DNA of 64,000 bases from positions 105,866 through 169,865 of the forward strand of contig DAIDHK010000002.1 of NCBI GenBank assembly GCA_027459725.1, in the 5' to 3' direction. Positions within the stretch are counted from its first letter, which is position 1. Every line of letters starts with the position of its first letter. The DNA is from Candidatus Levyibacteriota bacterium (GTDB taxonomy: Bacteria; Patescibacteriota; Microgenomatia; Levybacterales; UBA12049). Of this stretch, positions 1 through 64,000 are shown piece by piece. A program made the position numbers and the translations under genes. The notes under the pieces are model-generated. The model saw only the letters and a list, made by a program, of their open reading frames with translations. It was not told the DNA's origin and made no database searches.

Positions 1-1146
1 AAAAATGACATCTGATGTTTTTTGAATAGGCTGCTGAGTATTAGAAACTATATATCCGCTTCCAGGAGCCAAATTTTGTCCCACAGGAGTCTTTTCTACT
101 ACTGTTACTTTACCGGTTTTTGTATTCTGATTTGCCAGCCCTACTACCTGATGAGTTCTTGCATCAATAACCACTGATTGTTGAGTCAGCGTATCAGCGA
201 ATCTTTGTGCTAGAGTGTGGAAGGATAACAGAAGTAATACACTTATCACCAACACAGGCACAATCCAAACCTTTTTCTTTTGAAGTATAAGCATTAGCAC
301 AACTGCAACCAGATACACTGCATAGGATGTTCTTGACGCCGTAAGTAGTAATAAAATTAAACCTAAAATGGCTGTTATAACAAACAATATCTTCCAATAC
401 CATTTTTTTGTGCCAAAAACTAAACTACCAATTAAAGGAATTAACATAACCAAGTAAGCAGCCAAATCATAATGACCTGCAAACGTTGCCTGAATTCTCG
501 CACCAGATTGTAATATTAGGGGAATACCCTTAGCGAACTGTTCGTTCATAGTGGAATAAGCCAGAAAAACAGACGGATATCTTGCCTGACCAAATCCATA
601 TCCGATTATCAAAAGCATGGTAAATACCAATATGCCACTCATCCATGGAAGATATTTCTTGTCTCTCATCGCGGAAAATGCTAAGAAATAGACAACTAAA
701 TATTCAATATGGCGTAAGTAGAAAAGTACTGCATCGTGTGGAAAAACATTAGGAATTGTGGGGAAAATAAAGATAATTGCAACTACAGTCGAAATTAATC
801 CTACTATCCAATAAAGGACTATAGGAATGGTTAAGGGGGTCTTCCAGGTAGTCTTCTTCTTGAGAAGATAAAACAGCCACAACATAACACCAACAGCTAC
901 TGCAATATCGTCCAATCTTAAATAAACGAATGTGTTGCGTACCCCTTCTAAAGGAATCTTAGGATAAAGTGGAATAAATAAGGTAAGAAAGGCTGTATAT
1001 ATAAACAACAAATGTTTTCTAACAAAAGCAGAAAAAAGATATCCTCCGATCATTAACAAAATCAGAATAATAGGAGAATATATCTGCCATGAATCAACTG
1101 AAACATTATTTAAAAAAACATAACTTATTTCGTGCAGTAGGTTCAT
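1..1146 (-). CDS. Polytopic membrane protein, C-terminus cut by window edge; O-antigen ligase/polymerase-like (Wzy_C/WaaL-type) suspected
   Basis: ATG at 1146..1144 opens a minus-strand frame (MNLLHEISYVFLNNVSV...) that I followed without a stop to position 1. It is therefore absent from the ORF track, and the listed 194..403 ORF lies in a different frame inside it. Many hydrophobic segments. LTASRTSYAV resembles the S-R motif region of Wzy_C ligases. Hand translation, not verified over the full length. Confidence 0.45.
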   Translation of the reverse strand, partial: MNLLHEISYVFLNNVSVDSWQIYSPIILILLMIGGYLFSAFVRKHLLFIYTAFLTLFIPLYPKIPLEGVRNTFVYLRLDDIAVAVGVMLWLFYLLKKKTTWKTPLTIPIVLYWIVGLISTVVAIIFIFPTIPNVFPHDAVLFYLRHIEYLVVYFLAFSAMRDKKYLPWMSGILVFTMLLIIGYGFGQARYPSVFLAYSTMNEQFAKGIPLILQSGARIQATFAGHYDLAAYLVMLIPLIGSLVFGTKKWYWKILFVITAILGLILLLLTASRTSYAVYLVAVVLMLILQKKKVWIVPVLVISVLLLLSFHTLAQRFADTLTQQSVVIDARTHQVVGLANQNTKTGKVTVVEKTPVGQNLAPGSGYIVSNTQQPIQKTSDVIF

Positions 1147-1152
1147 ATATTT

Positions 1153-2028
1153 TTAAAATTTGATTGCTTTTTTGTAGCGGGAAACTAACTCCCGCTTCTG
1201 CAAAAGCATACCCATAAGTATAACAAAATAAGCTTTACTTAGCAGCAAGGATTTAGCAAAGTTATATTCTATACTGCTTTTATGTTTGCCGTAAAAGTAT
1301 AAAATGTTCTTATAAATATTCACTATAGCAAAAGTACGACTAGAACTACCCTGGTCCTGATGTATTATATCAACATCTGGGTAGAAAAGAACTTTATAGC
1401 CTTTTTCCTTTGCTCTAAAGCAAAATTCCATATCTTCCAGATACATAAAAATATGCTCATCAAATCCCCCCAGAGATATAAAAACATCCTTTCTAACCAT
1501 CATTAAAGCACCTTTTACCCAATCAACTTGCTTTATTTGTGAAGGACTTCTATCTATTAAACCAAATCTTTGTAAACCGAATAAAAACAATGATAAATTC
1601 CATAAATTATAAAATCTCCCGCTTGAACTTTGCAGAGTACCATCAGTATTTTTTAATTGACCTCCAAGAATCTTAACATTTTCATGGTTTTCAAGAAAGT
1701 TTAGCATTTCTTTTAATCCTTTTCTAACAAGTGTGTCATTATTTAAAAAGACTATCACTTTTCCATTTGCCTTTGTAACGCCTAAGTTATTACCGGCTCC
1801 GAATCCTCTATTTAGTTTGCTTTCTACTAATTGACAATTTGCATACTTTTTCTTTTTAATCTCTTTTTCAATCTGATTAACTGAATCATCCTGTGAAAAA
1901 TTATCTACTACAATCAATTCAAATTGATTATCTCTAAATTCATTACCGTAGATTTGATAAAGAGAATCGATACAATTCAGCGTTAACTGAGGTTTACGAA
2001 AATTAAGCGTAATAATAGAAAGTTGCAT
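1153..2028 (-). CDS. GT2-family glycosyltransferase (rhamnosyltransferase-like)
   Basis: ORF 1153..2055; start moved to ATG 2028 (MQLSIITLNF...) to avoid overlap with the upstream gene. Motifs VVDNFSQDDS, NRGFGAGNN and DMEFCFRA are typical of GT2. Confidence 0.8.
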   Translation of the reverse strand: MQLSIITLNFRKPQLTLNCIDSLYQIYGNEFRDNQFELIVVDNFSQDDSVNQIEKEIKKKKYANCQLVESKLNRGFGAGNNLGVTKANGKVIVFLNNDTLVRKGLKEMLNFLENHENVKILGGQLKNTDGTLQSSSGRFYNLWNLSLFLFGLQRFGLIDRSPSQIKQVDWVKGALMMVRKDVFISLGGFDEHIFMYLEDMEFCFRAKEKGYKVLFYPDVDIIHQDQGSSSRTFAIVNIYKNILYFYGKHKSSIEYNFAKSLLLSKAYFVILMGMLLQKRELVSRYKKAIKF

Positions 2029-2035
2029 AGAAGAT

Positions 2036-2641
2036 TTAACGAAACCAAGCAGCACGACCTAATTTGTAATGTAAGTCTTTGTTTTGTCTCTCCCCGATGA
2101 TTTTAGCAGGAACTCCTCCTACAATCGCAAAATCTGGTACATCTTTAGTAACCACAGCCCCTGCAGCTATAATCGCTCCTCGACCAATAGTCACTCCAGG
2201 TAAAATTATAACCCTTGGTCCAATAAACACATAATCTTTAATATCTACCTCCCCTTTAACTACACTATCCGCATCTGCAAAATGTTCAGCATTAATATTA
2301 TGCTCAGCATTGTAAATCATTACTTCAGAAGCAATATCCACATGATTACCGATAATTAATTTATCCCTACCATCTAGAATCGTACCTTCTCCGATAATTG
2401 TATCCTCACCTATAGTTATGTTACTAAGATTATAAAAACGAGCTAAAGTATGAATAGAAGATTCCTGGCCTATCTTCATTCCTCCTAATCGGTAGAAAAA
2501 CCTTCTAATATGATGAAAAGGTATATAGCCCACCCACATCTCCAGCATGTTACCTAACTCAATAAAAACAGCATTTAAACGATTTGTGGCTTTAGTCCGA
2601 ATCTCACTTCCTGATAATGATTTACCGGTTTTATCTTGCAT
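2036..2641 (-). CDS. Hexapeptide-repeat (left-handed beta-helix) sugar O-acetyltransferase
   Basis: Repeated [LIV]-G-x-x-x-x-I hexapeptides (IGEDTIIGEGTIL, IGNHVDIASEVMI, IGPRVIILPGVTIGRGAIIAAGAVV) followed by VPDFAIVGGVPAKIIG. Confidence 0.8.
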   Translation of the reverse strand: MQDKTGKSLSGSEIRTKATNRLNAVFIELGNMLEMWVGYIPFHHIRRFFYRLGGMKIGQESSIHTLARFYNLSNITIGEDTIIGEGTILDGRDKLIIGNHVDIASEVMIYNAEHNINAEHFADADSVVKGEVDIKDYVFIGPRVIILPGVTIGRGAIIAAGAVVTKDVPDFAIVGGVPAKIIGERQNKDLHYKLGRAAWFR

Positions 2642-2657
2642 ATTAATTTTATGATCT

Positions 2658-3791
2658 TTACTCCTTACCCCCTACTTGTTGCAAAATATCCAATGTCTGT
2701 GTAGCAGCTTTCTCCCAGCTAAATTTTAAAACCTGCTCGTGCCCCTTGGCAATCATTTTTTCTCTTAGCTTGTGATCAGTTAAAACCTTCTCAATTGTAC
2801 TCAAAATATCATCTACATTAAGAGGATCAAAATATAAAGCAGCATCGCCTCCTGCTTCAGGTAAACTACTGACATTACTTGTTATAACTGGACAATCATG
2901 TCTCATTGCTTCCAGAATAGGTAAACCAAATCCTTCATAAAGACTCGGATAAACAAACAATTGAGCATTTTTATATAATATATCCAAATCCTCATCACTA
3001 ACAAAATCTAAAAATTTTACTTCCTTCTCAACGTTAAATTTCTCTGGAGCTTCCAAAATATCTTCATATAACCAACCTTTTTTACCTACAATAATGAGCT
3101 GTAGGTCATGTTTTAAAGTTGCTTTGATCTTAGAGAATGCTTCAATTAAGCGAGATACATTTTTTCTCGGCTGGAGCGTACTAACGAATAATAAATATTT
3201 ATCTGCTAACTCATATTTACGCTGTACTTCCTGCCATTTATAAATATGCGGTTCAAGTGTTGACATGGTCTTTTTATGCCTTATACCTGGATAAATGACA
3301 ATCACCTTATCAGGGCTAAGTCCATATACCTTAAGTATATCAGATTTGCTCGCTTCGCTTATGGTAATGACCTTGGTTGCATTTTTCACAGAGTATTTAG
3401 TCCAATTTTGAAGTTGATAGAGATCCTTTTTAGCAAAATATTGTGAAAAGTGTATGAAAGCCAAATCCATAATTGATACAACGGTCGGACATAATGCAAG
3501 CCTAGGAGCATAATGTGAGGGCGTAAAAAAAACGTCAGGCTTAGACCTTTCAAGTAATAGCCGAGCCGGCAATGCAAATTGGGTCCACATTTTTTTAGGA
3601 CCAAACACTATATACTTCCAGGTGTCATTCGTTATAGGGAAATCAGAAGCAGGTTTATCTTTTAAATAGATATTAAACTTAGGTCTCGCAGACTGAATAA
3701 GAGCAAACTGATTGATTAACTCATAAGCAAATTCGCTTACTCCAACACGCCTTGTAACATTTGCCTCATTTCCATCAATTCCTATTAACAT
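2658..3791 (-). CDS. GT4 (GT-B, group-1) glycosyltransferase
   Basis: C-terminal EGFGLPILEAM motif and N-terminal MLIGIDGNEA. 377 aa. Confidence 0.85.
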   Translation of the reverse strand: MLIGIDGNEANVTRRVGVSEFAYELINQFALIQSARPKFNIYLKDKPASDFPITNDTWKYIVFGPKKMWTQFALPARLLLERSKPDVFFTPSHYAPRLALCPTVVSIMDLAFIHFSQYFAKKDLYQLQNWTKYSVKNATKVITISEASKSDILKVYGLSPDKVIVIYPGIRHKKTMSTLEPHIYKWQEVQRKYELADKYLLFVSTLQPRKNVSRLIEAFSKIKATLKHDLQLIIVGKKGWLYEDILEAPEKFNVEKEVKFLDFVSDEDLDILYKNAQLFVYPSLYEGFGLPILEAMRHDCPVITSNVSSLPEAGGDAALYFDPLNVDDILSTIEKVLTDHKLREKMIAKGHEQVLKFSWEKAATQTLDILQQVGGKE

Positions 3792-3793
3792 AT

Positions 3794-4333
3794 TTAATTA
3801 ATACCTGGATATACAACTGTTAACTTATCTTCCGCGATACCCAATAAATTCCTAGCATCTTTTTTAGTCGATTCCGAGATACAGATAAATTTACTATCCT
3901 CTTTAATGGCCCAACTTAATTTACGTTTTTGGGTTTGAACTATCTTATCATCTGTCTCATCCGGATTTGTATATACAACTAAATCATAAAGGATAGAAAT
4001 CTTTTTTGCTTTTAAACTTGGCGGTTCTGTCCAGTCTGAAGTTATAAAAACGTCTACATTTCCTATAAACCATTCCACCGGCATGATATGCAATCTATTC
4101 CAAAGTAAATCAAGCATACCTGGGGGTATCTTAAATTGTTTCAACAATACATTACTTTTCGAAATACTAACTTTAAGATTTGCCGAATGAACCGTATTTC
4201 TTAAGTTAGAAAAAAACAAAATATATTCATTGTTATTATCTTCATCGATTAAATGATTAACCAATTCTAAAAGATAATTAGCTACACCTGTATTCTTATA
4301 AACTAATTGACTAATATCAATCCCAATTTTCAT
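3794..4333 (-). CDS. Stand-alone GT4 N-terminal-domain ORF (179 aa), paralogous to the N-half of 2658..3791; possible duplication remnant
   Basis: MKIGIDISQLVYKNTGVANYLLELVNHL parallels MLIGIDGNEANVTRRVGVSEFAYELINQF. It ends ...KLTVVYPGIN, where the neighbour has VIVIYPGIRHK mid-protein. The C-terminal EX7E half is missing. Confidence 0.5.
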   Translation of the reverse strand: MKIGIDISQLVYKNTGVANYLLELVNHLIDEDNNNEYILFFSNLRNTVHSANLKVSISKSNVLLKQFKIPPGMLDLLWNRLHIMPVEWFIGNVDVFITSDWTEPPSLKAKKISILYDLVVYTNPDETDDKIVQTQKRKLSWAIKEDSKFICISESTKKDARNLLGIAEDKLTVVYPGIN

Positions 4334-4334
4334 A

Positions 4335-4556
4335 CTATTTCTCTTTCATAATCATATAAAGATGCACAATTACGGATACAAATAAGAAACCTACAGCATA
4401 TGACACGAGTCTCTCAGCAGTAAAAAAAATATGGGCTGCGAATAATGGAATACAGAAAACCAGGCTTAATAAGCCTGCATAAACCAACCAATTAGCCCTG
4501 GCTTTATATAACAGAACCAATAAAACAACTACAAAAACAATATCTTGAATCTTCAT
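4335..4556 (-). CDS. Small 2-TM membrane protein, translationally coupled to the upstream GtrB-like gene
   Basis: 73 aa and hydrophobic. Its start overlaps the stop of the 4556..5485 gene (TAATG). Confidence 0.4.
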   Translation of the reverse strand: MKIQDIVFVVVLLVLLYKARANWLVYAGLLSLVFCIPLFAAHIFFTAERLVSYAVGFLFVSVIVHLYMIMKEK

Positions 4557-5485
4557 TAAGCATCAGTAGAGAAACGCAACGGATGATGCGTAATTTCTTT
4601 GGCTGATGTGTTTATTATGAGGTCTGCCAAAAATCCAGTCAAGAAGGACTGTAGACCTGCTAATAGAAATAGCATCCCATATGTGAGGAGTGGTCTATCC
4701 CCAATTGTATAACCAATAAAATGCATAATTGACAAATAGATCAAAATGCCCAGACCTATAATAAATATGGCTCCTCCTAACATTCCAAAGAAGTGCATTG
4801 GTCTTTTGCTGTATTTATACAAAAAAAGCATCGTAAAAATATCTGGAAGATCTTTCCAGACTTTGGAAAAACCAAACTTAGATATGCCAAATTTTCTTTT
4901 GTCATGTTCTATAGCTACTTCTGTTACCTGAAAACCCTCCTGATAGGCCAGTAGTGGAATAAATCGATGAAATCCTCCGTATAATTTTAACGATTTTGCA
5001 CAATCTGATGTATATGCTTTAAGTCCACAATTGTAATCGTGTAATTGCAAACCCCAAAAATTACGAGCTAAGTAATTAAAAAACTTAGAAGATATGACTT
5101 TTCGTTGACTGTCTTTTCTTTTATAACGCCATCCACTAACCACATCCCACTTGTCTTGTTTAATTAATTTTAGCAATTTATTAATCTCACTCGGTCGGTC
5201 TTGCAAATCGGCATCCAAAGTTACTACAAACTCCCCCTTTGCTTTCTGGAAACCAAGTGTCAAAGCTTCTGCTTTACCTTGATTTTTACGAAAAGAAAAT
5301 ATTCTGATGGTTTTATCCTTTTTTGATATTTCTTTTAATAAGTTTAGAGATGAGTCAGTAGATCCATCATCGATAAAAACAATTTCACATACCTCTTTTG
5401 ATTTAAGAATTACTTTTTTCAGCTCCTTATAAAAAGGCTGCAAGCTCTCTTCTTCGTTATAAACCGGAACCACATAACTTATCAT
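4556..5485 (-). CDS. Polyprenyl-phosphate sugar synthase, GT2 with C-terminal TM pair (GtrB/ArnC/DPM1-like)
   Basis: VVPVYNEEESL, IDDGSTDSS and TLDADLQ GT2 core, plus two C-terminal TM helices (FFGMLGGAIFIIGLGILIYL; LLAGLQSFLTGFLADLII). Confidence 0.8.
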   Translation of the reverse strand: MISYVVPVYNEEESLQPFYKELKKVILKSKEVCEIVFIDDGSTDSSLNLLKEISKKDKTIRIFSFRKNQGKAEALTLGFQKAKGEFVVTLDADLQDRPSEINKLLKLIKQDKWDVVSGWRYKRKDSQRKVISSKFFNYLARNFWGLQLHDYNCGLKAYTSDCAKSLKLYGGFHRFIPLLAYQEGFQVTEVAIEHDKRKFGISKFGFSKVWKDLPDIFTMLFLYKYSKRPMHFFGMLGGAIFIIGLGILIYLSIMHFIGYTIGDRPLLTYGMLFLLAGLQSFLTGFLADLIINTSAKEITHHPLRFSTDA

Positions 5486-5554
5486 AGTCGTATTTTACCA
5501 TTCTTACAGGACAATGCCAAACGATAACAATAAAATCTGAAGCTCTGCTGAATA

Positions 5555-7642
5555 TTAACCTGGAATACGTCTTGTTTGATACGATCTAATGAATGAGTAG
5601 ATTAATAATATAATGATGGATATCAAACTGATCATACTTATGATAAGTCCTCTATCTACCCAAATTTGAGGGGTGTAATATACCATGTATTCGCCATTTC
5701 CTGAGATTATAAAACTGTTATACCGGGCATTATAAACTTTTGCATAAACGGATTGTTTATTAACTCCGATCAATTCCCAATGAGGATCATAATTCTCAGC
5801 AAAGACAAGCTTATCTCCTGGCAGACTATTGGTAATATTCACTTTATACTTTACCGGACTGATAAATTGAGATTGTATTGTTACTTTATCCGGTGACCAG
5901 AAGTGCTGTTTATATCCACTTAACTTAAATACCTTAATCTTGCCAAAGTCAGGCAAATCATGAAGCCATGAAATTTGGGCGATCTGAGCAATGGTCTGAT
6001 TATATATTGCAGCATCATACTTTCGATTATTCAGGAAAATTTCCCCTTCAGAATCATAAGGAACGATAATGTACTCAACTCCCGCCTCTTGTAACTGTTT
6101 CTCTGCCCCCACTGATTTAAGTTGATTTACGACTAGTGCAGGATTATAAACTTTATAAAAATCCTCGGCACTTATTTCAGGATGAGTATTTGAATAATAT
6201 CCAAAACGTTGGGGAACTGGCATCCATAAAGTCCTGGAATAATTATTTTGAGATGATAAATATTTCTGCAGTTTAATATAATCGTTGGGAACTGGTGTTG
6301 ATCTAAATGTACCACTCAACTGCCCCAGCAGGGCCGGCCGAATTAAAAACAACAGATACACAAATACAGCAAATAAAAATACATTTTGCAAATTAATAAA
6401 AGAAGATTTTGATTTTAATTGATATTTTAGATTTAAGATTTTTACTTTATTTTGACATTTCAGCCATTGGTACACCTGCCAGATGGTAAATGGTATAAGC
6501 ATTGAATATGAAATTGCCACTAATAAATACCATTTTGTTGGGTCACGAAACATTATGAATCCTGGAATGTGTGCAAACATCCAAAGATACACGAATCCAA
6601 ATGGATCATTGGCTCCTTTAGCAAGAAATGCCCCAATCAAAGCTAGAAGAGCAAAATAGAGGATATATAATTTTTGCTGTTTATTAATTCTCTTAAGAAA
6701 TAACAATGATGAAAATGCCAATATTGGCAACAATATAAATTCAGGTCTCATAAAATGAGTCAAACCGAATATATTTTCTGGCCAATTTGGATGAAGAAGA
6801 GAAATTGAATTTTCAATACGAGAAAAACTAAAGAACTTAACTGAGGTAAAGGAGGTATAAGCTGAACCAAACTGTTGTAGTGGATTTTGCTGATAAACTG
6901 CCATTGGTATTAACCAATAAGATTGAAGTAAAAAAACTGTAACACCTGGAACTATAGTAAATAATATAATTCTTTTTAGATAATCAAATACCCTAATTGA
7001 TTTATATTCTAAAATTTCATAACTTAAACATATAATAAAATAGAGATAAATTCCAACTAGAAGAATATAAGTAGTCCTTAGATCAAATATTAGTTCAAGA
7101 GAGACAAATAAGGAAAAGATAAGCAGATATTTTAAGTTATAATCCTCTACCATTCTGATGAAAGAATAGATAGTTAACGGAGTCAGGCTGTATGCAAGAC
7201 CAATCCCTGCAATTTGTCCTCCGGAAATTGTTAAAAGAATATATGTATTAAAAGAAAAGACTATAATACTGAACAACTTTATTATTACATTGTTAAATAC
7301 CTTATGTGTGAGTATTATGATTGAAATAAAAGACAAAAAAATAAATGGTAACCACCAAACTAATCGTTCAGAAATAGAAATATTTTTGTATAAAATAAAT
7401 CCTATCCAACCATAAACAAAATTTATCGGAGCTCCATGTAATAATCCTGTATTACTCCAACCCAGATTTATTTTATTTTCCCATGAAGCAAACGCATAAT
7501 TTTTAAAAAAATTTATTATTGATATAGGAAATGACTCATAATCACCTCCCGATATGGGATTATTAATAAATACTACTTTGTAAATTACTAAAAATAGAAT
7601 AAATACAGGAAAATAAACTATATAATTTTTAAATCTTTTCAT
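5555..7642 (-). CDS. Polytopic membrane protein with C-terminal extracytoplasmic domain (GT-C-like); paralog of the N-region of 7914..11435
   Basis: 695 aa with ~12 hydrophobic segments and then a soluble tail. ISGGDYESF...NLGWSNTGL is shared with SGEGGIQFGDY...GFSGTG of the 1173-aa neighbour. Confidence 0.55.
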   Translation of the reverse strand: MKRFKNYIVYFPVFILFLVIYKVVFINNPISGGDYESFPISIINFFKNYAFASWENKINLGWSNTGLLHGAPINFVYGWIGFILYKNISISERLVWWLPFIFLSFISIIILTHKVFNNVIIKLFSIIVFSFNTYILLTISGGQIAGIGLAYSLTPLTIYSFIRMVEDYNLKYLLIFSLFVSLELIFDLRTTYILLVGIYLYFIICLSYEILEYKSIRVFDYLKRIILFTIVPGVTVFLLQSYWLIPMAVYQQNPLQQFGSAYTSFTSVKFFSFSRIENSISLLHPNWPENIFGLTHFMRPEFILLPILAFSSLLFLKRINKQQKLYILYFALLALIGAFLAKGANDPFGFVYLWMFAHIPGFIMFRDPTKWYLLVAISYSMLIPFTIWQVYQWLKCQNKVKILNLKYQLKSKSSFINLQNVFLFAVFVYLLFLIRPALLGQLSGTFRSTPVPNDYIKLQKYLSSQNNYSRTLWMPVPQRFGYYSNTHPEISAEDFYKVYNPALVVNQLKSVGAEKQLQEAGVEYIIVPYDSEGEIFLNNRKYDAAIYNQTIAQIAQISWLHDLPDFGKIKVFKLSGYKQHFWSPDKVTIQSQFISPVKYKVNITNSLPGDKLVFAENYDPHWELIGVNKQSVYAKVYNARYNSFIISGNGEYMVYYTPQIWVDRGLIISMISLISIIILLIYSFIRSYQTRRIPG

Positions 7643-7907
7643 GACGAAAATCCTTAATAAAAGAAAATATTGCTGATATAGTCAACATTATAAAGGCAAT
7701 ATCCGCTAAATATCCTGCAATAATTTCGTTCTGGTATAGAATACCAAATGCACTTATAATGAGAAAAAATAGGGCTACTTTAATAAATAAGCCAATAATC
7801 TTTTTTACTCTAATCAATATACTTATCGCTACTAGCGTAAAGACTAACTCAAACAAATCCCAACCATATTTAGAGTAATAATAATATAATTCTATGTAAT
7901 AATGCAT
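7629..7907 (-). CDS. Small 3-TM membrane protein
   Basis: 92-aa hydrophobic ORF. It overlaps the start of 5555..7642 and sits between two large GT-C-like genes. Confidence 0.35.
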   Translation of the reverse strand: MHYYIELYYYYSKYGWDLFELVFTLVAISILIRVKKIIGLFIKVALFFLIISAFGILYQNEIIAGYLADIAFIMLTISAIFSFIKDFRHEKI

Positions 7908-7913
7908 ATATTA

Positions 7914-10900
7914 TCAGCGATTTTTCCTATATATTTTATTGATTATATACAATATTAATACTGAGGATAGTATAAATAAACTCAATTCGGAAACTTTTAT
8001 TCCAAACTCAAAATATTCTTGAGGATAAAACTCCAACATTAACATATAATTCCCTGTCTTATCTATCTTCCACGCATTAGCATAGCTGTTAACAAGTAAA
8101 TGATTGGAATCAGAAACAGGAATTTTTGTATTACCCTTGATGTAATACAAATGCCAAAGGGAATCATATGCCTCTAAAAATGCCAGATAATAAGGGGTTT
8201 TAGCATTCTTAATGTGTATGAAGTATCTTGCTGGGTTTTGTTCAGTATAAGTTACCTGAGGTTTTATTAATGGAACAGATATCGCATCATTTTTTACTAA
8301 AAAAATATCACCTAAATCAGTTCGCCTGAATGAAAGATTCTTTACTTCAATAACTGAAGGTATATCATATTCCTTGCTATAGGCTTTGTTAGCACATAGT
8401 TTTACAGATAATATATCCCTGGAATTATTACAATTATTACCCGGATATACATAAAACTCTATCTTGCCGGAATGTGATATATGCCTGGGAGAGATTTGAG
8501 TCTCATAATGATACCAATGATTTTTATTGCCCGTATAATTTAAATTAAGACTATAATGAGGTATAAGTTTATTATTCTCAGTTAAATCAGTGTCCTCGAC
8601 GAATGATAACTGGAAAGGATTTCCAGAATCTACCTTATAATCAAAGGACAGATCATAGTTACCATAAGAATCCAACTTTTTTACTTTGACAGTATATATC
8701 TTATCTAACATTCCCTTCCCCGAGTTGTTTTTTACAGTGGATATTATTAAGTTCCTCTGATTAATCAAATTTATACCCAATAACTTTTGAAGATTAATTT
8801 GATGTTCACCCTTGTTTATGTTAAACATTCCTATTGTGGTGAATTGTGTAGAAGACATGTTTACTTGAAATGGAACTTTATTGTCAATATTGCCGGTAAA
8901 TAAATCAGAATTATAATAATTAACATATCTTTTTGATGAAATGTATAAAGTATATTTACCACTCTGAGGAACACTTACATCATAAGCCTCAAATTTCTTA
9001 AGATCTACGGGCATATAAGGTTCGATTGATAATTTTTTTAGCATATTATTCAATAAATCATAAGTTGACTGGTATATGGGCTTCTTATCATTGTATAGTT
9101 TTATCATTTCAACGATATCAGACATTACATACTTTTGACGTAAAAGATCTTCCTCATAGTTATTTTGATTTACACTAGCTAGGTTTTGATTAATATATTT
9201 TAAAGACAGATTATAATCTTGTATTGCCTTATCTGATAATGCAACATTGTTGCCTTTCAATAATTTATATACTTCTACGACCCTTTTATCAGATTCATCT
9301 ATTTTATTGGCAAAATCACTATTTCCCTGAATGAAATCAATAAATGATTCTTTTGCTCGAGTAAAGAAATACATTGGCTGCCCGGGTAAATTACTTACAT
9401 AAGGAAGCTGAGATATAACATTTGTCTTATTTATACTCAGATTTGACGGTGTATATTTGACTGCCTGTAAAATAATTTGGTGACTCTGGTTTGAAACTTG
9501 CGTGAAGGATGCAGGGTGTGTGAAATATAAGTCATTTTTTTTGTAATCTGCTAAGGGTACCGAAGTAATAAAAGACTCAGGTCCTAGTGATATAATCCCT
9601 TGATTAGCAGCAAATATCTTTGGAGTTGAATATTGCGGGTTTCCCTGATAGAAAGTCAATAAACCGAATTGTGAGACTTTCTTAATATAATTTGCAGCAT
9701 TAAGCTCCTTTTCAATATCTTGGGGGTTTTGCATTTGATCTGATTTATAGTTAGTATCTCTTCGAAGCATGATATATCTTACGTCGAGTGGGGGTAATAT
9801 TTTCCATAAATCATCAGGATATAGAGAAGTTAAAGGTTCGATATCTTTAGTAAGTCCACATAAATATTGTATGCTGGTACAATACGATATAAAGGACTGA
9901 TCGAATATACCGTTTGACAATTCAACTCCTCTATATCCATATTTCCAGTCATATGTAATACCCTCACCCCCAAGTGGAAGCGCAATCACTCGAAAATCAT
10001 CAGGTTTCTGACTGTTTAACCATTTACTGGCAGTGGAATAATAGCTTGGAACCTTGACTTTATACCCTATTCTGGGATTATTACTTGGAGGTATATAGCC
10101 TTCAAAAACTCCACCAGTCCAGATCGGAATGCAGAGAATAACAAAGCATATAATGCATATTATGATAACTAATAATATTGCCTTTATAGATGAATAGTTT
10201 CTTTTTATAAAATAAAAAAGACCAAATAAACCGAAAGCAAATAGTATAGAATAAAAAGTTGGCAAAATAAGCATTATTTTTTCGAATGGATTTCTGAAAC
10301 CTTCCATGATTCTAAAATGAGTAAATAAGAAGAGAAAAATACCACCAAAGGGATCAGCAATTCCTTTAGCCGCGAAAATCGTGAATAATGAAGCTAAGAG
10401 AAAGAAATAATAATAATGTGATTTTCTCTTAATTAATAAACTACCAAATACTATTAGAGGAGGTATAAATGTAAGTATAATAATCGGCCAACTTTGATAA
10501 TAGTAATTCCATACACCTTCCATCCATATATAAAAATCATGATGCATTAGTCTAAACACGAACGATAGGTTGCCTAATGAAGAACTTAATGCTGAGAGTG
10601 TATAATAGTCATTTGAGGAATTATACGCGGTTTGGGTCAGGTAAGGGGAGTTGGGAATTACAACCAACAATGAAATTAACCACCAACTATTGACACATAT
10701 CCACATTACCATACTTACAATTAAGAACTTTAAAATAAAAAATAAAGTTTGTCTGTTCCGCTCTTCAAATAAGTAATAATAACCAGAAAAGGCAAAAATA
10801 ATACCCCAATAATTAATTATCTCAGGCATTGATGCATACGCCATGGCAAGTAAAAAGCCTGATAAAACTAGTATCACAGAATATATAAGTTTTTTGGCTT

Positions 10901-11435
10901 CTATTGCACGTATAATTATATAAAGTGTTAAAGGGTAAAGGGCATAGAAGAATAAATAAGGGGTTTGAAACCTATTTAATATCAGTACCATTGTCACCTG
11001 ATTAAAAAGATAAAAAAATGATGCTGTTATACTTAAAAATAATCTATTGGATTGATTATATTTCGCGAATACATGTTGTGCCAGATGGTAAATAGACAAA
11101 AATCCCGTCAATAACAGAATAAAGAAAGTACTTGCCTCTATAATCACGCTGGGAATGTAAAGATTATGAACAATAAATATAGTTAATATAAATGGCAAAC
11201 TAGTTTGTGTAATACCAGTGCCCGAAAAACCAATTGTACTAGGAAACCATGATTGTCCAAATAAATTTATAAGAGTCTTATAGTCTCCAAATTGTATCCC
11301 TCCTTCCCCAGACGCCATTATATACCCAGAATGAAACCATATAGTTATTAAAATAAATATTAAAAAAAAGCTTAAAATAAAGCTGGTCACATTGGGATGT
11401 TCTTTATAAAATTTAATAAATTCTGGAGCTAACAT
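7914..11435 (-). CDS. Giant (1173 aa) GT-C-like membrane protein: ~430-aa multi-TM N-domain plus ~700-aa extracytoplasmic domain
   Basis: Long ORF. The N-terminus is rich in TM helices. The C-terminal ~700 aa is hydrophilic, rich in N/Y/S/T, and ends in a single TM (FILSSVLILYIINKI). Confidence 0.6.
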   Translation of the reverse strand: MLAPEFIKFYKEHPNVTSFILSFFLIFILITIWFHSGYIMASGEGGIQFGDYKTLINLFGQSWFPSTIGFSGTGITQTSLPFILTIFIVHNLYIPSVIIEASTFFILLLTGFLSIYHLAQHVFAKYNQSNRLFLSITASFFYLFNQVTMVLILNRFQTPYLFFYALYPLTLYIIIRAIEAKKLIYSVILVLSGFLLAMAYASMPEIINYWGIIFAFSGYYYLFEERNRQTLFFILKFLIVSMVMWICVNSWWLISLLVVIPNSPYLTQTAYNSSNDYYTLSALSSSLGNLSFVFRLMHHDFYIWMEGVWNYYYQSWPIIILTFIPPLIVFGSLLIKRKSHYYYFFLLASLFTIFAAKGIADPFGGIFLFLFTHFRIMEGFRNPFEKIMLILPTFYSILFAFGLFGLFYFIKRNYSSIKAILLVIIICIICFVILCIPIWTGGVFEGYIPPSNNPRIGYKVKVPSYYSTASKWLNSQKPDDFRVIALPLGGEGITYDWKYGYRGVELSNGIFDQSFISYCTSIQYLCGLTKDIEPLTSLYPDDLWKILPPLDVRYIMLRRDTNYKSDQMQNPQDIEKELNAANYIKKVSQFGLLTFYQGNPQYSTPKIFAANQGIISLGPESFITSVPLADYKKNDLYFTHPASFTQVSNQSHQIILQAVKYTPSNLSINKTNVISQLPYVSNLPGQPMYFFTRAKESFIDFIQGNSDFANKIDESDKRVVEVYKLLKGNNVALSDKAIQDYNLSLKYINQNLASVNQNNYEEDLLRQKYVMSDIVEMIKLYNDKKPIYQSTYDLLNNMLKKLSIEPYMPVDLKKFEAYDVSVPQSGKYTLYISSKRYVNYYNSDLFTGNIDNKVPFQVNMSSTQFTTIGMFNINKGEHQINLQKLLGINLINQRNLIISTVKNNSGKGMLDKIYTVKVKKLDSYGNYDLSFDYKVDSGNPFQLSFVEDTDLTENNKLIPHYSLNLNYTGNKNHWYHYETQISPRHISHSGKIEFYVYPGNNCNNSRDILSVKLCANKAYSKEYDIPSVIEVKNLSFRRTDLGDIFLVKNDAISVPLIKPQVTYTEQNPARYFIHIKNAKTPYYLAFLEAYDSLWHLYYIKGNTKIPVSDSNHLLVNSYANAWKIDKTGNYMLMLEFYPQEYFEFGIKVSELSLFILSSVLILYIINKIYRKNR

Positions 11436-11599
11436 ATTAATAAACTGTACTACCTAATCTGATATTGGTAGTTTACTCTTCTTGTGATAGTTGAAATACA
11501 AACCCATTAGAATTTTGTTATATGTATGCCATTTGGTGAATAGTGATACTCAATTTGTATTCACAATATAATTTTTAATGAAACTAAATATATAAAATA

Positions 11600-12262
11600 T
11601 TAATCTCTAATATCTTTCATTGCAAACATATATATTGCATTTTCGGGTTTATACATTAATAATGGTTGAAATAACATTGATATCAAAAAAAGTATGTTAG
11701 AAAATATACCATATTTAACCACAACATTTTCTTCCTTATATAGAACTCTAAGTCCTTGACCAGTTACCATATATCCCTTTTCTCGTAGGTCTTTAGGATA
11801 CCATTGTGATTTATGTGCCTGATGTTGATTCCCATCATATTCTTCCTGATGCAGATATCCAATTGGCATTGCTAAAACTACTCTTTTTTTTGCAATTTTT
11901 TCCAGCTTCCTTATTAAGTCATCTCCCTCTTTCTTAGTTAAATGCTCTATAACATGAAAACAAATCACTACATCGAAAGATTTTTCTTTAAAGGGTAATT
12001 TCCTAATATCTGAATTAATCAACTTTGTATAGACATTTTTTAATTTACATTCCTTAAGATATGGATCGTAAATGTCTACACCTGTAGCTGTATATAACTT
12101 TTTATAGTTTATGATTTCCATGGGTAATCCGGTTCCACACCCAACATCTAGAATTGTCTTGAAATTGTTACCTACCATAGATCTGAGGATACCATTATAT
12201 GTAAGAGGAAAATACGATAAAAATAATTCCCATTTTCCAATCTTTTTATTAAACATGCCCAT
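11600..12262 (-). CDS. Class I SAM-dependent methyltransferase
   Basis: ILDVGCGTGLP motif I and VIEHLTKKE. Confidence 0.8.
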   Translation of the reverse strand: MGMFNKKIGKWELFLSYFPLTYNGILRSMVGNNFKTILDVGCGTGLPMEIINYKKLYTATGVDIYDPYLKECKLKNVYTKLINSDIRKLPFKEKSFDVVICFHVIEHLTKKEGDDLIRKLEKIAKKRVVLAMPIGYLHQEEYDGNQHQAHKSQWYPKDLREKGYMVTGQGLRVLYKEENVVVKYGIFSNILFLISMLFQPLLMYKPENAIYMFAMKDIRD

Positions 12263-12265
12263 AAG

Positions 12266-13306
12266 TTAGATTAATTTCGTATGAATATAGTAATTATTAT
12301 ATATATACAGTAACGATTTGCGCATTAAAATTATATCAAATAGCTGTTTATCATTGTATACACGATTTCTATTTATTAAACTTCTTTTATGAAGAATAGA
12401 TGGAAAATACAAAAATACCCATACAACTCCTTTTAGAGTTCCCGCAAGTGCAGATAATTTGTGTCTTTTTATTAATACTATAAATGATCTAGCAAATGAT
12501 ATTGTTAAACTATAAAAAAAGTAATAAATAGCATTATTCAGTTCATAATTTTTAGAGATGCTTATTAACGAATTTTTTGTTAAGTGAAAATAAATAACTT
12601 CTTCGTTGTGTTTCATATTTTCTCTCATATTTACTGATTTAGTCCAATGATAAACCACAGCTTTTGGAGCTCTTACAACTCGGTATCCTGCAATCCAGAT
12701 TCGCCAACAGAAGTCCAAATCCTCGGTCACAACTGCTTCCATTTCATCAAATCCATCTATCTTCTCAAAAATCTTTTTCTTAACAGCCAACGCAGCTGAA
12801 ATACCTACTATATCATCCTCAAAATCATATTGTCCTTTATCAATCTCCCATTGGCCAATTGGTAAACCCCATGCTGTAGCTGCCCACAACTTAACACCAA
12901 TATTCTGAAACTTATTCCTCATTTTAAAATCTAACAGTTTTGCCTGACAGGCTCCAACTCTCTCATTTGAACGTAATACTTTAATCATCTGATTTAACCA
13001 GAATTTATCTACCTCTGTATCATTATCAAGAAAAATTAATAAATCTCCACTGGCATATCTTACTGCCTTATTTCGACTTGCAGCTGCGCCTATATTTCGT
13101 TCATTTTCAATTAAATTAATTCTTTTATCTATTGCACAATATTTTTTTATGATTGTGATACTATCATCATCGGAACCATCGTCTACTAAAATTAATTCGT
13201 AATTTTTGTAATCTGAAGCTAAAACTGATTTTAAACATTTTGAAAGATATTTTTCTCCATTATAATTGGCAATAATAATAGAAACTGTTTGCTTTTTTCT
13301 ACTCAT
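12266..13306 (-). CDS. GT2-family glycosyltransferase
   Basis: VSIIIANYNGEKYL, LVDDGSDDDS and FLDNDTE. Confidence 0.8.
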   Translation of the reverse strand: MSRKKQTVSIIIANYNGEKYLSKCLKSVLASDYKNYELILVDDGSDDDSITIIKKYCAIDKRINLIENERNIGAAASRNKAVRYASGDLLIFLDNDTEVDKFWLNQMIKVLRSNERVGACQAKLLDFKMRNKFQNIGVKLWAATAWGLPIGQWEIDKGQYDFEDDIVGISAALAVKKKIFEKIDGFDEMEAVVTEDLDFCWRIWIAGYRVVRAPKAVVYHWTKSVNMRENMKHNEEVIYFHLTKNSLISISKNYELNNAIYYFFYSLTISFARSFIVLIKRHKLSALAGTLKGVVWVFLYFPSILHKRSLINRNRVYNDKQLFDIILMRKSLLYIYNNYYIHTKLI

Positions 13307-13923
13307 ATAGATTTAACAGCTATCAAGTATGCACTTATACTAGGATAATAATATTGAAATGGAGCAAGAATATATGAGAGTGTAAACCATATGGGATTTA
13401 ATTTAGGTAATTTGTGTGCCAAACCCCATGGTTTATATATAATTCCAGTTCCTTGTCCACATACTTTATAATGAAAACTCTTGAATTCATCCACTTCCCA
13501 TCCACATTTATGTACCTGAAGTGGATTATTATCTCTACCTTGAAGTGGATGATATGGGAAATAACCATTTGTGGTTCCAATTATGACTTTTTTTATAGCC
13601 AGTGATTCCATTACTTTTATAAGTTTTAATGCCTCTTTTTTTGTTAAGTGCTCTACCACCTGAGATGACAAAACTACATCGTATTTATTTCCTTGTTTTT
13701 GGAGATTCCTGACATCCCCAAGCATTACCTTTTTATAGACTCCAGTTTTTTTTGCCAAATTTAAATAGGGTTTATAAAGATCAATTCCAGTCACATCGTA
13801 TTTTTTATCGAAATTAATAGTTGCCATTGTAACTCCATCACCACATCCCACATCAAGAATAGTTTTAGCATTAGCGAGTTCTTTTCGTATAATCCAACTA
13901 TATGAAAAAGGTATAATATTCAT
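13303..13923 (-). CDS. Class I SAM-dependent methyltransferase (paralog of 11600..12262)
   Basis: ILDVGCGDGV and VVEHLTKKEA, collinear with the 220-aa MTase. Confidence 0.8.
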   Translation of the reverse strand: MNIIPFSYSWIIRKELANAKTILDVGCGDGVTMATINFDKKYDVTGIDLYKPYLNLAKKTGVYKKVMLGDVRNLQKQGNKYDVVLSSQVVEHLTKKEALKLIKVMESLAIKKVIIGTTNGYFPYHPLQGRDNNPLQVHKCGWEVDEFKSFHYKVCGQGTGIIYKPWGLAHKLPKLNPIWFTLSYILAPFQYYYPSISAYLIAVKSI

Positions 13924-13925
13924 TA

Positions 13926-14807
13926 TTATGTAGCTTTAAATCCATTTATGACTCCCTTAGAATAATTAATGATTGCACATGGAGTCTTATATTTTATTGC
14001 TAGCATTATATAATAGAAAAAATATAATGGAATAAATAAAAGAAATATTACAAATGATTGAGCGTACCTGCTCATAAAAATAATTCTATTTCTTCCAACC
14101 CAATATGCTCTATTTAAAAGTCGCTTATTGGCTAAATCTTCATCATAGGGAATATGATGATATGCAATAGCCTTGGGTGTATAAAAGGTGATAAATCCAT
14201 ACTTTTTTGCCTTAAAACAAAAATCTGTATCCTCATAGGTTGCAAAGTATATTTCATCAAAACCATCTATTTTTTTCAGTGTTTCTTTTTTAACCAAAAG
14301 AACAGCTGGAGCTACAGAAACCTGTCTCTCAATTTCATATTGGCCAGTATCTTTGCCACCATAAAATATAGTCTTACCAGTCCATAAGTTAACATCAGTT
14401 CCTGCTGACCATATAATATTCTTCTTATCCCAAAAATAAATCTTAGGGGTTACTATACCAATTTTGCTACTTGATTCAAGGCATTTTACCATTATCTCAA
14501 CCATATCTTTGTTAGCAACCATATCATGATCGAAAAAAAGTATGTAATCTCCTTTCACATACTTGATTCCTGTGTTTCTACCCCCTGTGACACCTTCATT
14601 TATATTATTCTTTATAAGATTCACTTTTTTAATTAATGATCTATGGATATAACTCATTACTGCCTTATCGGTTCCATCTGTTGATGCATTATCTACAATT
14701 ATAATTTCATGTACTGGATATGTTTGATTGAGAAGAGAAACAATCCCTTCTATTAGATATTTTTTTTGATTATAAGTTGGAATAATAACAGAAACTTTCT
14801 TATTCAT
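13926..14807 (-). CDS. GT2-family glycosyltransferase
   Basis: VSVIIPTYNQKKYL, IVDNASTDGT and FFDHDMV. Confidence 0.8.
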   Translation of the reverse strand: MNKKVSVIIPTYNQKKYLIEGIVSLLNQTYPVHEIIIVDNASTDGTDKAVMSYIHRSLIKKVNLIKNNINEGVTGGRNTGIKYVKGDYILFFDHDMVANKDMVEIMVKCLESSSKIGIVTPKIYFWDKKNIIWSAGTDVNLWTGKTIFYGGKDTGQYEIERQVSVAPAVLLVKKETLKKIDGFDEIYFATYEDTDFCFKAKKYGFITFYTPKAIAYHHIPYDEDLANKRLLNRAYWVGRNRIIFMSRYAQSFVIFLLFIPLYFFYYIMLAIKYKTPCAIINYSKGVINGFKAT

Positions 14808-15999
14808 AGAGTATTTGTAAAGCTACTTTCGCTCGTTTTTCCCAATCCCAATAGTCATTAATTAATTTTAATGCTTTTTTCTTCTCAGAAATATATAGTT
14901 TTTTTTGAGACAATAAGCGTATAACAATTAGAGCAAATTCTTTGTTGTTATGCAATGGAGATTTAAGCATGCCGATAGGATAGTATGTCTTAAGTGCTTC
15001 TAAATCGAAAGATACTCCTGGAAGTCCCCATGCCATAGCCTCTGCAGCTGCCATTCCTCCACTATCATAAATAGCTGGATGCACCACGATCCTACTTTTT
15101 GCAAAAATACTATATTTTTTAATACCATCTAAAAGGTATCCTGTAAGTATGATATTTTTTTCTAACCCGTATTTTTGTATTTTTTCTTTTACATATTCCA
15201 TAAGGGATCCATCACCAATCATAATAAGTTTTGCATTTGGTATACTCTTAACTACTATTTTCCAAATATCTATAATTTCAAGTACACCCTTTTGAGGGTG
15301 GAATCTGCCCATAAATACTGCGTCATATTCTTTTGCTACTCTTCCGATTTGATTTTGGAACTTAGCCACAATTTGCAAGTCTACACCACCTTTAATAACG
15401 ATAACTTTACTTTTTTTATGTTGATTTGGAAAACGTTTAACATCTGGTTCAGATGTAACGAATATTGTTTGAGAAAAAAAACGTAGTATCCAATATATCG
15501 GAAGTTGCATCAACCAATATATTATACCTTTTGCTGAGGGTAAACACCATTTTCCACCTTCGTTATATCCTTTAAATGGATTTGGTGCAGCTAAATAAAA
15601 TGTCCCCGCCCATATTACATTTGCATATCGTATTTTAAGAATTAACGATGGGATAACATCCATCCAGAAATCAGAAGCGCTATAGATAACACACTTTGAC
15701 GAGTTAGAAAGGGAATATGACAATGACCATAATATACCCTCCCAAACTCTAACAAAATATGAAAATGCCAATGATGACGTGTCTAATAAATCAAGATGTA
15801 AATTTACATATTTAAGATATGGTGAAGTGTTGAGATGAGTTCTATTACACATTCTAGCACCAGCTTTCCATGTAACTATATCAGTATGAATTTTCTGCAT
15901 AGCAGCATATCTAGCAAGCTCAATAAAAATTCTATCACCTCCTGATAAACCATCTCCTACAGGAGATATAGCAATTATTAATAACTTCTTATTGTTCAT
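14800..15999 (-). CDS. GT4-type (GT-B) glycosyltransferase
   Basis: 399 aa. The C-terminal half carries a GT-B nucleotide-sugar binding-like region (FMGRFHPQKGV...IMIGDGS...). Confidence 0.65.
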   Translation of the reverse strand: MNNKKLLIIAISPVGDGLSGGDRIFIELARYAAMQKIHTDIVTWKAGARMCNRTHLNTSPYLKYVNLHLDLLDTSSLAFSYFVRVWEGILWSLSYSLSNSSKCVIYSASDFWMDVIPSLILKIRYANVIWAGTFYLAAPNPFKGYNEGGKWCLPSAKGIIYWLMQLPIYWILRFFSQTIFVTSEPDVKRFPNQHKKSKVIVIKGGVDLQIVAKFQNQIGRVAKEYDAVFMGRFHPQKGVLEIIDIWKIVVKSIPNAKLIMIGDGSLMEYVKEKIQKYGLEKNIILTGYLLDGIKKYSIFAKSRIVVHPAIYDSGGMAAAEAMAWGLPGVSFDLEALKTYYPIGMLKSPLHNNKEFALIVIRLLSQKKLYISEKKKALKLINDYWDWEKRAKVALQILYE

Positions 16000-17743
16000 G
16001 TAATTTAACTTTATGTAAAATCCTGTTCTTATCGTCTATAAATGTATCATTTGACAGTAGCCTTAAATAAATAATTTTATTTTTGTCTGCTTTTTTAATT
16101 TTGTGAGTATATAACTTTAAACTTTTTCCATTAGAAATCGCAGAACCTAACTGATCTAAGTTAAGAATAATAAAGGGTAAATTATTTGTATCTGATATTC
16201 CATATGATAATCCCATATAAAATGGAAATCCGAATGTGTAAACAGATGAATTAAGCCCGGTATTATCTGTAATATAGAAAATTGTAGGATAATCTTTAGG
16301 AAGTTTTGGGATTATTTTGTGTAACGATGTAAAGATAATTGCTTGCCTTTGCTCACTACGAAATTGCAACTGTCCCCTAAAATAAATAGTATCACTAATA
16401 ATATTAGTAAATACTACAACAACTAAAAACCCAATTACAAACAATTTCAAATGTCTATTTCTCATAAGTATTGATACTATCACTATCCCAGAACTAATCA
16501 CTCCCAATACTGGAAAATATAAATATCTGTGATCAGAAGTAAAAACAGCAGTAGGATCAAAAATCCATGGCAATAGATAGTATGGCAAACTAAAGCAAAT
16601 AATAAATAAAAAAAGTATCAATATTAGTAATTTGTTTTTTTTATATAATACATAATAGACAATATTAACTACTATCCAAAGTCCGAATGCCGTAGATAAT
16701 CTTTCTTTTGAATTTGTTAAGTTAAAAAAGTATTGTACTAGTGGAATAACTGATATATTAACAAAACTCCATATTATAATATTTTTCATTGTTACTTTGT
16801 TCCATAATCCATAACCAAGACCTAATATTAAAATTATTAAAATATAGTATATTATGTGCAATTGTAAAATCATAGGAAAATATTTATGAATTTTAGAAAA
16901 TAACATATCAGGAAACAGAATATTGCCCAGATCAATGAAAGGAACATAAATGAAAGAATAGTTATGGTGTAATATAAGAGAGTAGCCGATCTTAATACCG
17001 TTTTGTATATAAGATAATACATCAGTTGTAGGACCTAAACTCCCCAATAATTTGGCAGTAATATAAATAAAAATTGATCCAATCAATTGAATTAAAGCAA
17101 GCTTTCTTTTAGTCTCTTTTTGCCAAATTATTTTAATAAAAGACAATATAACCAAGGTAAAGAAAAACCCATAGCTTCTTACAGGAATTATAAAAATAAA
17201 CAACGCATAAAATAGAAATATATATAGCTGATTTTTAAAAGTCGGTTTATCTTCTATTAAAAGTAGATAATAAAATGCTAAACCCAAAAATATAATTGCC
17301 AAGTAAGTATTCATATAGAATACCCAATCTGTCACCTGTATTCCTATAGGAGTTGTCGCGATAATTATTGTTCCAGCCCATCCCAAGAATGTAGATTTAG
17401 TAAGTTTACTTAGAGGGAAATAAAACGAAACTGAGCCAATAATTCTTAATATTAAAGAGGTAAGGAAATACCCAACTGGATTATAACCCCAAAAGAGTCT
17501 GATAAAATAAAGTATAGGATACTGAAAATTGTATGGACCCAAATAAGACCAAATCGAGAAATATGACATCTTATATCCAGTATCAAACATGTAACGAAGC
17601 ACATATAATCTCAGCCAATCATCTCCATATAAAGATAATTTCAGACTCAAACCATAACCAAATGAAGTTAATAACACAGTTAGAATAAAGCCAATAATGA
17701 ATACATGTGACTTAAAATAAGATCTTATATTCTTTTTTTTCAT
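15989..17743 (-). CDS. Polytopic membrane protein, GT-C-like (ArnT/GT39-like?)
   Basis: 584 aa with >12 hydrophobic segments. N-terminal loop LYGDDWLRLY. Confidence 0.5.
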   Translation of the reverse strand: MKKKNIRSYFKSHVFIIGFILTVLLTSFGYGLSLKLSLYGDDWLRLYVLRYMFDTGYKMSYFSIWSYLGPYNFQYPILYFIRLFWGYNPVGYFLTSLILRIIGSVSFYFPLSKLTKSTFLGWAGTIIIATTPIGIQVTDWVFYMNTYLAIIFLGLAFYYLLLIEDKPTFKNQLYIFLFYALFIFIIPVRSYGFFFTLVILSFIKIIWQKETKRKLALIQLIGSIFIYITAKLLGSLGPTTDVLSYIQNGIKIGYSLILHHNYSFIYVPFIDLGNILFPDMLFSKIHKYFPMILQLHIIYYILIILILGLGYGLWNKVTMKNIIIWSFVNISVIPLVQYFFNLTNSKERLSTAFGLWIVVNIVYYVLYKKNKLLILILFLFIICFSLPYYLLPWIFDPTAVFTSDHRYLYFPVLGVISSGIVIVSILMRNRHLKLFVIGFLVVVVFTNIISDTIYFRGQLQFRSEQRQAIIFTSLHKIIPKLPKDYPTIFYITDNTGLNSSVYTFGFPFYMGLSYGISDTNNLPFIILNLDQLGSAISNGKSLKLYTHKIKKADKNKIIYLRLLSNDTFIDDKNRILHKVKLHEQ

Positions 17744-17753
17744 TTCTTGAGAA

Positions 17754-18587
17754 CTAATTATGATTTGTCTTTCTTGATTTGATAAAAACGGATACTGAGG
17801 ATTTGTCTATTACTCCATCGTTTAATTTGTCTATTATATTAACTACTTTGAATGCTACACTAACTGATGTAATTTTTTTCTTCTTAGGTGCCACGTTAAA
17901 TTTACTCACTTCTTTTGCTAATGACGGATTCATTGAGCCTCCATACAGCATCCTAGCTGCAAAATTTAAGAGATGATGATTGAAAGGTAAAGAATAGTGA
18001 GTAACATTTTCACTTTTTTCGATTTTAAATCCTGCTTTTTTTATTTTTGATATAATTTCATCTGGATAGTATAGGCGTATATGCTGATTCCATAAGCCCG
18101 CCCAAAAACCTGACTTAATATGCTTACCGGTTGTTAGCTCTAACACTTTATTTACTGGATCCCATAGAAATGGATAATTATGATTAGGAACTGTCACTAC
18201 TAAAATTCCCCCTGGCTTGAGTACTCTATAAATCTCTTTTAATCCTTTCAGGTCATCAGGCAAGTGTTCTGCAACTTCTGTCAAAATAACTTTATTAAAT
18301 GAATTTGATTTAAAAGGTAGGTCCATTACACTACCGTGAAATATTGTTATTCCTGTTATCCCTGAAAGGTTATTTTTTGCAGAAGCCAGAGCATTTTTGT
18401 CAAAATCAATACCTGTTAATTTAAATTTGCCAAGTTCTGAAAGCAGATGTAAATAAAATCCATCTCCACAACCAGCGTCTAATATAGAATCTCCGCTCTT
18501 AAGCTCTAATTCTTCAATTATTCTTCTAGCCCTCCTTTTTAACGCCATGTCTCCTACATTTTCTAAAAGTAAATGTAATTTATTCAT
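17754..18587 (-). CDS. Class I SAM-dependent methyltransferase
   Basis: LDAGCGDGFY and GGILVVTVPN. Confidence 0.75.
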   Translation of the reverse strand: MNKLHLLLENVGDMALKRRARRIIEELELKSGDSILDAGCGDGFYLHLLSELGKFKLTGIDFDKNALASAKNNLSGITGITIFHGSVMDLPFKSNSFNKVILTEVAEHLPDDLKGLKEIYRVLKPGGILVVTVPNHNYPFLWDPVNKVLELTTGKHIKSGFWAGLWNQHIRLYYPDEIISKIKKAGFKIEKSENVTHYSLPFNHHLLNFAARMLYGGSMNPSLAKEVSKFNVAPKKKKITSVSVAFKVVNIIDKLNDGVIDKSSVSVFIKSRKTNHN

Positions 18588-19716
18588 TATAACTATTTAA
18601 AATTACCTCAATATTTTGTTTAGAATATCTTTTATTTGCATATAATTTTGCTTTTTTTGATTTATCCTCCAATTCTATCCTATGTGTATAGCAATACTCA
18701 AGTGTTTTTCTAATATTTCCTGGTGTTATATCAATAAAGTATCCAACATCTTGATTCATTGCCTCAAGAATACCCCCTCTTTTTGCGGCAATTACGGGCG
18801 TAGCACAAGAAAATGATTCGAGGATTACTCTACCAAATCCCTCTTCATGTAGAGAGGGAACAACAAGAACATCAGCAGCTGAGTAGTACAACGGTAAGTT
18901 TTCTTGGCTAACTTTTCCAATGTAGTTAACTCTCTCTTTATACTCATAACGCTTTACATCATCTTCTAAAGGTCCTGTACCTATGATTAATAACAATATT
19001 TTAGAGTTCCAAATTTTCGCTGCTTGTAATAGAGGAACAATTCCTTTTTCCTTAACTAGTCTACCTACAAAAAGAACAATAAATGTATCATTATAATTTA
19101 ACTTCTCTTTAGCATTAGCAATTTTATGAAATAATGACTGGTTTATCCAGTAAGTAAAAACATGTAATTTAACAGTTGAAATCCCTAACCGTAAAATCTC
19201 ATCTTTAGATTGATTAGAAAGACATAAGACGGCATCAGAGTTCTTGAAGACCCAACTAACAAATTTTGTATATAACCCTTTCTTTGGAAAATTATATATA
19301 CTATGTGTTGATATAATAATTCGTTTATGGAAAATCTTACCCCAAAAAACTCCAATAAAACCTGCAACTAATCCATGCGCATGTATTACTTTAGGATTAC
19401 TAATCAAAATTATAAAAGGCAATACTATAAATAATGGAAGAGATAAATATAAAAATTCTATAAATGGATACTGAATAAGAGAGTAGAAATATCCTTTTAT
19501 CCAAGGAATGCGAAGAATTGATATTCTCCCTCTTAGATTATCATCGCTCTTTATGACTTGCCAAACTTTAGCTGAGGTTAGTGTAGTTAAAGGCTGATAT
19601 GTTAAAACAATAACTTCATATCTTCTAATACTTAATTCGTTAACCAAGTCATTAAGATGTGTCTCTACGCCTCCAATATTTGGTAGATAGTGGCATGTTA
19701 ATTGTAAAATTTTCAT
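18580..19716 (-). CDS. GT4 glycosyltransferase
   Basis: MKILQLTCHYLPNIGGVETH N-terminus and a C-terminal EGFG-containing region (SLHEEGFGRVILES). Confidence 0.75.
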   Translation of the reverse strand: MKILQLTCHYLPNIGGVETHLNDLVNELSIRRYEVIVLTYQPLTTLTSAKVWQVIKSDDNLRGRISILRIPWIKGYFYSLIQYPFIEFLYLSLPLFIVLPFIILISNPKVIHAHGLVAGFIGVFWGKIFHKRIIISTHSIYNFPKKGLYTKFVSWVFKNSDAVLCLSNQSKDEILRLGISTVKLHVFTYWINQSLFHKIANAKEKLNYNDTFIVLFVGRLVKEKGIVPLLQAAKIWNSKILLLIIGTGPLEDDVKRYEYKERVNYIGKVSQENLPLYYSAADVLVVPSLHEEGFGRVILESFSCATPVIAAKRGGILEAMNQDVGYFIDITPGNIRKTLEYCYTHRIELEDKSKKAKLYANKRYSKQNIEVILNSYNE

Positions 19717-20543
19717 TGTTTTTTGATCATACCTAATAGATAACCTATGCCTCCACCTACAGTTTCTCCGGTCAACATTATAACCAGCGCTATTCCAAGT
19801 ATAGGATGCCGTAAAAACCTAGTCCATTGACTATAAAAAACGGGGCGAAGAACATATATTGTCTTTCCACTCAACGGAGAAACAGTATGTTTAGATAAAT
19901 ATCTATGAGCCTTAATTCCATAGTAATATTTTTTTTTGATGATTGAGTACAATGATGGAATATTTTCATAATGATATATCTGTGGCATAACGCGAGCAAT
20001 TCTGTAACCTTTTTTTTGAATCGTTTCAGACAAATCCCAATCCTCAGGTCCTGTTATAGTTTCATCATACCCACCGACTTCTTCAAAAGCTTTACGAGAA
20101 AAAAATCTTGCTGCGTCTGTGCTTTCATCCCCTTTAGCATTATAAAATGATCTTTCAAAGGCTTTTACTTTTTCCCAAAAGGTATTAGCTATTGATACTT
20201 CTGGGATAATAACGCCTCCAATTGTATCAGTTTTTTGTGCGATATTTACACAAGCTTCAATAACATTATTATTTAACTCCATATCTGCATCAATAAAAAC
20301 TAAAAATGTACCTTTTGAATGATGTGCTCCGTAGTTCCTTTGGGCTGAACGTTCAGGACCATAACTATATACCTTCCTTGTAAACTTAGATGCTAAAGAA
20401 AGTGTTCTATCCTTTGAGTTATTGTCTACTAAAATTGTTTCTGTGAACTTGTAGGTTTGGTTTTGAATACTGGCTAAACATCTATCAATATTTTTTTCTT
20501 CGTTCTTAGTAGTTAAAATAACTGATACGAGAGGTTTTTTCAT
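19713..20543 (-). CDS. GT2 glycosyltransferase with C-terminal TM
   Basis: VSVILTTKNEEKNI, LVDNNSKD and FIDADME, plus a hydrophobic C-terminus. Confidence 0.75.
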   Translation of the reverse strand: MKKPLVSVILTTKNEEKNIDRCLASIQNQTYKFTETILVDNNSKDRTLSLASKFTRKVYSYGPERSAQRNYGAHHSKGTFLVFIDADMELNNNVIEACVNIAQKTDTIGGVIIPEVSIANTFWEKVKAFERSFYNAKGDESTDAARFFSRKAFEEVGGYDETITGPEDWDLSETIQKKGYRIARVMPQIYHYENIPSLYSIIKKKYYYGIKAHRYLSKHTVSPLSGKTIYVLRPVFYSQWTRFLRHPILGIALVIMLTGETVGGGIGYLLGMIKKQ

Positions 20544-21646
20544 AAAGATTCGTCTTTAAAAATTAAATCCCAACTTAACCTCCCACTCCTTTGCCAATCA
20601 AATTTTTTAGAATATAATAGAGCATTTTTTTGCATATATCTGAGTTTATCAGGCTTTTTCAACAAATCAAGTACAGCCACCGCCATACTTTTTGGGTTAG
20701 GTTCAGTCAACAAACCTGTTTGCTCATGAACAATAGAATCCCGTAATCCTTCCACGTTATATCCTACTGTGGGCGTAGCTTGAGATGCAGCCTCAATTAC
20801 AGTTAATCCCCATCCCTCTTTTTTAGTGGCATTAAGCACTAACCACGCTTGCTCTAATAATTCAAATTTAGTCTTCTCATCTACAAATCCGAAATATACT
20901 ATTCGTTTCTTGTTTTTAATACTAGATTTATTTACTAGCCTTAAAAAGTCTCCTTTTTGTTGTTCCTCTCCAACTATCCATAATTTTACTTCTTGTTCTG
21001 AAATGCATATAAGGTTGAAAACCTCTAATACATCCTGTATTCCTTTATCTCTTACTAATCTTCCTAGGTACATTAATATTGGAGTACTGGTTTTAGGTAG
21101 CTTAGTTATGTCTTTGGGCACAATGACTCCATTTTCTATTAAATGAATCTTTCTTGTAGAGACATGAACATTAACTAGTTCTTTCTTAGTTGATTCTGAG
21201 ACTGTTATAAACGGAGTTTTTCTATATAAGATAAAAATAAGTGGTTCGAGCAAATAGCCAACTGACGCAATTAAAATATTTGTATTTAGAAACCATATTT
21301 TACCAGCTATTTCATGTATAACAGCTATGATTCTTCTCTTTTTTATAAATAAGGGAGTAAAAAAGGGAATAAAATGAAAGCAGTCAATCACTATATCAAA
21401 ACTGGATATTTTTCCAAAAATATAATTTATAAAGAAATGGCAATGTACTGTATATTCAGATCCTTCTCGTATAAATTTAATTCCATCTTTTATTTCGTTT
21501 TTTTTTGCACCTGGATAAGAAGAAGTATACCAACAGATACTAGCGCCTTTATTTTTCCAATATTTAGCATGCTGACTTACCATGATTTCAGCACCCCCTG
21601 CTAGGGGGTGCCAAGGATCACGCCAGTTAAGAATTAAAATTTTCAT
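20540..21646 (-). CDS. GT4 glycosyltransferase
   Basis: ORF 20540..21727. The likely start is the internal ATG at 21646 (MKILILNWRDPW...), which overlaps the upstream stop as ATGA. GT-B-like C-terminal half. Confidence 0.7.
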   Translation of the reverse strand: MKILILNWRDPWHPLAGGAEIMVSQHAKYWKNKGASICWYTSSYPGAKKNEIKDGIKFIREGSEYTVHCHFFINYIFGKISSFDIVIDCFHFIPFFTPLFIKKRRIIAVIHEIAGKIWFLNTNILIASVGYLLEPLIFILYRKTPFITVSESTKKELVNVHVSTRKIHLIENGVIVPKDITKLPKTSTPILMYLGRLVRDKGIQDVLEVFNLICISEQEVKLWIVGEEQQKGDFLRLVNKSSIKNKKRIVYFGFVDEKTKFELLEQAWLVLNATKKEGWGLTVIEAASQATPTVGYNVEGLRDSIVHEQTGLLTEPNPKSMAVAVLDLLKKPDKLRYMQKNALLYSKKFDWQRSGRLSWDLIFKDESL

Positions 21647-22389
21647 TTTTTCTGATAATAATGAACAATTTTTAAACGATAGAATACCGCTGCTGTATCC
21701 CACAACATCCAATATATAATTTTCCAAAAATTTCTTGAACTTATCGTACTTATACCAGTAAAATTAAGATGTACTGGGGATTCATAAATTCTATGATAGC
21801 CAAATCCATAAGCCACCGCTAAAACCTCAATATCGAAGGCAAATCTCTTGACTAATATTTTAGGGAAAACTTTCTGGGCAACTTCCCGTTTAAATAGTTT
21901 CATTCCTACCTGAGTATCTTTTATTTCAAATCCGAATAATATATGAGTCAAACTCCTATATCCCCAAGAAAGTATTTTACGTGTAATTGGATAATTCACG
22001 TGTGAATCAGGATGTAATTTACTTCCAATCACAATATCTGCCTTGTTTTTCTCCATTATATTTAACATAGTTTCCAATTCTTTTGGATCTAAATCCATAC
22101 CCGCGTCAATAAATCCAACAATATCTCCTTTAGCTTGCAAAATACCGTGTTTGACAGCATATCCTTTTCCGTAATTTTTTTTAAATCTTATAATTTTTAT
22201 TCTATTATCTTTTAAGCTTTTTACCCGTTTGTGAGTAGAATCAAATATTCCATCTACCACAACAATTATTTCAAATGGCATATGAAGCGCTATTAGAATG
22301 TGCATTAAACGATTTACGTCTTTCTTTATCGTTTCTTCTTGCTTATATGAGGGTACAACAATTGTAAGCTTATAAAGACGATTTGCCAT
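21643..22389 (-). CDS. DPM1-like polyprenyl-phosphate sugar synthase (soluble GT2)
   Basis: LTIVVPSYKQEETI, VVVDGIFDST and FIDAGMDLDP, about 240 aa. Paralogous to 38323, 48073 and 58059. Confidence 0.7.
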   Translation of the reverse strand: MANRLYKLTIVVPSYKQEETIKKDVNRLMHILIALHMPFEIIVVVDGIFDSTHKRVKSLKDNRIKIIRFKKNYGKGYAVKHGILQAKGDIVGFIDAGMDLDPKELETMLNIMEKNKADIVIGSKLHPDSHVNYPITRKILSWGYRSLTHILFGFEIKDTQVGMKLFKREVAQKVFPKILVKRFAFDIEVLAVAYGFGYHRIYESPVHLNFTGISTISSRNFWKIIYWMLWDTAAVFYRLKIVHYYQKK

Positions 22390-23638
22390 GTTCTGTCAAT
22401 TTTAGCTGAATAAGAAGAAAAATCAATACTATAGCCTCGACTAGTAAATTAATTGTGATTATTTGGAAAAAAGAGCGGTGGAATGAATATAGTAAAATGG
22501 CTTGCAGAATAGCTCCTAACAACAATACCATCCATACTGATGTTCTCTTTATTGATAAATATAGATTTACAGTCGTTGAAAGCATGGTATATACTACCAT
22601 CACCAAAGCATAATATCCGACCAAAGATGTAATTGCCAAATAAGCGCTTCTCCTTAAGAATAAACTAATAATAAACTGTGGATATATAGCATAAAAACTA
22701 GCTATGGCAATGGAAAAACCAGTCACCAGCATAAGAGCCAGCCAATAAGTGTTTATATATCTCTCACCTTTCTCCTGCTTTTGTACGATAATCGGAAACA
22801 TGGCCGAGGCGATAGGGCCACTAAAGAAAAAAATGACTCTTCCAAGAAAGGTTAAACCAGCATATAAACCTGCCTGATTTGCAGAAAAAAAATGTTTTAC
22901 CAGAAAAAGATCCGTAGAAATAAATGCGGTCAAGGCCACTAAGGATACTGCTGATTGCCAACTATATGATAATAAATTTGCCGGATGTATCTCATGCAAC
23001 TCTTTTGGGTGAGTACGTAAAAAACTCATTGGAATAAAAGTAAGCAGATAGGCAATCAAAAAGGCAAATAGAATTCCATATGCTACTCCCTCAAGGCCCC
23101 AACCCAGTAGAAACGCACCCAATGTGAAGCAGAATTTCATAACAGCGGACATAAAATTAATACTTGTAAGATAAAAGAATGACAGCCTCGCTTGTAAGAA
23201 TGCTTGGTTAATTACACTTAAGGATGAAACTACAATTATTAATAGTGCCAATATCAATAAAGGAGTTGAAGTAATATGAAAAAATGATTTTAAAGCAGGA
23301 AGAGACAGAGTTGATAGTATAAATAGAAGAAAAATTACAGGTAATGCAAATGAATAGATAGTTACAAAAAATCCTTTAACCTTCCCCAATTCTTGTTTCA
23401 CAAACATTCCCCCGGTATAACTGACAATAATCAAGTTTAAGAAGCTAAAAGCAAAACCAGGTAGGTTGATAAAAGCCAAAAGCAAAGCTAATACTCCATA
23501 TTGATCTAATGGGAGCCGAGAAACCATCTGCTGGTTGAAAAGAAAGTTGACCAGGTTGGCTAAAAAACTACCAAGTAAAATTATACTACTCCCGGAAATA
23601 AGAGGATTATTGTATATCCGGCTGATGTGTTGTTTCAT
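22370..23638 (-). CDS. Wzx-like (MOP superfamily) polysaccharide flippase
   Basis: 422 aa and 12-14 TM. Its general organisation matches 46635..48086. The N-terminus overlaps the upstream gene, so the true start is probably internal. Confidence 0.65.
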   Translation of the reverse strand: MKQHISRIYNNPLISGSSIILLGSFLANLVNFLFNQQMVSRLPLDQYGVLALLLAFINLPGFAFSFLNLIIVSYTGGMFVKQELGKVKGFFVTIYSFALPVIFLLFILSTLSLPALKSFFHITSTPLLILALLIIVVSSLSVINQAFLQARLSFFYLTSINFMSAVMKFCFTLGAFLLGWGLEGVAYGILFAFLIAYLLTFIPMSFLRTHPKELHEIHPANLLSYSWQSAVSLVALTAFISTDLFLVKHFFSANQAGLYAGLTFLGRVIFFFSGPIASAMFPIIVQKQEKGERYINTYWLALMLVTGFSIAIASFYAIYPQFIISLFLRRSAYLAITSLVGYYALVMVVYTMLSTTVNLYLSIKRTSVWMVLLLGAILQAILLYSFHRSFFQIITINLLVEAIVLIFLLIQLKLTEHGKSSL

Positions 23639-24692
23639 AGACTTTTTTATATACTGCTACTGTTTCCCGGGCAGTTTTCTCCCAGGAATAATTTTTTGCT
23701 TGTTGTAAACCTTTCAAAGAAAGCTGCTTTTGTAATTCGTTTGATGTAAAAACTTTCTGTATCCCTTTTATGATATCATTTTCATCCTCTCCATTGATAT
23801 ATAGACATGAGTCACCTGCTATTTCTTGTAATGATCCATTTTTAGTAGTTACAACAGGACATCCACATTGCATTGCTTCTAATACCGGTAAACCAAAACC
23901 TTCATAAAGTGACGGGAAAACAAAACAGCTAGCGAGATTATACAATTTTACTAAATCCTCAGTCGGAACGAAACCAATTTTATAAATATTTTTAATATTG
24001 TTTAGTTCTGTATTCAGCATATGTAAATCGTGATTCCAGATATTTGTCTTATCATAATTCTCTGAGGTCAAAGCCTTCCCTACCATCACAAGCGGAATAT
24101 ATGTCTTGGCAACTGCTTTTATTAGTCGTGGTAAATTCTTGTTCCACGTTACATCCCCAACATAAAGCATAAATTTTTGCGGCAAACTATATTTTTTTAG
24201 TATTTCATTTTTCTGTACTTGGTTTAAAGGCTCTTTCCTAAATACCTTGTCAGCAGCAAGGTAAACCACATGCACTTTTACTGGATCAAAACCTAATATT
24301 GAAATAATATCTTTCTTTGATGATTCAGAATCAGTAATAATAGCATCTGCTTTTTTGACTAAAAACTTTTGTGCTTGCCATTTTAAATTGCCCTTAATCC
24401 CTACAGGAAAATGCTCCTGAAAAACAACAGGAGTTAAATCATGGATAGTCACTATAAAAGGTGCTTTTTTAAATTTAGGTAAATGTACAAAAAACGGATC
24501 AAAATATGGTATGTGCAAAATATCTGCCGATTGTGGATAGTCAGACAAGTCTTCAATAAAAATATACTTATTATTTGGGAAATATTTAACTAATGACCCT
24601 TTTAGGTTTTGAACGTAAAAACCAACTCCCCTGACTTTATGTTGAGACTCTTTAGTTGAGCTAATTGGAGAGATATCCAGAGCGATGTTCAT
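23607..24692 (-). CDS. GT4 glycosyltransferase
   Basis: EGFGLPVLEAM motif. Confidence 0.8.
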   Translation of the reverse strand: MNIALDISPISSTKESQHKVRGVGFYVQNLKGSLVKYFPNNKYIFIEDLSDYPQSADILHIPYFDPFFVHLPKFKKAPFIVTIHDLTPVVFQEHFPVGIKGNLKWQAQKFLVKKADAIITDSESSKKDIISILGFDPVKVHVVYLAADKVFRKEPLNQVQKNEILKKYSLPQKFMLYVGDVTWNKNLPRLIKAVAKTYIPLVMVGKALTSENYDKTNIWNHDLHMLNTELNNIKNIYKIGFVPTEDLVKLYNLASCFVFPSLYEGFGLPVLEAMQCGCPVVTTKNGSLQEIAGDSCLYINGEDENDIIKGIQKVFTSNELQKQLSLKGLQQAKNYSWEKTARETVAVYKKVYETTHQPDIQ

Positions 24693-24699
24693 AACTAAG

Positions 24700-25668
24700 T
24701 TAGCTATTCTTTTTATGCCAATCCCAAGCAGTAGAGATTATTGTTTCCAGGTCTGAATATTCAGGTAAAAAACCTAAGATATTCTTAGATTTTGTGTTAT
24801 CAGCATAAATAGCAGGAGCATCACCGAATCTTCGAGGTTTAAAAACAATAGGCACTTGTTTATCTGTAATTTTTTCAATCGTGGAAATAACTTCTTTATT
24901 TGAATATCCATGCCCAGTTCCCAAATTAAAGCTATCGCTAGTCTTATCTCTGGCCATTTTTTGCAGTGCCAAACTATGAGCAGTTGCTAAATCTTCTACA
25001 TGTATATAGTCTCTAATACAAGTACCATCAGGGGTATCATAATCATTGCCATACAATTCAAACTCTCTTCTCTTACCTAACGCAACCTGAAGTGCAATTG
25101 GAATAATATGGGTTTCAGGATTATGATTTTCTCCCAGACTTGCATCCAATGCTGCTCCTGAAGCGTTGAAATAACGCAATATAATCGATTTTATGCCAAA
25201 TATCTTATCATACCAACCCAACATCTTCTCAAACATCAATTTAGACTCTCCGTAGACATTTTCTGTATTGAAAGGGTCAGCTTCACTAACGGGCAATTTT
25301 TTTGGTTGTCCAAATACCGTACAGCTTGAAGAGAAAACAATGGAGGGAACTTTACTTGCCACCATATACTCTAAAAGATTCAAACCCCCATTCAAATTGC
25401 TATAGAAATATTTGTAGGGATTTTGCATTGACTCTCCAACATATGCATAAGCAGCAAAATGGATAACACCATCAAATTTCTTATCTTTCAATGAATTGAA
25501 CAAAAACTCCTTATCTGTCAAATCACCAACTATAAGTGGACAATTAACGCTTTCTTTATGTCCGTAAACTAGGTTATCAAAAACAGTTACGTTATGCCCT
25601 TCTTTAAGTAGTCTTTTAACTGTAATACTTCCAATATAACCCGCTCCGCCCGTTACCAAAATATTCAT
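24700..25668 (-). CDS. galE: UDP-glucose 4-epimerase
   Basis: MNILVTGGAGYIGS Rossmann motif, the YGESK catalytic YxxxK, and length and end motifs typical of GalE. Confidence 0.9.
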   Translation of the reverse strand: MNILVTGGAGYIGSITVKRLLKEGHNVTVFDNLVYGHKESVNCPLIVGDLTDKEFLFNSLKDKKFDGVIHFAAYAYVGESMQNPYKYFYSNLNGGLNLLEYMVASKVPSIVFSSSCTVFGQPKKLPVSEADPFNTENVYGESKLMFEKMLGWYDKIFGIKSIILRYFNASGAALDASLGENHNPETHIIPIALQVALGKRREFELYGNDYDTPDGTCIRDYIHVEDLATAHSLALQKMARDKTSDSFNLGTGHGYSNKEVISTIEKITDKQVPIVFKPRRFGDAPAIYADNTKSKNILGFLPEYSDLETIISTAWDWHKKNS

Positions 25669-25674
25669 AATATC

Positions 25675-25689
25675 CTTATTGTAGCAAAT
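25675..25689 (-). promoter_or_regulatory. Extended -10 promoter element TGCTACAAT 9 nt upstream of the galE ATG
   Basis: Minus-strand ATTTGCTACAATAAG. The identical 15-mer recurs at 43300..43314 upstream of another operon head. A CTGACA -35-like hexamer lies 17 bp upstream. Confidence 0.4.
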
Positions 25690-25777
25690 ATAATTATAGA
25701 TGTCAGGATAAAGTGAGTTGGTTTAGTCCAACCTTGTATAACAATAATCTGGCTGGTAGTATATATAAATATCTGAG

Positions 25778-27268
25778 ATGAAAATAATTTACTATCTGAA
25801 ACGAAAAATAAAAAAAATAGACCATAAATTTGTTATTCCGTCTGGTTTGATAATCCTTTTCGCTGCTGCTATTAGATTCTATAACTTCCAAAATCAATGG
25901 ATTCTATGGACTGATCAGGCTTCATTTGCTCTGTTAACAAGATATGCTCTTTTTAACTTTAAACTACCCTTACTTGGTCAATTTACCTCAGCAGGTCCTT
26001 TTCAAGTTGGTGGAGAGTGGTATTGGTTTTTGATGATTGGACAGGCATTATATCCTTTCTCTTTTCTCTCACAATGGGTATGGCTAATATTACTCTATAT
26101 TCTTTTCGTTATAGTGATAATGTACTTTGCGAAACAATTAGTTGATAAAAAGTTTGCGTTGATAGTTGGTGTAATAACTGCATTTTCCCCAGCAGAAATT
26201 TATCAAGGTTTTAACCTTGAAAACCTCTCTCCAATTCCTTTTTTATCACTTTTAGCTATGGTTTTTTCTATTAGATATATACGCAAAAGTAATAGTCTAG
26301 ATTTATACTTACTTGCCTTGATTTGTGGACTAGCTCCTGCATTCCACCCTCAAGGCTTTGCTCTATTATTATTGCTCGCAACCACTTTAATACTCAAAGG
26401 TAAACCGAAATGGGTATATTTATTATGCATTCCTCTTCTCTTATTGCCGTGGCTACCTGTCTTTATCGCAGACTCTCAAAATCATTTTCATAACACTCAA
26501 AATATGATTAATTATTATTTATTCGGGCAGAATAAAATTCCACTTGATGTTTTAGGTCGAAGGTGGTCTACTTATCTTGGTGTTTTTATACCCCAATCGT
26601 GGGCATATATTGTAGGTGGATGGCCAATTTTAGCCTATTTGACCATGTTGGGAATATTATTACTAACCGTTTATAACGCTCTAAAACTCAAATTAACAAA
26701 AGAATGGTTGGTAATAATATTATCCTTCTTAATGATACTAACTCTTTTCCGATACTCACATGTCCCGCTCTTCGGTACTTATCTGCTAACCCTACACCCA
26801 TATATTATACTATTGACTGGTTATCTTATATATTTTCTGATAAACAGATATTTTCTTATAGGAATTATAAGCCTAATTATTCTAACTATTGGAAGTTTTT
26901 ACAAATATTCTAAGGGACTCGTTTCTGAAAACTACAATGCCCTTCAGGTATCTAATCTGGAAAAAGTCTTAGTAGATAAGTATCCCCACCAATCGTTTGC
27001 CATTTATGATTATCAAGATAGCGCCGTAGGTATAAGTGAAGCACTATCTCTCTACCTCTACAATGATAATAAGATTGATGATAAGGGTAAGAAAATAGGA
27101 ATAACAACCAGACAAACAGATAACTTATATAATATTTATACAGATAAAAAAGGATATACCTTAGAAGATCTCTCTGAATCAAATGATTCTAAACTAAATT
27201 CAAAAGAATGGGATTTAGTAAATCCGAGTTCAATTTATCATAAAGTGCAGGAATGGTTCAAAAATTAG
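25778..27268 (+). CDS. Polytopic membrane protein, uncharacterised GT-C-like family A (paralogs 28559 and 30021)
   Basis: 496 aa. The N-terminal loop motif TDQASF...PLLGQFTSAGPFQVGGEWYW is shared with D..RD...GP..G...FGPWYY in both paralogs. Confidence 0.6.
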   Translation: MKIIYYLKRKIKKIDHKFVIPSGLIILFAAAIRFYNFQNQWILWTDQASFALLTRYALFNFKLPLLGQFTSAGPFQVGGEWYWFLMIGQALYPFSFLSQWVWLILLYILFVIVIMYFAKQLVDKKFALIVGVITAFSPAEIYQGFNLENLSPIPFLSLLAMVFSIRYIRKSNSLDLYLLALICGLAPAFHPQGFALLLLLATTLILKGKPKWVYLLCIPLLLLPWLPVFIADSQNHFHNTQNMINYYLFGQNKIPLDVLGRRWSTYLGVFIPQSWAYIVGGWPILAYLTMLGILLLTVYNALKLKLTKEWLVIILSFLMILTLFRYSHVPLFGTYLLTLHPYIILLTGYLIYFLINRYFLIGIISLIILTIGSFYKYSKGLVSENYNALQVSNLEKVLVDKYPHQSFAIYDYQDSAVGISEALSLYLYNDNKIDDKGKKIGITTRQTDNLYNIYTDKKGYTLEDLSESNDSKLNSKEWDLVNPSSIYHKVQEWFKN

Positions 27269-27700
27269 CAAAAATGAATAGTAACTTTTCCCTGTTTGCC
27301 AAAGTAAAACAAAAAATAGTAATGAAAGTGAAGCAAACAGAGCCACGAAGGAATGCTGCATTAGAATTGTTGAACTATCTATTAACTGTGGAGAAAAAAC
27401 AGACAGGATTAACATTATTAGAAATCCCAATCTCCCGCTTTAACGAAAACCTATTAAAGACAGGACAACTAAGGTAGATACAGCACATATTCCTAATATA
27501 ATCCATGGTCCATAAAAAGTAGGGAAAATTACAAGTCCAAGCATAATTGACCATAAATAAACAGGCCCGAAAACAAAAGGCCCAGCTGAGCTGAAAGAAC
27601 CAATAAGTGGGATTGAATGTCTCATTATTGCTTCTTTAGCAATTGATAAGTCACGTCCGTTATCAACACCTATTTGAATTCAGTAAAGAAAGTTATCTAA
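27230..27700 (-). pseudogene. Frameshifted, decayed inverted copy of the N-terminal region of a family-A membrane protein
   Basis: Minus-strand fragments IGVDNGRDLSIAKEAIMRHSIPLIGSFSSAGPFVFGPVYLWSIML... (preceded by a TGA) and, in another frame, ILSVFSPQLIDSSTILMQHSFVALFASLSL. They parallel residues ~45-160 of 25778..27268. Confidence 0.45.
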
Positions 27701-27795
27701 ACGAAGATAGAGAGCAATGATTACAATAATTGTTACAAGGATATAAATCTAATTTTTCTTATGAAAAATGTAATGCCTGGATAGCCTTAGACTCT

Positions 27796-28557
27796 TCACT
27801 TCATTTTCAAATACTTTCGATATGCCATGGGAAAACGAAGTGCAGAGAATAAAGAGAAAACAAATCCCTGCCATCCGTCCATAAAACCTTTATGCCTACC
27901 ATAGGTTAGTACAAACCACCAAGCTGGTTTAAAAAACGAGTAGTTTATAAACGTAAAAAAGCTTTTACTAGTATTACTTTCTGCTAATTCATCTGCAATA
28001 CGATCAGTATATCGATTTAGTCTTAATAAATAACGTTTAAATTCAGGGTCTGAGAGATGAATCATAGGCTCTTGCAGATATCCAACTTTACCTTCAACTA
28101 TTGCCTGCTCATGAACATCTTTTAAAGCAAAATGAACCTTCCCTTTTCTATAGAGCCTTAACTGATAATCTGGATATACACCACCCTTCATTAAATAACG
28201 TCCTAAATACCAATTTTTACGCGGTATCCAATAACCATTAAATTTATTATCATCGTTTATTAGAATATCTCTAATTTCTTTTTCTAATGCAGGTGTGATT
28301 CTTTCATCTGCATCCAGATTGAGAATCCAGTCTTTTGTTGCCATATCAATTGCTTTCTGGCGATTGATTAAAAATATTGGCGGATTATCTGTAATTTTTA
28401 TTTTTGCTCCATATTTTTTTGCTATTTGTACAGTTTTGTCCTTTGATGTACCATCTACTACAATAATTTCATCGGCGATACCCTTTATAGATTCAAGACA
28501 ATCAATCAAGTTATTCTCTTCATTATATGTAGAAGTTATAAAAGAAAGTTTTTTCAT
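27796..28557 (-). CDS. GT2 glycosyltransferase (DADE-motif subgroup)
   Basis: LSFITSTYNEENNL and ILNLDADERI. Paralog of 43362..44111. Confidence 0.75.
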   Translation of the reverse strand: MKKLSFITSTYNEENNLIDCLESIKGIADEIIVVDGTSKDKTVQIAKKYGAKIKITDNPPIFLINRQKAIDMATKDWILNLDADERITPALEKEIRDILINDDNKFNGYWIPRKNWYLGRYLMKGGVYPDYQLRLYRKGKVHFALKDVHEQAIVEGKVGYLQEPMIHLSDPEFKRYLLRLNRYTDRIADELAESNTSKSFFTFINYSFFKPAWWFVLTYGRHKGFMDGWQGFVFSLFSALRFPMAYRKYLKMK

Positions 28558-28558
28558 C

Positions 28559-30019
28559 CTATTTCCTCCATCCCTCTAGTGTATCACTATAAACTATTTC
28601 AGGTGTAATTAATTTCCACCCCTGATTTTGAATATCACTCCTGCTTGTGTGTGTAAGATTTATATTAATAATGGTAGCTGTAATTTTAAGAGGACAATTA
28701 AAATCTGCCATACCTAACCTAGCGCCCGAACCAGTCAGAGATAGCCTATTAGCCTGTAGCAAAAAAAACTCAATTCCCTGTGCATAATTTTGACCTCCCT
28801 TTCCACATGCATATACTGCAATTTTTTTATCGGGATACTGATGCATAAAGTTAAATGCTATAGTCCTCATAGTCAGCTGATCAACCCTAGATCTGAGGGG
28901 AATAATATCCTGTCTAATCATAAAAAATGAAAGAATTATTAATACCAATCCTGTAATAACAAAGCCAAATTTTATATTTTTCATTTTCCAAAGGGCAATT
29001 GCGAAGAAAATGAATATAAAACTATGCAAGTAAAGATAGTAATAATAGTCTCTTTGAGCTATAACGTATCTTAAAACTAAAAAGTTTATTGCAAATGTAA
29101 GCAATAAATACATATATATATGTTTTATTTTTCTCTTAAAAATAATAATCAATAATATAACTGATACGAATAGCAGTATTATTATTCCTCCTATGTAATT
29201 AATACCGAAGATATAAGACCAGAAAGGGAGCCAGAAATGAAATAAATATAACTTCCATCCATTTGGAACATATGGATGGTGTATAGCAAAGTATTCTATC
29301 CCTTTTAAAGTTTGCCCATGACTAAGAAAATTAAAAACAATTAAAGGAATCCATGGGGGCAGGAAACCTGTAATAAAAGCTAATAATCTTTTAAGTATAT
29401 TTTTATTAACAATGACAAAAAATATGATGGGTAGAACAATTAATCCCAGCATTTGATAATGAATATTAATCCCTATGCTTAGTACAAATCCCCAGAGGAA
29501 AAACCACCAGACCGAAGGTTCTTTAGCCAGATATAACTTCACAAATAGCCATATTACAATCACTGAGTATAAAGGAATTAGATCCGGATTGCTCAATCCT
29601 TGAGTTTGGCCTGTTTCAGATGGAGAAACTGCAGCCAAAAATGCCAATAGCAGACCGAACCATTTATTTTCCAGTAATTCACCTATTTTATAAAGAAATA
29701 AACTTACCAGTACTGAAGAAATACCTACCAGATACCAAGCTGAATAATAGAACGGAAAAATTATTTGCCATATAATCATTTGATAGTAATACCAAGGACC
29801 AAATGTTATAGGAGCTATACCAGATGCAGCTCCTACTAGAGGAAAACTAAAGGTTTTAGCTCCATATAAAATTATTAAAGCGTCTCTTGTAGGATCAAAA
29901 TCAAAACCATACCGGGCAGGAGTATTATAGAAGCGAAAGAAGATTGATACGAGGAGTATCAAAACCAAAAGTAGATTCGTTAGACTAAAATATTTTTTCT
30001 CTATAGTATTTATTTTCAT
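28559..30019 (-). CDS. Polytopic membrane protein, family A paralog
   Basis: ORF 28559..30094. The probable start is the internal ATG near 30019 (MKINTIEKKYF), 1 nt after the upstream stop. N-terminal loop FDPTRDALIILYG...GPWYYYQ. Confidence 0.6.
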   Translation of the reverse strand: MKINTIEKKYFSLTNLLLVLILLVSIFFRFYNTPARYGFDFDPTRDALIILYGAKTFSFPLVGAASGIAPITFGPWYYYQMIIWQIIFPFYYSAWYLVGISSVLVSLFLYKIGELLENKWFGLLLAFLAAVSPSETGQTQGLSNPDLIPLYSVIVIWLFVKLYLAKEPSVWWFFLWGFVLSIGINIHYQMLGLIVLPIIFFVIVNKNILKRLLAFITGFLPPWIPLIVFNFLSHGQTLKGIEYFAIHHPYVPNGWKLYLFHFWLPFWSYIFGINYIGGIIILLFVSVILLIIIFKRKIKHIYMYLLLTFAINFLVLRYVIAQRDYYYYLYLHSFIFIFFAIALWKMKNIKFGFVITGLVLIILSFFMIRQDIIPLRSRVDQLTMRTIAFNFMHQYPDKKIAVYACGKGGQNYAQGIEFFLLQANRLSLTGSGARLGMADFNCPLKITATIININLTHTSRSDIQNQGWKLITPEIVYSDTLEGWRK

Positions 30020-30020
30020 A

Positions 30021-31553
30021 TCAGATCTTTCTAGTTTGAACAATGATATGACCCGGAAGGGAAACTTGTTTGATAAGCTTTCCTCGTTTTTCATGAAGAG
30101 AAAGCCATGCCTGCCTTAGTGTAGGATGCGTATTATCTGGTTCTATTATATAAAACAGCAGATGACCATTATTACTGGGTTCATAATATCGTTTCCCATA
30201 AAAAGCGAACAAGTACTCATAAGTATAAGGATGTATAGGCGGTGTATAGACATCATAGTTAAATGGTCTACCAGATGCCTGAGAATAAATATACTTAATT
30301 ACTCCAGCCTGATTGTTATAGATAGAAGGATTGTTGATAAAAAAATCGGTTTTAATAGGCCTATATGAAATTAATACTCCCAGAATATACAATATTACTA
30401 AAACTATAAACAGCTTTGTATAATTATTGCTTTTTTTTCTCAGATAACAGAAAAATTTGTATATGAACAGTAATAATACAATCTCATATACGACTGGAAC
30501 TCCTACCACAAAGTGATCCCATACATTACCCTTAAAAAATGACAGAATTATAATATAAGAGAAAAGATAAGAAAGACTAAATACAATTAGCAGGTTTTCC
30601 ACACTATTAAATTTTGTTTTAGCTTTTAAATAAACTAAACCTAAAATAATAATTATCAAAATAGTAACTGCCAAAATAAACGGCATATTAACTGTTGCTT
30701 GCCATAATTGCAACATTAGACTTACTACTTTCACAAACTGTTCCGAAATTCCCCCCGATTGACTAACAGGAGCATGATGAAAAATATAATTAAACAATGC
30801 TCTAGTCATAAGGTAGTGATGTCTAATCTCAAAAAGAATTCGAGGCAATTCTATAAGCAATAGCCCTAGAATGAAAGCAGTAACATGATGAAAATTAATT
30901 TTGTTTCTTAGATAAATTAGCATAAATATAACGATTGATATAAACTGAATTGAACCATAAACTATCTCTAGTGAGTCAAAACTAAGCGCGCTCAAGATCC
31001 CGATCAGAAACATCCAAGCTGTCTTTTTAAGAGAAGATTTCTCTTCATTAAACTTTATGATCGATACAAGAATAAGTGTCAAAATTAAAGGAGCAATATT
31101 AGGATTCCATATCTGTGAAGAAGTATCTATTAAAGAGCCTGCAATACCAAAGAAAATCATAAATAGAAGTCCAGCCCATTTACCTCCTATTTTTGTACCA
31201 AGCCAGTATGCAAGCAGAACAGTGGCAATTCCAGTTAATCCCATAACAGCATCTATTCCTTTCACACTTCCTGAAAATACTATGAAAAATGGAGTAAGCA
31301 GCCAATACCACCATGGACCATAAAAAATACCCTCCTGTCCGGTTGTTGGACCAATCAGACTAATATGATGTCCATCTACAATTTGAACAATATTAAGCAT
31401 ATCCCTGCCGATATCATAAGTGTAAGCAAAAGTACCGAAAAAAGAACTTTGCAATCTTAAGAACGAGGTGACCAACAAAATTACTATAAATAACACCCAA
31501 TATGTTTTTGTAGACTTAATGAGTGGCATACATAGGTTTAATAAAATTATCAT
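30021..31553 (-). CDS. Polytopic membrane protein, family A paralog
   Basis: 510 aa. N-terminal loop YDIGRDMLNIVQ...IGPTTGQEGIFYGPWWYW. Its N-terminus overlaps the 3' end of 31516..33258. Confidence 0.6.
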   Translation of the reverse strand: MIILLNLCMPLIKSTKTYWVLFIVILLVTSFLRLQSSFFGTFAYTYDIGRDMLNIVQIVDGHHISLIGPTTGQEGIFYGPWWYWLLTPFFIVFSGSVKGIDAVMGLTGIATVLLAYWLGTKIGGKWAGLLFMIFFGIAGSLIDTSSQIWNPNIAPLILTLILVSIIKFNEEKSSLKKTAWMFLIGILSALSFDSLEIVYGSIQFISIVIFMLIYLRNKINFHHVTAFILGLLLIELPRILFEIRHHYLMTRALFNYIFHHAPVSQSGGISEQFVKVVSLMLQLWQATVNMPFILAVTILIIIILGLVYLKAKTKFNSVENLLIVFSLSYLFSYIIILSFFKGNVWDHFVVGVPVVYEIVLLLFIYKFFCYLRKKSNNYTKLFIVLVILYILGVLISYRPIKTDFFINNPSIYNNQAGVIKYIYSQASGRPFNYDVYTPPIHPYTYEYLFAFYGKRYYEPSNNGHLLFYIIEPDNTHPTLRQAWLSLHEKRGKLIKQVSLPGHIIVQTRKI

Positions 31554-33258
31554 TAAGCAGTGTGGTAATCACACTGTTTACATCATCTTTGTTAATAAAC
31601 ATATCTATATCAAGACTATATTTACTATTCTGTATTGTGGAGGTATATCTGATATTACCCTGTTGATATTGGCTCAAGGTTATATAATTAGAGTTAAGAA
31701 AATTCATAAAATAAGAACCATATTTAGTTGGGTCAGAGCCTAATATAAAATAACCCCTCTGGAAAAATATCACTTTAGGTTTATGAGCAGATATCTCAGA
31801 GATAAAACTATTTTGTATTCTTTGCGACTTACCCATTCCAGGTATTAAAATATGATATTTAGAAGCCAGTTTGCCAGTAGCATAGTAATAATCTTGAAAA
31901 TCAAGCGGCCCCATCCAAATATAATCATTTGGCCCTGAAACGGCGTTGTTTATATTGACTGCAGGATCATAAGTATCATAGATTCTTGGTGCAGTACCCA
32001 TATACTTTCCATATGCTTTACCTAAAAATCTATCTGTCAGCATAGCAATACTAAAAAAACTATAGATTAAACATAAGCTAAGAAGACCTGAAAGTATTAT
32101 CTTTTTACCTAATGCAATTTGAAGATGAAGCTCATTATATAAAGCAGAAAGGACATATACCAGAGAAATTAAAGACATGAAAATATATACGCTTGATTGA
32201 TAATCAGTTTCTCCAGAATTAAGGGGATTAGACCTTGCATTGGAATAAATCATAAAAATTATGATAAAGACAAACAAAGAATAATTTCTTCTAAAAAAGA
32301 CATAAACCAATAATGATAGATCTACTACTGCCAATGTTATGTTTAATGGGAATGGAAAATTAAAATTCTTTACTTGCACTAACAATGTATAGAAATTACT
32401 GTAAAAATTGTATGCCATTACTATGGCAAAACGAATAGGATTAATATGACCATTATGAAGATTAGGATAATTGTATATATAATACTTTTCATTAAATATG
32501 ATTGATTGATAAATATAATCTGACAAACTTCCTGTCAAAAGCAAATAAATCATAAAGACTACATAAGGAATGGCAAGGATTATGAATAAATTCACTATTT
32601 TTTTTAAATTTAAGTTGTTACGATAATCCTGAAAATAAGCCAAAAGTAAAAAAAAGTAGATAAAGGCACAAAGATAAATGTCTGTCAGTGTATTTAAAAC
32701 TGTTAATGCATTAAAAATTGAAATAATCCAAATATCTCTAAAATTTATTTTTTCTTTATAAATATATTTGAGTAGAAAAAAAACGAAAATTGCTCCCATT
32801 AAATATCCACTTAAGCTGTCTGCAATTAGCATGTGAGCCCAAAAATATGTTGCAGCAATCCCTATTAACAAAGAAAAATACAAATAAAACTTTGTAGCAA
32901 TCACACCAAAACGCGATTTCAAATATAAATACCATAAAAAAATGAATAAACTCAAGAAAATTCCATAAACAACTCTGAATCTGACAAAAGAATGGCCACT
33001 AAAGATTTGCACAAAGGCAGAAACAAAATAAGCAACAGGGCCATGATGACTAAAAAAACCACTAAAAGGCAGAACCCCATGAAGGATATACCAACCTCCT
33101 AAGAGATTATCGAATTCATCAGGATATGTTTCGTGAAAGGCGTTGATATAAAAAAGTATTAAAGTAATCGCAAAAATTACCCACTCGAAACCTGATATTC
33201 TTATACTTTTTAATCTTATTAGAATCTTATTGTTTCCAACTTTTGTAAATAAATTCAT
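31516..33258 (-). CDS. Polytopic membrane protein (GT-C-like, family unassigned)
   Basis: 580 aa. N-terminal TM region with a PDEFDN loop, then a C-terminal hydrophilic domain of ~180 aa. Confidence 0.5.
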   Translation of the reverse strand: MNLFTKVGNNKILIRLKSIRISGFEWVIFAITLILFYINAFHETYPDEFDNLLGGWYILHGVLPFSGFFSHHGPVAYFVSAFVQIFSGHSFVRFRVVYGIFLSLFIFLWYLYLKSRFGVIATKFYLYFSLLIGIAATYFWAHMLIADSLSGYLMGAIFVFFLLKYIYKEKINFRDIWIISIFNALTVLNTLTDIYLCAFIYFFLLLAYFQDYRNNLNLKKIVNLFIILAIPYVVFMIYLLLTGSLSDYIYQSIIFNEKYYIYNYPNLHNGHINPIRFAIVMAYNFYSNFYTLLVQVKNFNFPFPLNITLAVVDLSLLVYVFFRRNYSLFVFIIIFMIYSNARSNPLNSGETDYQSSVYIFMSLISLVYVLSALYNELHLQIALGKKIILSGLLSLCLIYSFFSIAMLTDRFLGKAYGKYMGTAPRIYDTYDPAVNINNAVSGPNDYIWMGPLDFQDYYYATGKLASKYHILIPGMGKSQRIQNSFISEISAHKPKVIFFQRGYFILGSDPTKYGSYFMNFLNSNYITLSQYQQGNIRYTSTIQNSKYSLDIDMFINKDDVNSVITTLLNDNFIKPMYATH

Positions 33259-33259
33259 A

Positions 33260-34936
33260 TTAACCCTTTATGACAAAAATTGCCGGTTGATTATTTAAAT
33301 AATCAATAGTTTTCAGTATATTATCTCCTTTTGTAATTTGATTTGCTCCTATTACGTATAGATATCCTTTAACCGGCTGTTTTAATTCTCTCACACTTAT
33401 CGGTCTAAATTCAAATTTTCCAAAAGCATGGTCCTGCGTATAATGTGAACCTAGTGTTTCAGAAATGTGTTGATACCTTGAGGGAGGATATTTGAGATAA
33501 AACAAAAAGAAAATATAGGACTGATCAAGAGGGACAGCATTTGATACGATAATCTTTTTATAATTATTCTGTTGAGATTGCAGATAAGGGACTAACTTTG
33601 CGTATCCATACTGCCAATCCTGGGAATTGTAATAATTATATTGTACAAAATAGTTATCTAAATAAAATGCCACATTAAACATTAAGACTAAAATAAAAAC
33701 AGCTAGAGCAAATAAGCTTATTTTTTGTCCATACTTATTTTTAATAAATTCAAATGAGGTTAATAAACCCAGAGAAATAAAGATCTGAAAAGTTGGTAAA
33801 AAATTAAGAGTTCTGACTGCATGAGGAACCTCTATAGTTACGCTTGCAGGAACGGGAGAGAGCAAAAACCATCCGAAAATAAGCCATTTTGAACGTCTAT
33901 CTACGTTCAAATAAAATAACGAATAAATACCGATAAGCAGGAATACGAAATCAGATAGATATATTAGCCCCATCTGTGGGGCATGATGCCTGGGAGCAGT
34001 ATTATCCGGCATTAGCAGCCAATTGGGATTGAAATGCATCAGGTAATTCGAAAGAATTTGTTCCGTAAGTATAACTTTTCGGTTATCTAATAATAAGCCT
34101 AATACATCATGATTTTGTTTATCCTGCAAATTTTCCATTGGAGTCATACCAAGGAGCCAAGTAACAGGTTTAGCATAAGGATTGTAAGTGGCAAAAATAT
34201 CAGTTGCAGTCAGTCTTTCTAGAGATTTTGAGTTTGAGATAGTAAATATCACCATTGGAGCAGAAAAAATAATACCGGTAACGATCAGTGCTAAAAGAAT
34301 TTTCCGGGATTTTAGTAAGATTTGTTTGTTAAAAATAATAACCAGTAACAGAAATATAAGAGGAGAAAAGACTTTTTCACTCTGATAGATATATAGATTT
34401 AATGCTGCACAAATCACAGACAGATATAAAAACCATGTTTTTTTTAAACCTTTTAAAAAGAATAGTACCGTTAATACAACAAATGTGTCACCTAACGCTG
34501 CTTCAAAAGCTACCCGGCTGAATTGCAAACTCCAAGGAGATATTGCAAGAAAAAAACTGGATAACAAAGCTAATTTTTTTCTTTTGAATAATTCGTCAAC
34601 TAAAAAGTAAGTTGCAATAACCGCCACTACACCCATTATTGCACCTGGCAAACGTACGGCAAAAACACTTAAACCAAACATAGCAATACTTGGAATTGCA
34701 AGATATGAATATAAAGCTGGTTTATAATCACCAAAGGATTCAATTACTGGAGGTAAGAACTTTCCATATTCATCATGACCAGTCATTAGTATCGAATAAG
34801 CATTATAACCAAGAGATGCTTCATCCCAATCTGGAGAGATAGGAACATTACCCAGCTGATAAAAACGTAATAGTATTGCAATTAGAACAATAAATGAAAT
34901 CAAGTAATAATGATAATATTTTTTAAAATGTTTCAT
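33260..34936 (-). CDS. GT39-family (ArnT/PMT-like) polyprenyl-P-sugar-dependent glycosyltransferase
   Basis: PDWDEASLGYNAYSILMTGHDEYGKFLP loop-1 signature. ~11 TM plus a C-terminal periplasmic domain. Confidence 0.8.
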   Translation of the reverse strand: MKHFKKYYHYYLISFIVLIAILLRFYQLGNVPISPDWDEASLGYNAYSILMTGHDEYGKFLPPVIESFGDYKPALYSYLAIPSIAMFGLSVFAVRLPGAIMGVVAVIATYFLVDELFKRKKLALLSSFFLAISPWSLQFSRVAFEAALGDTFVVLTVLFFLKGLKKTWFLYLSVICAALNLYIYQSEKVFSPLIFLLLVIIFNKQILLKSRKILLALIVTGIIFSAPMVIFTISNSKSLERLTATDIFATYNPYAKPVTWLLGMTPMENLQDKQNHDVLGLLLDNRKVILTEQILSNYLMHFNPNWLLMPDNTAPRHHAPQMGLIYLSDFVFLLIGIYSLFYLNVDRRSKWLIFGWFLLSPVPASVTIEVPHAVRTLNFLPTFQIFISLGLLTSFEFIKNKYGQKISLFALAVFILVLMFNVAFYLDNYFVQYNYYNSQDWQYGYAKLVPYLQSQQNNYKKIIVSNAVPLDQSYIFFLFYLKYPPSRYQHISETLGSHYTQDHAFGKFEFRPISVRELKQPVKGYLYVIGANQITKGDNILKTIDYLNNQPAIFVIKG

Positions 34937-34937
34937 A

Positions 34938-36584
34938 CTAATCAGTATATGCCACTAAAGCCACACTACCGTCTAAATTATCAAATTTTTTCTGAACTTT
35001 TGCATTAGTAGGTACCTTGTCTGGTACATCAATGTATAGTACTTTTTTATTTTTATTAGGCATAGACTGTAAATTACTACCAAAATAATACTTGCCAAAA
35101 CTCTCTATAGTCACAAAGCCAAAGGCATCTCTGTGAATGACTGCCTCTTTACGATAAAGAGAAGGTGGTGTCTGCATATAGAAAAGATAATAAATATACG
35201 GCCTACCTAAAGAGTTTGTCATATCAATTTGGTTATAGCTACTCTGTACAGAACTAACATACGCCACCGTTTGTTCATATCCATATTGCCACTCCTGAGA
35301 ATATTCATAGGGGTAATGGGTAATATAACTGTGAATAAACTTAGTCATCTCAAAAAGCATTAATAATCCAAGCAAAAACAGAATGGTTTTACCACTGATA
35401 TATTTTGCAAATTTTTTATCTCTAATAAAAAGGATAAACTCTACCAGTCCATAAGCAATAATAATTTGATATGTCGGCAAGATGACTTCCGTCCTCAGAG
35501 CATGAGGGGTTTCACGAGCTGTAGAAGCTGGTATCAAACCTATTAAAATCCAGATAGGTATTATCCACCAATAATCTTTTTTTTGTCTAAATAACAAGAT
35601 CAAACCCAGTATGAGGAAAGGAATACACCAGATAAAAAGCTCTCCTGTCGTCTGGATAGAAAATTTGGGATTATAATCACCTTTAAAGAAAAGATAAGAG
35701 GGATTAAATTCATCAAGATAATGTTGTATGAATGCTTGAGTGTAAAATACTCTTCTGTTATGAATTATTTTACTCCACCAGGCGTTATGATCATTGGCTA
35801 TTTCCTGATTGCTGGTTTGAACCAGGCTGGGATCACTAAAAATATTAACCTCGTCAAATCTTATTTTTGCTTGAGGAGAAAGTAAAAAGGGCACAACAGG
35901 AGCAAGTAAAATAATACCTAATAATATCGCTAAAATCATTTGCTTTTTTCTGGTAAAAAATTTCTTCCATAAAAATAAAGCCAAAACAATAATAAAAATC
36001 GGCAAAAAAACACGCGGAGAGTTAAAAGTATAAAATGGAACTACTAAAAGTACTGCCGCTAATAAAAGCAACCACTTTCGTTCCTGCAATCCCGCCAGAA
36101 GAGCCCACATCCCGGATATTATGAAGAAAGTGGCCACATTCGCTTCAAAGGCTGCCCTTGAAAGCATAATATTCCAGGGAGAAATTGCTAAAACAAAACT
36201 TGAAAAGATGGCATACAAATATTTTTTCTTGCTGTTAGGAAATAAACGCAGGACTAGAAAATAAGTAAAAAACACCGAACCAATGCCTGCCAGAGCGGAA
36301 GGCAAACGGGTAGAAAACCTATCTAGTCCTAACACCTTGACTGGCAAAACATCCAAATATGCATAAACTGGTGGTTTGTAATCCCCAAAGGATTCAAGAT
36401 ATGTCACTGGCAAGAATTTACCAAACTCATCTTTCCCATCAATCCCGATGGTATATGCATTGTATCCCCAAGCTGCCTCATCCCAAGTCAGTTCAGGTGG
36501 ATTATTCCCTAATCCAATTATACGCAGTAGTGCTGCCACTACTGTAATAATTATTAGAATAATAATGTATCTATTTATCTTCAT
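34938..36584 (-). CDS. GT39-family glycosyltransferase (tandem paralog)
   Basis: LTWDEAAWGYNAYTIGIDGKDEFGKFLP. Confidence 0.8.
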   Translation of the reverse strand: MKINRYIIILIIITVVAALLRIIGLGNNPPELTWDEAAWGYNAYTIGIDGKDEFGKFLPVTYLESFGDYKPPVYAYLDVLPVKVLGLDRFSTRLPSALAGIGSVFFTYFLVLRLFPNSKKKYLYAIFSSFVLAISPWNIMLSRAAFEANVATFFIISGMWALLAGLQERKWLLLLAAVLLVVPFYTFNSPRVFLPIFIIVLALFLWKKFFTRKKQMILAILLGIILLAPVVPFLLSPQAKIRFDEVNIFSDPSLVQTSNQEIANDHNAWWSKIIHNRRVFYTQAFIQHYLDEFNPSYLFFKGDYNPKFSIQTTGELFIWCIPFLILGLILLFRQKKDYWWIIPIWILIGLIPASTARETPHALRTEVILPTYQIIIAYGLVEFILFIRDKKFAKYISGKTILFLLGLLMLFEMTKFIHSYITHYPYEYSQEWQYGYEQTVAYVSSVQSSYNQIDMTNSLGRPYIYYLFYMQTPPSLYRKEAVIHRDAFGFVTIESFGKYYFGSNLQSMPNKNKKVLYIDVPDKVPTNAKVQKKFDNLDGSVALVAYTD

Positions 36585-38299
36585 TGAGTATCACCAACTA
36601 TAAATACAACTTGTCCATCATGATTATATATGGTTTTCAAATAATGAAGTTGGTTTTTATCAGATGCATATTCCGCAGGAGAAAGAGCAACTAGAATATG
36701 TTTGGCACCCGCAAATTTTTGTAAATTTACGTTATCTAACTCGCTTCTTCCCTGATCTTTATCCCATTGTGTACCTCCAAATACATACTTTCCAAAGGCT
36801 GTTTTATTACCATACTTTTGATACAGTGAAGGACTATACTTTTTGTAAAACAAAAAATATATATAAGGCTGCCAATAATGTCCACTTACTATCAATTTTT
36901 GATATTTATATTCTTTAGGTATCATATATTGAGTCAACTGTTTGTAGCCATCGGCCCAGTCAGGAGCTGTGGTTTTTGCCGTCAAAACATAGTATAGATA
37001 TAGATAGTTGATAAAGAATCCGATCACAATTACTACCATAGTTATAGCGAAAACTTTTTTAAATACAGCTCGTGTGATAAGTTCATAGGTTAGGTACAAA
37101 CCTATTCCAGTTAAGATCTGAGGTAATGGAAGTATATTTAAATCTCGCAAAGCATGTGGATTAGGCGTAGAGACAGCAGCAGGTATGGGTGAGGTTAACA
37201 ACCAAAGGAAAAAAAGATATTTAAATTTTCCTTTAATTTTAAATAGTATAAAAAACAAACCAATAAAGATAAACGGGATTTCCCATAGATACAATAAGCC
37301 CATACCTCGAGGACTATGCCTACCATTGGGATCACCAGAAACAAAATAAAATTGTGGACTAAAATTAGATATATAATTCGTAAAAATCGCTTCAGGGATA
37401 ACCAGTCTTTGGTTATAGATTATTTTGTTAATTATGCCACCCCGTGCACGCAAATTTGCATCTTGTATCTGCTGTTGAGTTGAATTATTAAATACGTCCA
37501 CCTGAGCTGCTCTTGTCATTCCTTGTTTTGAGAGCATCACGGGCACAAAAGGAGCTAAAACAGCTAAAAAGATTGTTATCCCAATTATTGTTATAAAAAG
37601 TTGTTTTCTATATGTTAATTCTTTATAGAATATAATAAACATTCCTAAAAGAAGCAACGGTACAAAAACCCAAATACTACGATAAAAATAAAAATTGATA
37701 CTGAATAGGAAGATAGAGAGGAAAAAATTCCAAATTCTTTTAAGTCTAAAATACCTAAGGAATAACCAAACAGCTGCCACATTAAACACGACCGCGACAT
37801 TTGCTTCGAAACCAGCACGCGAGAACTGAATGTGCCAGGGTGAGATTGCTAACATAAAAGAACTTAAAATCCCTACCATATCACGATTTATTTTGATTTT
37901 CTTCTTAAATAATTCAAAATCATCCGAATTATTCAAATTTAATAGTTCTTTGACTAGATAAAAGGTAAGCATTACAGTAATAGTTCCTGCGAGGGCAGAA
38001 GTAAAGCGAGCTGAAAATTCATTAAGACCAAATATTGATACCGCTATAGCAGTTAGATAAATATTTCCGGAAGCTTTATAGTCATCAAATGATCTAAACA
38101 ACAGTGGAAACGGAGTACCATACTCATCTTTTCCTGTAAGAGCAATAGAGTAAGCATTATACGTAGAAGCAGCTTCGTCCCAATAGAGAGAGACGGGAAC
38201 TTTGCTGATATTGTAGAAGCGTAAAAAGGCTGCCAGTAGAACAATTAAACCTAAACTGAAAAATACTATCTGTTTTTTATTTTTTATAAATATAGTCAT
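36581..38299 (-). CDS. GT39-family glycosyltransferase (tandem paralog)
   Basis: LYWDEAASTYNAYSIALTGKDEYGTPFP. Confidence 0.8.
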   Translation of the reverse strand: MTIFIKNKKQIVFFSLGLIVLLAAFLRFYNISKVPVSLYWDEAASTYNAYSIALTGKDEYGTPFPLLFRSFDDYKASGNIYLTAIAVSIFGLNEFSARFTSALAGTITVMLTFYLVKELLNLNNSDDFELFKKKIKINRDMVGILSSFMLAISPWHIQFSRAGFEANVAVVFNVAAVWLFLRYFRLKRIWNFFLSIFLFSINFYFYRSIWVFVPLLLLGMFIIFYKELTYRKQLFITIIGITIFLAVLAPFVPVMLSKQGMTRAAQVDVFNNSTQQQIQDANLRARGGIINKIIYNQRLVIPEAIFTNYISNFSPQFYFVSGDPNGRHSPRGMGLLYLWEIPFIFIGLFFILFKIKGKFKYLFFLWLLTSPIPAAVSTPNPHALRDLNILPLPQILTGIGLYLTYELITRAVFKKVFAITMVVIVIGFFINYLYLYYVLTAKTTAPDWADGYKQLTQYMIPKEYKYQKLIVSGHYWQPYIYFLFYKKYSPSLYQKYGNKTAFGKYVFGGTQWDKDQGRSELDNVNLQKFAGAKHILVALSPAEYASDKNQLHYLKTIYNHDGQVVFIVGDTQ

Positions 38300-38322
38300 A
38301 TATTATGCATAACAGGAATTGT

Positions 38323-39033
38323 TCAATTTATAAATCTGTATTTCAAAAGCGTCCAGAGAGCTATGGGTCCTTCCTTCCATGCATGTAATTTTTTACCCTC
38401 ACTATAGTCTCGTGGTTTGGTGGTTATAGAAATTTCCTTAATTTTATATCCTAGCTTTAATAATTTAGCAGTTATTTCCGGTTCAAATGCAAAACCACGC
38501 GACTCTAATTTCATTTTTGATACTGCTGCTTTTGGGAATAACTTATAACAAGTTTCCATATCAGTTAACCACTGTCCATAGAGCATGCTTGTAAACAGAC
38601 TTAGAAATCTATTACCAAAATAATGTGAAAAGAAAAGAAGAGTACGTTCATCTTTACCAAAGTTAGGCATTCTGTTCAATCTGGTTCCATAAACTACACT
38701 ATCTTTACTATTATTAACTACTGATAATAGTTTTTTTATATCTTCAGGATTATATTCCGTATCAGCATCCTGGATTACAATATAATCACCAGTTGCGTGC
38801 TCTACTCCGGTTCTTATGGCAGCTCCTTTACCCATATTTCTCTCATGGAAATATATTTTCATGCCATTAACTTTTGCTTTTTTAATTTTTTCTTTTGAAG
38901 TATCCTTTGAACCATCATCCACAACGATTATCTCTTTTTCAAAATCATCAAGTTTCAGATCCTCTACCTTTTTAAGTACTTCAGAAATTGTTTTTTGTTC
39001 GTTATATACTGGGATAATAATTGATAATTTCAT
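38323..39033 (-). CDS. DPM1-like polyprenyl-phosphate sugar synthase (soluble GT2)
   Basis: LSIIIPVYNEQKTI, VVDDGSKDTS and IQDADTEYNP. It lies immediately upstream of the GT39 triplet. Confidence 0.75.
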   Translation of the reverse strand: MKLSIIIPVYNEQKTISEVLKKVEDLKLDDFEKEIIVVDDGSKDTSKEKIKKAKVNGMKIYFHERNMGKGAAIRTGVEHATGDYIVIQDADTEYNPEDIKKLLSVVNNSKDSVVYGTRLNRMPNFGKDERTLLFFSHYFGNRFLSLFTSMLYGQWLTDMETCYKLFPKAAVSKMKLESRGFAFEPEITAKLLKLGYKIKEISITTKPRDYSEGKKLHAWKEGPIALWTLLKYRFIN

Positions 39034-39980
39034 AGGAACTGCTGAAGTATTTGGGCATCTGTAAGTTTAAATTGTTTTTTTGCTTTAATTCGAGACTCCC
39101 TGGTCTCTGGATACCTAAGTATTGCCAATGTCAAACCCTGAAGAAATGTAACTTCTCCATGTAAAATAGAATTAATTATATGATATGGTAACCATAGTAG
39201 ATGGCTTAAGATTAAATTTGCATCAGTAACATTCTTCCAAAAAAAATGAAATTGATTACGATATGCTATTTTACTAACCGTATCTTTCTTAAACGAAGTT
39301 TTTATCGCTCCTTTTTCATGATGATGCTGGACTAAGCTTTTAGGCTCAAAAATAATTTTGTAACCAGACTTTACTGCTCGATATGATAAATCAATATCCT
39401 CCCAGTAAAATGGGTTATATAACTTATCCAAACCGTTTAACTTCACCCATATGTCTTTTCTAAAAGCTCCGCTCCCGCAACTTACCCAAAAAGTTCCCAT
39501 ACCTTTAAAAGCATCTTTAGATTCATGCATTATAAAGCCACGTTTAAAATATCCACGAGACCTACCATAGTTTCTCTCTATTCCCTCATCATCTGTAGTT
39601 TCTTCCAGGCATCCGACTGCAAAAACATTATCATCAGAAAAGTGCTTAAGAAGAGGATCTATAAAATCCTTGGCTGGAGAGACATCGGTATTTAAAAGTA
39701 CCAAGATATCTCCCGTGGCGTATGAGACAGCATTAGCTACGTTTGAAGAAAAACCCCTTTCAGAATTATTTTTAACAGCTATTAATTCGATATTATCTTC
39801 TAAAAATAAAGGCTTAAGTGATTGAAGATAATCAAGCGATCCATCATGAGAGTTGTCATCTGACACAATAATCTGTTTTTTAGAGTTTTTTACTTGATTT
39901 AAGGCCACAACAATTTTAGGTAAATTTTTCTCCAGTAAGGGTTTATTATTCAAAGCAGGTATTATTACTGATATATTCAT
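39030..39980 (-). CDS. GT2 glycosyltransferase
   Basis: ISVIIPALNNKPLL, VSDDNSHDGS and LLNTDV. Confidence 0.75.
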   Translation of the reverse strand: MNISVIIPALNNKPLLEKNLPKIVVALNQVKNSKKQIIVSDDNSHDGSLDYLQSLKPLFLEDNIELIAVKNNSERGFSSNVANAVSYATGDILVLLNTDVSPAKDFIDPLLKHFSDDNVFAVGCLEETTDDEGIERNYGRSRGYFKRGFIMHESKDAFKGMGTFWVSCGSGAFRKDIWVKLNGLDKLYNPFYWEDIDLSYRAVKSGYKIIFEPKSLVQHHHEKGAIKTSFKKDTVSKIAYRNQFHFFWKNVTDANLILSHLLWLPYHIINSILHGEVTFLQGLTLAILRYPETRESRIKAKKQFKLTDAQILQQFL

Positions 39981-39994
39981 ACTTTTAATTCACT

Positions 39995-42229
39995 TTATAA
40001 TAAGCTTATCTTGTATTCTAGCGTATGGGTGCCAGCGGGAACAAGTACTCCTCTATAATTATAATCTGTCCGGTAAATTTTAGCCTGTTTACCATCAATA
40101 TATACCTGCCATGTGGGGTAGTAACTATCGGTTAGAACAACAAATCCTGGATGTGCATTTTTAGTGATTAAAATAATTTTATTAGCGGTATAAGTCTCTA
40201 TTTTTACCTTACCTTTTAGGATATTTTGTTGTTTAAATTTAGAGTCATTAATCACTGCGTTATTTAAAAGATTAACTTGTAGTGTTGTTGATAGATCTTC
40301 ATTTTCTGTTTTTGTATTAATAACTTTACTGACCATAAAAGCTCGTGGGAATACGTTTTTATTTTGATAAACATATGTATATCCGTCATTATAAACTTTT
40401 TGTAGTCCCGGAGAGTTAAGAGTTTTATTGAGTGAAAGAATATATTTTACTCCAAGAAAGTTCCTCAAAGATGGTGTTATGGGCTCAGCAGTAAATATCC
40501 TATTAAAGGGCAATTTTGTTTGATATTTTTTATATCCAATATTCCGTGCGATTAACTGCCCATAATTTTTTAAATACAATGGATCATATCCATCTATTGA
40601 CTGCAATCCATACATTACGGAGATATCCGGAGGCATGATCATATTATTATCAGTAGTATACCTGTAGTTGCCAATATTAGACTGCAAAAATTTCAAAACA
40701 GCTGTCGATGGATATACATATACTTTATTCGTAAAAGACAAAAACTTATCTGCAAATCTTAAAAGATCAAAGGATGTGATCAAAATTAAGGCAATAACAA
40801 TTAAGAATATATATTTTTGTTTAATAAATAGATGACTTGTTAAAATAATAAATATATTCAAAGTGATTAAACCTACCGGCAGGTAAAGATTGTGTTCGGT
40901 TACACTAAGATCTGTGGCTGGAACAATATGTTTGACAAAAGTAAAAAATACCATAACTATAGTAAATAGAATCATTATTAACACAGGTAGATAAATTTTC
41001 TTACTTTTTCCATTTATAAACATTTCCATACCAAAAGCAGCAAGCATAATCAATGAAAAATCAATTAAACTATTCAATCTAGTAGGTTGAGAAGTGGAGA
41101 TAACTGGTACCGCTAGTTGGTATGGCAAGAATGAAATAACTGAGGGTAAAGCAAATAATAGTCCTACAAGTGTCCATGTAGAGAAAAATTTTACATACCA
41201 GTTTTTGATATTAGTAAATCCTAACAGAGCAAAAAATAATGGGCTAATCCCTATATATCCCACGAATTCTCCATAATTCCACACTCCCCAATAATTAAGA
41301 GTTGTGGGATTACCAAAGTAATCAGGAGCTAAATACTGAATAAGATTTTGCCATGGTATAAACCACCCTGCTTTATGCCAATCTTGTTGATCAAGAGTTC
41401 TAGCTGAAAGTGTTACAAAATGTAAAAATGGATACCATTGTATGAAAGTCAAAATAAGAAAGATGATGAATAATAAGACGAATAATGTAATTATCTTTAT
41501 TTTATTTTTATAGTGCCAAATTTTTAGTATAAAATAAGAAAAAACCATTAGTGATATGTAAAAGAACACTTGAGTATGACCGGCAAGAAAGCTCGATGTT
41601 AGTGAAAAAACGAATATTATACTCCAGATCAGACGCTTTTTATTCTGATGTATTAATATTTTTTCAATGGACAATAAAAGTACAGGCAGCCACAAAAAAG
41701 TCTGTATCACTGTGTTCCATTCATACCACGCTACAACAAAACCACAGAAACTGATAGTCAGTGAACCAAAGACCTGACTAAACAGATTGAGCTTTAAGAA
41801 TCTTAAATAAAGAAATGTAAAAAATGATAACAATACAGTTTGCAATAACACCTGAATACTCCATCCCTGTAAAAAGGGAGAAATTAAATAGATGATATTC
41901 AAAGGATAGAATACACCTGTTTGGAAATTAGCAAGAAGAGGTGTACCGGTAAAAGAATATGGATTCCACAATGGTAAGTTGCCTGAGCTTAATAGGTTAA
42001 GGCTAAGTTTTCTCCATGGATATTGTTGACGAAATGGATCAGTAATTAAAGAATTTTTGTAGGCTATACCATTTGGGTTGGTAGCTACATATATATCTCT
42101 AAAAGGGTAATAAATACCTATCATAGCATCGGCTGGGAATGGAACCTTTCCTCTAATAAGAAAAGGACTAGCAAAGATCGTAAATACTAATAATAAAAAA
42201 ACTATGGCTATTATTAAACGTTTCTTCAT
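39995..42229 (-). CDS. YfhO-like GT-C membrane glycosyltransferase
   Basis: 744 aa. N-terminal loop GKVPFPADAMIGIYYPFR...LWNPY, ~13 TM, and a C-terminal extracytoplasmic domain ending ...VPAGTHTLEYKISLL. Assigned by recalled family features, not by search. Confidence 0.5.
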   Translation of the reverse strand: MKKRLIIAIVFLLLVFTIFASPFLIRGKVPFPADAMIGIYYPFRDIYVATNPNGIAYKNSLITDPFRQQYPWRKLSLNLLSSGNLPLWNPYSFTGTPLLANFQTGVFYPLNIIYLISPFLQGWSIQVLLQTVLLSFFTFLYLRFLKLNLFSQVFGSLTISFCGFVVAWYEWNTVIQTFLWLPVLLLSIEKILIHQNKKRLIWSIIFVFSLTSSFLAGHTQVFFYISLMVFSYFILKIWHYKNKIKIITLFVLLFIIFLILTFIQWYPFLHFVTLSARTLDQQDWHKAGWFIPWQNLIQYLAPDYFGNPTTLNYWGVWNYGEFVGYIGISPLFFALLGFTNIKNWYVKFFSTWTLVGLLFALPSVISFLPYQLAVPVISTSQPTRLNSLIDFSLIMLAAFGMEMFINGKSKKIYLPVLIMILFTIVMVFFTFVKHIVPATDLSVTEHNLYLPVGLITLNIFIILTSHLFIKQKYIFLIVIALILITSFDLLRFADKFLSFTNKVYVYPSTAVLKFLQSNIGNYRYTTDNNMIMPPDISVMYGLQSIDGYDPLYLKNYGQLIARNIGYKKYQTKLPFNRIFTAEPITPSLRNFLGVKYILSLNKTLNSPGLQKVYNDGYTYVYQNKNVFPRAFMVSKVINTKTENEDLSTTLQVNLLNNAVINDSKFKQQNILKGKVKIETYTANKIILITKNAHPGFVVLTDSYYPTWQVYIDGKQAKIYRTDYNYRGVLVPAGTHTLEYKISLL

Positions 42230-43296
42230 GAATGTATTATTTTGTTTAGTGAGTCAAAAAATACTTGATAACTAAAGTTATCCGCACGTAATCGTGATTG
42301 CTTTGAAAGATAGTCATAAAGTTTTGAATCTTTAATTAAATCGTCTGTTCGCTCTATCAATTCATTGACTGTTTTCCAGGTAAGACCATAGTTATCATCT
42401 CCAACAATTTCCGGCAATCCACCAGCAGCAAACACAACGGGGACACAACCAGTACTCATAGCCTCAACTACACTTATACCAAAGTGCTCTGTTCTCTCTG
42501 GATATTGCAGAATATCTTCCCCAAAACCTGTAGCATGCCAGTAAATAGAAGCTTTATTATACAACTCAACAAGCGTTTTATAGTCTATATTCTCCAAAAT
42601 CTTTACAGGCAAGCCTTCTGCTTGTTTTTTTAAACTATTGACCAGTGTTCTATCTTCTTCGCGCATTCCCCCCGTAAGGATTAATTTCCAATCTTTATGT
42701 ATTAAATTTATCTTTTTGAATGCCTCTAGCAAAACATCCTGTTTTTTTGCATTCATATTAGCAGTAAACCTTCCAACTGAAAGGATTATCTTCTCTTTCT
42801 CAGACATTGCATAACTTAAGTTATCAACAGCCGGATAAATAACAACTGTTTTCTTCTTTCCTAATTTATTATCAATATGTTTTTTTACAAATTTAGAATT
42901 ACAAATTATTTTGTTGATAAGTCTAAGTTTTAATGAATCTGTTGGTTTTAACTTCACCCAATCGATCGGATGCTGGAACATTAAAATATTTTTTTTGGAA
43001 AAAAGAAAGGGAATACTTCCATCACTAAGATAAAATATTACATCAAACTGTTTACTTATATTATATTTGGTTAATAAACTTACTTTTGATGAGAATATGT
43101 TATTTATAAAGTTTAGATCAGATATATCTATGTTAAAACGATTCCTGGCTACACTAATAATCTCATCTTTCTCTGAAGGATTCCAGAAAAAACTAACATC
43201 ATAAGATTGTTTTTTAAAATATACAGCTGCCTGTATAAAATACCTCTCTCCACCACCCATGGTATCTAGATATGGATCAAAAAAAGCAATTTTCAC
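42226..43296 (-). CDS. GT4 glycosyltransferase (GTG start)
   Basis: Codon 1 is GTG at 43296..43294 (VKIAFFDPYL). The C-terminal half is GT-B-like (TEHFGISVVEAMSTG). Confidence 0.7.
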   Translation of the reverse strand: MKIAFFDPYLDTMGGGERYFIQAAVYFKKQSYDVSFFWNPSEKDEIISVARNRFNIDISDLNFINNIFSSKVSLLTKYNISKQFDVIFYLSDGSIPFLFSKKNILMFQHPIDWVKLKPTDSLKLRLINKIICNSKFVKKHIDNKLGKKKTVVIYPAVDNLSYAMSEKEKIILSVGRFTANMNAKKQDVLLEAFKKINLIHKDWKLILTGGMREEDRTLVNSLKKQAEGLPVKILENIDYKTLVELYNKASIYWHATGFGEDILQYPERTEHFGISVVEAMSTGCVPVVFAAGGLPEIVGDDNYGLTWKTVNELIERTDDLIKDSKLYDYLSKQSRLRADNFSYQVFFDSLNKIIHS

Positions 43297-43299
43297 CTT

Positions 43300-43314
43300 C
43301 TTATTGTAGCAAAT
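43300..43314 (-). promoter_or_regulatory. Extended -10 promoter element TGCTACAAT 6 nt upstream of the GTG start
   Basis: The 15-mer ATTTGCTACAATAAG (minus strand) is identical to the one upstream of galE. It follows a 65-bp intergenic gap. Confidence 0.35.
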
Positions 43315-43361
43315 TTGCAGTTGTTTATATAAGGAATAACTTCTTAAATCGAAGTTGATGA

Positions 43362-44111
43362 TTATTTATCTGCTTGTTGTTTCTCCCAAAGTTTGGCATA
43401 GGTTATAAATATGCTAAATGCCTGATAGATACTTTCGATCAAGCCAGCAGTACCAGCCTTATAGCCTTTCTGCTTAATATAGGAATCATAAAATGCAGTA
43501 ACGATTACCCTGAAGAATCTCCACTGTTTCATGACTGGATGATGTGCTTTCAATCTTAATTCAGCTTCAATTTCTGACCATTGATTGGTCTTGTCAACCA
43601 TAGAAGATAAAGATTGATGTGTATAGTGATTTATAAAACCATCTAGTTCGCCAGCACTTCCTTCAATATTGGCTGTCTCATGAAGTTCCCCGCTCCACCC
43701 CATAAGTTTTTCCTTTCGAAACAACCTAAGAATCTTTTCAATTTTAGGCCATTCATGGTTTCCTAAGTAATAATTTTTTCTCTTTAGCAGATAAGCTGTA
43801 TACTCAGGACGTTTTTGTGTCACCACAGAAAGTATACTTTCCTTTAACTTTGTATCTATTCTTTCATCCGCATCAATATATAATATCCATTTACCTTTAG
43901 CTTTCCTCATCCCCTCATTCCTAACCTGGGCGAAATTAGAAATATCTACTTTGAAAACCTTAGCTTTCATTTTTTCCGCAATCTCACCTGTACGATCCGA
44001 AGAGTTATTATCAATTAAAATAATCTCTTCACAAAAAGAGATGCTATCCAGACAATCTGCGATAATATTTTCCGCATTTCTAGCTATAATAATCCCCGTT
44101 AAATTGATCAT
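43362..44111 (-). CDS. GT2 glycosyltransferase (DADE-motif subgroup), paralog of 27796..28557
   Basis: LTGIIIARNAENII and ILYIDADERI. Confidence 0.75.
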   Translation of the reverse strand: MINLTGIIIARNAENIIADCLDSISFCEEIILIDNNSSDRTGEIAEKMKAKVFKVDISNFAQVRNEGMRKAKGKWILYIDADERIDTKLKESILSVVTQKRPEYTAYLLKRKNYYLGNHEWPKIEKILRLFRKEKLMGWSGELHETANIEGSAGELDGFINHYTHQSLSSMVDKTNQWSEIEAELRLKAHHPVMKQWRFFRVIVTAFYDSYIKQKGYKAGTAGLIESIYQAFSIFITYAKLWEKQQADK

Positions 44112-44113
44112 GT

Positions 44114-45742
44114 TTATGTTTTTATATAATAACCCATTTGATTAGCTTGTTTCCACTGTTGAGTTCTAATTGTATTTAAAATCGGCTTATAGATATATAA
44201 TCCGGTAATATTATTATCAAAGTAAACTGGGATATATAAGGCTTTTAAATTTACTGGAATAGATGGAGAATAAGCATGGATCTCTCCAACATATTCATAG
44301 TAGAAAGAAGGAGGATCATTTTTAAACATTGTTGTACGAGCGTTTTGAAATTGTCGAAATCCATTCATAGGAGGATAATAAAATATATAAGGGTAAGCAA
44401 CTTTTGTGCTGGTCTTCCAATATATTAGACTATCCCACGAATCAACGAATAGACTCTGGTGGGGAGAAGATAAGACATTTATCAGTTTTTGGAAACTATA
44501 GTAACGGCCATAATCTGTAGTAAAGATTGTCTGTCTATTATTATTCGACAAAATGTAAGATCCTGGAAGAAATATCAAAACAAGATTTGATAAAACAAAA
44601 ATACCAGTAACAAATAACAAGGGCGTTCTGTTTTTTGAATTATCGTAAATGTACTTAGTCAAATAAGCTGATATAGCAATACAAAGTCCGTACCATATTA
44701 CCATGTGATAAGCTTGATAATAAGATGTTCCAGGGGGTTCAATGCGTATGTTTGAAATTCCTAAAAGAAGAATTATATATATCGACGTTATATATTGTTT
44801 TTTAAAAATAAGATTTATAAAAAGATATATAAAAAATAAAGATAAAATAATCGAGAAATAACGAAGTATGTCCCAGTTTCCATAGATCAAAGTGAGAACA
44901 GGATAAAAAAAGATTTTTAATATTCCTATTCCGGCGATACCACTTTGTTGTATTTCTCCTACTGCAACTGAAGTGTAATTTACACTAATGACGTCAGTTA
45001 TATAACTTTTAACATCAGTAGTCACAAGTATAATTAATGACATAAAAATAATAAAAATTAGTGAATATACAGTCTCTTTTTTCTTTTTAACTAAAAATAG
45101 TAATACCATATACAAGACTAATGCTAATGGTACATATGGTTCCCGCATCCATAAAATAAACCAGGTAAATACACCACTTAAAAACAATTCCCCGGAACGT
45201 ATCGTCATTTTGTTATTAATTGCAGATAAGTTAAGAAGCAATAAATAAACCACTGGATAAACGATTATCCCTTCAGCTAAAAATAAATTACCGAATAAGT
45301 AGTATTTCCAAAGTTCATATATAATTACAAAAAGTAGGGCAAAATATTTAAAACGATAAATAAGCCAAGCGTCAAAACAAATACTAAAAAATAAGACAAA
45401 TAGTCTATGATCCATAACGAGCTGGTATAAGGTCGATGGTCTTAGATAAAGCTGAATTAGAGCACTTAAATAAGCCATCAACATGTTATGCTGAAAAAAT
45501 ATCTGAGAATAAAGATGTTTTCCAGATAATAGAAAATAACCAGCCATAAAATTGTTATACTCATCAATAAAACTAAATGAAACAGCGTTTTTATAATAAA
45601 GATATCCAATAAAAGTAAAAAACACAAAAGAAATTATGTAAAGAAATTGTGTGGTTAAAAATATACGTGGAAATTTTAGGACGATCGCTTTATGAGGAGG
45701 TAGCATAACTTCCTTTCCCGAATTTATGCAAATAAAAATCAA
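44114..45742 (-). CDS. Polytopic membrane protein (GT-C-like, unassigned)
   Basis: 542 aa with >12 hydrophobic segments. The start is uncertain because it overlaps the 3' end of 45690..46631. Confidence 0.45.
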   Translation of the reverse strand: MIFICINSGKEVMLPPHKAIVLKFPRIFLTTQFLYIISFVFFTFIGYLYYKNAVSFSFIDEYNNFMAGYFLLSGKHLYSQIFFQHNMLMAYLSALIQLYLRPSTLYQLVMDHRLFVLFFSICFDAWLIYRFKYFALLFVIIYELWKYYLFGNLFLAEGIIVYPVVYLLLLNLSAINNKMTIRSGELFLSGVFTWFILWMREPYVPLALVLYMVLLFLVKKKKETVYSLIFIIFMSLIILVTTDVKSYITDVISVNYTSVAVGEIQQSGIAGIGILKIFFYPVLTLIYGNWDILRYFSIILSLFFIYLFINLIFKKQYITSIYIILLLGISNIRIEPPGTSYYQAYHMVIWYGLCIAISAYLTKYIYDNSKNRTPLLFVTGIFVLSNLVLIFLPGSYILSNNNRQTIFTTDYGRYYSFQKLINVLSSPHQSLFVDSWDSLIYWKTSTKVAYPYIFYYPPMNGFRQFQNARTTMFKNDPPSFYYEYVGEIHAYSPSIPVNLKALYIPVYFDNNITGLYIYKPILNTIRTQQWKQANQMGYYIKT

Positions 45743-46631
45743 TTATCCCTCTTTTCTGCCAATATCTTCCCCAAAAAAGAATTTTTATACTCTCTCTAAA
45801 TAATGCAATTTTTGTTCGTAGACTAGCATATCTAAAACCAAATAACATTCTATTACGGCTAATAAAATAGTCTTGCAATGTTGAACCTGCTCCTCCAGAA
45901 GAACCGGCATTTTTATGCCATAATACCGCGCTTGGCCAGTATAGAATATTAATGCCTTTTTTAGTTGCCTTCATGCTGTAATCAGCATCTTCATAATACA
46001 TAAAAAACTCTGGCGGCAACATGCCTATTTTTTCTATGACGTGTTTATTTATAAACATACAGCAACCGGTAGCAATTTCTGTTTTAATAGGTTGATCGAA
46101 TTGACCCTTATCTACCTGATCTACACCACTGTTAGTGCCTATAACGTTATTCCAGTCCATTGTACCCCCAGCATACCAAAAGACTTTCCCTTTTTCTGAT
46201 TCAGTGTACAAATTTTTATGAAATTCAAAACCAGGAGCGAAATAAATCTTAGGAACTATTATACCCGCTTCATATTCAGATTCGGCAGCTTTCACCAATT
46301 CCTCAATTAAATTCTTCTCAACTATTGTGTCATTATTTAGTAGAATTACATATCTACAACCATCAACTAAGGCTTTTTGTATTCCCAAATTGTTACCGAC
46401 TGAAAAACCGGTATTTTTTTTGCTTTTTATTATTTCTTGCGAGAAAACGGATATTGGATTCTCCTCTAAAAATTTTTCTACTTCCTCAATACTTCCTGTC
46501 CGAGAATGATTATCAACAATATATACTGTTAAGTCGATGTTATTCAATTTTAAATTACTTAAAGATTTTAAACAATCAATTACGTTCTTTTCACCGTTAT
46601 AATTTATGGTAATTAAACCTATTTTTTTCAT
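45690..46631 (-). CDS. GT2 glycosyltransferase (paralog of 1153..2028)
   Basis: IGLITINYNGEKNV, IVDNHSRTGS and NTGFSVGNNLGI. Confidence 0.75.
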   Translation of the reverse strand: MKKIGLITINYNGEKNVIDCLKSLSNLKLNNIDLTVYIVDNHSRTGSIEEVEKFLEENPISVFSQEIIKSKKNTGFSVGNNLGIQKALVDGCRYVILLNNDTIVEKNLIEELVKAAESEYEAGIIVPKIYFAPGFEFHKNLYTESEKGKVFWYAGGTMDWNNVIGTNSGVDQVDKGQFDQPIKTEIATGCCMFINKHVIEKIGMLPPEFFMYYEDADYSMKATKKGINILYWPSAVLWHKNAGSSGGAGSTLQDYFISRNRMLFGFRYASLRTKIALFRESIKILFWGRYWQKRGIIDFYLHKFGKGSYATSS

Positions 46632-46634
46632 ATT

Positions 46635-48086
46635 CTATTTCTTTATTTTAAGAAACTCCAAGGTTTTTCTCAACTCCTCTTGTGAAATTATATAAAGTAT
46701 AGCAGCATATACTCCAACTGCAATGGAGGCAAACATAATAAACAGCAAAAAGTTAACTATCAACGGCTGAATAAGATATGAAAATCCCATCATCAAAGCC
46801 GCTGCTAAAAATGGTTTTATTAATGGTCTCCAAAATGAGTAAGTTACATATTGTTTCGTAAAAGGCAAAACGACTAGTAAACTTGCTGCCACGATGAATG
46901 AAGCTAATGATACACCGTTATAGCCATAATAATGAATAAATAGAGGAGTTAATATCCACGTCAAAACTGTTAAGAATACCATTGAATAAAGTGTTACCTT
47001 AACTTTACCTATAGCATTAAGGAAATTGGTCAAAGGTACCGTAATGGAAGCAAATAATATATTTAATGAAAAATAGAAAATCGAAATAACTGCTGGAATC
47101 CATTTTGTATAACCTGGAATCGGTACATAAACAATAAACGAATGTGAAAACATCATAAAACCTATAACTAACGGAAATACACAAGCAGAGATTAAGAACA
47201 AGGACTGCTCTATAATAATTTTTAGCGATTCTTTACTATGTTGAAGTCGGCTATAGGCAGGGAATGTAATCCGGACGACATTATCCATGATTAGATTAGA
47301 AGGTAAAAACGAAAGTTTCTGTGCAAATCCAATGATTCCCACATCTCCATGTGATAACACCTTTCCGATATAAAGATTCACTAAGTTATCTTTAAGCAAT
47401 GATAGCAAACTATTGGCTTGCAAAGGAATGCCAAATCCAAATAGATCTTTAATGGTCTTAAAATGAAAAGAAATCCCCAATCTCCATGGCTGGATATAGT
47501 AGATTACAAAAAGTCCTATTATGCTCCTGGCAAGGATTGCAATACTAAAACTGGTAATCCCATAATGCATAAGTGCCATAACAATCAATACTACATTGTA
47601 AACAAGATTTTCTACGATATCCGGTACGACAAGTTTATTAAAAAGCAAATGGCGCTCAAGCATCACTGTTGGTATGGTCTTTAAAGAGGAGATAAAAAAC
47701 GAGATTACTAAAGAAAAAAACAAAAGCGTCCCCTGACTATCCAAATGATAAAACCCCACTATCTTCGTAGAAAAAATAAAACATATAACCACAAGAATCA
47801 AAACTAAAAGTTGCTGAACGGTAAATGTAGCTCTATATTCCTCTAGAGTAGGTTCTTCTTTTTTTTGAATAAGCGACGCCGCCAGACCTATATCCTGAAA
47901 GTACACTAAAAACACAACTATTGATGAAGCGATGAAATAAATTCCAAAATCTTGTTTACTTAATATACTTGTTAAGACAAAGCTAGTAACGATACTTAAA
48001 ACTTTAATCAAAAAAGTACGCGAGGTTAACGCGGAAAATCCCTTTAACGACTTACTGGCAACTGCTTGTAGGTCAAAATCTTCCAT
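46635..48086 (-). CDS. Wzx-like (MOP) polysaccharide flippase
   Basis: 483 aa and ~14 TM. Its N-terminal region follows the polysaccharide-biosynthesis-protein pattern (SKQDFGIYFIASSIVVFLVYF...). Confidence 0.7.
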   Translation of the reverse strand: MEDFDLQAVASKSLKGFSALTSRTFLIKVLSIVTSFVLTSILSKQDFGIYFIASSIVVFLVYFQDIGLAASLIQKKEEPTLEEYRATFTVQQLLVLILVVICFIFSTKIVGFYHLDSQGTLLFFSLVISFFISSLKTIPTVMLERHLLFNKLVVPDIVENLVYNVVLIVMALMHYGITSFSIAILARSIIGLFVIYYIQPWRLGISFHFKTIKDLFGFGIPLQANSLLSLLKDNLVNLYIGKVLSHGDVGIIGFAQKLSFLPSNLIMDNVVRITFPAYSRLQHSKESLKIIIEQSLFLISACVFPLVIGFMMFSHSFIVYVPIPGYTKWIPAVISIFYFSLNILFASITVPLTNFLNAIGKVKVTLYSMVFLTVLTWILTPLFIHYYGYNGVSLASFIVAASLLVVLPFTKQYVTYSFWRPLIKPFLAAALMMGFSYLIQPLIVNFLLFIMFASIAVGVYAAILYIISQEELRKTLEFLKIKK

Positions 48087-48786
48087 TTTTTAAATCCCAC
48101 CAGAGAATAAGGCTCTCTAGAACCGCCCTAACAACGACAGGAACATTTGCTCCTGTAGGCTTCCCATGTAGTCTTGGATAATGCTCTACACCCACTTGTG
48201 TAATCTTTAATTTCTTTATGGTTGCTTTTGCCAATATTTCAGTTGTAATCATTGCCCCTTCTGATCTAAGTGGCATAATTGACTCCAGTGCACTTTTCCT
48301 AAACATCTTAAATCCACAATCTATATCTTTAAAATGAAAATGAAACAACATAAAATCCCAAATTTTAAGCAGATTCATTAGTAAATGTCTAGCCAACGGA
48401 TCCTTTCGAGACTTACGATAGCCAATAACCATATCAGATTTTTGTATAGCGGCTATAAATTTATCTATTTCTGTAATATCAAATTGTCCGTCGCCGTCTG
48501 TAAAAACAACAAATTCATATTTAGAATTTATGAATCCTTCTTTAAGTGAAGCACCGTATCCTCTATTTGGGTGATGCGAGATTACTTTTAATCTACCATC
48601 TTTAACTGTTAATTTTTTCGCTATATCTAGTGTTTTATCTATGGAGCCATCATCTACCATCAGAATCTCCCACTTAGTTGCCACTTTATCTGCAACTTTA
48701 ATGGCATTGTTAACAACTTCTTCAATGTTTTCTTCCTCGTTCCAAAATGGAAAAAAAATTGATAACTCAGGTAACATTTCACTCAT
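48073..48786 (-). CDS. DPM1-like polyprenyl-phosphate sugar synthase (soluble GT2)
   Basis: LSIFFPFWNEEENI, MVDDGSIDKT and FTDGDGQ. Confidence 0.75.
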   Translation of the reverse strand: MSEMLPELSIFFPFWNEEENIEEVVNNAIKVADKVATKWEILMVDDGSIDKTLDIAKKLTVKDGRLKVISHHPNRGYGASLKEGFINSKYEFVVFTDGDGQFDITEIDKFIAAIQKSDMVIGYRKSRKDPLARHLLMNLLKIWDFMLFHFHFKDIDCGFKMFRKSALESIMPLRSEGAMITTEILAKATIKKLKITQVGVEHYPRLHGKPTGANVPVVVRAVLESLILWWDLKNGRF

Positions 48787-50477
48787 AAGCTAATGAATAT
48801 TATACCAGCAAAAAGAATAATTATTCCACAGATGGACAAGATATCACTCCATATCTCTATGGGTGTTTGAGTATATGATGCATCAAGCATATGTAGACCA
48901 GAAGGAACTGATATAAGCATTCCTTTGGAAGTTGATGTGTATGGAATATTTTTCCCATCAATATATACCTTCCAGTTAGGGAATGGAGCTATGTGTATAT
49001 TTATTAACTGAGTGTTAGAAGATTCAATAGTTGCCTGCATTGAAGTAGTAGTCTGTTTATAAATCTTTAAAAGTATTTGTGATTCTGCACTAACCGGATG
49101 ATAAGATAGTGCCTCTTTACGCGATTTTGGAATACTGATAATCTGTGGCAAATATTCATATGATACTAATGAAGATTGCCAAATAAGATAACTCTCGTTA
49201 ATGTAGTTTTGATCTGTAACATTATAGTAAGTTTGAGGATTAAATAGTTTTGGATATAAAATACCACCAAGAATTAAAACAGCTCCTATGAATAAATAAT
49301 CAACTTTTAGTAATTTGAAATATTTATTTAATATTTTTTCAAGCATAAAAATACAAGATCCGCCGATTACGCTAGAAAAAAAAGATGCTAATATTAAAAA
49401 TCTCCAGGGAAACTGAAAGAATTTCATAAAGGGCAAGAGATTCCATAACCACTCAGACCAAGATAAGGTCATGTATAAAGAAAAAACTAATCCAATAAAT
49501 AAACTAGACATTAAAAAAATGTATTTCTTTAACTTTATTCTCTTAAAAAGCAAATACATAAAAATAACAAAAGATAGAAGACCCAATACCAAATGTAGCT
49601 TTCCTACTCTAAAAGAAAGACCATCAATACACCCTGGAATTGATCCGCCAAACCCCCAGGGGCTATCCCACAACTGCGAAATACATACAAATTGAGTGTG
49701 ATAGTCCGACCCTCCCAGAGTATCAGACTTAACATTGGTCAGATTCATTTCTGCTAAAGAGGGTAACCAATAAAATGCTGCTATTAAAATTGATGTGAGT
49801 ATTACCAGGATAAGATAAAAGGCTGTTTTATGATCCTGTTTAGAAAAACTTTGAAAAATGAGTAATACAGCTGCAATTAATATAATGGGAGTAACCATGA
49901 GTGCGGTTAAATTATGCGTTAAGATCAAAGCAGAGTATGATAAGGCACTGAAGACGACAAATCTCCATTTATGAGTTTTGTAAAGTTCGATTAGAAAATA
50001 AAATATAAAAGGAATAAGTGCATATGCGAATGACTCTGCCATATCTCCTCTAACGTATATATCCAAAGCATGATAAGGTGCATAAACATACAATAACCCC
50101 GCTACCAGTCCAGCATAGTTATTAAATATTTTTTTCACTAACAAATACATACCCAATCCTGACATTAAAATTCCCAAGCCGACAACAACTTTAACAGAGA
50201 CAATTGCTGATAACCCACCCAAATATAGGATGCTTGAGATATAGTAAATTAGGGGAGAATAAAAATTAAAGAAAGGATAACCATATCCAAAACCCAAATC
50301 TTGAGACCAGCGTACCGGAAACATACCATCACTTAAAGCCTTAGCCATCTCGTATACCCTCTGGACTTGTCCATTATCATGAATAGGGAAAAATCCTTGA
50401 TGGAATAAAGGCAACATAGCTCCTAGTGATAAAACAAAAAGGAATAAAACAGAGTAAAGATTCTTTGTTATTTTCAT
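48783..50477 (-). CDS. Polytopic membrane protein, GT-C-like family B (paralog of 50474..52129)
   Basis: N-terminal loop GFFPIHDNGQVQRVYEMAKALSDGMFPVRW...FGYGYPFFNFY. C-terminal extracytoplasmic domain with a terminal TM. Confidence 0.55.
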   Translation of the reverse strand: MKITKNLYSVLFLFVLSLGAMLPLFHQGFFPIHDNGQVQRVYEMAKALSDGMFPVRWSQDLGFGYGYPFFNFYSPLIYYISSILYLGGLSAIVSVKVVVGLGILMSGLGMYLLVKKIFNNYAGLVAGLLYVYAPYHALDIYVRGDMAESFAYALIPFIFYFLIELYKTHKWRFVVFSALSYSALILTHNLTALMVTPIILIAAVLLIFQSFSKQDHKTAFYLILVILTSILIAAFYWLPSLAEMNLTNVKSDTLGGSDYHTQFVCISQLWDSPWGFGGSIPGCIDGLSFRVGKLHLVLGLLSFVIFMYLLFKRIKLKKYIFLMSSLFIGLVFSLYMTLSWSEWLWNLLPFMKFFQFPWRFLILASFFSSVIGGSCIFMLEKILNKYFKLLKVDYLFIGAVLILGGILYPKLFNPQTYYNVTDQNYINESYLIWQSSLVSYEYLPQIISIPKSRKEALSYHPVSAESQILLKIYKQTTTSMQATIESSNTQLINIHIAPFPNWKVYIDGKNIPYTSTSKGMLISVPSGLHMLDASYTQTPIEIWSDILSICGIIILFAGIIFISL

Positions 50478-52129
50478 TTAAAAAATAGTCTTTTGATAAA
50501 GAATATAATAATAAAGATAAACGAGATCAAACTAATTATATCTGCTCCCAAACGAAGAGGGGTTTCTGTAAATAACCCATTAATTGTATGTATACCAGTA
50601 GGAACTTCAACCTGCATTACCCCTTTTGGATTATTATAAGAGATTTTTACAGGATTACCGTCGATTTTTACTGACCACCCCGGATAATAAATAATATTGA
50701 TCTGTAAAGTAAAAGGTTTTGTTGAGTTGGAGACTACTGTAAATTTTCTTGAATTATAAAATTGATTGGTTAAAAAAGACTTGCTATTCAGGGCAACAAA
50801 TTTAATAGCCGGTCTTTGCAGTGGTTTTTCTTTTACCCAAAGAGGCATATACTCACTTGAGGATGTAGTTGTTGCGTCATTAGTCAAATAGAAAGCATCT
50901 CCCCTGTTAACATAACTTTGAGGATGAGCGTAAGGAAGAACATATAAAATAGTAATTACTCCTAATACAAAAAAGAAATAGTTAAACCTCTTTATCGTGA
51001 ATAGTTTAGATGACAAAATAGCAAGCAAAAAGCCTATGACACCCAAAAGTGTCCAGGGATAGTTAATTTCTTTAAATAACGGCGTATGTATCCAAACAAT
51101 ATTTGTAAAAGGAAAAAGTAATAAAATATATAGAAGCAGTAATATAGTAAAAGCTATCAGGCTCTTATCAATTAAAGCATCCTTAGCAATATGCTTTCTA
51201 AAAAAGAACATTGCGCCAATTAATAACATTATTATTATTACTTGTGGCAGACCCAGTTGAAAAGTAAACTGATCCGTGTTTGGGGGTATACCATATCCCC
51301 ATGAAGGAATAAATAATTGCCACCAATGAACATAATTTATGGCCCTATCCGCAATTGGTGTAACAGCTAATGCAATAAGGTTTTTTTCAGATAAAGCTGG
51401 TATCCAAAAAAATGCAGATAACCCAAATCCCAGAATTAAGGTAATGATATATTGTAATGATAGTTTTAATTTGTTTTTTCCTGATACCCATATCGAACAA
51501 CCAATAAACAATAATATTACCGGTAAAAACTCCACAGCCATTATATTATGTGACATGACCAGGCTGGCTATAAAAATAGAAGCGAAAGATACATATATAA
51601 AATTCTTTGATTTGTGAATCTTAAGTAGAAAATAAATGATAAAGGGGAAAATAGCAAAAGATATAGACTCTCCAATGGATCCTCTAACAAACAGGTCAAC
51701 CAAACGATATGGATAAAAAACGTAAATAACAGCTGATATAATCCCCGCTGACGTATTCTTCCACATTTCCCTGACAAGCAAGTACATTCCCCATAATGAT
51801 AATGGGACGGTAATAGCAAAAAGCAGCTTTATAGAATCAACAAAGTTTATTCTGAAAAGGTGTAGCACAAAACCAATGTAATATGGTAATGGATAAGCGA
51901 ATTCAAATAATGGATAGCCATAACCAAAATTTAAATTAGCGCTATATCTGGCAGGGAACTGTAGGTCTTTCAGTTCCCTATACATATCAGTCAACCGAAC
52001 AACAGCCCATTCCCCATCATGGGTCGGAAAATATCCACTATGAAGATAAGGCAAAATCAAGGGTATACTTAACAAGACAAATAATAGTCCTATCCATACT
52101 TTGCGATGATTTGCAAACATCTTTTTCAT
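50474..52129 (-). CDS. Polytopic membrane protein, GT-C-like family B
   Basis: GYFPTHDGEWAVVRLTDMYRELKDLQFPARY...FGYGYPLFEFAY, collinear with 48783..50477. Confidence 0.55.
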   Translation of the reverse strand: MKKMFANHRKVWIGLLFVLLSIPLILPYLHSGYFPTHDGEWAVVRLTDMYRELKDLQFPARYSANLNFGYGYPLFEFAYPLPYYIGFVLHLFRINFVDSIKLLFAITVPLSLWGMYLLVREMWKNTSAGIISAVIYVFYPYRLVDLFVRGSIGESISFAIFPFIIYFLLKIHKSKNFIYVSFASIFIASLVMSHNIMAVEFLPVILLFIGCSIWVSGKNKLKLSLQYIITLILGFGLSAFFWIPALSEKNLIALAVTPIADRAINYVHWWQLFIPSWGYGIPPNTDQFTFQLGLPQVIIIMLLIGAMFFFRKHIAKDALIDKSLIAFTILLLLYILLLFPFTNIVWIHTPLFKEINYPWTLLGVIGFLLAILSSKLFTIKRFNYFFFVLGVITILYVLPYAHPQSYVNRGDAFYLTNDATTTSSSEYMPLWVKEKPLQRPAIKFVALNSKSFLTNQFYNSRKFTVVSNSTKPFTLQINIIYYPGWSVKIDGNPVKISYNNPKGVMQVEVPTGIHTINGLFTETPLRLGADIISLISFIFIIIFFIKRLFFK

Positions 52130-52132
52130 ATA

Positions 52133-53836
52133 TTACTTCAATGAAATAACACTCACTACTGGTTTAGTATAAGGGTATTGTGCAAGTGTATTTTGCAAAG
52201 AAAGTACGACAGGTTTTGTAGGATCATAAAATATTTTTATGGAGTGTGCATCTGCAGGAACATCAGCACTGGCAGCCACTAATAAGGTGTTTTTGTCTGC
52301 TAAATCTTTAGACCAGTTAATTTTACGAAATTGATATTTCCCAATGCTTTTAACTGATGTGAAAAGACTGTCTGGTTGATAAACTACACTCTTTTGGAAG
52401 CTCAAAGGAGGATACTTTTGATAAAATGCCAGAGATGTATAAATGTAAGGCGTATCTGAGTCAATTACAATCTGTGAATAATTTGGCGCAAGTGACTTTA
52501 AATATAATGAAAGTGGTTTATCCGTTAGTCTCCATTCATCTGCATAAAACTTAGGAAATCTATAATAGTATGACGCCTGAAAATAGAAAAAAGAATAAAA
52601 AATTATAATTGAAATTATAACAGTAAATATCTTAAAGTATGTTTTGTTGGTTCTCTTTAAAAAACTGATTAATTCATAACAGCCGTATGCTGAGAAGAAT
52701 GTCATCGGTATTACAATAGGATAACTTCGAGTACCATGAGGCACTACTGAACTAAATCCAACTATTAAAATTAAGATTGTCCCCCATGATAAGAAAATCA
52801 TTGCCGTTTTGGTAATCCTCTTTGAAAGAAAGTATATACCAGCTACGATAAACAACAAATCTATGGGATAAAAAGCACCCACATTTCCAACTCCTACATC
52901 TCCATTCGCAGATCCTAAAGAATAGAAGAAAAAAGAGGTTGAAAAAGAGTTTACTAGATTTCTACCGTATTCCCAGATTAATAAGAAGAAACTATTAAAA
53001 AATAATGCTGATAAGAAATGGGGCAGCGGTGTCATATAGCTTCTCATCTCCACCATAGCTGCCTTAGCGTTACCTCCAAGTAATGTGACATTAGTTTCAT
53101 TATGGAATCCTGAAGCTTTAAAGAAAGTAAAAATAAAGGGTGTAATTAATGCAAAAAAAACAACTCCTAATAATATTATTTTTTTCAAACCAAGTTCACT
53201 AAATTGTTTTTTGTATATAAAAACCAGCGACAATAAAAGTAAAGGCGCATGAAATCTTGTAATGTTATATGAATATAATGCTACTACAATAGCAATTAAT
53301 GCTAGTAAATAAAATATAAATTTTTTCTTTTCAGTTGCAAGTACAAAAAACAAAGTCCCCAAAACTTCAAAACAAACCGCCATATTTACCTCAAGGGCAA
53401 CACGTGAAAAGAAAAGATTCCAGGGATTTATTGTCAGGAATAAAGCTCCTACCAAAGCTAGCCATTCATTTTTTGTTAATAATTTGAGTAGAAAATAAAA
53501 AGCAAAGATTGTAATTACACCAGCCAAAGCTGAGGGCAATCGTACTGCAAAAGCATTCTCTCCAAAAATACTTTCACTTATAACCGTAGTGTAAATATAA
53601 GCTGGCAACTTGTAATCGTTAAATGATTTAAAATATAGAGGATATTTTACTCCATGTTCATCTCTACCTGTTTGTAAAATTGAAAACGCATTAAATCCAA
53701 TCGCAGTCTCATCCTGATTCATACCAGCAGGAATAGCGGATAATTTATAGAATCTCAAAAAAATGGCTGCAACAAGAATTAATAAAAATAAACCGAGAGA
53801 TATTTTTTTTTGATATTGAGATATAAACGGAAACAT
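52133..53836 (-). CDS. GT39-family (ArnT/PMT-like) glycosyltransferase
   Basis: MNQDETAIGFNAFSILQTGRDEHGVKYP. Confidence 0.8.
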   Translation of the reverse strand: MFPFISQYQKKISLGLFLLILVAAIFLRFYKLSAIPAGMNQDETAIGFNAFSILQTGRDEHGVKYPLYFKSFNDYKLPAYIYTTVISESIFGENAFAVRLPSALAGVITIFAFYFLLKLLTKNEWLALVGALFLTINPWNLFFSRVALEVNMAVCFEVLGTLFFVLATEKKKFIFYLLALIAIVVALYSYNITRFHAPLLLLSLVFIYKKQFSELGLKKIILLGVVFFALITPFIFTFFKASGFHNETNVTLLGGNAKAAMVEMRSYMTPLPHFLSALFFNSFFLLIWEYGRNLVNSFSTSFFFYSLGSANGDVGVGNVGAFYPIDLLFIVAGIYFLSKRITKTAMIFLSWGTILILIVGFSSVVPHGTRSYPIVIPMTFFSAYGCYELISFLKRTNKTYFKIFTVIISIIIFYSFFYFQASYYYRFPKFYADEWRLTDKPLSLYLKSLAPNYSQIVIDSDTPYIYTSLAFYQKYPPLSFQKSVVYQPDSLFTSVKSIGKYQFRKINWSKDLADKNTLLVAASADVPADAHSIKIFYDPTKPVVLSLQNTLAQYPYTKPVVSVISLK

Positions 53837-53841
53837 ACTTT

Positions 53842-55383
53842 CTATGGTAAGACCTTATATAAGGTTGCATGTACTTTACCATCATTTTTAGTAATGCTAT
53901 ATACTGGTGTAACCGGCCAATCTGCTGGGGCCACACCTGTAGTGGGACAGTTCGGACACGGCTCATAGAAATAAACATAGGTCGGCATTTTTTTAGCCAT
54001 TAATGCAAGATCGTTCGGAATATTCGCCTGAATCGGCCAATATGCCTTAGTTGTAACGTTTGGATCGTTATAAAAATACATTTCAAAAGCAAATGGCATC
54101 AGACCAAAAGTACCTTGTGTAGCTACAAAAATATGTTGATTCATTGATTCATTTTTTAAATATTGAATTGACTCTTTTACACCCCAACCTGCCGGCCAAT
54201 CTAATACATACTGATTTTTGTCAGCTTGCGGAATCGGAGCATTCACAGGATCTGTAATAAAATAAATACTTACATAAAATGTCGGAAGAATTGCAATAAT
54301 AGTCAATACTAACAAATATTTTGAAAAATATTTTTCTTTAGATTTTATTAGTATTGTTGCACTACGCCAGATCCCATATGCCGCAATTGGCAATAAAACG
54401 ACTGTCATAAATAGTATGTATCGGGGAAAAATAACTTTGCCAAACATAGCATCAAAAACGAAAGGGGCAGCAAAATAAACTAGCAAGACTAATTTCTCGC
54501 GCCAAAATGATATAGATATTAAACCTACTAGTAAAAATACCATATAACTAACATTGAAATACTCCACAAACCACAAGATTAATGATTGTATATTACCGGT
54601 AAATAATTGATATTTCCAAAGTAGTGTGTGACTCAGCCAATCTTTTAAAGGATATATAAACACTGTATCTTTTAACCCAATAGTGCCATATAAAGGAGAT
54701 AATCTAAGAATAGAATACATCATCATACCTATCAAGACGGAGATCAAACCATAACCTATAGCTCTTAATATTTTATTCTTAATACCTTTCTGACTAAAAT
54801 CGAAGATAATAAACATAAACGGCATAAGAGCCATACTTATGAAAGCTCCTGCTTTTGTCAGGGCTCCACATCCTAAAATAAATCCTAGATTATAGCTGTT
54901 TTTTAAATTAACTTTACGAAATAAGATGAGGGAAAAATACAATGCCCAAACATACCACATGGCAGATAGACTGTCTTCTATGGCTAAACGATCATGTAAT
55001 AATGCAAGCGGGTAAAAAATATATAAAAGAGAACTTATAAGAGCAATCTTTGTATTTTTAAAAAATCCATAACCTAGGAAACCAACCCCAATCATACCAA
55101 AAAATCCACTGAGAACAGAAGATAACCTACCAGCTAAAAGCGGATCTTGTATAACCTTTAGAAATAGCATCATGATCCATGTCTGCATCGGAGGTTTACC
55201 ATCAGTCAAAGAGATAAATCTCCAACTTGAATCATGCAAAGCTACCTGAGCCCACCGAATATAGATAGCTTCGTCGGTAAAAATAGGTAATTTAGTCAAA
55301 AATAGTAGCCTTGTTACAAAGTATGCAATAACCAGCAAAAAACCGACAAGGATATTGTACCTGTGCTTCAAAACTAATCGCAT
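53842..55383 (-). CDS. GT39-like membrane glycosyltransferase (divergent)
   Basis: LPIFTDEAIYIRWAQ loop and ~12 TM. Confidence 0.6.
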   Translation of the reverse strand: MRLVLKHRYNILVGFLLVIAYFVTRLLFLTKLPIFTDEAIYIRWAQVALHDSSWRFISLTDGKPPMQTWIMMLFLKVIQDPLLAGRLSSVLSGFFGMIGVGFLGYGFFKNTKIALISSLLYIFYPLALLHDRLAIEDSLSAMWYVWALYFSLILFRKVNLKNSYNLGFILGCGALTKAGAFISMALMPFMFIIFDFSQKGIKNKILRAIGYGLISVLIGMMMYSILRLSPLYGTIGLKDTVFIYPLKDWLSHTLLWKYQLFTGNIQSLILWFVEYFNVSYMVFLLVGLISISFWREKLVLLVYFAAPFVFDAMFGKVIFPRYILFMTVVLLPIAAYGIWRSATILIKSKEKYFSKYLLVLTIIAILPTFYVSIYFITDPVNAPIPQADKNQYVLDWPAGWGVKESIQYLKNESMNQHIFVATQGTFGLMPFAFEMYFYNDPNVTTKAYWPIQANIPNDLALMAKKMPTYVYFYEPCPNCPTTGVAPADWPVTPVYSITKNDGKVHATLYKVLP

Positions 55384-55432
55384 AGTTTGATTATAAATTT
55401 AAACAACAATATTAGCAAATGAGATAATTCTT

Positions 55433-55460
55433 TTGCATTTTTGTATTCTTGAGTTAGAAT
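55433..55460 (+). promoter_or_regulatory. Sigma70-like promoter (TTGCAT-16-TAGAAT) ending 6 nt before the ATG at 55467; leaderless candidate
   Basis: TTGCAT at 55433..55438 and TAGAAT at 55455..55460. No SD between the -10 and the ATG. Confidence 0.35.
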
Positions 55461-55466
55461 ATAAGC

Positions 55467-56804
55467 ATGACCTCAACAAAAAATAACACATTAAAACATA
55501 AACGTTTATTATTTAACTATATCTATAAAGAAATTTCTAACCATAAATTAGAAGTCCTAACTTTTATAATCTTTCTTATTGTATTCATCTTTCTAAGATC
55601 ATACCAGTTAGAAGCAAGAATGTCCTTTAACTTTGACCAGGTAAACGGAGCCTGGGCAGCCAAGGATGCACTAGTTGATCATCACTGGCCATTAACTGGT
55701 CCAGTCGCTAAGCAAAACTCGGGTTTTTCTATGGCACCTTTATATTATTATATTTTGATTCCATTTTATTTTATTTTTAACTTACATCCCATCGCCTCGG
55801 GGGTTGCTGCTATTTTTATCAGTACCTTAACCTTTTTGTGTTTATTTTTTGTTGTTAAAAATCTATTCAATACTAAAATAGCTTTCATTGCAGCCGGTAT
55901 AGATCTTGTATCAGTATATATTATTAATTCCGATAAAATTGATTGGAATGCTGGAATAACCGTGATCACTTCTACATTGACGTTCTTTCTCCTGTACAAA
56001 ATACTAACTGGAAAAGTGAAAATGATAATTCCTTTATCTTTAGTCTTAGGTCTTTCGTTAAGCGGAGATTTTACAAATATTTTCTATTTCTTTATTGTTT
56101 TACTATCTCTTCCTTTCTTCCCCAGAAAAAGACAGGTTCTATTCTATTCCCTGCTGGGTATAGCAATAATTATTCTGATGATAAGTCCAGTTATTATAAA
56201 TGAAATGACAATGCATAGAAGTCAAGGGACTAATCTACTAACTTATATGGGAACTTATTATCATGGTTTTCACCTAACCCGATTCTTACAGCTTAGAAGA
56301 GATGCTTTTATTGAGTTTGTGATGATTTTTGGCAACAATATTGTGAGCTATTTTGATTTTCTTCTTCCTTTACTATTTATATTTCTTTATGTACGTCAGC
56401 ACAAGAACAAAGAAGCAATCATTTTTTCAATACTTGTCGTTCTCTGGTTTTTTATTCCATGGCTAGTTTTTACAGCTTATAGCGGAGAAATAAGCAACTA
56501 TTATTTTTATATGACCCGTCCTGTTATCTTAATGATGCTAGCATATTTCACTTATAGACTTCTATTTACTCAGCAATTAATTATAATAATATTCGTAGTT
56601 ATTTTTTGGGGATATTTTTCTTACTCTAACTTAATAACTTTTTTTCAAGAGAATCCGGGAAATGATTTTCTTAATGCCAAACATTTGATTACACCTGAGG
56701 TTCAGGCACATAATACTAGCGTGAGACATATTTACTCAACTCCAGAAGCATATCTGCAATTTTATTATGAGGACTATAAAAACTTTAACTTAAATGATAA
56801 TTAA
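55467..56804 (+). CDS. Polytopic membrane protein (GT-C-like, unassigned)
   Basis: 445 aa with 12+ TM. Loop FDQVNGAWAAKDALVDHHWPLTGP. Confidence 0.5.
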   Translation: MTSTKNNTLKHKRLLFNYIYKEISNHKLEVLTFIIFLIVFIFLRSYQLEARMSFNFDQVNGAWAAKDALVDHHWPLTGPVAKQNSGFSMAPLYYYILIPFYFIFNLHPIASGVAAIFISTLTFLCLFFVVKNLFNTKIAFIAAGIDLVSVYIINSDKIDWNAGITVITSTLTFFLLYKILTGKVKMIIPLSLVLGLSLSGDFTNIFYFFIVLLSLPFFPRKRQVLFYSLLGIAIIILMISPVIINEMTMHRSQGTNLLTYMGTYYHGFHLTRFLQLRRDAFIEFVMIFGNNIVSYFDFLLPLLFIFLYVRQHKNKEAIIFSILVVLWFFIPWLVFTAYSGEISNYYFYMTRPVILMMLAYFTYRLLFTQQLIIIIFVVIFWGYFSYSNLITFFQENPGNDFLNAKHLITPEVQAHNTSVRHIYSTPEAYLQFYYEDYKNFNLNDN

Positions 56805-58072
56805 GGCTTCACAACTGCATTGTATATCTGTTTGAGAGAATATAGACCACCAATCACACTTGCTGCAATCATTATATACATATATGCTAGTTCCTGATCG
56901 ATAAACCAAAATGAGCTCCATAAGCCAGTAAAAAGATAAGGTAAATATGTTAATTGGGCAAGAAAAGTAAGCAATACAATAAACCCTTTAAGATATTTAT
57001 TTTGCAGTAATGGTAGAAAAGTCACTACATACATCAGATACCACGGCTGAAACTCTGTACGGAAAATAGCCAATGTTATAGCACCTATCATGAATATCAC
57101 CATCATATTGAGAAGATAAAAAGGAATAGAGTCTTTCCCTTTTTTTTGTATAAAGTAAATCCAAATAAAAATGGGTAACAATACTATAGTAGCGTATTTA
57201 ATTAAAGCTGATGCTATTAGTAATAACACAGCCCACCAAAACCTTTTATTTATAAGCAGATAAAATCCAAATACTGCAAAAAACATCATAACGATATCAT
57301 TATGACTGGAGACTAGTGACTCAAGAACTACTAAAGGATTCAAAGCAAATAATACTATCCCTAAGCTTTTTTTTGACTGATAAAGTTTATCAAGAATTTT
57401 GTATAAATAGAAAACAGTACCAAGATAAGCGGATGTCATCAGAATCTTAAACAAATAAAAAGTAAGTATAAAAATATGCATTCCCACAAATGAAAAAGGT
57501 AATGTTATTAACAACCACAATGGTCCATATGCCTGTGCATATGTTCTATTTGTCCAGCGCATGAATCCAAGCATAGGATCATGGGGATAATCTTGAGCCT
57601 TGTGTAAATATGGATTTTGGTGATAGTACGTTAAGATTCGTGCGTCAAAGATATAATTAAATAAATCATAAGACAACATGTTATATGAAAAGGTGAGAAT
57701 AATTGCTGTCAGCCCTATCAAAGTTACTATCAAAGGAAATGATATTTTTCTTAGATGTATTATTCTTAATGTATATAAATACAAAGAAAAGAAAACTATT
57801 ACCATTAGACAAAATAAAAAAGTAGATAAAGGGCGATTAAAATAACCTATATATTGAAATTGTCTCTCAATAGCATATAACCAAGGAACTCTACTAATAA
57901 CCAAACCCAAATCAGCCTGAGTGTAACTTAAAAGTAAGAGCAATATTAGGAATATTCCCCAAGAAGTTGCTACAATTTTTTCTATTTTTGTTCCTTCTTT
58001 ATAAACAAATTTCAAATTGCTAACGAATAATTTAAAGGGAGATAGAAACTTTTTCACATTATTTATAAACAC
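56801..58072 (-). CDS. Polytopic membrane protein (GT-C-like, unassigned)
   Basis: 423 aa and highly hydrophobic. Its start overlaps the end of the DPM1-like gene 58059..58832. Confidence 0.5.
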   Translation of the reverse strand: MFINNVKKFLSPFKLFVSNLKFVYKEGTKIEKIVATSWGIFLILLLLLSYTQADLGLVISRVPWLYAIERQFQYIGYFNRPLSTFLFCLMVIVFFSLYLYTLRIIHLRKISFPLIVTLIGLTAIILTFSYNMLSYDLFNYIFDARILTYYHQNPYLHKAQDYPHDPMLGFMRWTNRTYAQAYGPLWLLITLPFSFVGMHIFILTFYLFKILMTSAYLGTVFYLYKILDKLYQSKKSLGIVLFALNPLVVLESLVSSHNDIVMMFFAVFGFYLLINKRFWWAVLLLIASALIKYATIVLLPIFIWIYFIQKKGKDSIPFYLLNMMVIFMIGAITLAIFRTEFQPWYLMYVVTFLPLLQNKYLKGFIVLLTFLAQLTYLPYLFTGLWSSFWFIDQELAYMYIMIAASVIGGLYSLKQIYNAVVKP

Positions 58073-58832
58073 CAGAGATAATGTTCTTTTTTATTGCAAG
58101 CAAGTCGATAAATCCGGCTATTGAACTGCGTAAAGGGCTTACTCTTCTTGTCTCGACATGTAACCAACGAACAGGTATTTCTTTTATATTGTACCCCAAC
58201 TGTTTGGCTAAATAAAGAATTTCCATATCCATACCTGCTGAAACATTTGCCCCTGAGACATTTTTAAAGCCATGATGAATTTCTGAAAACTTTGTGAAAA
58301 GTCTCTGAGCACTCTTGTGGGTGAACATTTTGAAGCCGCATTGGGTATCGACAATTTCTGGTAGACCGATCAGCATTTTACGCAGCACTACTGCTGCTAT
58401 TGAAACAAATTTTCGAGTCCAGGGCGCACCTTGACGTTGATTACTTCGAGACCCAATCACTATATCATAACCATCTTTGGTAAAAGGGAAAAATTTACTT
58501 ACTTCTTCAATAGGAGTGGCCTGATCCATATCAGAAAATAAAATATTTTCTCCTTTGGCGGCTAAGACCCCTGTCGTAACCGCTCCGGCTTTCCCACTAT
58601 GTTGATTCTTAATCAGAGAGAAATTATCGTTTTGTTTAATAAAATCTTCTATGAACTCAACGCTTCCATCATGGGATCCATCATCGACTACAACGACTTC
58701 ATAATAGTACTTGGTTCTATCTAGAAAATGTTGTACTTTGTCGAGAACACCTTTTTGTAGGTTAGCCATTTCATCGTAACATGGAATTACAACTGATAAA
58801 TATATTTTCCCGTTCACAGAGAAATTATACAA
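58059..58832 (-). CDS. DPM1-like polyprenyl-phosphate sugar synthase (soluble GT2)
   Basis: LSVVIPCYDEMANL, VVDDGSHDGS and FSDMDQA. The ORF-track start is TTG at 58832, but that TTG lies inside a -10 box, so the real start is probably GTG at 58817. Confidence 0.7.
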   Translation of the reverse strand: MYNFSVNGKIYLSVVIPCYDEMANLQKGVLDKVQHFLDRTKYYYEVVVVDDGSHDGSVEFIEDFIKQNDNFSLIKNQHSGKAGAVTTGVLAAKGENILFSDMDQATPIEEVSKFFPFTKDGYDIVIGSRSNQRQGAPWTRKFVSIAAVVLRKMLIGLPEIVDTQCGFKMFTHKSAQRLFTKFSEIHHGFKNVSGANVSAGMDMEILYLAKQLGYNIKEIPVRWLHVETRRVSPLRSSIAGFIDLLAIKKNIISGVYK

Positions 58833-58852
58833 GAAACATTCTCATCTGTCAT
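58824..58852 (-). promoter_or_regulatory. Sigma70-like promoter ATGACA-17-(TG)TATAAT, 7 nt upstream of the GTG start; leaderless candidate
   Basis: Minus strand reads catgacaGATGAGAATGTTTCTTGTATAATttctctGTG. The -10 lies at plus 58824..58829, TG at 58830..58831 and the -35 at 58847..58852. Confidence 0.45.
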
Positions 58853-58902
58853 GCTTCCTTTCCAACAACCGACCTAATTCTTACATTAATTTAAGCTTCT
58901 GA

Positions 58903-58931
58903 TTGCCCAAACCTAACAATTAAGATAAAAT
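58903..58931 (+). promoter_or_regulatory. Candidate tRNA promoter TTGCCC-17-TAAAAT
   Basis: TTGCCC at 58903..58908 and TAAAAT at 58926..58931, ending 18 nt before the mature tRNA 5' end at 58950. Confidence 0.35.
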
Positions 58932-58949
58932 ATGCATGCGAAGAAAGAT

Positions 58950-59022
58950 GGCCCCATCGTCTAGTGGTCTAGGACAGTGGATTCTCATTCCACTAACTGG
59001 GATTCGAATTCCCATGGGGTCA
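58950..59022 (+). tRNA. tRNA-Glu (anticodon CUC)
   Basis: Folded by hand. Acceptor GGCCCCA/TGGGGTC with one G-U, U8, D-arm GTCT/AGTGGTCTA/GGAC, anticodon stem GTGGA/TCCAC, loop TTCTCAT with U33 and A37, variable TAAC, T-arm TGGGA/TTCGAAT/TCCCA, discriminator A. CCA is not encoded. Confidence 0.8.
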
Positions 59023-59096
59023 CACCAATATTTAGCCTCAAGCACAGATTTTGTTTCGTGACTTATTTATGCCTGCACCCACTTCAATTCGAACAC
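59015..59096. repeat. Repeat copy 1: last 8 nt of tRNA-Glu plus ~75 bp downstream flank
   Basis: gggtcacaccaatatttagcctcaa...gtttcgtgacttatttatgcctgcacccacttcaattcgaacac. It recurs at 61982..62059 (first 25 nt 21/25 identical) and partially at 60610..60668 (44-nt core 34/44 identical). Confidence 0.55.
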
Positions 59097-59268
59097 TTTT
59101 CTTTGATATTCTAATATTTACTATTTTTAAGATTCTTACTCCAAATAATTAGCTGATTTTATTGAATTTCACATATGCTAGCCACAAAAATATACTAGGT
59201 ATGCTCATATATATAAATTATCCATTGACATTAGTGATTTAAAGAGATTTACTTGTTGTAATTTATTA

Positions 59269-59294
59269 ATTACATATATACGTATATATGTAAT
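59269..59294. promoter_or_regulatory. Perfect 26-bp palindrome ATTACATATATAC|GTATATATGTAAT; putative operator overlapping the promoter of 59310..60497
   Basis: Read directly and exactly self-complementary. It ends 16 nt before the ATG. A TATAGT -10-like hexamer (59297..59302) lies 7 nt before the ATG. Confidence 0.45.
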
Positions 59295-59309
59295 AATATA
59301 GTTACATGT

Positions 59310-60497
59310 ATGAAATATAGACTACTTTTTTACGAATTACAAAAGTACATCGAACATAAGAATGCACTTGTTATTACAGGTATGCGTCAGGTTGGAAAAA
59401 CAACTTTAATGAGGCAACTATTTGAAGATATTGGAGACAAACCTAAGCTATGGTTCGATTTTGAAAACCCACTTGATCAAATAATGTTTGAAGATATTGA
59501 ATATAACAATATATATAAGCGTCTTGAAGATAAAGTTTCTTCTAAGGGTAATCGCTTGTATGTTTTCATAGACGAAATTCAGAATCTACCAGAAATTACT
59601 AAAGTTATAAAATATCTTATTGACCATTATAATGTTAAATTTATAGTAACTGGATCCTCTAGCTACTATCTTAAAAATCTGTTTCCTGAATCCTTAAGTG
59701 GTAGAAAATTTCTATATGTATTACCACCTTTAACATTTAAAGAATATCTCTATTTTAAAGATATCATTAATTTGGAAGAAGCACATAGCAACAAAATACA
59801 TGATGTATTACATAAGACTGATATATTACTATTTAAAAAATATGAGGTTGCATATGAACAATATCTTGAATACGGTGGCTTCCCAGAAGTAGTACTCACA
59901 CAAGATAATCAGACAAAAAATTTGGTATTAAGAAATATATTTGCCTCCTTCTTCGAAAAAGATATAAAACTACTTTCTGACTATGCTGATATTCGTCAGC
60001 TTAGAGACTTGATATTATTGCTTGTTCCTCGTGTTGGATCAATGATTGATATTTCTAAAATTGCAGTAGAATTGAATGTTGATAGACCAAAAGTCTATAG
60101 TTTTTTAGAGTTTTTACAGGGTACTTTTATGATTAAACTCTTACCTAAATTTTCTCACAATATAGATAGATCTGTCGCTGGCGGGAAAAAAATATATTTT
60201 ACCGATACTGGATTATTACAAGCTATAGGCAAAGTTAATGAAGGACAACTATTGGAAAATGCCGTGATAAATCAGCTTTCTATATATGGTGAATTAAGCT
60301 TCTATAACAAAAGAAATACCGCAAAAATAGATATTATATTGAATAAAGAGATTGCATTTGAAGTTAAGCTTTCGGGAACAAGAAATGATTTAAAAAAATT
60401 GAAAGAATTAGCATTAGATCTAAAAATCGAAAAGTATTATGTATTATCAAAAAAGTTTACAGATGAAAAATGTATTATCCCACCTGTCAATATTTAA
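59310..60497 (+). CDS. AAA-family ATPase of the AAA_14/DUF4143 type
   Basis: Walker A GMRQVGKTT and Walker B LYVFIDEIQ. ~395 aa with the C-terminal region typical of this family. Confidence 0.7.
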   Translation: MKYRLLFYELQKYIEHKNALVITGMRQVGKTTLMRQLFEDIGDKPKLWFDFENPLDQIMFEDIEYNNIYKRLEDKVSSKGNRLYVFIDEIQNLPEITKVIKYLIDHYNVKFIVTGSSSYYLKNLFPESLSGRKFLYVLPPLTFKEYLYFKDIINLEEAHSNKIHDVLHKTDILLFKKYEVAYEQYLEYGGFPEVVLTQDNQTKNLVLRNIFASFFEKDIKLLSDYADIRQLRDLILLLVPRVGSMIDISKIAVELNVDRPKVYSFLEFLQGTFMIKLLPKFSHNIDRSVAGGKKIYFTDTGLLQAIGKVNEGQLLENAVINQLSIYGELSFYNKRNTAKIDIILNKEIAFEVKLSGTRNDLKKLKELALDLKIEKYYVLSKKFTDEKCIIPPVNI

Positions 60498-60609
60498 ACA
60501 TACTACAAAACTTCTAGCTCAAATTTATCCAGATCTTGGTGCAATTTAATCAGTCTGAAACTAAAAGTGTTCCTACTATGAACCAGCAGGCTCACATGTT
60601 CTTTTATCA

Positions 60610-60668
60610 TCAGGCACAAAATAAGTTTCGTGCCCATTTTATCCTTTCGCCCACTGTAATTCGAACAC
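60610..60668. repeat. Repeat copy 2 (partial, ~77% identity to the core of copy 1)
   Basis: gcacaaaataaGTTTCGTGcccATTTTATcCTttCgCCCACTgtAATTCGAACAC aligned to 59043..59096. Confidence 0.45.
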
Positions 60669-60725
60669 AGACTCAATATATTAATACTTGATATAATAAA
60701 CTTAGCAGTATAAGCTAAATTTAAG

Positions 60726-61040
60726 ATGTCAAATGATAGGAAAATACTTTTTCGAGTAGTTGGAGGATTATTCTTCCTCGTAGGATTATTAACTTTTGAT
60801 GGCTCAGCATTAGTTCCAGGATTTAAACCTTCAATGGAGCAAACGGTAATGGGAGTAGTTTTCTTAGCGCTTGGACTATATTTAATTTTCTTATCCAATA
60901 AAAAATTTGCAAATAAAGAGTGGTCTAAGCCCATGGTGAATGGAGCACGAACAAAGATCTATGTTATAGGTGGGATTTTATTACTTCTAGTTCTCGCATT
61001 TGTTGGTTTCTTTGTATTCATGCTCGCAACCAGCCATTAA
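60726..61040 (+). CDS. Small membrane protein (3 predicted TM)
   Basis: 104-aa ORF with three hydrophobic stretches. The antisense ORF 60503..60934 is considered spurious. Confidence 0.4.
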   Translation: MSNDRKILFRVVGGLFFLVGLLTFDGSALVPGFKPSMEQTVMGVVFLALGLYLIFLSNKKFANKEWSKPMVNGARTKIYVIGGILLLLVLAFVGFFVFMLATSH

Positions 61041-61232
61041 TATCCCCTATTTCTCTTCTTAATCCATTTTGTATAATTCTTCTCTAAAATCAAAGTCTAT
61101 TTCTTTCAGTTTTTTATATAGTCGATAAAATTCAGCTAAAACAGTGTTCCACCTATGAATAAGTTGGCTCACCGAAGGGAACATGACTATCCGAACATTG
61201 CATAATATCTTAATCTATCAATGTGGCAAATT

Positions 61233-61646
61233 TTAATAAAAAGGATTGATTGCAGAAACCTCAGAAAATAATTGTAAATCTTTCGTATTATCAGTTGCTA
61301 TTTTTACAATACTATTACTTATCGCTGTAGCCACTAAGTAAGCGTCAATAATTTGATTTGAAGTGATTTTATATTTTTTTATTAGCTCCAACGCAATACG
61401 ATGTGTTCTATAATCAGGAACAATAATATTAGAAGCGAGTAAAATGCTATCAATGGCGACTATTGCATCATTAATTCCCATTGGATTTGAAAATTTAGAA
61501 TGAGTTAGTACTCGTAGTGTTTCAAATATATTTTGATGGGCAATCTCTAATTGTCCTCTATTTTTTTGAAGAAATTCTTGTGCTTTCTCATGCTTTGGAG
61601 AGGATGAATTAATCGAATAGACTAATATATTTGAATCGATGAGCAT
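61233..61646 (-). CDS. vapC: PIN-domain toxin (VapC family)
   Basis: MLIDSNILVYS...D... acidic-residue pattern of the PIN fold. 137 aa, directly downstream of a small antitoxin-like gene. Confidence 0.7.
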   Translation of the reverse strand: MLIDSNILVYSINSSSPKHEKAQEFLQKNRGQLEIAHQNIFETLRVLTHSKFSNPMGINDAIVAIDSILLASNIIVPDYRTHRIALELIKKYKITSNQIIDAYLVATAISNSIVKIATDNTKDLQLFSEVSAINPFY

Positions 61647-61648
61647 GG

Positions 61649-61885
61649 TTATTTTGGTTCTGAATAATAATCAGCTCGTTTTAGATTATCCAATGGGACG
61701 CCTAAATCATGCGTCTTAAAAACTATCTTTTTTGCTTGCTTTTGAGCATCATGTTCCAAATATTGTGCTAAAGCATCATTAAAGATATCTTGTAGTGTTA
61801 TATGCATATTAAGAGCTTTTTGTTCAGCTATTCTTTTTAAGTTTTCATTTATTCGTAAGCTTGTCCGTACTAACATATCACTCAT
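61649..61885 (-). CDS. Type II antitoxin (VapB-like), paired with the PIN toxin
   Basis: 78-aa ORF ending 2 nt before the vapC start. Charged and partly helical; it matches the TA operon arrangement. Confidence 0.55.
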   Translation of the reverse strand: MSDMLVRTSLRINENLKRIAEQKALNMHITLQDIFNDALAQYLEHDAQKQAKKIVFKTHDLGVPLDNLKRADYYSEPK

Positions 61886-61981
61886 TATGCCATATATATG
61901 TCAATATGTCAATGATCATTATCATATACATTCAATAAATGATCTAGCCAAGCGAATGTCGATTCGAACTGTGATGCCTTC

Positions 61982-62059
61982 GGGTCACATCTATATCTAG
62001 CCTCAAATCATAAAACATCTTCGTGCGTAATTTACTATTCAGCCAGAAGGAATTCGAAC
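61982..62059. repeat. Repeat copy 3: degenerate copy of the tRNA-Glu 3' end plus downstream flank
   Basis: gggtcacatctatatctagcctcaa...ttcgtgcgtaatttac...aattcgaact. It is preceded at 61948..61981 by a T-arm-like tcgattcgaa fragment. Confidence 0.5.
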
Positions 62060-62416
62060 TCGAAGTATTGGAGGTAGTGAATAAATGTGCTCCTCTAGTA
62101 TATTCTCCTTTAGGATCTCCCGAATAGTTTATTGCATGTAAGCCTTGACCTATAAGATTACGTAAATTCTCTGGTGTTATTTAGGTTTTCCTTTTCTTGC
62201 AGCCTGCTCTGCAGCAGCTATATCATATATCTAATCAATACTCCCCATTATCGAAGCGACTTTGCTTAGATCATGCTCTGGCCCTAAATCAACCAAATCG
62301 GCTTTAACTTCTGTGTTCTATCTCATTATAAAATCCAATTTTACCACAAATATTATTGTAAAACTAAGTAAAAATTTTTATTGATCTTTTTAAGTATTAT
62401 AGGGTATAATACACAA

Positions 62417-62953
62417 ATGTTTGAAAGACTAAAAGAAGTAATAACGGGAAGAAACCGAAGACAAATAACACCACCACTTCAGGATCATACCTCAACCGTA
62501 GCTGGTGTAGACTCCTTATTTACAACTTCTGCTGAACAGGTAAGAAGACTTAACAATATTAATCTTGACCTTAAGACAGAGCCGCTTTATGATAATCTAT
62601 CTTTACTTATTCAATCCCCTGAAGAACCATGTAAATATTATATTAGAAGAGTTAGTCTTAATAACCATGAAACGGTAACCGAGGTGATTCCATACAACTT
62701 GGGATTAATCCAGAATGCAACAATTAAACGAAATCATCTTTTAACAACTTTAGCTGCCCTAATAAAATGTGAAACATCTGCGGCAAAACAAGATACTACA
62801 AAAAAAGAACTATTACCAGGAACGGTGGCAATTGTAAGTTATCAACCAGATATGCGTTCATTACCCACGATAGATGAAATTGCAATACTCGCTGGTAAAA
62901 GATATCTAGAAATAAAAACAGAATATGATCAGAAACGAATGTTAAATAACTAA
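62417..62953 (+). CDS. Hypothetical protein
   Basis: The ORF track starts at TTG 62381. The first ATG at 62417 (MFERLKEV...) is preferred, with a TATAAT at 62404..62409 7 nt upstream. No recognisable family. Confidence 0.45.
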   Translation: MFERLKEVITGRNRRQITPPLQDHTSTVAGVDSLFTTSAEQVRRLNNINLDLKTEPLYDNLSLLIQSPEEPCKYYIRRVSLNNHETVTEVIPYNLGLIQNATIKRNHLLTTLAALIKCETSAAKQDTTKKELLPGTVAIVSYQPDMRSLPTIDEIAILAGKRYLEIKTEYDQKRMLNN

Positions 62954-62959
62954 TCTTAA

Positions 62960-63560
62960 TAGGAGATTCTTTAATTAATCTTTTGATTATCAATCGTACC
63001 ACCCCATTCAACAGCAGTAAAACCATGTCTAATTGGAATTGTTGCTTTGACGTTTCGCAGGGAGATACCCGTTGGAACACTTTCAGGTTTGAAATAAAAC
63101 AATGTTGGATTTTTCTCCACCATAGCACCAGGGTTTCCATAATACATATAGATTGTGTGGGTGCTAGTGTTAGCAGGTATTGTATTTACTCCCACCCATA
63201 CTTTAGTGGTTGTAGTATTACAGGAATAACTTGTTGATGTGTCGATATAATATGGTAATTAATTATTGGTAACTTTAGATGTGAACCGCAGATTAGCACA
63301 ATTACTCTGCATCTTCCCCGCTGATATTAAACTACAGGTATAGATAGTATATTGTTGATCAATATTGTTAATACCTATACCGCTGGAGCTAATTCGCACT
63401 GTAATCGGTTGTCTATAGCCCCAATTGCTGTTATACTACGCGGCTTGTGCCGGCTTTATATTCAGCATTACAGTTATAAACCAAACCACAGCTAAGAGAA
63501 GTACTGAACCTGTTATTAAATAAAAATACCTTCCTCGCTTCTTGAATCTGAATATCCCCT
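62960..63560 (-). pseudogene. Decayed minus-strand gene remnant (multiple frames and stops), including the 74-aa ORF 62971..63195
   Basis: Reverse-strand translation gives ...TIYMYYGNPGAMVEKNPTLFYFKPESVPTGISLRNVKATIPIRHGF... flanked by out-of-frame and stop-interrupted fragments. Confidence 0.25.
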
Positions 63561-63660
63561 TCAATTTAGGCAAATTATAACAATATATAAATAAGAAGAG
63601 TTTGTGAAGTAAAATACCTTTTATTGAAAATCTTAAAATAAACTTAGTTGAGTTTGAAAT

Positions 63661-64000
63661 GTTAACATTTATCTGTTATACAAGAGATGATAAGCCTATG
63701 GTTAAAAAAAGTTTGTCAAAAAATACAGATTTTTCGGTTTTTGATAATTGTCCTGAAGGATTTTACGCCATCAACACTAAATGGCAGTATATATACATAA
63801 ATGAAAAAGGTGCTCAACTCGCACAAAAAACAATATCAGAGATGCTATATAAAACGCCTCAAAGTTTATTTTCAGACCCACGCTCCTTAGAATTTGGTCA
63901 AACATTAAAAAAAGTTATGAGAGATAGAAAACCCCGTAATATTGAAGCTTTCTATCCTAAATATAATAAGTGGTACGAAAATATAATTTTCCCAATTCCT
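63661..64000 (+). CDS. PAS-domain protein, partial (runs off the window end)
   Basis: MLTFICYTRDDKPMVKKSLSKNTDFSVFDNCPEGFYAINTKWQYIYINEKGAQLAQKTISEMLYKTPQSLFSDPRSLEFGQTLKKVMRDRKPRNIEAFYPKYNKWYENIIFPIP. A PAS-like pattern (F..D....I...N.A.....G......L.G) with no stop in the window. Confidence 0.5.

Follow-up and report, generated by a model that had tools for sequence, protein, structure and literature searches.

The stretch of DNA analysed here (64,000 nucleotides, called the window) is filled over positions 1 to 58832 with glycosyltransferase genes, and the question it raises is whether these genes act on their own, outside the membrane, or together with a classical lipid-linked glycan pathway. 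This block holds 46 ORFs that are 100 aa or longer (g0 to g45), covering 98% of its bases. The first-pass annotation had counted about 47 co-directional genes; 44 of the 46 indeed lie on the minus strand, but two GT-C genes (g22, 25778..27268, and g43, 55467..56804) are on the plus strand, so that the block falls just short of being unidirectional. The tiny gaps or overlaps described earlier apply to most junctions (-85 to +23 bp), but not to eight gaps of 65 to 527 bp: 65 bp between g33 and g34, 69 bp between g5 and g6, 83 bp between g42 and g43, 109 bp between g21 and g22, and others of 164, 222, 271 and 527 bp. A tRNA-Glu(CTC) gene (58950..59023, plus strand; ARAGORN, Rfam tRNA 57 bits) is the upstream boundary of the cluster, g45 being its first gene. 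The other end is beyond the window, whose coordinate 1 falls inside g0. The locus spans at least 59 kb, and probably some 70 kb judging by synteny. Positions cited from here on refer to minus-strand genes.

Pfam, NCBIfam, PDB-profile and fold searches over the window ORFs identified 18 intact polytopic GT-C-type proteins, in line with the 17 or more announced. Six match PMT_2 above the gathering score and two more below it, where five GT39/ArnT/PMT-type proteins had been counted: g24 (28559..30094; 27.6 bits against a gathering score of 26.1), g27 (33260..34936; GT39/GT83-like, PMT_2 43.7 and PMT 28.9 bits, with a WDEA motif), g28 (34938..36584; 33.9 bits), g29 (36581..38299; 29.2 bits), g41 (52133..53836; PMT_2 41.1 and PMT 29.2 bits) and g42 (53842..55383; 41.3 bits), then, below threshold, g22 (18 bits; BLASTP with g24, E 3.6e-21) and g43 (21 bits), which has 32 orthologues in related loci with identities up to 46%. 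The single YfhO-family protein already recognized is g32 (39995..42229; 63.5 bits against a gathering score of 28.5). Two proteins, 30% identical, are of the PTPS_related family, g39 (48783..50477; 59.9 bits, and STT3-like with 29.5 bits for STT3) and g40 (50474..52129; 28.3 bits against 26.4), and one is of the GT87 type, g44 (56801..58072; 27.5 bits against 25), with likeness to the MptA mannosyltransferase family (TIGR03459 47 bits, below cut-off). Two are AftD-like: g7 (7914..11435), which has 1173 aa, a large portion of them outside the membrane, matches GT-C_AftD weakly (18 bits) and has AftD as its only PDB profile match (E 0.07), PF11847 being present in about half of the 120 homologues among the matches listed; g6 (5555..7642; about 10 hydrophobic segments) is a paralogue of the g7 N-terminal domain (BLASTP, 26% across 415 aa, E 6e-14).

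Three orphans have no Pfam family, their GT-C fold being either demonstrated or deduced. The rare protein g13 (15989..17743) has just six homologues, with an invariant YGDDW at positions 39-43; it aligns with the PMT_2 paralogues (hhalign 79%, E 1.5e-5), and its AF2 model, of moderate quality (pLDDT 69), retrieves GT-C folds as all of its top 17 Foldseek matches (STT3, PglB, DPY19, PIG-U). Distant members of the g26 family (31516..33258) carry a GtrA_DPMS_TM fusion in 28 of 33 cases, and still others exceed the PMT_2 cut-off. The third orphan, g35 (44114..45742), is a distant paralogue of g26 (BLASTP, 20% across 499 aa, E 1e-5) and shares a D-E motif column with it. Finally, g25 (30021..31553; about 10 hydrophobic segments), also without a Pfam match, is a paralogue of g24 (BLASTP E 1e-13). 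Weak paralogy suggests that g6, g25 and g35 are GT-C enzymes. Pfam gathering scores are passed by 10 of the 18 genes, and in most of the 18 proteins an acidic residue, Asp or Glu, follows TM1 at a distance of no more than about 45 residues. The HMM searches proposed as a check thus support the reading of the large membrane proteins as GT-C glycosyltransferases, not transporters.

Tandem paralogues (g27-g29, g24-g25, g39-g40) and one clear pseudogene remnant (27266..27802; the N-terminal 178 aa of a GT-C paralogue with three in-frame stops, 56% identical by tblastn, E 3.5e-57, to a 525-aa protein of the related locus L081) might mean that the majority of the GT-C paralogues are surplus copies or copies in decay, without catalytic roles of their own. 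We consider this very improbable, since all 18 ORFs are intact, many genomes contain orthologues (40-57% identity) of single paralogues, each family keeps its acidic loop motifs unchanged, and the paralogues are no more than 20-35% identical, which makes the duplications old.

Five short GT2 proteins could supply these enzymes with donors. Such donor use finds support in the GtrA_DPMS_TM fusions of distant g26-family members. The ArnC-like g5 (4556..5485), which ends in two TM helices, scores 150.7 bits against ArnC PRK10714 across residues 8-293 of 316. PgfS and PpgS are among the best NCBIfam matches of g18 (21643..22389; residues 4-203 of 226); those of g30 (38323..39033) are with AglJ (114 bits) and PpgS (75.6 bits), those of g38 (48073..48786) with PgfS, AglJ and ArnC (residues 5-207), and those of g45 (58059..58832) with PgfS and ArnC, all five proteins staying far below the NCBIfam equivalog cut-offs. 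A profile headed by g30, with g18, g38 and g45 as members, matches the structures of ArnC (E 2e-38) and DPMS (8e-33) over nearly its whole length and that of GtrB (2e-30) over about three quarters, whereas a control GT2 profile reaches the three through its N-terminal half only. This supports the assignment of all five as polyprenyl-phosphate-sugar synthase-like, in agreement with the five DPM1/GtrB-like enzymes of the first reading. Two MOP/Wzx-type flippase genes, g19 (22370..23638; Polysacc_synt_3 43 bits) and g37 (46635..48086; Polysacc_synt_3 170, Polysacc_synt 85 bits), overlap the synthase genes g18 and g38 by 20 and 14 bp, respectively, and this adjacency recurs in relatives.

The first reading was that polyprenyl-phosphate monosaccharides and GT-C enzymes suffice for extracellular glycosylation of proteins or an S-layer, no undecaprenyl-diphosphate-linked oligosaccharide being involved; the presence of five donor synthases alongside 18 GT-C genes speaks in its favour. 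The PMT (GT39-type) matches of g27 and g41, above cut-off, are consistent with it, and streptococci offer a precedent, O-glycosylation of proteins by YfhO-type GT-C enzymes together with a GT-A synthase and an epimerase (PMC12041528). In addition, as had been noticed, domain searches found no Bac_transf, Glycos_transf_4 (WecA/MraY), Wzz or ABC-exporter domain in any window ORF, a statement of gene content in which chance is not at issue; neither a Wzz/PCP protein nor a GtrA-type flippase occurs within the window.

Nevertheless, this interpretation leaves without a role 14 soluble-type GT2 and GT4 genes, the tailoring enzymes and a Wzy_C-like gene. Besides the synthases, eight GT2 genes were found (about 10 had been estimated), scored here with Glycos_transf_2: g1 (1153..2055; 67 bits), whose profile group has chondroitin synthase and GalT1 as matches and does not cover ArnC over its full length, g9 (12266..13306; 120 bits), g11 (13926..14807; 112 bits), g16 (19713..20543; 88.5 bits), g23 (27796..28557; 73 bits), g31 (39030..39980; 75.9 bits), g34 (43362..44111; 63.5 bits) and g36 (45690..46631; 62.8 bits). 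The six GT4 genes counted earlier are all full (Glycos_transf_1): g3 (2658..3791; 133 bits), g12 (14800..15999; 80 bits), g15 (18580..19716; 103 bits), g17 (20540..21727; 97.6 bits), g20 (23607..24692; 101 bits) and g33 (42226..43296; 92 bits). They are accompanied by g4 (3794..4333; Glyco_transf_4 35 bits), a stand-alone GT4 N-terminal domain of 179 aa that in relatives, too, has an ORF to itself, about 180 aa long. The tailoring genes and the two flippases of the first-pass annotation were all recovered by domain searches, the former being three SAM methyltransferases, g8 (11600..12262; Methyltransf_11 63.9 bits), g10 (13303..13923; Methyltransf_25 48 bits) and g14 (17754..18587; Methyltransf_11 82.5 bits), a WcaF-like hexapeptide-repeat sugar O-acetyltransferase, g2 (2036..2641; Hexapep 53.7 bits; WcaF-family 86.6, below cut-off), and the UDP-glucose 4-epimerase GalE, g21 (24700..25668; TIGR01179 404.5 bits against a cut-off of 262). 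The predicted Wzy/WaaL-like gene is g0 (1..1146), a Wzy_C-like (O-antigen ligase/polymerase-type) membrane protein truncated by the window start to its first 382 aa (Pfam Wzy_C 24.4 bits, below gathering score; NCBIfam IctB-family 39.7 bits). Its homologues are about 1020-1095 aa long, with a C-terminal half that aligns with the PMT_2 core (hhalign 84%, E 8e-6); 19 of the 27 members of the alignment (26 homologues and g0 itself) have a Wzy_C match.

What lies past g0 in relatives also speaks against GT-C enzymes acting alone, a reading that we hold to be unlikely. The conserved series g5 g4 g3 g2 g1 g0 is followed there by a PMT_2 GT-C, GT4, GT2, GT4 and GT4 gene, then by a ManC-like nucleotidyltransferase, a 221-aa Bac_transf phosphoglycosyltransferase (208 bits) and a DUF4012 protein. 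In 27 of the 30 related loci with sufficient flank, the phosphoglycosyltransferase is 5.9-8.2 kb past the g0 homologue and, like the ManC-like gene, on the same strand. We infer that the window's contig continues in the same way, the missing priming enzyme being probably a window-edge effect. Because this enzyme stands just past the window edge in relatives, the locus is probably not independent of the classical lipid-linked pathway, and the contrary conclusion, drawn earlier from its absence, is not supported. Of the initiating phosphoglycosyltransferase, Wzz and Wzy whose discovery just outside would have spoken for a standard O-antigen cluster, the first is largely accounted for, by synteny in relatives only; no Wzz was seen. 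The original observation is confirmed, its interpretation supported in part.

A glycan pathway based on lipid diphosphate, operating next to the GT-C steps, is what the 14 cytoplasmic GT2 and GT4 genes, the flippases and the Wzy_C-like gene speak for. We therefore regard it as probable, from gene content and synteny, that the window covers most of a hybrid cell-envelope glycoconjugate locus in a Levybacteria-like host (Microgenomates, Patescibacteria/CPR) with a tiny genome, in which two known mechanisms meet, an undecaprenyl-diphosphate-linked pathway and a large number of GT-C steps outside the cytoplasm that draw on polyprenyl-phosphate sugars. A PglC-type phosphoglycosyltransferase (its gene 6-8 kb beyond g0 in relatives) would prime the undecaprenyl-diphosphate-linked oligosaccharide, which the cytoplasmic GT2 and GT4 enzymes, the three methyltransferases, the acetyltransferase and GalE would build and tailor, a MOP flippase would transfer outwards and g0 would polymerise or ligate. 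In parallel, multiplied 'three-component' modules would operate: the five ArnC/DPMS/GtrB-type enzymes would put monosaccharides onto polyprenyl phosphate, these donors would be flipped, possibly by the MOP proteins g19 and g37, and the 18 GT-C-fold enzymes, of about seven sequence families, would pass the sugars on at the outer side of the membrane, where they would extend or decorate the glycan of the first route, Ser/Thr-rich surface proteins, or both. We infer the donor sugars, the synthase-GT-C pairing, the flippase substrates and the acceptor.

Tight packing alone does not prove a single pathway. The block could be an island of several independent, co-located systems, each with its own synthase, GT-C set and acceptor (for instance one for a capsule or secondary cell-wall polymer, one to glycosylate a teichoic-acid-like polymer and one for the O-mannosylation of proteins). 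The five synthase genes are indeed dispersed along the block, each beside its own GT-C genes. Furthermore, the related locus L028 has no counterpart of g5-g16, its GT-C core adjoining the g4-g0 block, which fits modular, separable functions, and paralogue number varies between relatives, PMT_2 being present in four copies in L081, which has two additional B-family genes as well. In the block analysed here, one paralogue is a pseudogene. However, gene order is kept across Levy-, Gottesman-, Roizman- and Woesebacteria and operon-like overlaps cross the module borders; both facts are compatible with separate acceptors, and we see such an island as a possibility, though a tentative one.

Of 566 relatives, the best 80 belong to the Patescibacteria. 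By record title they are mostly Levybacteria/Levyibacteriota, although some half of them have different or generic labels; identities reach 51% (tblastn), and the gene order is the same. All 80 have 2-12 GT-C genes in the same order within 21 kb or less. The GT-C-rich cluster is thus lineage-typical, the norm within Levybacteria/Microgenomates, and the density of GT-C genes, first described as exceptional, is so only by comparison with characterised bacteria. The locus points to an elaborate sugar coat that is not yet characterised; a system made of a synthase, a MATE/MOP flippase and a GT-C enzyme is, for its part, already on record (PMC11127046).

The glycosylation block spans positions 1-58832 of the window and contains 46 ORFs of at least 100 aa (g0 to g45), which together cover 98% of its bases. 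Forty-four of them lie on the minus strand, while the plus strand carries two membrane-protein genes, g22 (25778-27268) and g43 (55467-56804). Neighbouring genes mostly overlap or are separated by 23 bp or less; the larger gaps measure 65, 69, 83, 109, 164, 222, 271 and 527 bp. The whole window is AT-rich (GC 0.28-0.35), without any compositional break. A tRNA-Glu gene (58950-59023) marks the upstream border of the block, and the genes past it are unrelated according to Pfam: an AAA_14/DUF4143 ATPase on the plus strand (59310-60497), then, on the minus strand, a PIN-domain gene and the 78-aa ORF that precedes it (61233-61646 and 61649-61885), which form a VapBC-like toxin-antitoxin pair close to the cluster border. 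No ORF of 50 aa or more is listed in the last ~800 bases (63200-64000), where an ORF running off the end would escape listing. At the opposite end, coordinate 1 falls inside g0, so that the cluster is open-ended there. Scanning the cluster start for promoters and terminators gave 24 sites against 27.4 expected from shuffled sequence, i.e. no excess. The best sigma-70-like match of the region (58852-58824, minus strand; ATGACA, a 17-nt spacer and TATAAT, 11/12) sits at the TTG listed as the start of g45, the first gene, and for this reason the true g45 start may be further downstream.

The first-pass annotation had described this locus as a supercluster of GT-C enzymes (polytopic membrane glycosyltransferases) fed by polyprenyl-phosphate sugars. 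The observation itself is confirmed, with 18 intact GT-C genes in total, and its interpretation holds in part. By hydropathy, each of the 18 proteins has 6 to 12 hydrophobic segments, in keeping with the ~7-13 transmembrane (TM) helices of GT-C enzymes, and similarity to established GT-C families was found at the level of sequence or structure. Ten of them score above Pfam gathering thresholds: g24, g27, g28, g29, g41 and g42 for PMT_2, g32 for YfhO, g39 and g40 for PTPS_related (g39 also for STT3) and g44 for GT87. Two of the PMT_2 proteins, g27 and g41, match PMT (PF02366) as well, with 28.9 and 29.2 bits against a gathering score of 22.7; by sequence, they combine the PMT domain with the loop-1 DE motif of protein O-mannosyltransferases (GT39/bacterial PMT). 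All-against-all BLASTP sorts the 18 proteins into paralogue sets. The set g27, g28, g29 and g41 shares 27-35% identity over the full length and an invariant acidic loop motif, WDEA/DE; the other sets are g22, g24 and g25 (with g43 weakly linked), g39 and g40, g6 and g7, g26 and g35, and g13 alone. The conserved acidic residue expected in the first extracytoplasmic loop of GT-C enzymes was also found, as most of the 18 carry an Asp or Glu within ~45 residues after TM1 (e.g. g22, g25, g32, g39 and g43); g44 is an exception, its acidic residue being hard to align and far more distant from TM1. The assignments of g6, g25, g35, g22 and g43 are the weakest, since they are proposed from paralogy or sub-threshold matches. 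For the 1173-aa g7, the databases contain at least 125 homologues; of the 120 listed, about half have a precomputed GT-C_AftD domain. AftD is the sole match of the g7 profile among solved structures, a marginal one (E 0.07). That the large membrane proteins are transporters instead of glycosyltransferases was ruled out, transporters appearing only at Foldseek probabilities below 0.35.

The only large intergenic gap holds a pseudogene (27266-27802, minus strand), a remnant of the N-terminal 178 aa of a GT-C paralogue with three in-frame stops. It shares 56% identity with a 525-aa paralogue in a close relative (locus L081) and breaks off at the end of the inverted g22 on the plus strand; this coincidence suggests that a local inversion destroyed one GT-C paralogue. 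One could take such a remnant, together with the abundance of paralogues, as a sign that the locus consists mostly of decaying duplicates. With one remnant standing beside 18 intact GT-C genes, we regard this as very improbable.

Two of the GT-C groups lie outside the families described in Pfam. The first is that of g26 and g35: g26 has at least 354 homologues, and among the 120 listed none carries a Pfam domain and all bear the source-given name 'hypothetical protein'. An AlphaFold2 model of g26 built from 44 sequences is a helical bundle of high confidence (pLDDT 91, pTM 0.90), whose top 19 Foldseek matches all have the GT-C fold (STT3, ArnT, AftA, DPY19, ALG9, AftB, AftD, Pmt1/2 and PIG-U, a subunit of the GPI-transamidase). 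An invariant family motif, H-x-x-Y-P-D-E-x-D-N, comes directly past the first helix; its P-D-E-x-D-N part is unchanged in all 44 g26 homologues. In hhalign, the g26/g35 family matches the PMT_2 paralogues weakly (30%). Among 1.84 billion cluster representatives, the g26 profile retrieved 1261 family members at E <=1e-3, and distant ones score above the PMT_2 cut-off. In the extended family alignment, 28 of the 33 distant members with an N-terminal extension (P0313, P0317, P0322 and others) have a GtrA_DPMS_TM domain fused N-terminally to the g26-like domain. Since GtrA has been proposed to flip polyprenyl-phosphate sugars, the recurrence of this fusion ties the orphan g26 family to lipid-monophosphate donors independently. 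The second group, g13, is a rare family with six homologues only, in which YGDDW is invariant. Its hhalign match to the profile of PMT_2 paralogues is stronger (79%, E 1.5e-5), and its model, a helical bundle of moderate confidence (pLDDT 69), has GT-C folds for all top 17 Foldseek matches (STT3, PglB, DPY19 and PIG-U). Sequence-profile searches of solved structures returned no match for g26/g35, g13 or the g0 family. As judged from the predicted models, g26/g35 and g13 probably represent two GT-C families that are missing from Pfam.

The first-pass annotation had claimed that the locus encodes its own donor synthases. At the family level this is borne out. Five short GT2 proteins, g5, g18, g30, g38 and g45, form one BLAST group, and their top NCBIfam matches include ArnC, PgfS, AglJ, PpgS and dolichyl-phosphate hexose transferase, with PgfS among the top matches for 4 of the 5. 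None of the scores (46-151 bits) comes near the equivalog cut-offs (325-529 bits); the five are thus family-level members only. The profile of the five aligns over nearly its full length of 238 positions with ArnC structures (6-225, E 2e-38) and Pyrococcus DPMS (5-218, E 8e-33), and over positions 2-176 with GtrB (E 2e-30), that is, with the GT-A domain and the C-terminal interface region shared by these three enzymes, whereas its matches to other GT2 structures are confined to the N-terminal half (8-132). A control profile of six other GT2 proteins of the window gave the opposite pattern: chondroitin synthase, GalT1 and polypeptide GalNAc-transferases come on top, and ArnC, DPMS and GtrB are reached through the N-terminal half only. 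A C-terminal extension with two TM segments is found in g5 only, while g18, g30, g38 and g45 stop after the catalytic and interface regions. C-terminal TM anchoring is present in GtrB and ArnC and absent in some DPMS types. The five co-encoded synthases, together with the GtrA fusions, are the indirect support for the view that the GT-C proteins would use polyprenyl-phosphate sugars as donors.

A Pfam search of every window ORF also revealed the cytoplasmic enzymes and the flippases: 13 GT2 proteins, six complete GT4 proteins, three SAM methyltransferases (g8, g10 and g14), a hexapeptide acetyltransferase (g2), an NAD-dependent epimerase identified by NCBIfam as GalE (404 bits, cut-off 262) and two MOP-family flippases that qualify as Wzx, g37 (Polysacc_synt_3, 170 bits; Polysacc_synt, 85 bits) and g19 (Polysacc_synt_3, 43 bits). 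No Bac_transf, Glycos_transf_4/WecA, Wzz or ABC-transporter domain was found in any window ORF. Next to the full-length GT4 g3 lies g4 (3794-4333, minus strand; 179 aa), which comprises a GT4 N-domain only. Its counterparts of ~180 aa are likewise separate ORFs in relatives (L089:3528-4076, L092:6811-7359, L102:6041-6583 and L116:6783-7316), which rules out a broken or frameshifted gene and identifies g4 as a stand-alone half-glycosyltransferase; it may be a partner subunit. Both flippase genes overlap a synthase gene, g37 with g38 (14 bp) and g19 with g18 (20 bp), and the same adjacency is found again in relatives. No GtrA-family ORF is present in the window, where no gap except that of the pseudogene is big enough to hold one. 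Three-component systems are known in which a MATE/MOP-type protein, and not GtrA, is the proposed flippase of the lipid-monophosphate donor (Kelly et al., PMC11127046). In view of this precedent, of the overlaps and of their recurrence, we infer that the two 'Wzx' proteins may serve the GT-C modules, instead of or besides a repeat-unit pathway.

The DNA beyond the window edge was approached through relatives of g0. Positions 1-1146 encode the first 382 aa of g0, which match Wzy_C with 24.4 bits, below the gathering score of 31.7. Scanning metagenomes with this fragment alone returned no relatives; repeating the scan with an alignment of g0 and its homologue from locus L028 yielded 80 metagenome loci. 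Full-length g0 homologues are mostly ~1020-1095 aa long (e.g. L092:9995-13129 and 25 other loci). In the alignment of these 26 homologues and the window fragment, 19 of the 27 members match Wzy_C (best E 4e-8), and the C-terminal half of the homologues aligns with the PMT_2 core (hhalign 84%, E 8e-6) and carries the TMTC/PMT-like motifs FxxDDFTW and FFYRPG. On account of these two sets of matches, the g0 family appears to join a Wzy_C-type domain to a PMT_2/TMTC-like GT-C domain. The block corresponding to g5 to g0 (synthase, GT4 half, GT4, acetyltransferase, GT2, g0) is conserved upstream of the g0 homologues; at L089:682-2508 it is adjoined by a 609-aa protein that combines PMT_2 with multiple TPR repeats (TMTC-like). 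Downstream, on the same strand, the relatives have a PMT_2 GT-C (39.7 bits), a GT4, a GT2 and two more GT4 genes, followed by a ManC-like nucleotidyltransferase (L092:18962-20041), a 221-aa Bac_transf phosphoglycosyltransferase (PGT; 208.5 bits; L092:20048-20710) and a DUF4012 protein (L092:20766-22391). The last of these occupies the position in which one might look for a chain-length or export factor.

Thirty of the loci extend 8.5 kb or more downstream of g0, and in 27 of them a PGT homologue follows at a distance of 5.9-8.2 kb from the g0 stop. This bears on the other half of the first-pass annotation, which had argued from the lack of an initiating PGT that the locus does not belong to a classical O-antigen pathway. 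Synteny with these relatives indicates that such a PGT is probably present just outside the window, which would undercut that argument; no Wzz was seen. A gene missing at a window edge does not mean that the pathway is missing. A pure lipid-monophosphate model, in which the whole locus would draw on polyprenyl-phosphate sugars, keeps the five family-level synthases on its side and is nonetheless improbable in our opinion, given the PGT of the relatives.

A scan with the g27 family, in which each species was represented by one genome, gave 566 relatives, of which the best 80 were studied. All 80 are MAGs of Patescibacteria; Candidatus Levybacteria/Levyibacteriota prevail among them, a few being Gottesman-, Roizman- and Woesebacteria, and the best identity in the tblastn scan is ~51%. 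Many MAG records with Levybacteria-like syntenic loci (L002, L012, L014, L016, L028 and others) are titled 'uncultured Gammaproteobacteria bacterium' or 'Candidatus Limnocylindrales', which look like placeholder or wrong taxonomic labels. When ORFs were classified against the window proteins, every one of the 80 loci, which are centred on a GT-C homologue by construction, was found to contain 2-12 GT-C-like genes; for the 44 full-length 21-kb loci, the median is 9 (range 5-12). A recurrent order, GT4, YfhO, GT2, synthase, 5-7 GT-C, GT2, (GT-C), GalE, GT4, flippase, synthase, GT4, corresponds to g33 down to g17 of the window. The closer relative L081 (GCA_027459745.1), with 82% identity in g26, has the same order, with an additional PMT_2 paralogue and two further genes of the B family. 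The recurrence of both the GT-C genes and their order indicates that the cluster is a conserved chromosomal feature of the lineage and not a one-off; a mobile island was ruled out by the uniform GC content and the conserved synteny. Complete chromosomes among the relatives measure 0.995 and 1.09 Mb, so that the block of at least 59 kb would take up ~5-6% of such a genome. This share, together with conservation in Levy-, Gottesman-, Roizman- and Woesebacteria, implies that a complex glycan or glycoproteome outside the cell is under strong selection.

Taken together, the gene content is probably best explained by a hybrid locus, in which a lipid-diphosphate pathway is combined with a multiplied form of the logic of three-component systems. 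The first route would comprise the PGT outside the window, GT2 and GT4 enzymes, the methyl- and acetyltransferases, GalE, a flippase and the Wzy_C-type g0. In the second, the five synthases would supply polyprenyl-phosphate sugars to be used by the 18 GT-C enzymes outside the membrane. The same set of five synthases and several GT-C families could also belong to several independent systems that are merely co-located; this possibility, to which we give some credence, though less, is compatible with the hybrid model. Within the hybrid model, the tandem old paralogues (20-35% identity), the large extra-membrane domains (as in the 1173-aa g7) and the AftD-like and GT87 members suggest, by analogy with mycobacterial mannan and arabinan, that the enzymes extend the chains of a polymer and do not only decorate with single sugars. 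The PMT- and YfhO-type members, PgfS-like synthases and epimerase recall equally the protein O-glycosylation of actinobacteria and streptococci (PMC12041528), and pilin glycosylation has been predicted in Saccharibacteria (PMC11623550). The acceptor may thus be a polymer, proteins or both.

The members of the CPR/Patescibacteria are ultrasmall and for the most part uncultured; many biosynthetic pathways are missing from them, and they live attached to other microbes. Given this lifestyle, their surface is where their biology happens. A 2024 preprint calls glycosylation processes in Saccharibacteria unexplored (PMC11623550), and a literature search on GT-C and other glycosyltransferases, mannosyltransferases included, in CPR bacteria such as Levybacteria and Microgenomates, for which most subscription journals were out of reach, gave no account of such GT-C clusters. 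It is tempting, if speculative, to propose that CPR of the Microgenomates class make an undescribed major envelope glycopolymer, built mostly outside the membrane by ~18-20 GT-C enzymes, including at least two families absent from Pfam (g26/g35 and g13) and a fused Wzy_C::PMT_2-like enzyme. Such a polymer would be a functional analogue of mycobacterial lipoarabinomannan/arabinogalactan, would engage ~5-7% of a ~1-Mb genome and would be central to episymbiotic surface biology. The locus offers targets in this respect: the five putative donor synthases, the two GT-C families missing from Pfam, the GtrA::GT-C fusion and the Wzy_C::PMT_2-like fusion.

Among known systems, the three-component ones (GtrA/GtrB/Gtr* of Shigella and Salmonella, ArnC/ArnT, and the Citrobacter synthase with MATE flippase and GT136; PMC11127046) likewise pair a GT2 polyprenyl-phosphate sugar synthase with a GT-C, couple a flippase gene to the synthase gene and, as is proposed for the present locus, receive their acceptor from a separate lipid-diphosphate pathway. 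They have one synthase and one GT-C, whereas here there are five and 18, and the window lacks a GtrA-type flippase. The locus is therefore not a simple Gtr system, and its scale suggests chain building and not the single side-branch that these systems add.

In mycobacteria and corynebacteria, arabinogalactan and lipomannan/lipoarabinomannan are assembled outside the membrane from polyprenyl-phosphate sugars by many GT-C enzymes of several families (Emb, AftA-D, MptA/B of GT87 and PimE, with Ppm1). The present locus resembles these systems by its many GT-C of several families, including the AftD-like g6 and g7 and the GT87 member g44. It differs by forming one contiguous block in a lineage with ~1-Mb chromosomes, and its similarity to the mycobacterial enzymes is marginal. 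Moreover, Pfam domains of the genes for decaprenyl-phospho-arabinose synthesis (UbiA-type DPPR synthase, DprE1/E2) were absent from the window ORFs, so that the locus does not belong to the mycobacterial arabinan pathway.

The streptococcal Pgf and GtrB/PgtC2 protein O-glycosylation and the CsbB/YfhO glycosylation of teichoic acids in Firmicutes (PMC12041528) have in common with this locus a GT-A synthase, a GalE-type epimerase, a YfhO-family member (g32) and an organism with a monoderm-type envelope. In contrast, only one of the 18 GT-C is YfhO-type here, the locus is an order of magnitude larger, and no adhesin or Ser/Thr-rich acceptor gene was identified in the window.

Finally, Wzx/Wzy clusters for O-antigen, capsule or general O-glycosylation (PglC-type PGT, Wzx and a Wzy/WaaL/PglL-type Wzy_C protein) share the GT2 and GT4 enzymes, the tailoring enzymes, the MOP flippases, the Wzy_C-like g0 and, in relatives, the small Bac_transf PGT on the same strand. 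The part of the locus inside the window is not a complete cluster of this kind, since PGT and Wzz are absent; in addition, the g0 family is apparently fused to a PMT_2-like GT-C half, and GT-C enzymes outnumber the cytoplasmic transferases. The component classes are thus all known already. What is unusual is to find 18 GT-C and five synthases in one operon-like block of a lineage with ~1-Mb chromosomes, the conservation of this block throughout one CPR class, the two putative GT-C families missing from Pfam, and the Wzy_C::PMT_2-like and GtrA::g26-like fusions.

Follow-up and report, generated by a model that had tools for sequence, protein, structure and literature searches.

Precedents for multi-component transmembrane glycosylation comprise GT-A/GT-C pairs, Wzx-type flippases, and small 3-TM helpers (PMC8035078; PMC11127046; PMC4728340), and repeated GT-A/GT-C pairs within one genome are already described, since both B. 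subtilis and L. lactis have three (PMC8035078). The Gram-positive systems (CsbB/GtcA/YfhO, GtlA/GtlB, CsdAB/CD/EF with CflA of L. lactis, and GacI/GacJ/GacK/GacL of S. pyogenes) have in common with the locus described here a GT2 gene for a polyprenyl-phosphate glycosyltransferase (PI-GT) adjoining a GT-C gene, several such pairs per genome, YfhO-type GT-Cs, and a monoderm host. To our knowledge, teichoic acids are undescribed for Patescibacteria. Unlike the Gram-positive systems, our Levybacteria-like genome of the Patescibacteria gathers five predicted lipid-sugar synthases (SYN1-5) and ~16 membrane GT-Cs in one conserved block of ~60 kb, together with two flippase-like (MOP/Wzx) genes. Several GT-Cs accompany each synthase (a synthase to GT-C ratio of ~1:3), four synthases are devoid of TM helices, no GtrA/GtcA-type gene occurs in the window (the whole stretch of 64,000 nucleotides that was analysed), and no protein reaches orthologue-level similarity. 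The logic of a lipid-P-sugar donor and a GT-C transferase is likewise shared with GtrA/GtrB/GtrC O-antigen glucosylation and ArnC/ArnE-F/ArnT lipid A modification of Enterobacteria (PMC11127046; PMC4728340), and SYN1 aligns full-length to ArnC and GtrB, both TM helices included. However, its identity is ~30% or less, homologues of GtrA or ArnE/F are missing here, and its partners are a 73-aa protein and a family of GT-C fold for which Pfam has no model. The modular GtrABC-like logic of the original prediction can thus not be taken literally, given the lack of a GtrA-type gene in the window and flippase-like genes that are of MOP/Wzx type.

The actinobacterial Ppm1/PpgS systems (with Pmt, the GT87 enzymes MptA/MptB/PimE, and AftD) resemble the cluster in their soluble, TM-less PI-GT catalytic proteins, in one lipid-sugar donor for many GT-Cs, in the GT87-family gene beside SYN5, and in a weak AftD-like match of the 1173-aa protein (PF11847, E 5.7e-4, below cut-off). 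In contrast to them, the genes are clustered and operon-like here, the synthases are distant from Ppm1 and PpgS, and no partner like Ppm2 or Rv3632 turned up. A likeness to eukaryotic and archaeal DPM1, ALG5, and AglJ/AglK (with PMT, ALG, and STT3/AglB) lies in public annotations as dolichol-type enzymes: some of the >8000 SYN3 homologues in Patescibacteria (62-69% identity) are named dolichol-phosphate mannosyltransferase, and SYN5 orthologues dolichyl-phosphate beta-glucosyltransferase. Moreover, SYN neighbours have PMT- and STT3-type Pfam matches, and the predicted structure of the 695-aa protein (o5555) has a GT-C fold closest to Pmt4 and STT3B, but all this similarity is at family level only. 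The cluster follows, on a larger scale, the logic of known multi-component glycosylation systems (GtrB/CsbB-type plus GT-C), and the system type itself is not new.

The window probably covers most of one conserved cell-surface glycosylation supercluster (Table 1) of a Levybacteria-like, Microgenomatia-type genome of the ultra-small Patescibacteria. GT-C-like genes account for 18 of its 45 genes (~40%). Pfam GT-C families (PMT_2, PMT, STT3, PTPS_related, YfhO, and GT87) were found in 13 SYN neighbours, o15989 and o30021 were tied to PMT_2 types by hhalign, and the 1173-aa protein is a distant paralogue of o5555 (blastp E 1e-13; hhalign 97%). For two further large membrane proteins (31516-33258 and 44114-45742) hhalign found no GT-C link. 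The original prediction had assigned the triplet downstream of SYN3 to GT39, an assignment not established by its PMT_2/PMT Pfam matches, which reach 29-44 bits; PDB gave no sequence match.

Table 1. Synthase genes and their neighbours in the window (window positions).
Feature	Coordinates	Strand	Family or match
SYN1, GtrB/ArnC-like polyprenyl-phosphate glycosyltransferase, 309 aa	4556-5485	-	PF00535
Small membrane protein, 73 aa, three hydrophobic segments, SYN1 partner	4335-4556	-	ORF
Polytopic membrane protein o5555, 695 aa	5555-7642	-	GT-C fold; family without Pfam model
Membrane protein, 1173 aa	7914-11435	-	weak AftD GT-C match
SYN2, soluble PI-GT-like GT2, 248 aa	21643-22389	-	PF00535
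GT4 glycosyltransferase downstream of SYN2	20540-21727	-	PF00534
MOP/Wzx-like membrane protein upstream of SYN2, 422 aa	22370-23638	-	PF13440 E 3.4e-11
SYN3, soluble DPM1/AglJ-like PI-GT, 236 aa	38323-39033	-	PF00535; AglJ 114 bits; PpgS 75.6 bits over 5-214
Three paralogous PMT_2-type GT-Cs downstream of SYN3	33260-34936, 34938-36584, 36581-38299	-	PF13231/PF02366
GT2 upstream of SYN3, 316 aa	39030-39980	-	PF00535
YfhO-type GT-C upstream of SYN3, 744 aa	39995-42229	-	PF09586 E 1.8e-17
SYN4, soluble PI-GT, 237 aa	48073-48786	-	PF00535; PDB ArnC E 2.9e-15 over 6-208, DPMS over 7-193
Wzx/MOP flippase-family protein downstream of SYN4, 483 aa	46635-48086	-	PF13440 E 1e-49
Two paralogous PTPS_related/STT3-like GT-Cs upstream of SYN4	48783-50477, 50474-52129	-	PF10131 E 2e-16, PF02516 E 7e-7
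Two PMT_2-type GT-Cs	52133-53836, 53842-55383	-	PF13231 E ~3e-10
SYN5, soluble ALG5-like PI-GT, 257-aa ORF, first gene of block	58059-58832	-	PF00535; PDB GtrB E 2e-15
GT87/MptA-B-family GT-C downstream of SYN5, 423 aa	56801-58072	-	PF09594 E 3e-6

All five predicted GT2 genes were present as ORFs, and within the window each finds its best matches among the other four, at 25-31% identity across 175-240 aa (E 1e-11 to 1e-22), while the eight other GT2 genes of the window align to them over the N-terminal ~110 aa only. The best NCBIfam and PDB matches of SYN1-5 are ArnC, PgfS, AglJ, PpgS, GtrB, and DPMS (of Pyrococcus), e.g. ArnC (E 4e-37) and GtrB (E 2.5e-24) over 2-304 of SYN1 or DPMS and ArnC (E ~5e-16) for SYN3, in contrast to EpsD, MftF, or rhamnosyltransferase types for the eight other GT2 genes used as a control. 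A profile built from SYN1-5 matched ArnC (135 bits) and DPMS (116 bits) over positions ~5-225 of 235, whereas the next fold class, chondroitin synthase, aligned to the N-terminal half only; homology to PI-GTs extends through the acceptor/juxtamembrane half. SYN5, whose true length is probably 252 aa judging from its homologues, gave an AF2 model (pLDDT 82) with GtrB, ArnC, or DPMS as all of the top 25 Foldseek matches (E 4.5e-14 to 2.6e-11; next 1.5e-9). DxD is present in four of the five proteins (DAD in SYN1, DGD in SYN4), the Asp and Lys of a D-x-x-C/G-G-x-K segment aligning to ‘DYGCMLR’ of ArnC are invariant, and the ‘ED’ acceptor-base motif of other GT2 genes in the window is absent from all five. 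So is QxxRW, the hallmark by which the original prediction would have recognised processive GT2 enzymes. The C-terminal TM helices anticipated for SYN1 were confirmed (residues 229-261 and 271-291), as was the lack of TM segments in the other four. These features support the placement of SYN1-5 in a single polyprenyl-phosphate glycosyltransferase subfamily (PI-GT; DPM1/GtrB/ArnC), not among processive GT2 enzymes, with an activity that is predicted from sequence.

ArnC and DPMS fall inside the SYN group of an NJ tree and the other GT2 genes outside, but the scores of all five SYN proteins fall far short of all NCBIfam equivalog cut-offs (36-76 bits against 370 for PpgS; 150.7 bits over 2-290 of SYN1 against 529 for ArnC), and therefore orthology to any characterised synthase is not shown. 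SYN1-5 form five deep clades in the tree and are deep paralogues (<=31% identity), each with its own conserved orthologue group and neighbours, which fits functional specialisation and module-like coupling. The several distinct polyprenyl-P-sugars of the original prediction, however, do not follow from sequence, given the scores under all cut-offs.

Adjacency of synthases and GT-Cs within the window is no better than chance (permutation P = 0.16-0.50) because ~40% of the genes are GT-C-like. Along with the scores under the cut-offs and the missing TM anchor in four of five, this would suit GT2 enzymes of the ordinary, non-processive kind with Und-PP-linked or other acceptors, whose GT-C neighbours are a by-product of a very GT-C-dense cluster. 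Such an explanation is nevertheless very improbable in view of the PI-GT matches through the acceptor half, which the eight other GT2 genes do not have, the predicted fold of SYN5, the missing ‘ED’ motif, and specific neighbours that stay invariant while the genes around them vary between loci. The linkage of the synthases to their partners is real since it is kept in other genomes, although phylogenetic inertia among related genomes may explain part of this signal. The 695-aa family lies upstream of SYN1 in 3/3 orthologous loci, the 73-aa gene is a further conserved neighbour, and one SYN1 orthologue (L086) is 91% identical. A GT-C follows SYN3 in 3/3 loci, the PMT_2 array itself is conserved, and the order GT4>YfhO>GT2>SYN3 is kept in five (L001, L002, L003, L102, L131). 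For SYN4, whose metagenomic orthologues share 58-69% identity, a MOP gene sits directly 3' in all 42 loci and a homologue of the GT-C at 48783 directly 5' in 40 of 41; the PMT_2 pair at 52133-55383 is syntenic in L004, L005, and L089-L134. The GT87 gene is downstream of SYN5 in 7/7 loci. The claim that every synthase directly flanks GT-C or other large membrane proteins stands as linkage across genomes, but SYN2 is flanked by GT4 and MOP/Wzx-like genes and not by a GT-C. Similarly, each synthase has its own conserved neighbours, but the ~1:3 ratio and flippase-like genes beside only two of five (SYN2 and SYN4) do not agree with a dedicated GT-C and flippase for each.

We consider a scheme likely in which SYN1-5 make lipid-P-sugars that are flipped and used by GT-Cs outside. 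Family, fold, paralogue distinctness, and linkage are shown by the data, while activity, carrier, sugars, flipping, acceptor, and the matching of GT-Cs to donors are inferred. [quoted passage not shown] SYN1 would be membrane-held through its own two TM helices, while SYN2-5 might dock via amphipathic juxtamembrane helices or a partner protein, like DPM1, Ppm1, PpgS, and GacI; no partner subunit was identified for these four. Candidates for flipping are the MOP/Wzx-like proteins beside SYN2 and SYN4, the latter with NCBIfam matches to MOP flippase (138.7 bits) and O-glycosylation flippase (114 bits), and beside SYN1 the 73-aa protein may serve as flippase or accessory protein. Once flipped, the sugars would be donors to the ~16 transferases of GT-C fold whose genes lie next to the synthases, and these transferases may glycosylate extracytoplasmic acceptors such as wall polymers, lipoglycans, or surface proteins. 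GT4, other GT2, methyltransferases, and an acetyltransferase would make and tailor the portion of the glycan that belongs to the cytoplasm.

Instead of mere decoration of a pre-made polymer, the arrays of 2-6 GT-Cs that follow each synthase could build or polymerise a heteroglycan stepwise from five lipid-linked monosaccharide donors, in an extracytoplasmic assembly line like that of mycobacterial lipomannan/lipoarabinomannan. GT87 enzymes are mannan builders that depend on polyprenyl-P-mannose, and the SYN5-paired protein matches an alpha-1,6-mannosyltransferase model (TIGR03459, E 1.7e-12). The excess of GT-Cs over synthases, the tandem paralogous arrays (PMT_2 x3 at 33-35% identity, PTPS_related x2 at 30%, and PMT_2 x2), and the variable copy number among close relatives (four PMT_2 genes beside SYN3 in L001, three here) point in the same direction. 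However, the GT-C paralogues might just as well each decorate a specific acceptor, cf. the type-specific Gtr enzymes of Shigella, the numerous GT4/GT2 genes for cytoplasmic enzymes, along with a Wzy_C-type protein, suggest a conventional Und-PP-linked backbone as well, and no glycan structure is known from any Microgenomatia, so that stepwise assembly is possible but doubtful.

The conserved partners of SYN2 are MOP and GT4 genes: among 73 loci from several phyla, a MOP gene is directly upstream of its orthologue in 47, a GT4 directly 3' in 36, and a GT-C a direct neighbour in one. Orthologues occur in many classes of Patescibacteria, in Eremiobacterota, and in Gaiellaceae. SYN2 carries D-A-G-x-D in place of DxD, a variant kept in Patescibacterial orthologues, whereas non-CPR orthologues have DADxD; at positions important in GtrB it has Lys for the R122-equivalent and lacks an evident counterpart of R200. 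Its PDB match is DPMS (E 7e-14 over 6-175), and the models of PpgS (coverage 4-203/226), AglJ, and PgfS matched too. Classical MOP/Wzx substrates are Und-PP-oligosaccharides. SYN2 might be an initiating enzyme instead of a donor synthase, its polyprenyl-monophosphate-hexose being extended by flanking GT4/GT2 in the cytoplasm and flipped by the adjacent MOP, cf. archaeal AglJ-type N-glycan assembly on dolichyl monophosphate. The conserved core GT4 > MOP > SYN2 > GT4, the absence of a phosphoglycosyl transferase (Bac_transf or MraY/WecA type) among window ORFs of at least 150 aa, and the oligosaccharide-lipids that MOP/Wzx proteins normally flip (PMC11127046) would agree with this role. We regard it as unlikely, given that bacteria are not known to extend polyprenyl-monophosphate sugars, that the priming enzyme may sit outside the window, and that Wzx- or MATE-type flippases have been proposed for Und-P-monosaccharides, namely GacK and C. 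youngae ORF14 (PMC11127046; PMC8035078).

GacK, of Wzx type, and the small 3-TM helper GacJ are precedents for the MOP/Wzx and 73-aa proteins of the cluster (PMC8035078), and the 73-aa protein, which matched no Pfam family, is by analogy a possible GacJ-like accessory or flippase subunit. Its gene had not been picked up in the original prediction; copies with 47-67% identity adjoin the GtrB-like gene, on either side, in three other loci (L086, L087, L088).

The five synthase genes (SYN1 to SYN5) are present where the original prediction had placed them, and five lines of evidence mark them as a genuine subgroup among the 13 GT2 genes of the window. All five products carry the GT-A fold GT2 catalytic domain (PF00535, E 1e-23 to 5e-35) and are mutual best matches within the window (25-31% identity over 175-240 residues, E 1e-11 to 1e-22), whereas the other eight GT2 proteins, used as a control set, match them solely over the N-terminal nucleotide-binding region of about 110 residues. 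The best NCBIfam models for SYN1-5 are ArnC, PgfS, AglJ, PpgS and a haloarchaeal dolichyl-phosphate hexose transferase, with matches that often span almost the full model, while the models closest to the control set are of EpsD, MftF, rhamnosyltransferase or SunS type. ArnC, GtrB (sll0501) and Pyrococcus DPMS are the nearest solved structures for each of the five. A profile of the five sequences scores 135 bits against ArnC, 116 bits against DPMS and 108 bits against GtrB, covering positions ~5-225 of 235 for ArnC and DPMS and 3-178 for GtrB, and the next fold class, chondroitin synthase, is matched at profile positions 7-132 only. Likewise, the AlphaFold model of SYN5 (39 homologues, pLDDT 82, pTM 0.84) has a GT-A fold, and its 25 best Foldseek matches are all chains of GtrB, ArnC and DPMS (E 4.5e-14 to 2.6e-11, TM-score up to 0.73 over ~240 columns), with other GT2 folds following from E 1.5e-9. 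The phylogeny against characterised enzymes is a neighbour-joining tree without bootstrap whose only references are ArnC and PfDPMS fragments taken from alignments; both references fall within the SYN group, and four other GT2 proteins of the window lie outside it on a long branch.

By family and fold membership, SYN1-5 are thus placed with the polyprenyl-phosphate glycosyltransferases (PI-GTs) of the DPM1/GtrB/ArnC type, and they would act as polyprenyl-phosphate-sugar synthases. Processive GT2 enzymes of the cellulose, chitin or PNAG type, the alternative named in the original prediction, were rejected: a motif scan found [QR]xxRW in none of the 13 GT2 proteins, and SYN1-5 have 236-309 aa with 0-2 transmembrane (TM) helices, compared with the multi-TM channel of processive synthases. 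Because all scores stay far below the NCBIfam equivalog cut-offs (SYN1 with ArnC 150.7 against 529, SYN3 with AglJ 114 against 325, and SYN2, SYN4 and SYN5 with PgfS 54-70 bits against 500), sugar specificity is not transferable from characterised synthases; the source names "dolichol-phosphate mannosyltransferase" and "dolichyl-phosphate beta-glucosyltransferase" are automatic annotations. That the five paralogues make different sugars is nonetheless plausible, since they share at most 31% identity with each other but more than 60% within orthologue groups across classes.

In GtrB, the metal/nucleotide-sugar motif DxD is D94-x-D96, and D157 and the juxtamembrane basic residues R122, R125, K132 and R200 on two amphipathic helices have also been described (PMC4728340). 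Judged from alignments, these motifs are largely present in SYN1-5. DxD occurs in four of them (DAD in SYN1 and SYN3, DGD in SYN4, DMD in SYN5) and as a variant in one, since SYN2 has DAGMD. The counterpart of D157 is an invariant D150, accompanied by K156 (SYN1 numbering), in all five, and the D-x-x-(C/G)-G-x-(K/R) segment aligns to "DYGCMLR" of ArnC and "DPVSGFF" of DPMS. The G-x-R motif is found in four of the five, SYN2 having G-S-K instead, without a clear counterpart of R200. Homology to ArnC and DPMS runs through the juxtamembrane region up to profile position ~225/235. In the predicted structure of SYN5, helices span residues 138-154 and 233-253 and ~240 columns align to GtrB and ArnC; scanning for juxtamembrane helices by hydrophobic moment did not discriminate. 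As originally predicted, SYN1 is TM-anchored and the other four are soluble: SYN1 has two TM helices (229-261 and 271-291), through which its alignment to ArnC and GtrB extends, and SYN2-5 have none. No partner subunit that could anchor SYN2-5 in the membrane was identified; catalytic subunits without TM helices have precedents in DPM1, which works with DPM2/3 (PMC4728340), and in GacI, which works with GacJ (PMC8035078).

The block that holds the synthases starts just downstream of tRNA-Glu(CTC), and an Rfam scan of the window found nothing besides tRNA. From 1 to 58.8 kb nearly all genes are on the minus strand, tightly packed and with ~32% G+C. Pfam and NCBIfam scans of every ORF of at least 150 aa in the window yielded, besides the 13 GT2 genes, seven GT4 genes or fragments, three methyltransferases, one hexapeptide acetyltransferase, one NAD-dependent epimerase/dehydratase, two MOP/Wzx-type membrane proteins and 18 further large polytopic membrane proteins, 13 of which match GT-C families (PMT_2, PMT, STT3, PTPS_related, YfhO, GT87 and, weakly, AftD). 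No phosphoglycosyl transferase was found among these ORFs. Judged by its homologues, the sequence belongs to Patescibacteria, with Candidatus Levybacteria/Levyibacteriota MAGs as the nearest, and an NCBI contig of 204,891 bp carries a protein 100% identical to one of the window. Proteins 85-91% identical to those of the window occur in the sister genome GCA_027459745.1 (L086), including a 1063-aa Wzy_C-type protein that is 90% identical to the product at the left edge of the window. After this gene, L086 has a further PMT_2 GT-C gene and a GT4 gene, and since the left edge cuts the Wzy_C-type gene, the cluster extends past the window.

Features of the window referred to in the text, in order of position
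Feature	Position	Strand	Description
Wzy_C-type gene	1-1146	minus	O-antigen polymerase/ligase-like; cut by left edge, N-terminal 382 residues
Full-length GT4	2658-3791	minus	
Half-GT4	3794-4333	minus	179 aa; N-terminal half only of a GT4 (Glyco_transf_4)
73-aa ORF	4335-4556	minus	Three hydrophobic segments; abuts SYN1; absent from the original prediction
SYN1	4556-5485	minus	
695-aa protein	5555-7642		
92-aa ORF	7629-7907		
Hypervariable cassette	7914-20543		
SYN2	21643-22389	minus	
First plus-strand cluster gene	25778-27268	plus	PMT_2-related, GT-C-like
Non-coding gap	27269-27795	minus	
61-aa ORF	27440-27625	minus	
First SunS-like GT2	27796-28557	minus	~250 aa; Glyco_tranf_2_4/SunS-like
580-aa protein	31516-33258	minus	Polytopic
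PMT_2-type triplet	33260-38299		Three paralogous genes
SYN3	38323-39033	minus	
Second SunS-like GT2	43362-44111	minus	~250 aa; Glyco_tranf_2_4/SunS-like
542-aa protein	44114-45742	minus	Polytopic
SYN4	48073-48786	minus	
Second plus-strand cluster gene	55467-56804	plus	PMT_2-related, GT-C-like
SYN5	58059-58832	minus	
tRNA-Glu(CTC)	58950-59023		
AAA_14/DUF4143 ATPase	59310-60497	plus	Beyond the cluster
PIN-domain toxin with small upstream ORF	61233-61885	minus	Beyond the cluster

The original prediction had each synthase adjoining GT-C genes. This stands for SYN1, SYN3, SYN4 and SYN5, which have them as direct neighbours in the window, and falls for SYN2, whose orthologues have a GT-C gene as direct neighbour in 1 of 73 loci. 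Adjacency within the window is at chance level (P = 0.16-0.50 in random gene orders, 18 of 45 genes being GT-C-like), a result unchanged when only the 13 GT2 slots are permuted, and was rejected as evidence of linkage, which rests on other genomes. SYN1 orthologues are preceded by a member of the 695-aa family in 3/3 loci. SYN3 is flanked by a 316-aa GT2 on one side and by the first gene of the PMT_2-type triplet on the other; among its orthologues the 316-aa GT2 comes before in 5/6 and a GT-C gene of PMT_2 or YfhO type after in 3/3. SYN4 lies between a PTPS_related/STT3-like GT-C gene and a Wzx/MOP gene, and a metagenome scan returned orthologues at 58-69% identity; among 45 orthologues the same type of GT-C gene is retained directly upstream in 40/41 and the same type of MOP gene directly downstream in 42/42, the denominators being those with sequence available, while genes farther out vary. 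SYN5 is upstream of a GT87/MptA-B-type gene, and a GT87-type gene follows its orthologues in 7/7 loci. Moreover, the order SYN5, GT87, PMT_2, (YfhO), two PTPS_related genes, SYN4, MOP recurs on independent contigs (L102 and L131 among them), where it continues past MOP with GT2 genes, GT4, YfhO, GT2 and SYN3. It is unlikely that the five are ordinary GT2 enzymes whose neighbourhood is incidental, given that the control GT2 genes differ from them and that their partners are invariant.

The SYN4 slot of another related locus (L004, 19152-19877), between a PTPS_related pair and a Wzx gene, is occupied by a sixth PI-GT-like type that is just 25-27% identical to any of SYN1-5, and the neighbour-joining tree contains further clades from related loci. 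This non-orthologous replacement, together with the additional clades, means that the synthase within a module is exchangeable.

SYN2 has no GT-C contact; its neighbours are a MOP/Wzx-like gene on one side and a GT4 gene on the other. A scan of GTDB species genomes recovered its orthologues in Levy-, Gottesman-, Woese-, Davies-, Roizman- and Shapirobacteria, as well as in WWE3, Saccharibacteria, Eremiobacterota and Gaiellaceae. Of the 73 loci, 47 have a MOP-like gene directly upstream and nine more have another polytopic protein, unassigned, in that place; 36 have GT4 directly downstream. The MOP-SYN2-GT4 core is very widely conserved, and it is new in detail. The motif that replaces DxD in SYN2 takes the form D-[AGS]-G-x-D across Patescibacterial orthologues, in which G-S-K is likewise kept in place of G-x-R, and non-CPR orthologues (Eremiobacterota, Actinomycetota) retain DADxD. 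DTQxGxK is conserved in 73 orthologues. The SYN2 variant (loci L006-L085) is a lineage-wide active-site variant. Rather than supplying a monosaccharide donor, SYN2 may, like archaeal AglJ, initiate an oligosaccharide linked to polyprenyl monophosphate, a reading favoured by its MOP and GT4 partners and by there being no priming phosphoglycosyl transferase in view.

Among the membrane partners, the 695-aa neighbour of SYN1 has a GT-C membrane fold according to a predicted model and fold comparison, and an invariant D34 (S-G-G-D) comes just behind the first TM helix in 50 homologues, a candidate for the conserved acidic residue of the first extracytoplasmic loop in GT-C enzymes. The 73-aa protein recurs at 47-67% identity beside the GtrB-like gene, on either side of it, in three other genomes; it has no significant Pfam match, the sole one being to DUF2754 (E 0.026, below the cut-off). 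New in detail is this GT-C fold family, for which Pfam has no model, together with its conserved 73-aa companion. The 92-aa ORF, likewise without a significant Pfam match, was dropped as a partner gene because it is not conserved. Each gene of the PMT_2-type triplet matches PF13231 (29-44 bits) and one of the three also PF02366 (28.9 bits, cut-off 22.7); there was no match to PDB sequences at E 0.01 or better. Profile matches place the triplet at the level of the PMT_2 clan, and the earlier label "GT39" exceeds what the data allow. Pfam searches at E up to 10 returned nothing for five large membrane proteins, and neither did PDB sequence searches with three GT-C proteins; links of unmatched proteins to GT-C come from fold comparison and local profile-profile comparison only. 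The 580-aa and 542-aa proteins are distant kin of each other (hhalign 95-97%), with no Pfam match and no profile link to the GT-C families of the window. Both are conserved in related loci.

Multi-component transmembrane glycosylation is an established scheme (PMC11127046, PMC8035078), and it is the best-supported reading of the cluster. A GT2 PI-GT would make a polyprenyl-P-sugar on the inner membrane face, a flippase would export it, and a GT-C enzyme would pass the sugar on to an extracytoplasmic acceptor. Family and fold membership, deep divergence of the paralogues with conservation of each, and conserved linkage to particular membrane partners were obtained directly; we infer the activity, carrier lipid, sugars, flipping step, acceptor and pairing of donors with transferases. 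Of the GtrABC-like logic originally proposed, the synthase/GT-C linkage holds for SYN1, SYN3, SYN4 and SYN5, and the GtrA component does not: PF04138 had no match in ORFs of at least 150 aa, in the 73-aa and 92-aa intergenic ORFs, or in five of the seven ORFs of 60-149 aa at 60.5-63.2 kb. A GtrA gene could be located elsewhere in the genome. In its stead, MOP/Wzx-type proteins are found beside SYN2 and SYN4 and the small three-segment membrane protein beside SYN1. Each compositional peculiarity of the cluster has a precedent. Several GT-A/GT-C pairs per genome are known from B. subtilis (CsbB/YfhO, YkoT/YkoS, YkcC/YkcB) and from L. lactis, where CsdAB, CsdCD and CsdEF share a single flippase (PMC8035078). 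GacK and C. youngae ORF14 have been proposed as Wzx- or MATE-type flippases that take the place of GtrA (PMC11127046, PMC8035078), and GacJ is a small 3-TM synthase helper (PMC8035078).

The cluster is built from known components by a known logic, to which its five synthase orthologue groups add uncharacterised members; what is new in detail is the scale, with five synthases and ~16 GT-Cs in 60 kb. A literature search, limited to the searched collection, yielded no account of the cluster and none of a Patescibacterial GT-C/PI-GT expansion. Genomes of Microgenomatia-type Patescibacteria are about 1 Mb in size, and that of the window is probably near this. At least 60 kb, with gene order kept across many groundwater and soil lineages, appears to be given to lipid-linked-sugar-dependent extracytoplasmic glycosylation. 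To our knowledge, very little of the cell envelope of Patescibacteria (CPR) has been characterised. Patescibacteria are thought to be host-attached, so that surface glycans probably hold a central place in their biology. The five synthase orthologue groups, the GT-C family without a Pfam model, its 73-aa partner and the MOP-synthase-GT4 core are testable enzyme candidates. The mechanism fits the established three-component or multi-component paradigm, so that the worth of the cluster lies in a catalogue and a source of hypotheses and not in a new principle.

In mycobacteria, polyprenyl-P-mannose is one donor serving many GT-Cs, and the GT-C arrays of the cluster may, as in lipomannan synthesis, build a polymer outside the cell rather than decorate one. 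A bolder and, taken as a whole, rather improbable reading would make the conserved supercluster of at least 60 kb an extracytoplasmic assembly line. At least five polyprenyl-P-monosaccharide donors and ~16 GT-Cs, including the 695-aa type with its 73-aa partner, would then build, and not merely decorate, a complex surface heteroglycan or protein glycan, and the SYN2-MOP-GT4 branch would, as in archaea, start from polyprenyl monophosphate. If this were true, strain-specific surfaces, relevant to host attachment or phage evasion, would arise from the hypervariable cassette (7.9-20.5 kb). Compared with L086, the cassette is hypervariable while the flanking modules are shared at 66-91% protein identity. 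In the window it comprises a 1173-aa protein, three methyltransferases, GT2 and GT4 genes and a 584-aa membrane protein; L086 has instead a DegT aminotransferase, a GFO_IDH oxidoreductase, a formyltransferase, an Epimerase_2 and proteins of 776 and 338 aa. The 695-aa GT-C is only 55% identical between the two. This pattern resembles the diversification of O-antigen or capsule loci.

Several smaller features accompany the cluster. Its sole plus-strand genes have weak Pfam matches and hhalign probabilities of 98-100% to the 28559/30021 group, and they split the minus-strand genes into separate transcription blocks. The one sizeable non-coding gap contains short ORF fragments; the 61-aa ORF within it is similar, by eye, to the N-terminal "LPLLGQFTSAGPF..." region of the adjoining plus-strand gene, and the gap looks like a remnant of a decayed GT-C gene. 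The two SunS-like GT2 proteins are not PI-GT-like. In most SYN2 loci the first of these types marks the end of the GT-C arrays, right ahead of the epimerase gene; in many SYN4 loci it follows the Wzx gene. The AAA_14/DUF4143 gene is also found inside or beside the cluster in three related loci (L012, L059 and L087). Finally, the half-GT4 is followed by the full-length GT4, and because the same split (178-190 aa plus 378 aa) is kept in L086 and the related L088, it represents a real separate gene and no pseudogene; the pair is reminiscent of split enzymes of the Alg13/Alg14 type.

Follow-up and report, generated by a model that had tools for sequence, protein, structure and literature searches.

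The stretch of DNA analysed here (the window, 64,000 nt) covers positions 105,866-169,865 of the forward strand of contig DAIDHK010000002.1 in assembly GCA_027459725.1, from a Candidatus Levyibacteriota bacterium (GTDB lineage Bacteria; Patescibacteriota; Microgenomatia; Levybacterales; UBA12049). Patescibacteria are uncultured, tiny and often episymbiotic, and almost nothing is known of their envelope chemistry. On the minus strand of the window lie two ORFs with ATG starts, one of 1173 aa (7914..11435) and one of 695 aa (5555..7642), here called the large and the small gene or protein, which we read as a putative AftD-like GT-C glycosyltransferase and its GT-C paralog. Both are present exactly as an earlier note on this DNA had given them. 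Between them, on the same strand, is a 92-aa ORF (7629..7907) which that note had missed. It encodes a small membrane protein with three hydrophobic segments, begins 6 nt beyond the large gene's stop and runs 14 nt into the small gene, and a counterpart of 92-113 aa directly follows the large gene in all four of the nearest relatives' loci examined. We rejected it as a candidate GtrA-type flippase on the grounds that it has no family match (none in Pfam), about three hydrophobic segments and only five proteins of its type in a search of 5.8 billion proteins.

Beginning 69 nt downstream of the small gene, on the same strand, is a gene for a 309-aa GT2 protein (4556..5485; PF00535, E 7.7e-34) of the ArnC/GtrB/PgfS type, that is, a polyprenyl-phosphate sugar synthase. 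It matches the ArnC model NF007986 over its full length (residues 2-290 against 8-293 of 316, E 4.6e-44) and PgfS with E 6.3e-36, in both cases below the equivalog cut-off, and its sequence has two C-terminal hydrophobic helices. The corresponding clusters of the nearest relatives (four clusters) contain copies that are 59-66% identical to it, and this GT2 is likely to be the supplier of the lipid-linked donor. A terminator-like hairpin, a consensus match only, lies after the GT2 gene at 4477-4461. A promoter scan gave 47 sites against 50.9 +/- 8.4 in shuffled sequence and, there being no excess, is uninformative on operon boundaries. The order of the pair is conserved: a small-type paralog lies downstream on the same strand in 30 of the 38 loci with a full-length large-type gene, and six of the other eight loci end within 3 kb. 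The pair and the GT2 gene lie within a glycosylation island of ~58 kb. About 18 membrane proteins of GT-C-like type are encoded in this island, along with Wzx-like flippases and numerous GT2 and GT4 proteins. Elsewhere in the window there are true YfhO and PTPS_related genes.

The paralogy of the large and small proteins, which had already been proposed, is borne out by BLASTP and by profile-profile alignment. BLASTP aligns their N-terminal 415 residues at 27% identity (E 3e-15), as well as a second segment that covers the last ~160 residues (large 1016-1173 against small 539-692, E 1e-4), and hhalign aligns the profiles of the two families (53 sequences per family) over 567 columns with a probability of 99.9% and E 9.6e-37. 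As judged from sequence, this relationship is well beyond chance. The loop motif said to be common to the two is present in both, as SGEGG..W..IGFSGTG in residues 42-75 of the large protein and as SGGD..W..LGWSNTG in residues 31-66 of the small protein. In the AlphaFold models, which are of high confidence (pLDDT 90 for the large and 88 for the small protein) and our reading of which underlies all TM helix assignments and counts given here, each protein starts with 11 TM helices, followed by an outside domain, one closing TM helix and a basic C-terminal tail; the N-terminus of the small protein is also basic. The helix count and the basic termini therefore place all conserved loops outside.

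In the large protein, all parts of which are encoded on the minus strand, the membrane domain with its 11 TM helices forms the GT-C core (residues 1-435, 10131..11435; from model helices and hydrophobic segments). The first outside loop, after TM1, contains the candidate catalytic base E44 (codon checked at 11304..11306), a position at which 40 of 53 homologs have E, 12 have D and the remaining one has a gap, and which hhalign aligns with D34 of the small protein. The outside loop between TM9 and TM10 (residues 357-386, 10278..10367), a candidate phosphate-binding site, carries the motifs KG..PFG and FRNPFEK, both checked in the sequence; its G358, R381, N382, E385 and K386 never vary, and conservation is at least 90% at K357, P383 and F384. 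Then follows an extracytoplasmic mixed alpha/beta domain, the GT-C soluble domain (residues 436-680, 9396..10130), which is common to both proteins according to the secondary structure of the model and an hhalign alignment that extends to residue 641. The motif LPLGGEGITYxW is conserved in it; P487, W497 and G503 never vary, and E491 is conserved to at least 90%. The next two parts are absent from the small protein. These are a helical-bundle insertion (residues 681-805, 9021..9395; five long helices between 689 and 801 in the model), where residues 683-760 weakly match PF18915 DUF5667 in Pfam (E 0.049), and a CBM-like beta-sandwich (residues 806-1005, 8421..9020). The last beta-sandwich (residues 1006-1137, 8025..8420), in which H1112, N1116, N1120 and W1122 are conserved, is homologous to about residues 586-657 of the small protein by the model and the BLASTP segment with E 1e-4, and the protein ends in the closing helix TM12 and a basic cytoplasmic tail (residues 1138-1173, 7917..8024; model helix 1138-1172; sequence ...LILYIINKIYRKNR).

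In the small protein, likewise encoded on the minus strand, the first outside loop contains D34 (codon checked at 7541..7543), an Asp that all 53 homologs share. Between TM7 and TM8 is a long outside loop (residues 251-303, 6734..6892; from conservation and the model) with S272, F273, L282, P285, W287, N290, F292, G293 and F297 invariant or at least 90% conserved. Although its sequence is highly conserved, it is the one stretch that the model predicts with low confidence (pLDDT under 50 for residues 273-298), and by analogy with EL4 of AftD, and also with EL5 of PglB, it may be a mobile, substrate-gated loop. The hhalign counterpart of large residues 357-386 is the outside loop of residues 342-370 (6533..6619), in which the motifs KGANDPFG and FRDPTK were checked in the sequence and K342, G343, R366 and K370 are invariant. 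By the model and by homology to the large protein, residues 441-695 (5558..6322, sequence checked) comprise the alpha/beta domain (441-585), a beta-sandwich (586-657) and the closing TM helix (658-695). The most conserved parts of the small protein are its outside loops, as expected of an active site. In the soluble domain, the acid E491 of the large family is aligned by hhalign with Q478 of the small family, and the putative active sites of the two proteins are therefore not identical.

The earlier note had described the large protein as the one that adds an outside domain with a terminal TM anchor. It does have both, and so does the small protein, whose outside domain is ~220 aa. What is additional in the large protein has not been appended: ~480 aa, the helical bundle and the CBM-like beta-sandwich, sit inside the shared region, with the common alpha/beta domain before them and the common last beta-sandwich and its TM helix after them. 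Of the richness in N, Y, S and T that had been noticed, N is clearly raised (9.1% compared with 4.9% in the window's membrane proteins), Y and S are slightly up and T is not enriched.

The top structural matches of both models are GT-C glycosyltransferases only. The large protein has mycobacterial AftD (arabinofuranosyltransferase D; references PDB 6W98, 6WBX and 6WBY) as its clear best match, over 699 residues, and the model of the small protein matches AftA at 21.8 and AftD at 20.4. Structural comparison of the models finds the GT-C helix arrangement in the polytopic domain, and the conserved acidic residue that GT-C enzymes have in the first extracytoplasmic loop after TM1 (PMC11127046) is found in both families. 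The Pfam model PF11847 (GT-C_AftD, formerly DUF3367) matches the large protein at 18.4 bits (E 5.7e-4), below its 26-bit gathering threshold, and gives no match in a scan of the small protein. Relatives do pass it, P0045 with 35.6 bits and 10 of the 38 members of a class of ~735-aa proteins, and the relatives that pass match the large protein at E near 1e-91. Weak PF11847 matches are also found in 4 of 53 members of the small family (best E 2.4e-5), and one relative is named 'alpha-(1->3)-arabinofuranosyltransferase family protein' by NCBI. The ~735-aa proteins were rejected as orthologs of the 695-aa protein, their scores against the large protein being much higher. Neither protein reaches a curated family threshold in Pfam or NCBIfam, and the only curated-model match of the small protein is to NF053599 MmpA (E 6.1e-7, 28.4 bits against a cut-off of 210, residues 303-473 only).

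A resemblance to AftD-type GT-C enzymes, suggested from the sequence beforehand, is thus matched by the models. The accompanying suggestion of an undescribed GT-C family is only partly right and does not hold as worded, given the sub-threshold PF11847 match of the large protein, the relatives that pass and the existing NCBI name. The lineage of the small protein is a sister lineage in Patescibacteria that is large, well conserved and without a curated model, and the pair represents a divergent branch of an enzyme kind already known (GT-C, most like AftD) and not a new kind. Sequence searches of PDB with both proteins and with profiles of the large type (A1), the small type (A2) and the ~735-aa class (A3) gave no meaningful match to a solved structure, AftD included, and no transporter or protease, the outcome that the earlier note had named as speaking against a GT-C fold. 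Matches to GlpG rhomboid, pilin and fibroin (E 0.1-1) were set aside as TM or composition noise. Because the profiles match no solved structure, the AftD link rests on predicted structure and a chain of homology.

Our results suggest, with a probability that we put at about three in four, that the two paralogs are AftD-like membrane GT-C glycosyltransferases that depend on polyprenyl-phosphate sugars and modify a glycan. Paralogy, fold, topology, conserved residues, synteny and the identity of the adjoining genes are established by the data; activity, the roles of single residues, the class of donor and a glycan as acceptor are inferred from them. The pair probably adds lipid-carried sugars to a cell-surface glycan. 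E44 and D34 are candidates for a catalytic role because of the GT-C rule of an acidic residue after TM1 and because D41 of AftD is essential (AftD paper). The active site would be carried by the 11 TM helices, at the outer face of the membrane. On the cytoplasmic side, the ArnC/GtrB-like GT2 would join a sugar to polyprenyl phosphate, and the lipid-linked sugar would then be flipped outside, where its phosphate may be held by the basic residues of the TM9-TM10 loop (K357, R381 and K386 in the large protein; K342, R366 and K370 in the small protein). The acidic residue just after TM1 (E44 or D34) would activate the acceptor hydroxyl, and the long conserved TM7-TM8 loop would close over the substrates. 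In the large protein, the helical bundle and the CBM-like beta-sandwich may serve to bind an extended polysaccharide acceptor, the task of the CBMs in AftD. Since the order of the large and the small gene is conserved, the two enzymes may work one after the other on a single cell-envelope glycan, and they possibly form a complex with the 92-aa membrane protein.

The acceptor could instead be protein (S-layer, pilins or other surface proteins), with the pair acting like oligosaccharyltransferases (STT3, PglB, AglB) or protein O-mannosyltransferases. Oligosaccharyltransferases are marked by WWDxG, and there is no motif of this type in the outside domains, where LPLGGEGITYxW and RTLWxPxxQRF are conserved. 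We consider protein glycosylation unlikely, as AftD is clearly the best match of the large protein over the 699 residues, the CBM-like module of the latter fits a glycan acceptor, and the product of the GT2 would be a single sugar linked through a monophosphate and not a donor of the oligosaccharyltransferase type.

That structural comparison ranks AftD and AftA first, that one relative has an arabinofuranosyltransferase name at NCBI and that three-component pentofuranose systems are widespread (PMC11127046) could also be taken to mean that the two are true arabinofuranosyltransferases, which would use decaprenyl-phospho-arabinofuranose or another polyprenyl-phospho-pentofuranose to make an arabinan-like polymer. 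We find this very improbable: no UbiA-type phosphoribosyltransferase or DprE1/DprE2-like gene is present among the scanned ORFs (the 64-kb window of a 205-kb contig), the adjoining donor enzyme is of the ArnC/GtrB type, a user of nucleotide sugars, the ACP-binding module of AftD (TM13-16) is absent, and the sugar cannot be predicted from a similar GT-C fold. Least probable in our estimate is that one or both proteins are inactive GT-C-fold membrane scaffolds or lipid-delivery factors. This has been proposed for MmpA, the sole curated-model match of the small protein, which is partly homologous to the N-terminal part of AftD and is without a recognised catalytic domain (PMC8698533). However, the match has 28 bits where 210 are required and is confined to residues 303-473, D34 is invariant (53/53), conservation is highest in the outside loops and a donor-forming GT2 is linked in four clusters.

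A wider proposal can be made tentatively. The large and small genes and the GT2, joined in the nearest clade by the 92-aa gene, may be a conserved module that is peculiar to Microgenomates-type Patescibacteria and makes or decorates an undescribed envelope polysaccharide; the 695-aa lineage may represent a separate GT-C family and one of the core envelope enzymes of the phylum, and the paralogs may work as a heterocomplex like EmbA-EmbB or Pmt1-Pmt2. The 695-aa lineage is unusually well conserved, with identities of 42-55%, and clustering at 50% identity gives at least 1,798 clusters for it (profile E <= 1e-30). It is missed by current Pfam and NCBIfam, and a curated model could name well over 1,000 'hypothetical proteins'. 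A conserved AftD-like pair in an island of about 18 GT-C-like proteins points to an elaborate surface glycan that is assembled outside the cytoplasm and that likely matters for host attachment and for avoiding recognition. A literature search found no papers on GT-C in Patescibacteria or on arabinofuranosyltransferases in the candidate phyla radiation.

Compared with STT3, PglB and AglB, the large and small proteins are without oligosaccharyltransferase-type outside motifs, have no Pfam STT3 match and imply a different type of donor. YfhO and PTPS_related proteins (PF09586, PF10131) follow the same plan, with a TM bundle at the N-terminus, an outside domain and a TM helix at the C-terminus, and single members of the small family match these models weakly; in Pfam, the large and small proteins of the window match neither. 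The pairing with a GtrB/ArnC-type polyprenyl-phosphate sugar synthase recalls the Gtr, CsbB-YfhO and ArnC-ArnT systems. Unlike Gtr, the locus has no recognisable GtrA-type flippase, the 92-aa neighbour having about three TM segments and not four. MmpA of Corynebacterineae is likewise polytopic and related to AftD, and has a single outside domain close to its C-terminus, but it is ~474 aa long, lacks recognised catalytic residues and has its role in the export of mycolate lipids, a pathway not known from Patescibacteria. MmpA (Rv0226c/NCgl2761) is needed for trehalose lipid transport (PMC8698533).

Among the closest known systems are AftA (galactan 5-O-arabinofuranosyltransferase, PDB 8IF8) and AftD. 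With AftD the proteins share 11 N-terminal TM helices (the TM1-11 count is equal in the large protein), a large outside region of alpha/beta and beta-sandwich/CBM parts, re-entry through TM12 and, near the beginning of the first outside loop, an acidic residue (D41 in AftD; E44 and D34 here), and the periplasmic region of the large protein has a predicted CBM-type module. They differ from it in that identity is only about 10-14% in structural alignments, with the AftD chain unmatched at the sequence level even with profiles, in that the acyl carrier protein-binding bundle TM13-16 is absent, both proteins ending 35-38 residues after the start of TM12, and in that one or two beta-sandwiches and a helical bundle are found where AftD has three CBMs and a beta-sandwich. 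The linked donor enzyme is ArnC-like and not of the DPA pathway, and the host is a Patescibacteria MAG; we know of no arabinogalactan or lipoarabinomannan in Patescibacteria. The essential residues K39, D41, E251, K361 and D474 of AftD lie in its active-site cavity (AftD paper), and by position and conservation the candidate counterparts are E44/D34, K357/K342 and, in the large family only, E491. The AftD paper reports homologs only from across Actinobacteria. Our results do not overturn the current understanding; they fill in a known kind of enzyme and extend the AftD architecture beyond Actinobacteria, in a minimal version without the ACP-binding module.

Window positions 5555..11435 hold three closely packed ORFs, all on the minus strand: a gene for a large protein of 1173 aa (7914..11435), an ORF of 92 aa, here called mini, whose product has three hydrophobic segments (7629..7907), and a gene for a small protein of 695 aa (5555..7642). 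Mini begins 6 nt past the large gene's stop codon, and its 3' end runs 14 nt into the small gene; it looks translationally coupled to both. The G+C content of the window is about 32% and the composition is unbroken at this locus. In BLASTP the N-terminal 415 residues of the large and small proteins align with 27% identity (E 3e-15), and a second aligned segment covers the last ~160 residues (E 1e-4). In hhalign, the two family profiles, each from 53 homologs, align over 567 columns with a probability of 99.9% (E 9.6e-37). The paralogy proposed in the earlier note is thereby upheld, and the loop motif quoted there is found in both proteins. That note had also assigned an additional outside domain with a terminal TM anchor to the large protein only. 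The large protein does have both, but the small protein, too, has its own outside domain, closed by a terminal TM helix, and the ~480 extra residues of the large protein, taken there for a C-terminal addition, sit between shared modules.

AlphaFold2 models built from the family alignments reached pLDDT 90.1 and pTM 0.85 for the large protein and pLDDT 87.7 and pTM 0.88 for the small one. In Foldseek the top match of the large model is AftD (6w98_A, E 7.5e-16, TM-score 0.47 on query length), followed by catalytic subunits of oligosaccharyltransferases. The small model matches AftA (score 21.8), AftD (20.4, 546 residues aligned), STT3B (20.3), AglB (19.4) and Pmt4 (19.2), and its first 21 matches are all GT-C-type. 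No transporter or protease fold, the outcome that the earlier note had named as contrary to a GT-C assignment, lies near the top of the structural matches, so that assignment stands for both proteins.

From the models and the conservation data we read the same domain plan in both proteins: 11 TM helices at the N-terminus are followed by an alpha/beta domain on the outside and a last beta-sandwich, after which come a closing TM helix and a basic tail. Found only in the large protein are a five-helix bundle at residues ~689-801, with a weak DUF5667 match, and a second, CBM-like beta-sandwich at ~806-1005. The most conserved positions of both proteins lie without exception in outside loops. Just past TM1, position 44 of the large family is E in 40 of 53 sequences and D in 12, while D34 of the small family is D in all 53. 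In the TM9-TM10 loop the large protein has the motifs KG..PFG and FRNPFEK and the small protein has KGANDPFG and FRDPTK, each set with an invariant K, R and K. The most conserved stretch of the small protein is its long TM7-TM8 loop, and in its model pLDDT falls below 50 only at residues 273-298. By analogy, this pattern of conservation and low pLDDT fits a possibly mobile, substrate-gated loop like EL4 of AftD.

At the sequence level no profile reached an AftD chain or any other solved structure. The large protein scores 18.4 bits against Pfam PF11847 (GT-C_AftD), under the 26-bit cut-off. The threshold is passed by one of its relatives, P0045, with 35.6 bits, and by 10 of the 38 members of a ~735-aa class of paralogs that score higher with the large than with the small protein. 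P0045 has the NCBI product name 'alpha-(1->3)-arabinofuranosyltransferase family protein'. Through this chain of homology we place the large protein at the fringe of the AftD superfamily. The small protein has no Pfam match, and in NCBIfam it matches MmpA alone, far below threshold (28 bits against a 210-bit cut-off); MmpA has been reported to be partly homologous to AftD's N-terminal part (PMC8698533). Within the small family four of 53 members have weak PF11847 matches and single members match YfhO or PTPS_related. Judged from sequence, the small lineage forms a sister branch that no curated model covers.

At E <= 1e-3 the large protein has 125 database relatives, the named ones being from Patescibacteria MAGs, Daviesbacteria among them; many carry a precomputed PF11847 match, and the large type is often present in tandem copies. 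When each species was represented by a single genome, a scan turned up 57 loci, spread over Daviesbacteria, Woesebacteria, Amesbacteria, Microgenomates and unclassified Patescibacteria MAGs. Among loci L005-L060, over 30 MAG contigs share the gene pair with MAGs of Daviesbacteria and Woesebacteria and bear the title 'uncultured Gammaproteobacteria bacterium', which looks like a placeholder or wrong taxonomy in the records. The set of small relatives is far larger and better conserved, with over 1,065 matches and identities of 41-55% among the 120 matches listed. Against 1.84 billion cluster representatives the small profile has 8,053 matches at E <= 1e-3, the weaker of which will take in other paralog types, and 1,798 at E <= 1e-30. 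Further paralogs are ~735 aa and ~950 aa in size.

Among 38 genome loci at which the large-type gene is full-length, 30 have a small-type paralog on the same strand no more than ~6 kb downstream, and six of the other eight loci are cut off within 3 kb. A mini counterpart of 92-113 aa directly 3' of the large gene is confined to the nearest clade; mini has just five relatives across the whole protein collection and no family match. Directly downstream of the small gene, after 69 nt, is a 309-aa GT2 with full-length matches to ArnC and PgfS, which take in its two C-terminal TM helices. Its predicted architecture is that of polyprenyl-phosphate sugar synthases, and the nearest relatives have copies 59-66% identical in the equivalent clusters. 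In two relatives a pair of NAD-dependent sugar epimerase/dehydratase genes lies between the large/mini genes and the small-type gene (L003, 13718..15837; L061, 9824..11958), which hints at a modified sugar, for example a deoxy sugar, as the donor. The only such gene seen in the window is at 24700..25668, 13 kb from the locus. A 179-aa ORF with only an N-terminal GT4 domain (3794..4333, minus strand) is directly followed by a 377-aa two-domain GT4 (2658..3791, minus strand). The same order, with 177 aa and 375 aa, occurs in the nearest relative (L002, 12820..14455), and this may be a split or accessory GT4.

Against this background of fold, topology, conservation and linkage, we infer the following scheme for catalysis, residue roles and donor class. 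The ArnC-like GT2 would load a sugar on polyprenyl phosphate, which would then be flipped outward. The basic TM9-TM10 loop of each GT-C enzyme would bind the phosphate, and the acidic residue past TM1 would aid the acceptor hydroxyl in its attack on the anomeric carbon. In the large protein, the CBM-like module may keep an extended glycan acceptor above the membrane, a role that the AftD paper proposed for AftD's own modules. That the gene order is conserved suggests successive action of both paralogs on a single polymer. Glycosylation of protein instead of a glycan is possible, since oligosaccharyltransferase and PMT structures score nearly as high for the small protein, but three observations speak against it: oligosaccharyltransferase motifs are absent, there is a CBM-like module, and the donor enzyme is of the monophosphate type. 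True transfer of arabinofuranose is also possible, although the window showed no gene of the DPA pathway and the sugar is not predictable from the fold. A non-catalytic role like that of MmpA is unlikely because the Asp is invariant and the conservation pattern is active-site-like.

The locus belongs to a glycosylation island (1153..58832) that fills almost the whole window, with nearly every gene on the minus strand. We counted in it about 15 GT2 genes, about eight GT1/GT4 genes, four methyltransferases, one sugar epimerase/dehydratase, one hexapeptide acyltransferase and two Wzx-type flippases (22370..23638 and 46635..48086). Its density of GT-C genes is unusually high, about 18 polytopic proteins being GT-C-like or candidates (PMT_2, PTPS_related, YfhO, GT87 and several that match nothing in Pfam). 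Three tandem PMT_2-type paralogs of 558, 548 and 572 aa (33260..38299, minus strand) are 33-35% identical to one another and 27-30% identical to a fourth copy at 52133..53836 (also minus strand), and a PTPS_related-type tandem pair lies at 48783..52129. Five polytopic proteins with 7-12 hydrophobic segments had no Pfam match at the thresholds used, four on the minus strand (15989..17743, 30021..31553, 31516..33258 and 44114..45742) and one on the plus strand (25778..27268). The two of these that were compared with NCBIfam (15989..17743 and 25778..27268) had no match there at E <= 1e-5; the former has a 584-aa counterpart in a relative's cluster. These five may represent additional divergent GT-C enzymes, or else polymerases or ligases of glycans. 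Just beyond the island end are a tRNA-Glu(CTC) (58950..59023) and then an AAA_14/DUF4143 ATPase gene (59310..60497), both on the plus strand.

The suggestion of an undescribed GT-C family holds in part. AftD-like GT-C enzymes are already known, with a Pfam family whose threshold some relatives pass and an NCBI product name for at least one of them; it is the 695-aa lineage, large and well conserved, that falls outside curated models. Also new are the synteny of the two lineages across Microgenomates-type genomes and the divergent Patescibacteria members. For Patescibacteria, our literature searches turned up no paper about GT-C or AftD-like enzymes, and the AftD paper described homologs across Actinobacteria only. 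The result is useful for annotation and offers a lead on the envelope chemistry of Patescibacteria, and will not surprise specialists. The plan of TM1-11, periplasmic region and TM12 is common to AftD and to the large and small proteins, whereas the acyl-carrier-protein-binding bundle of TM13-16 is present in AftD and missing from both.
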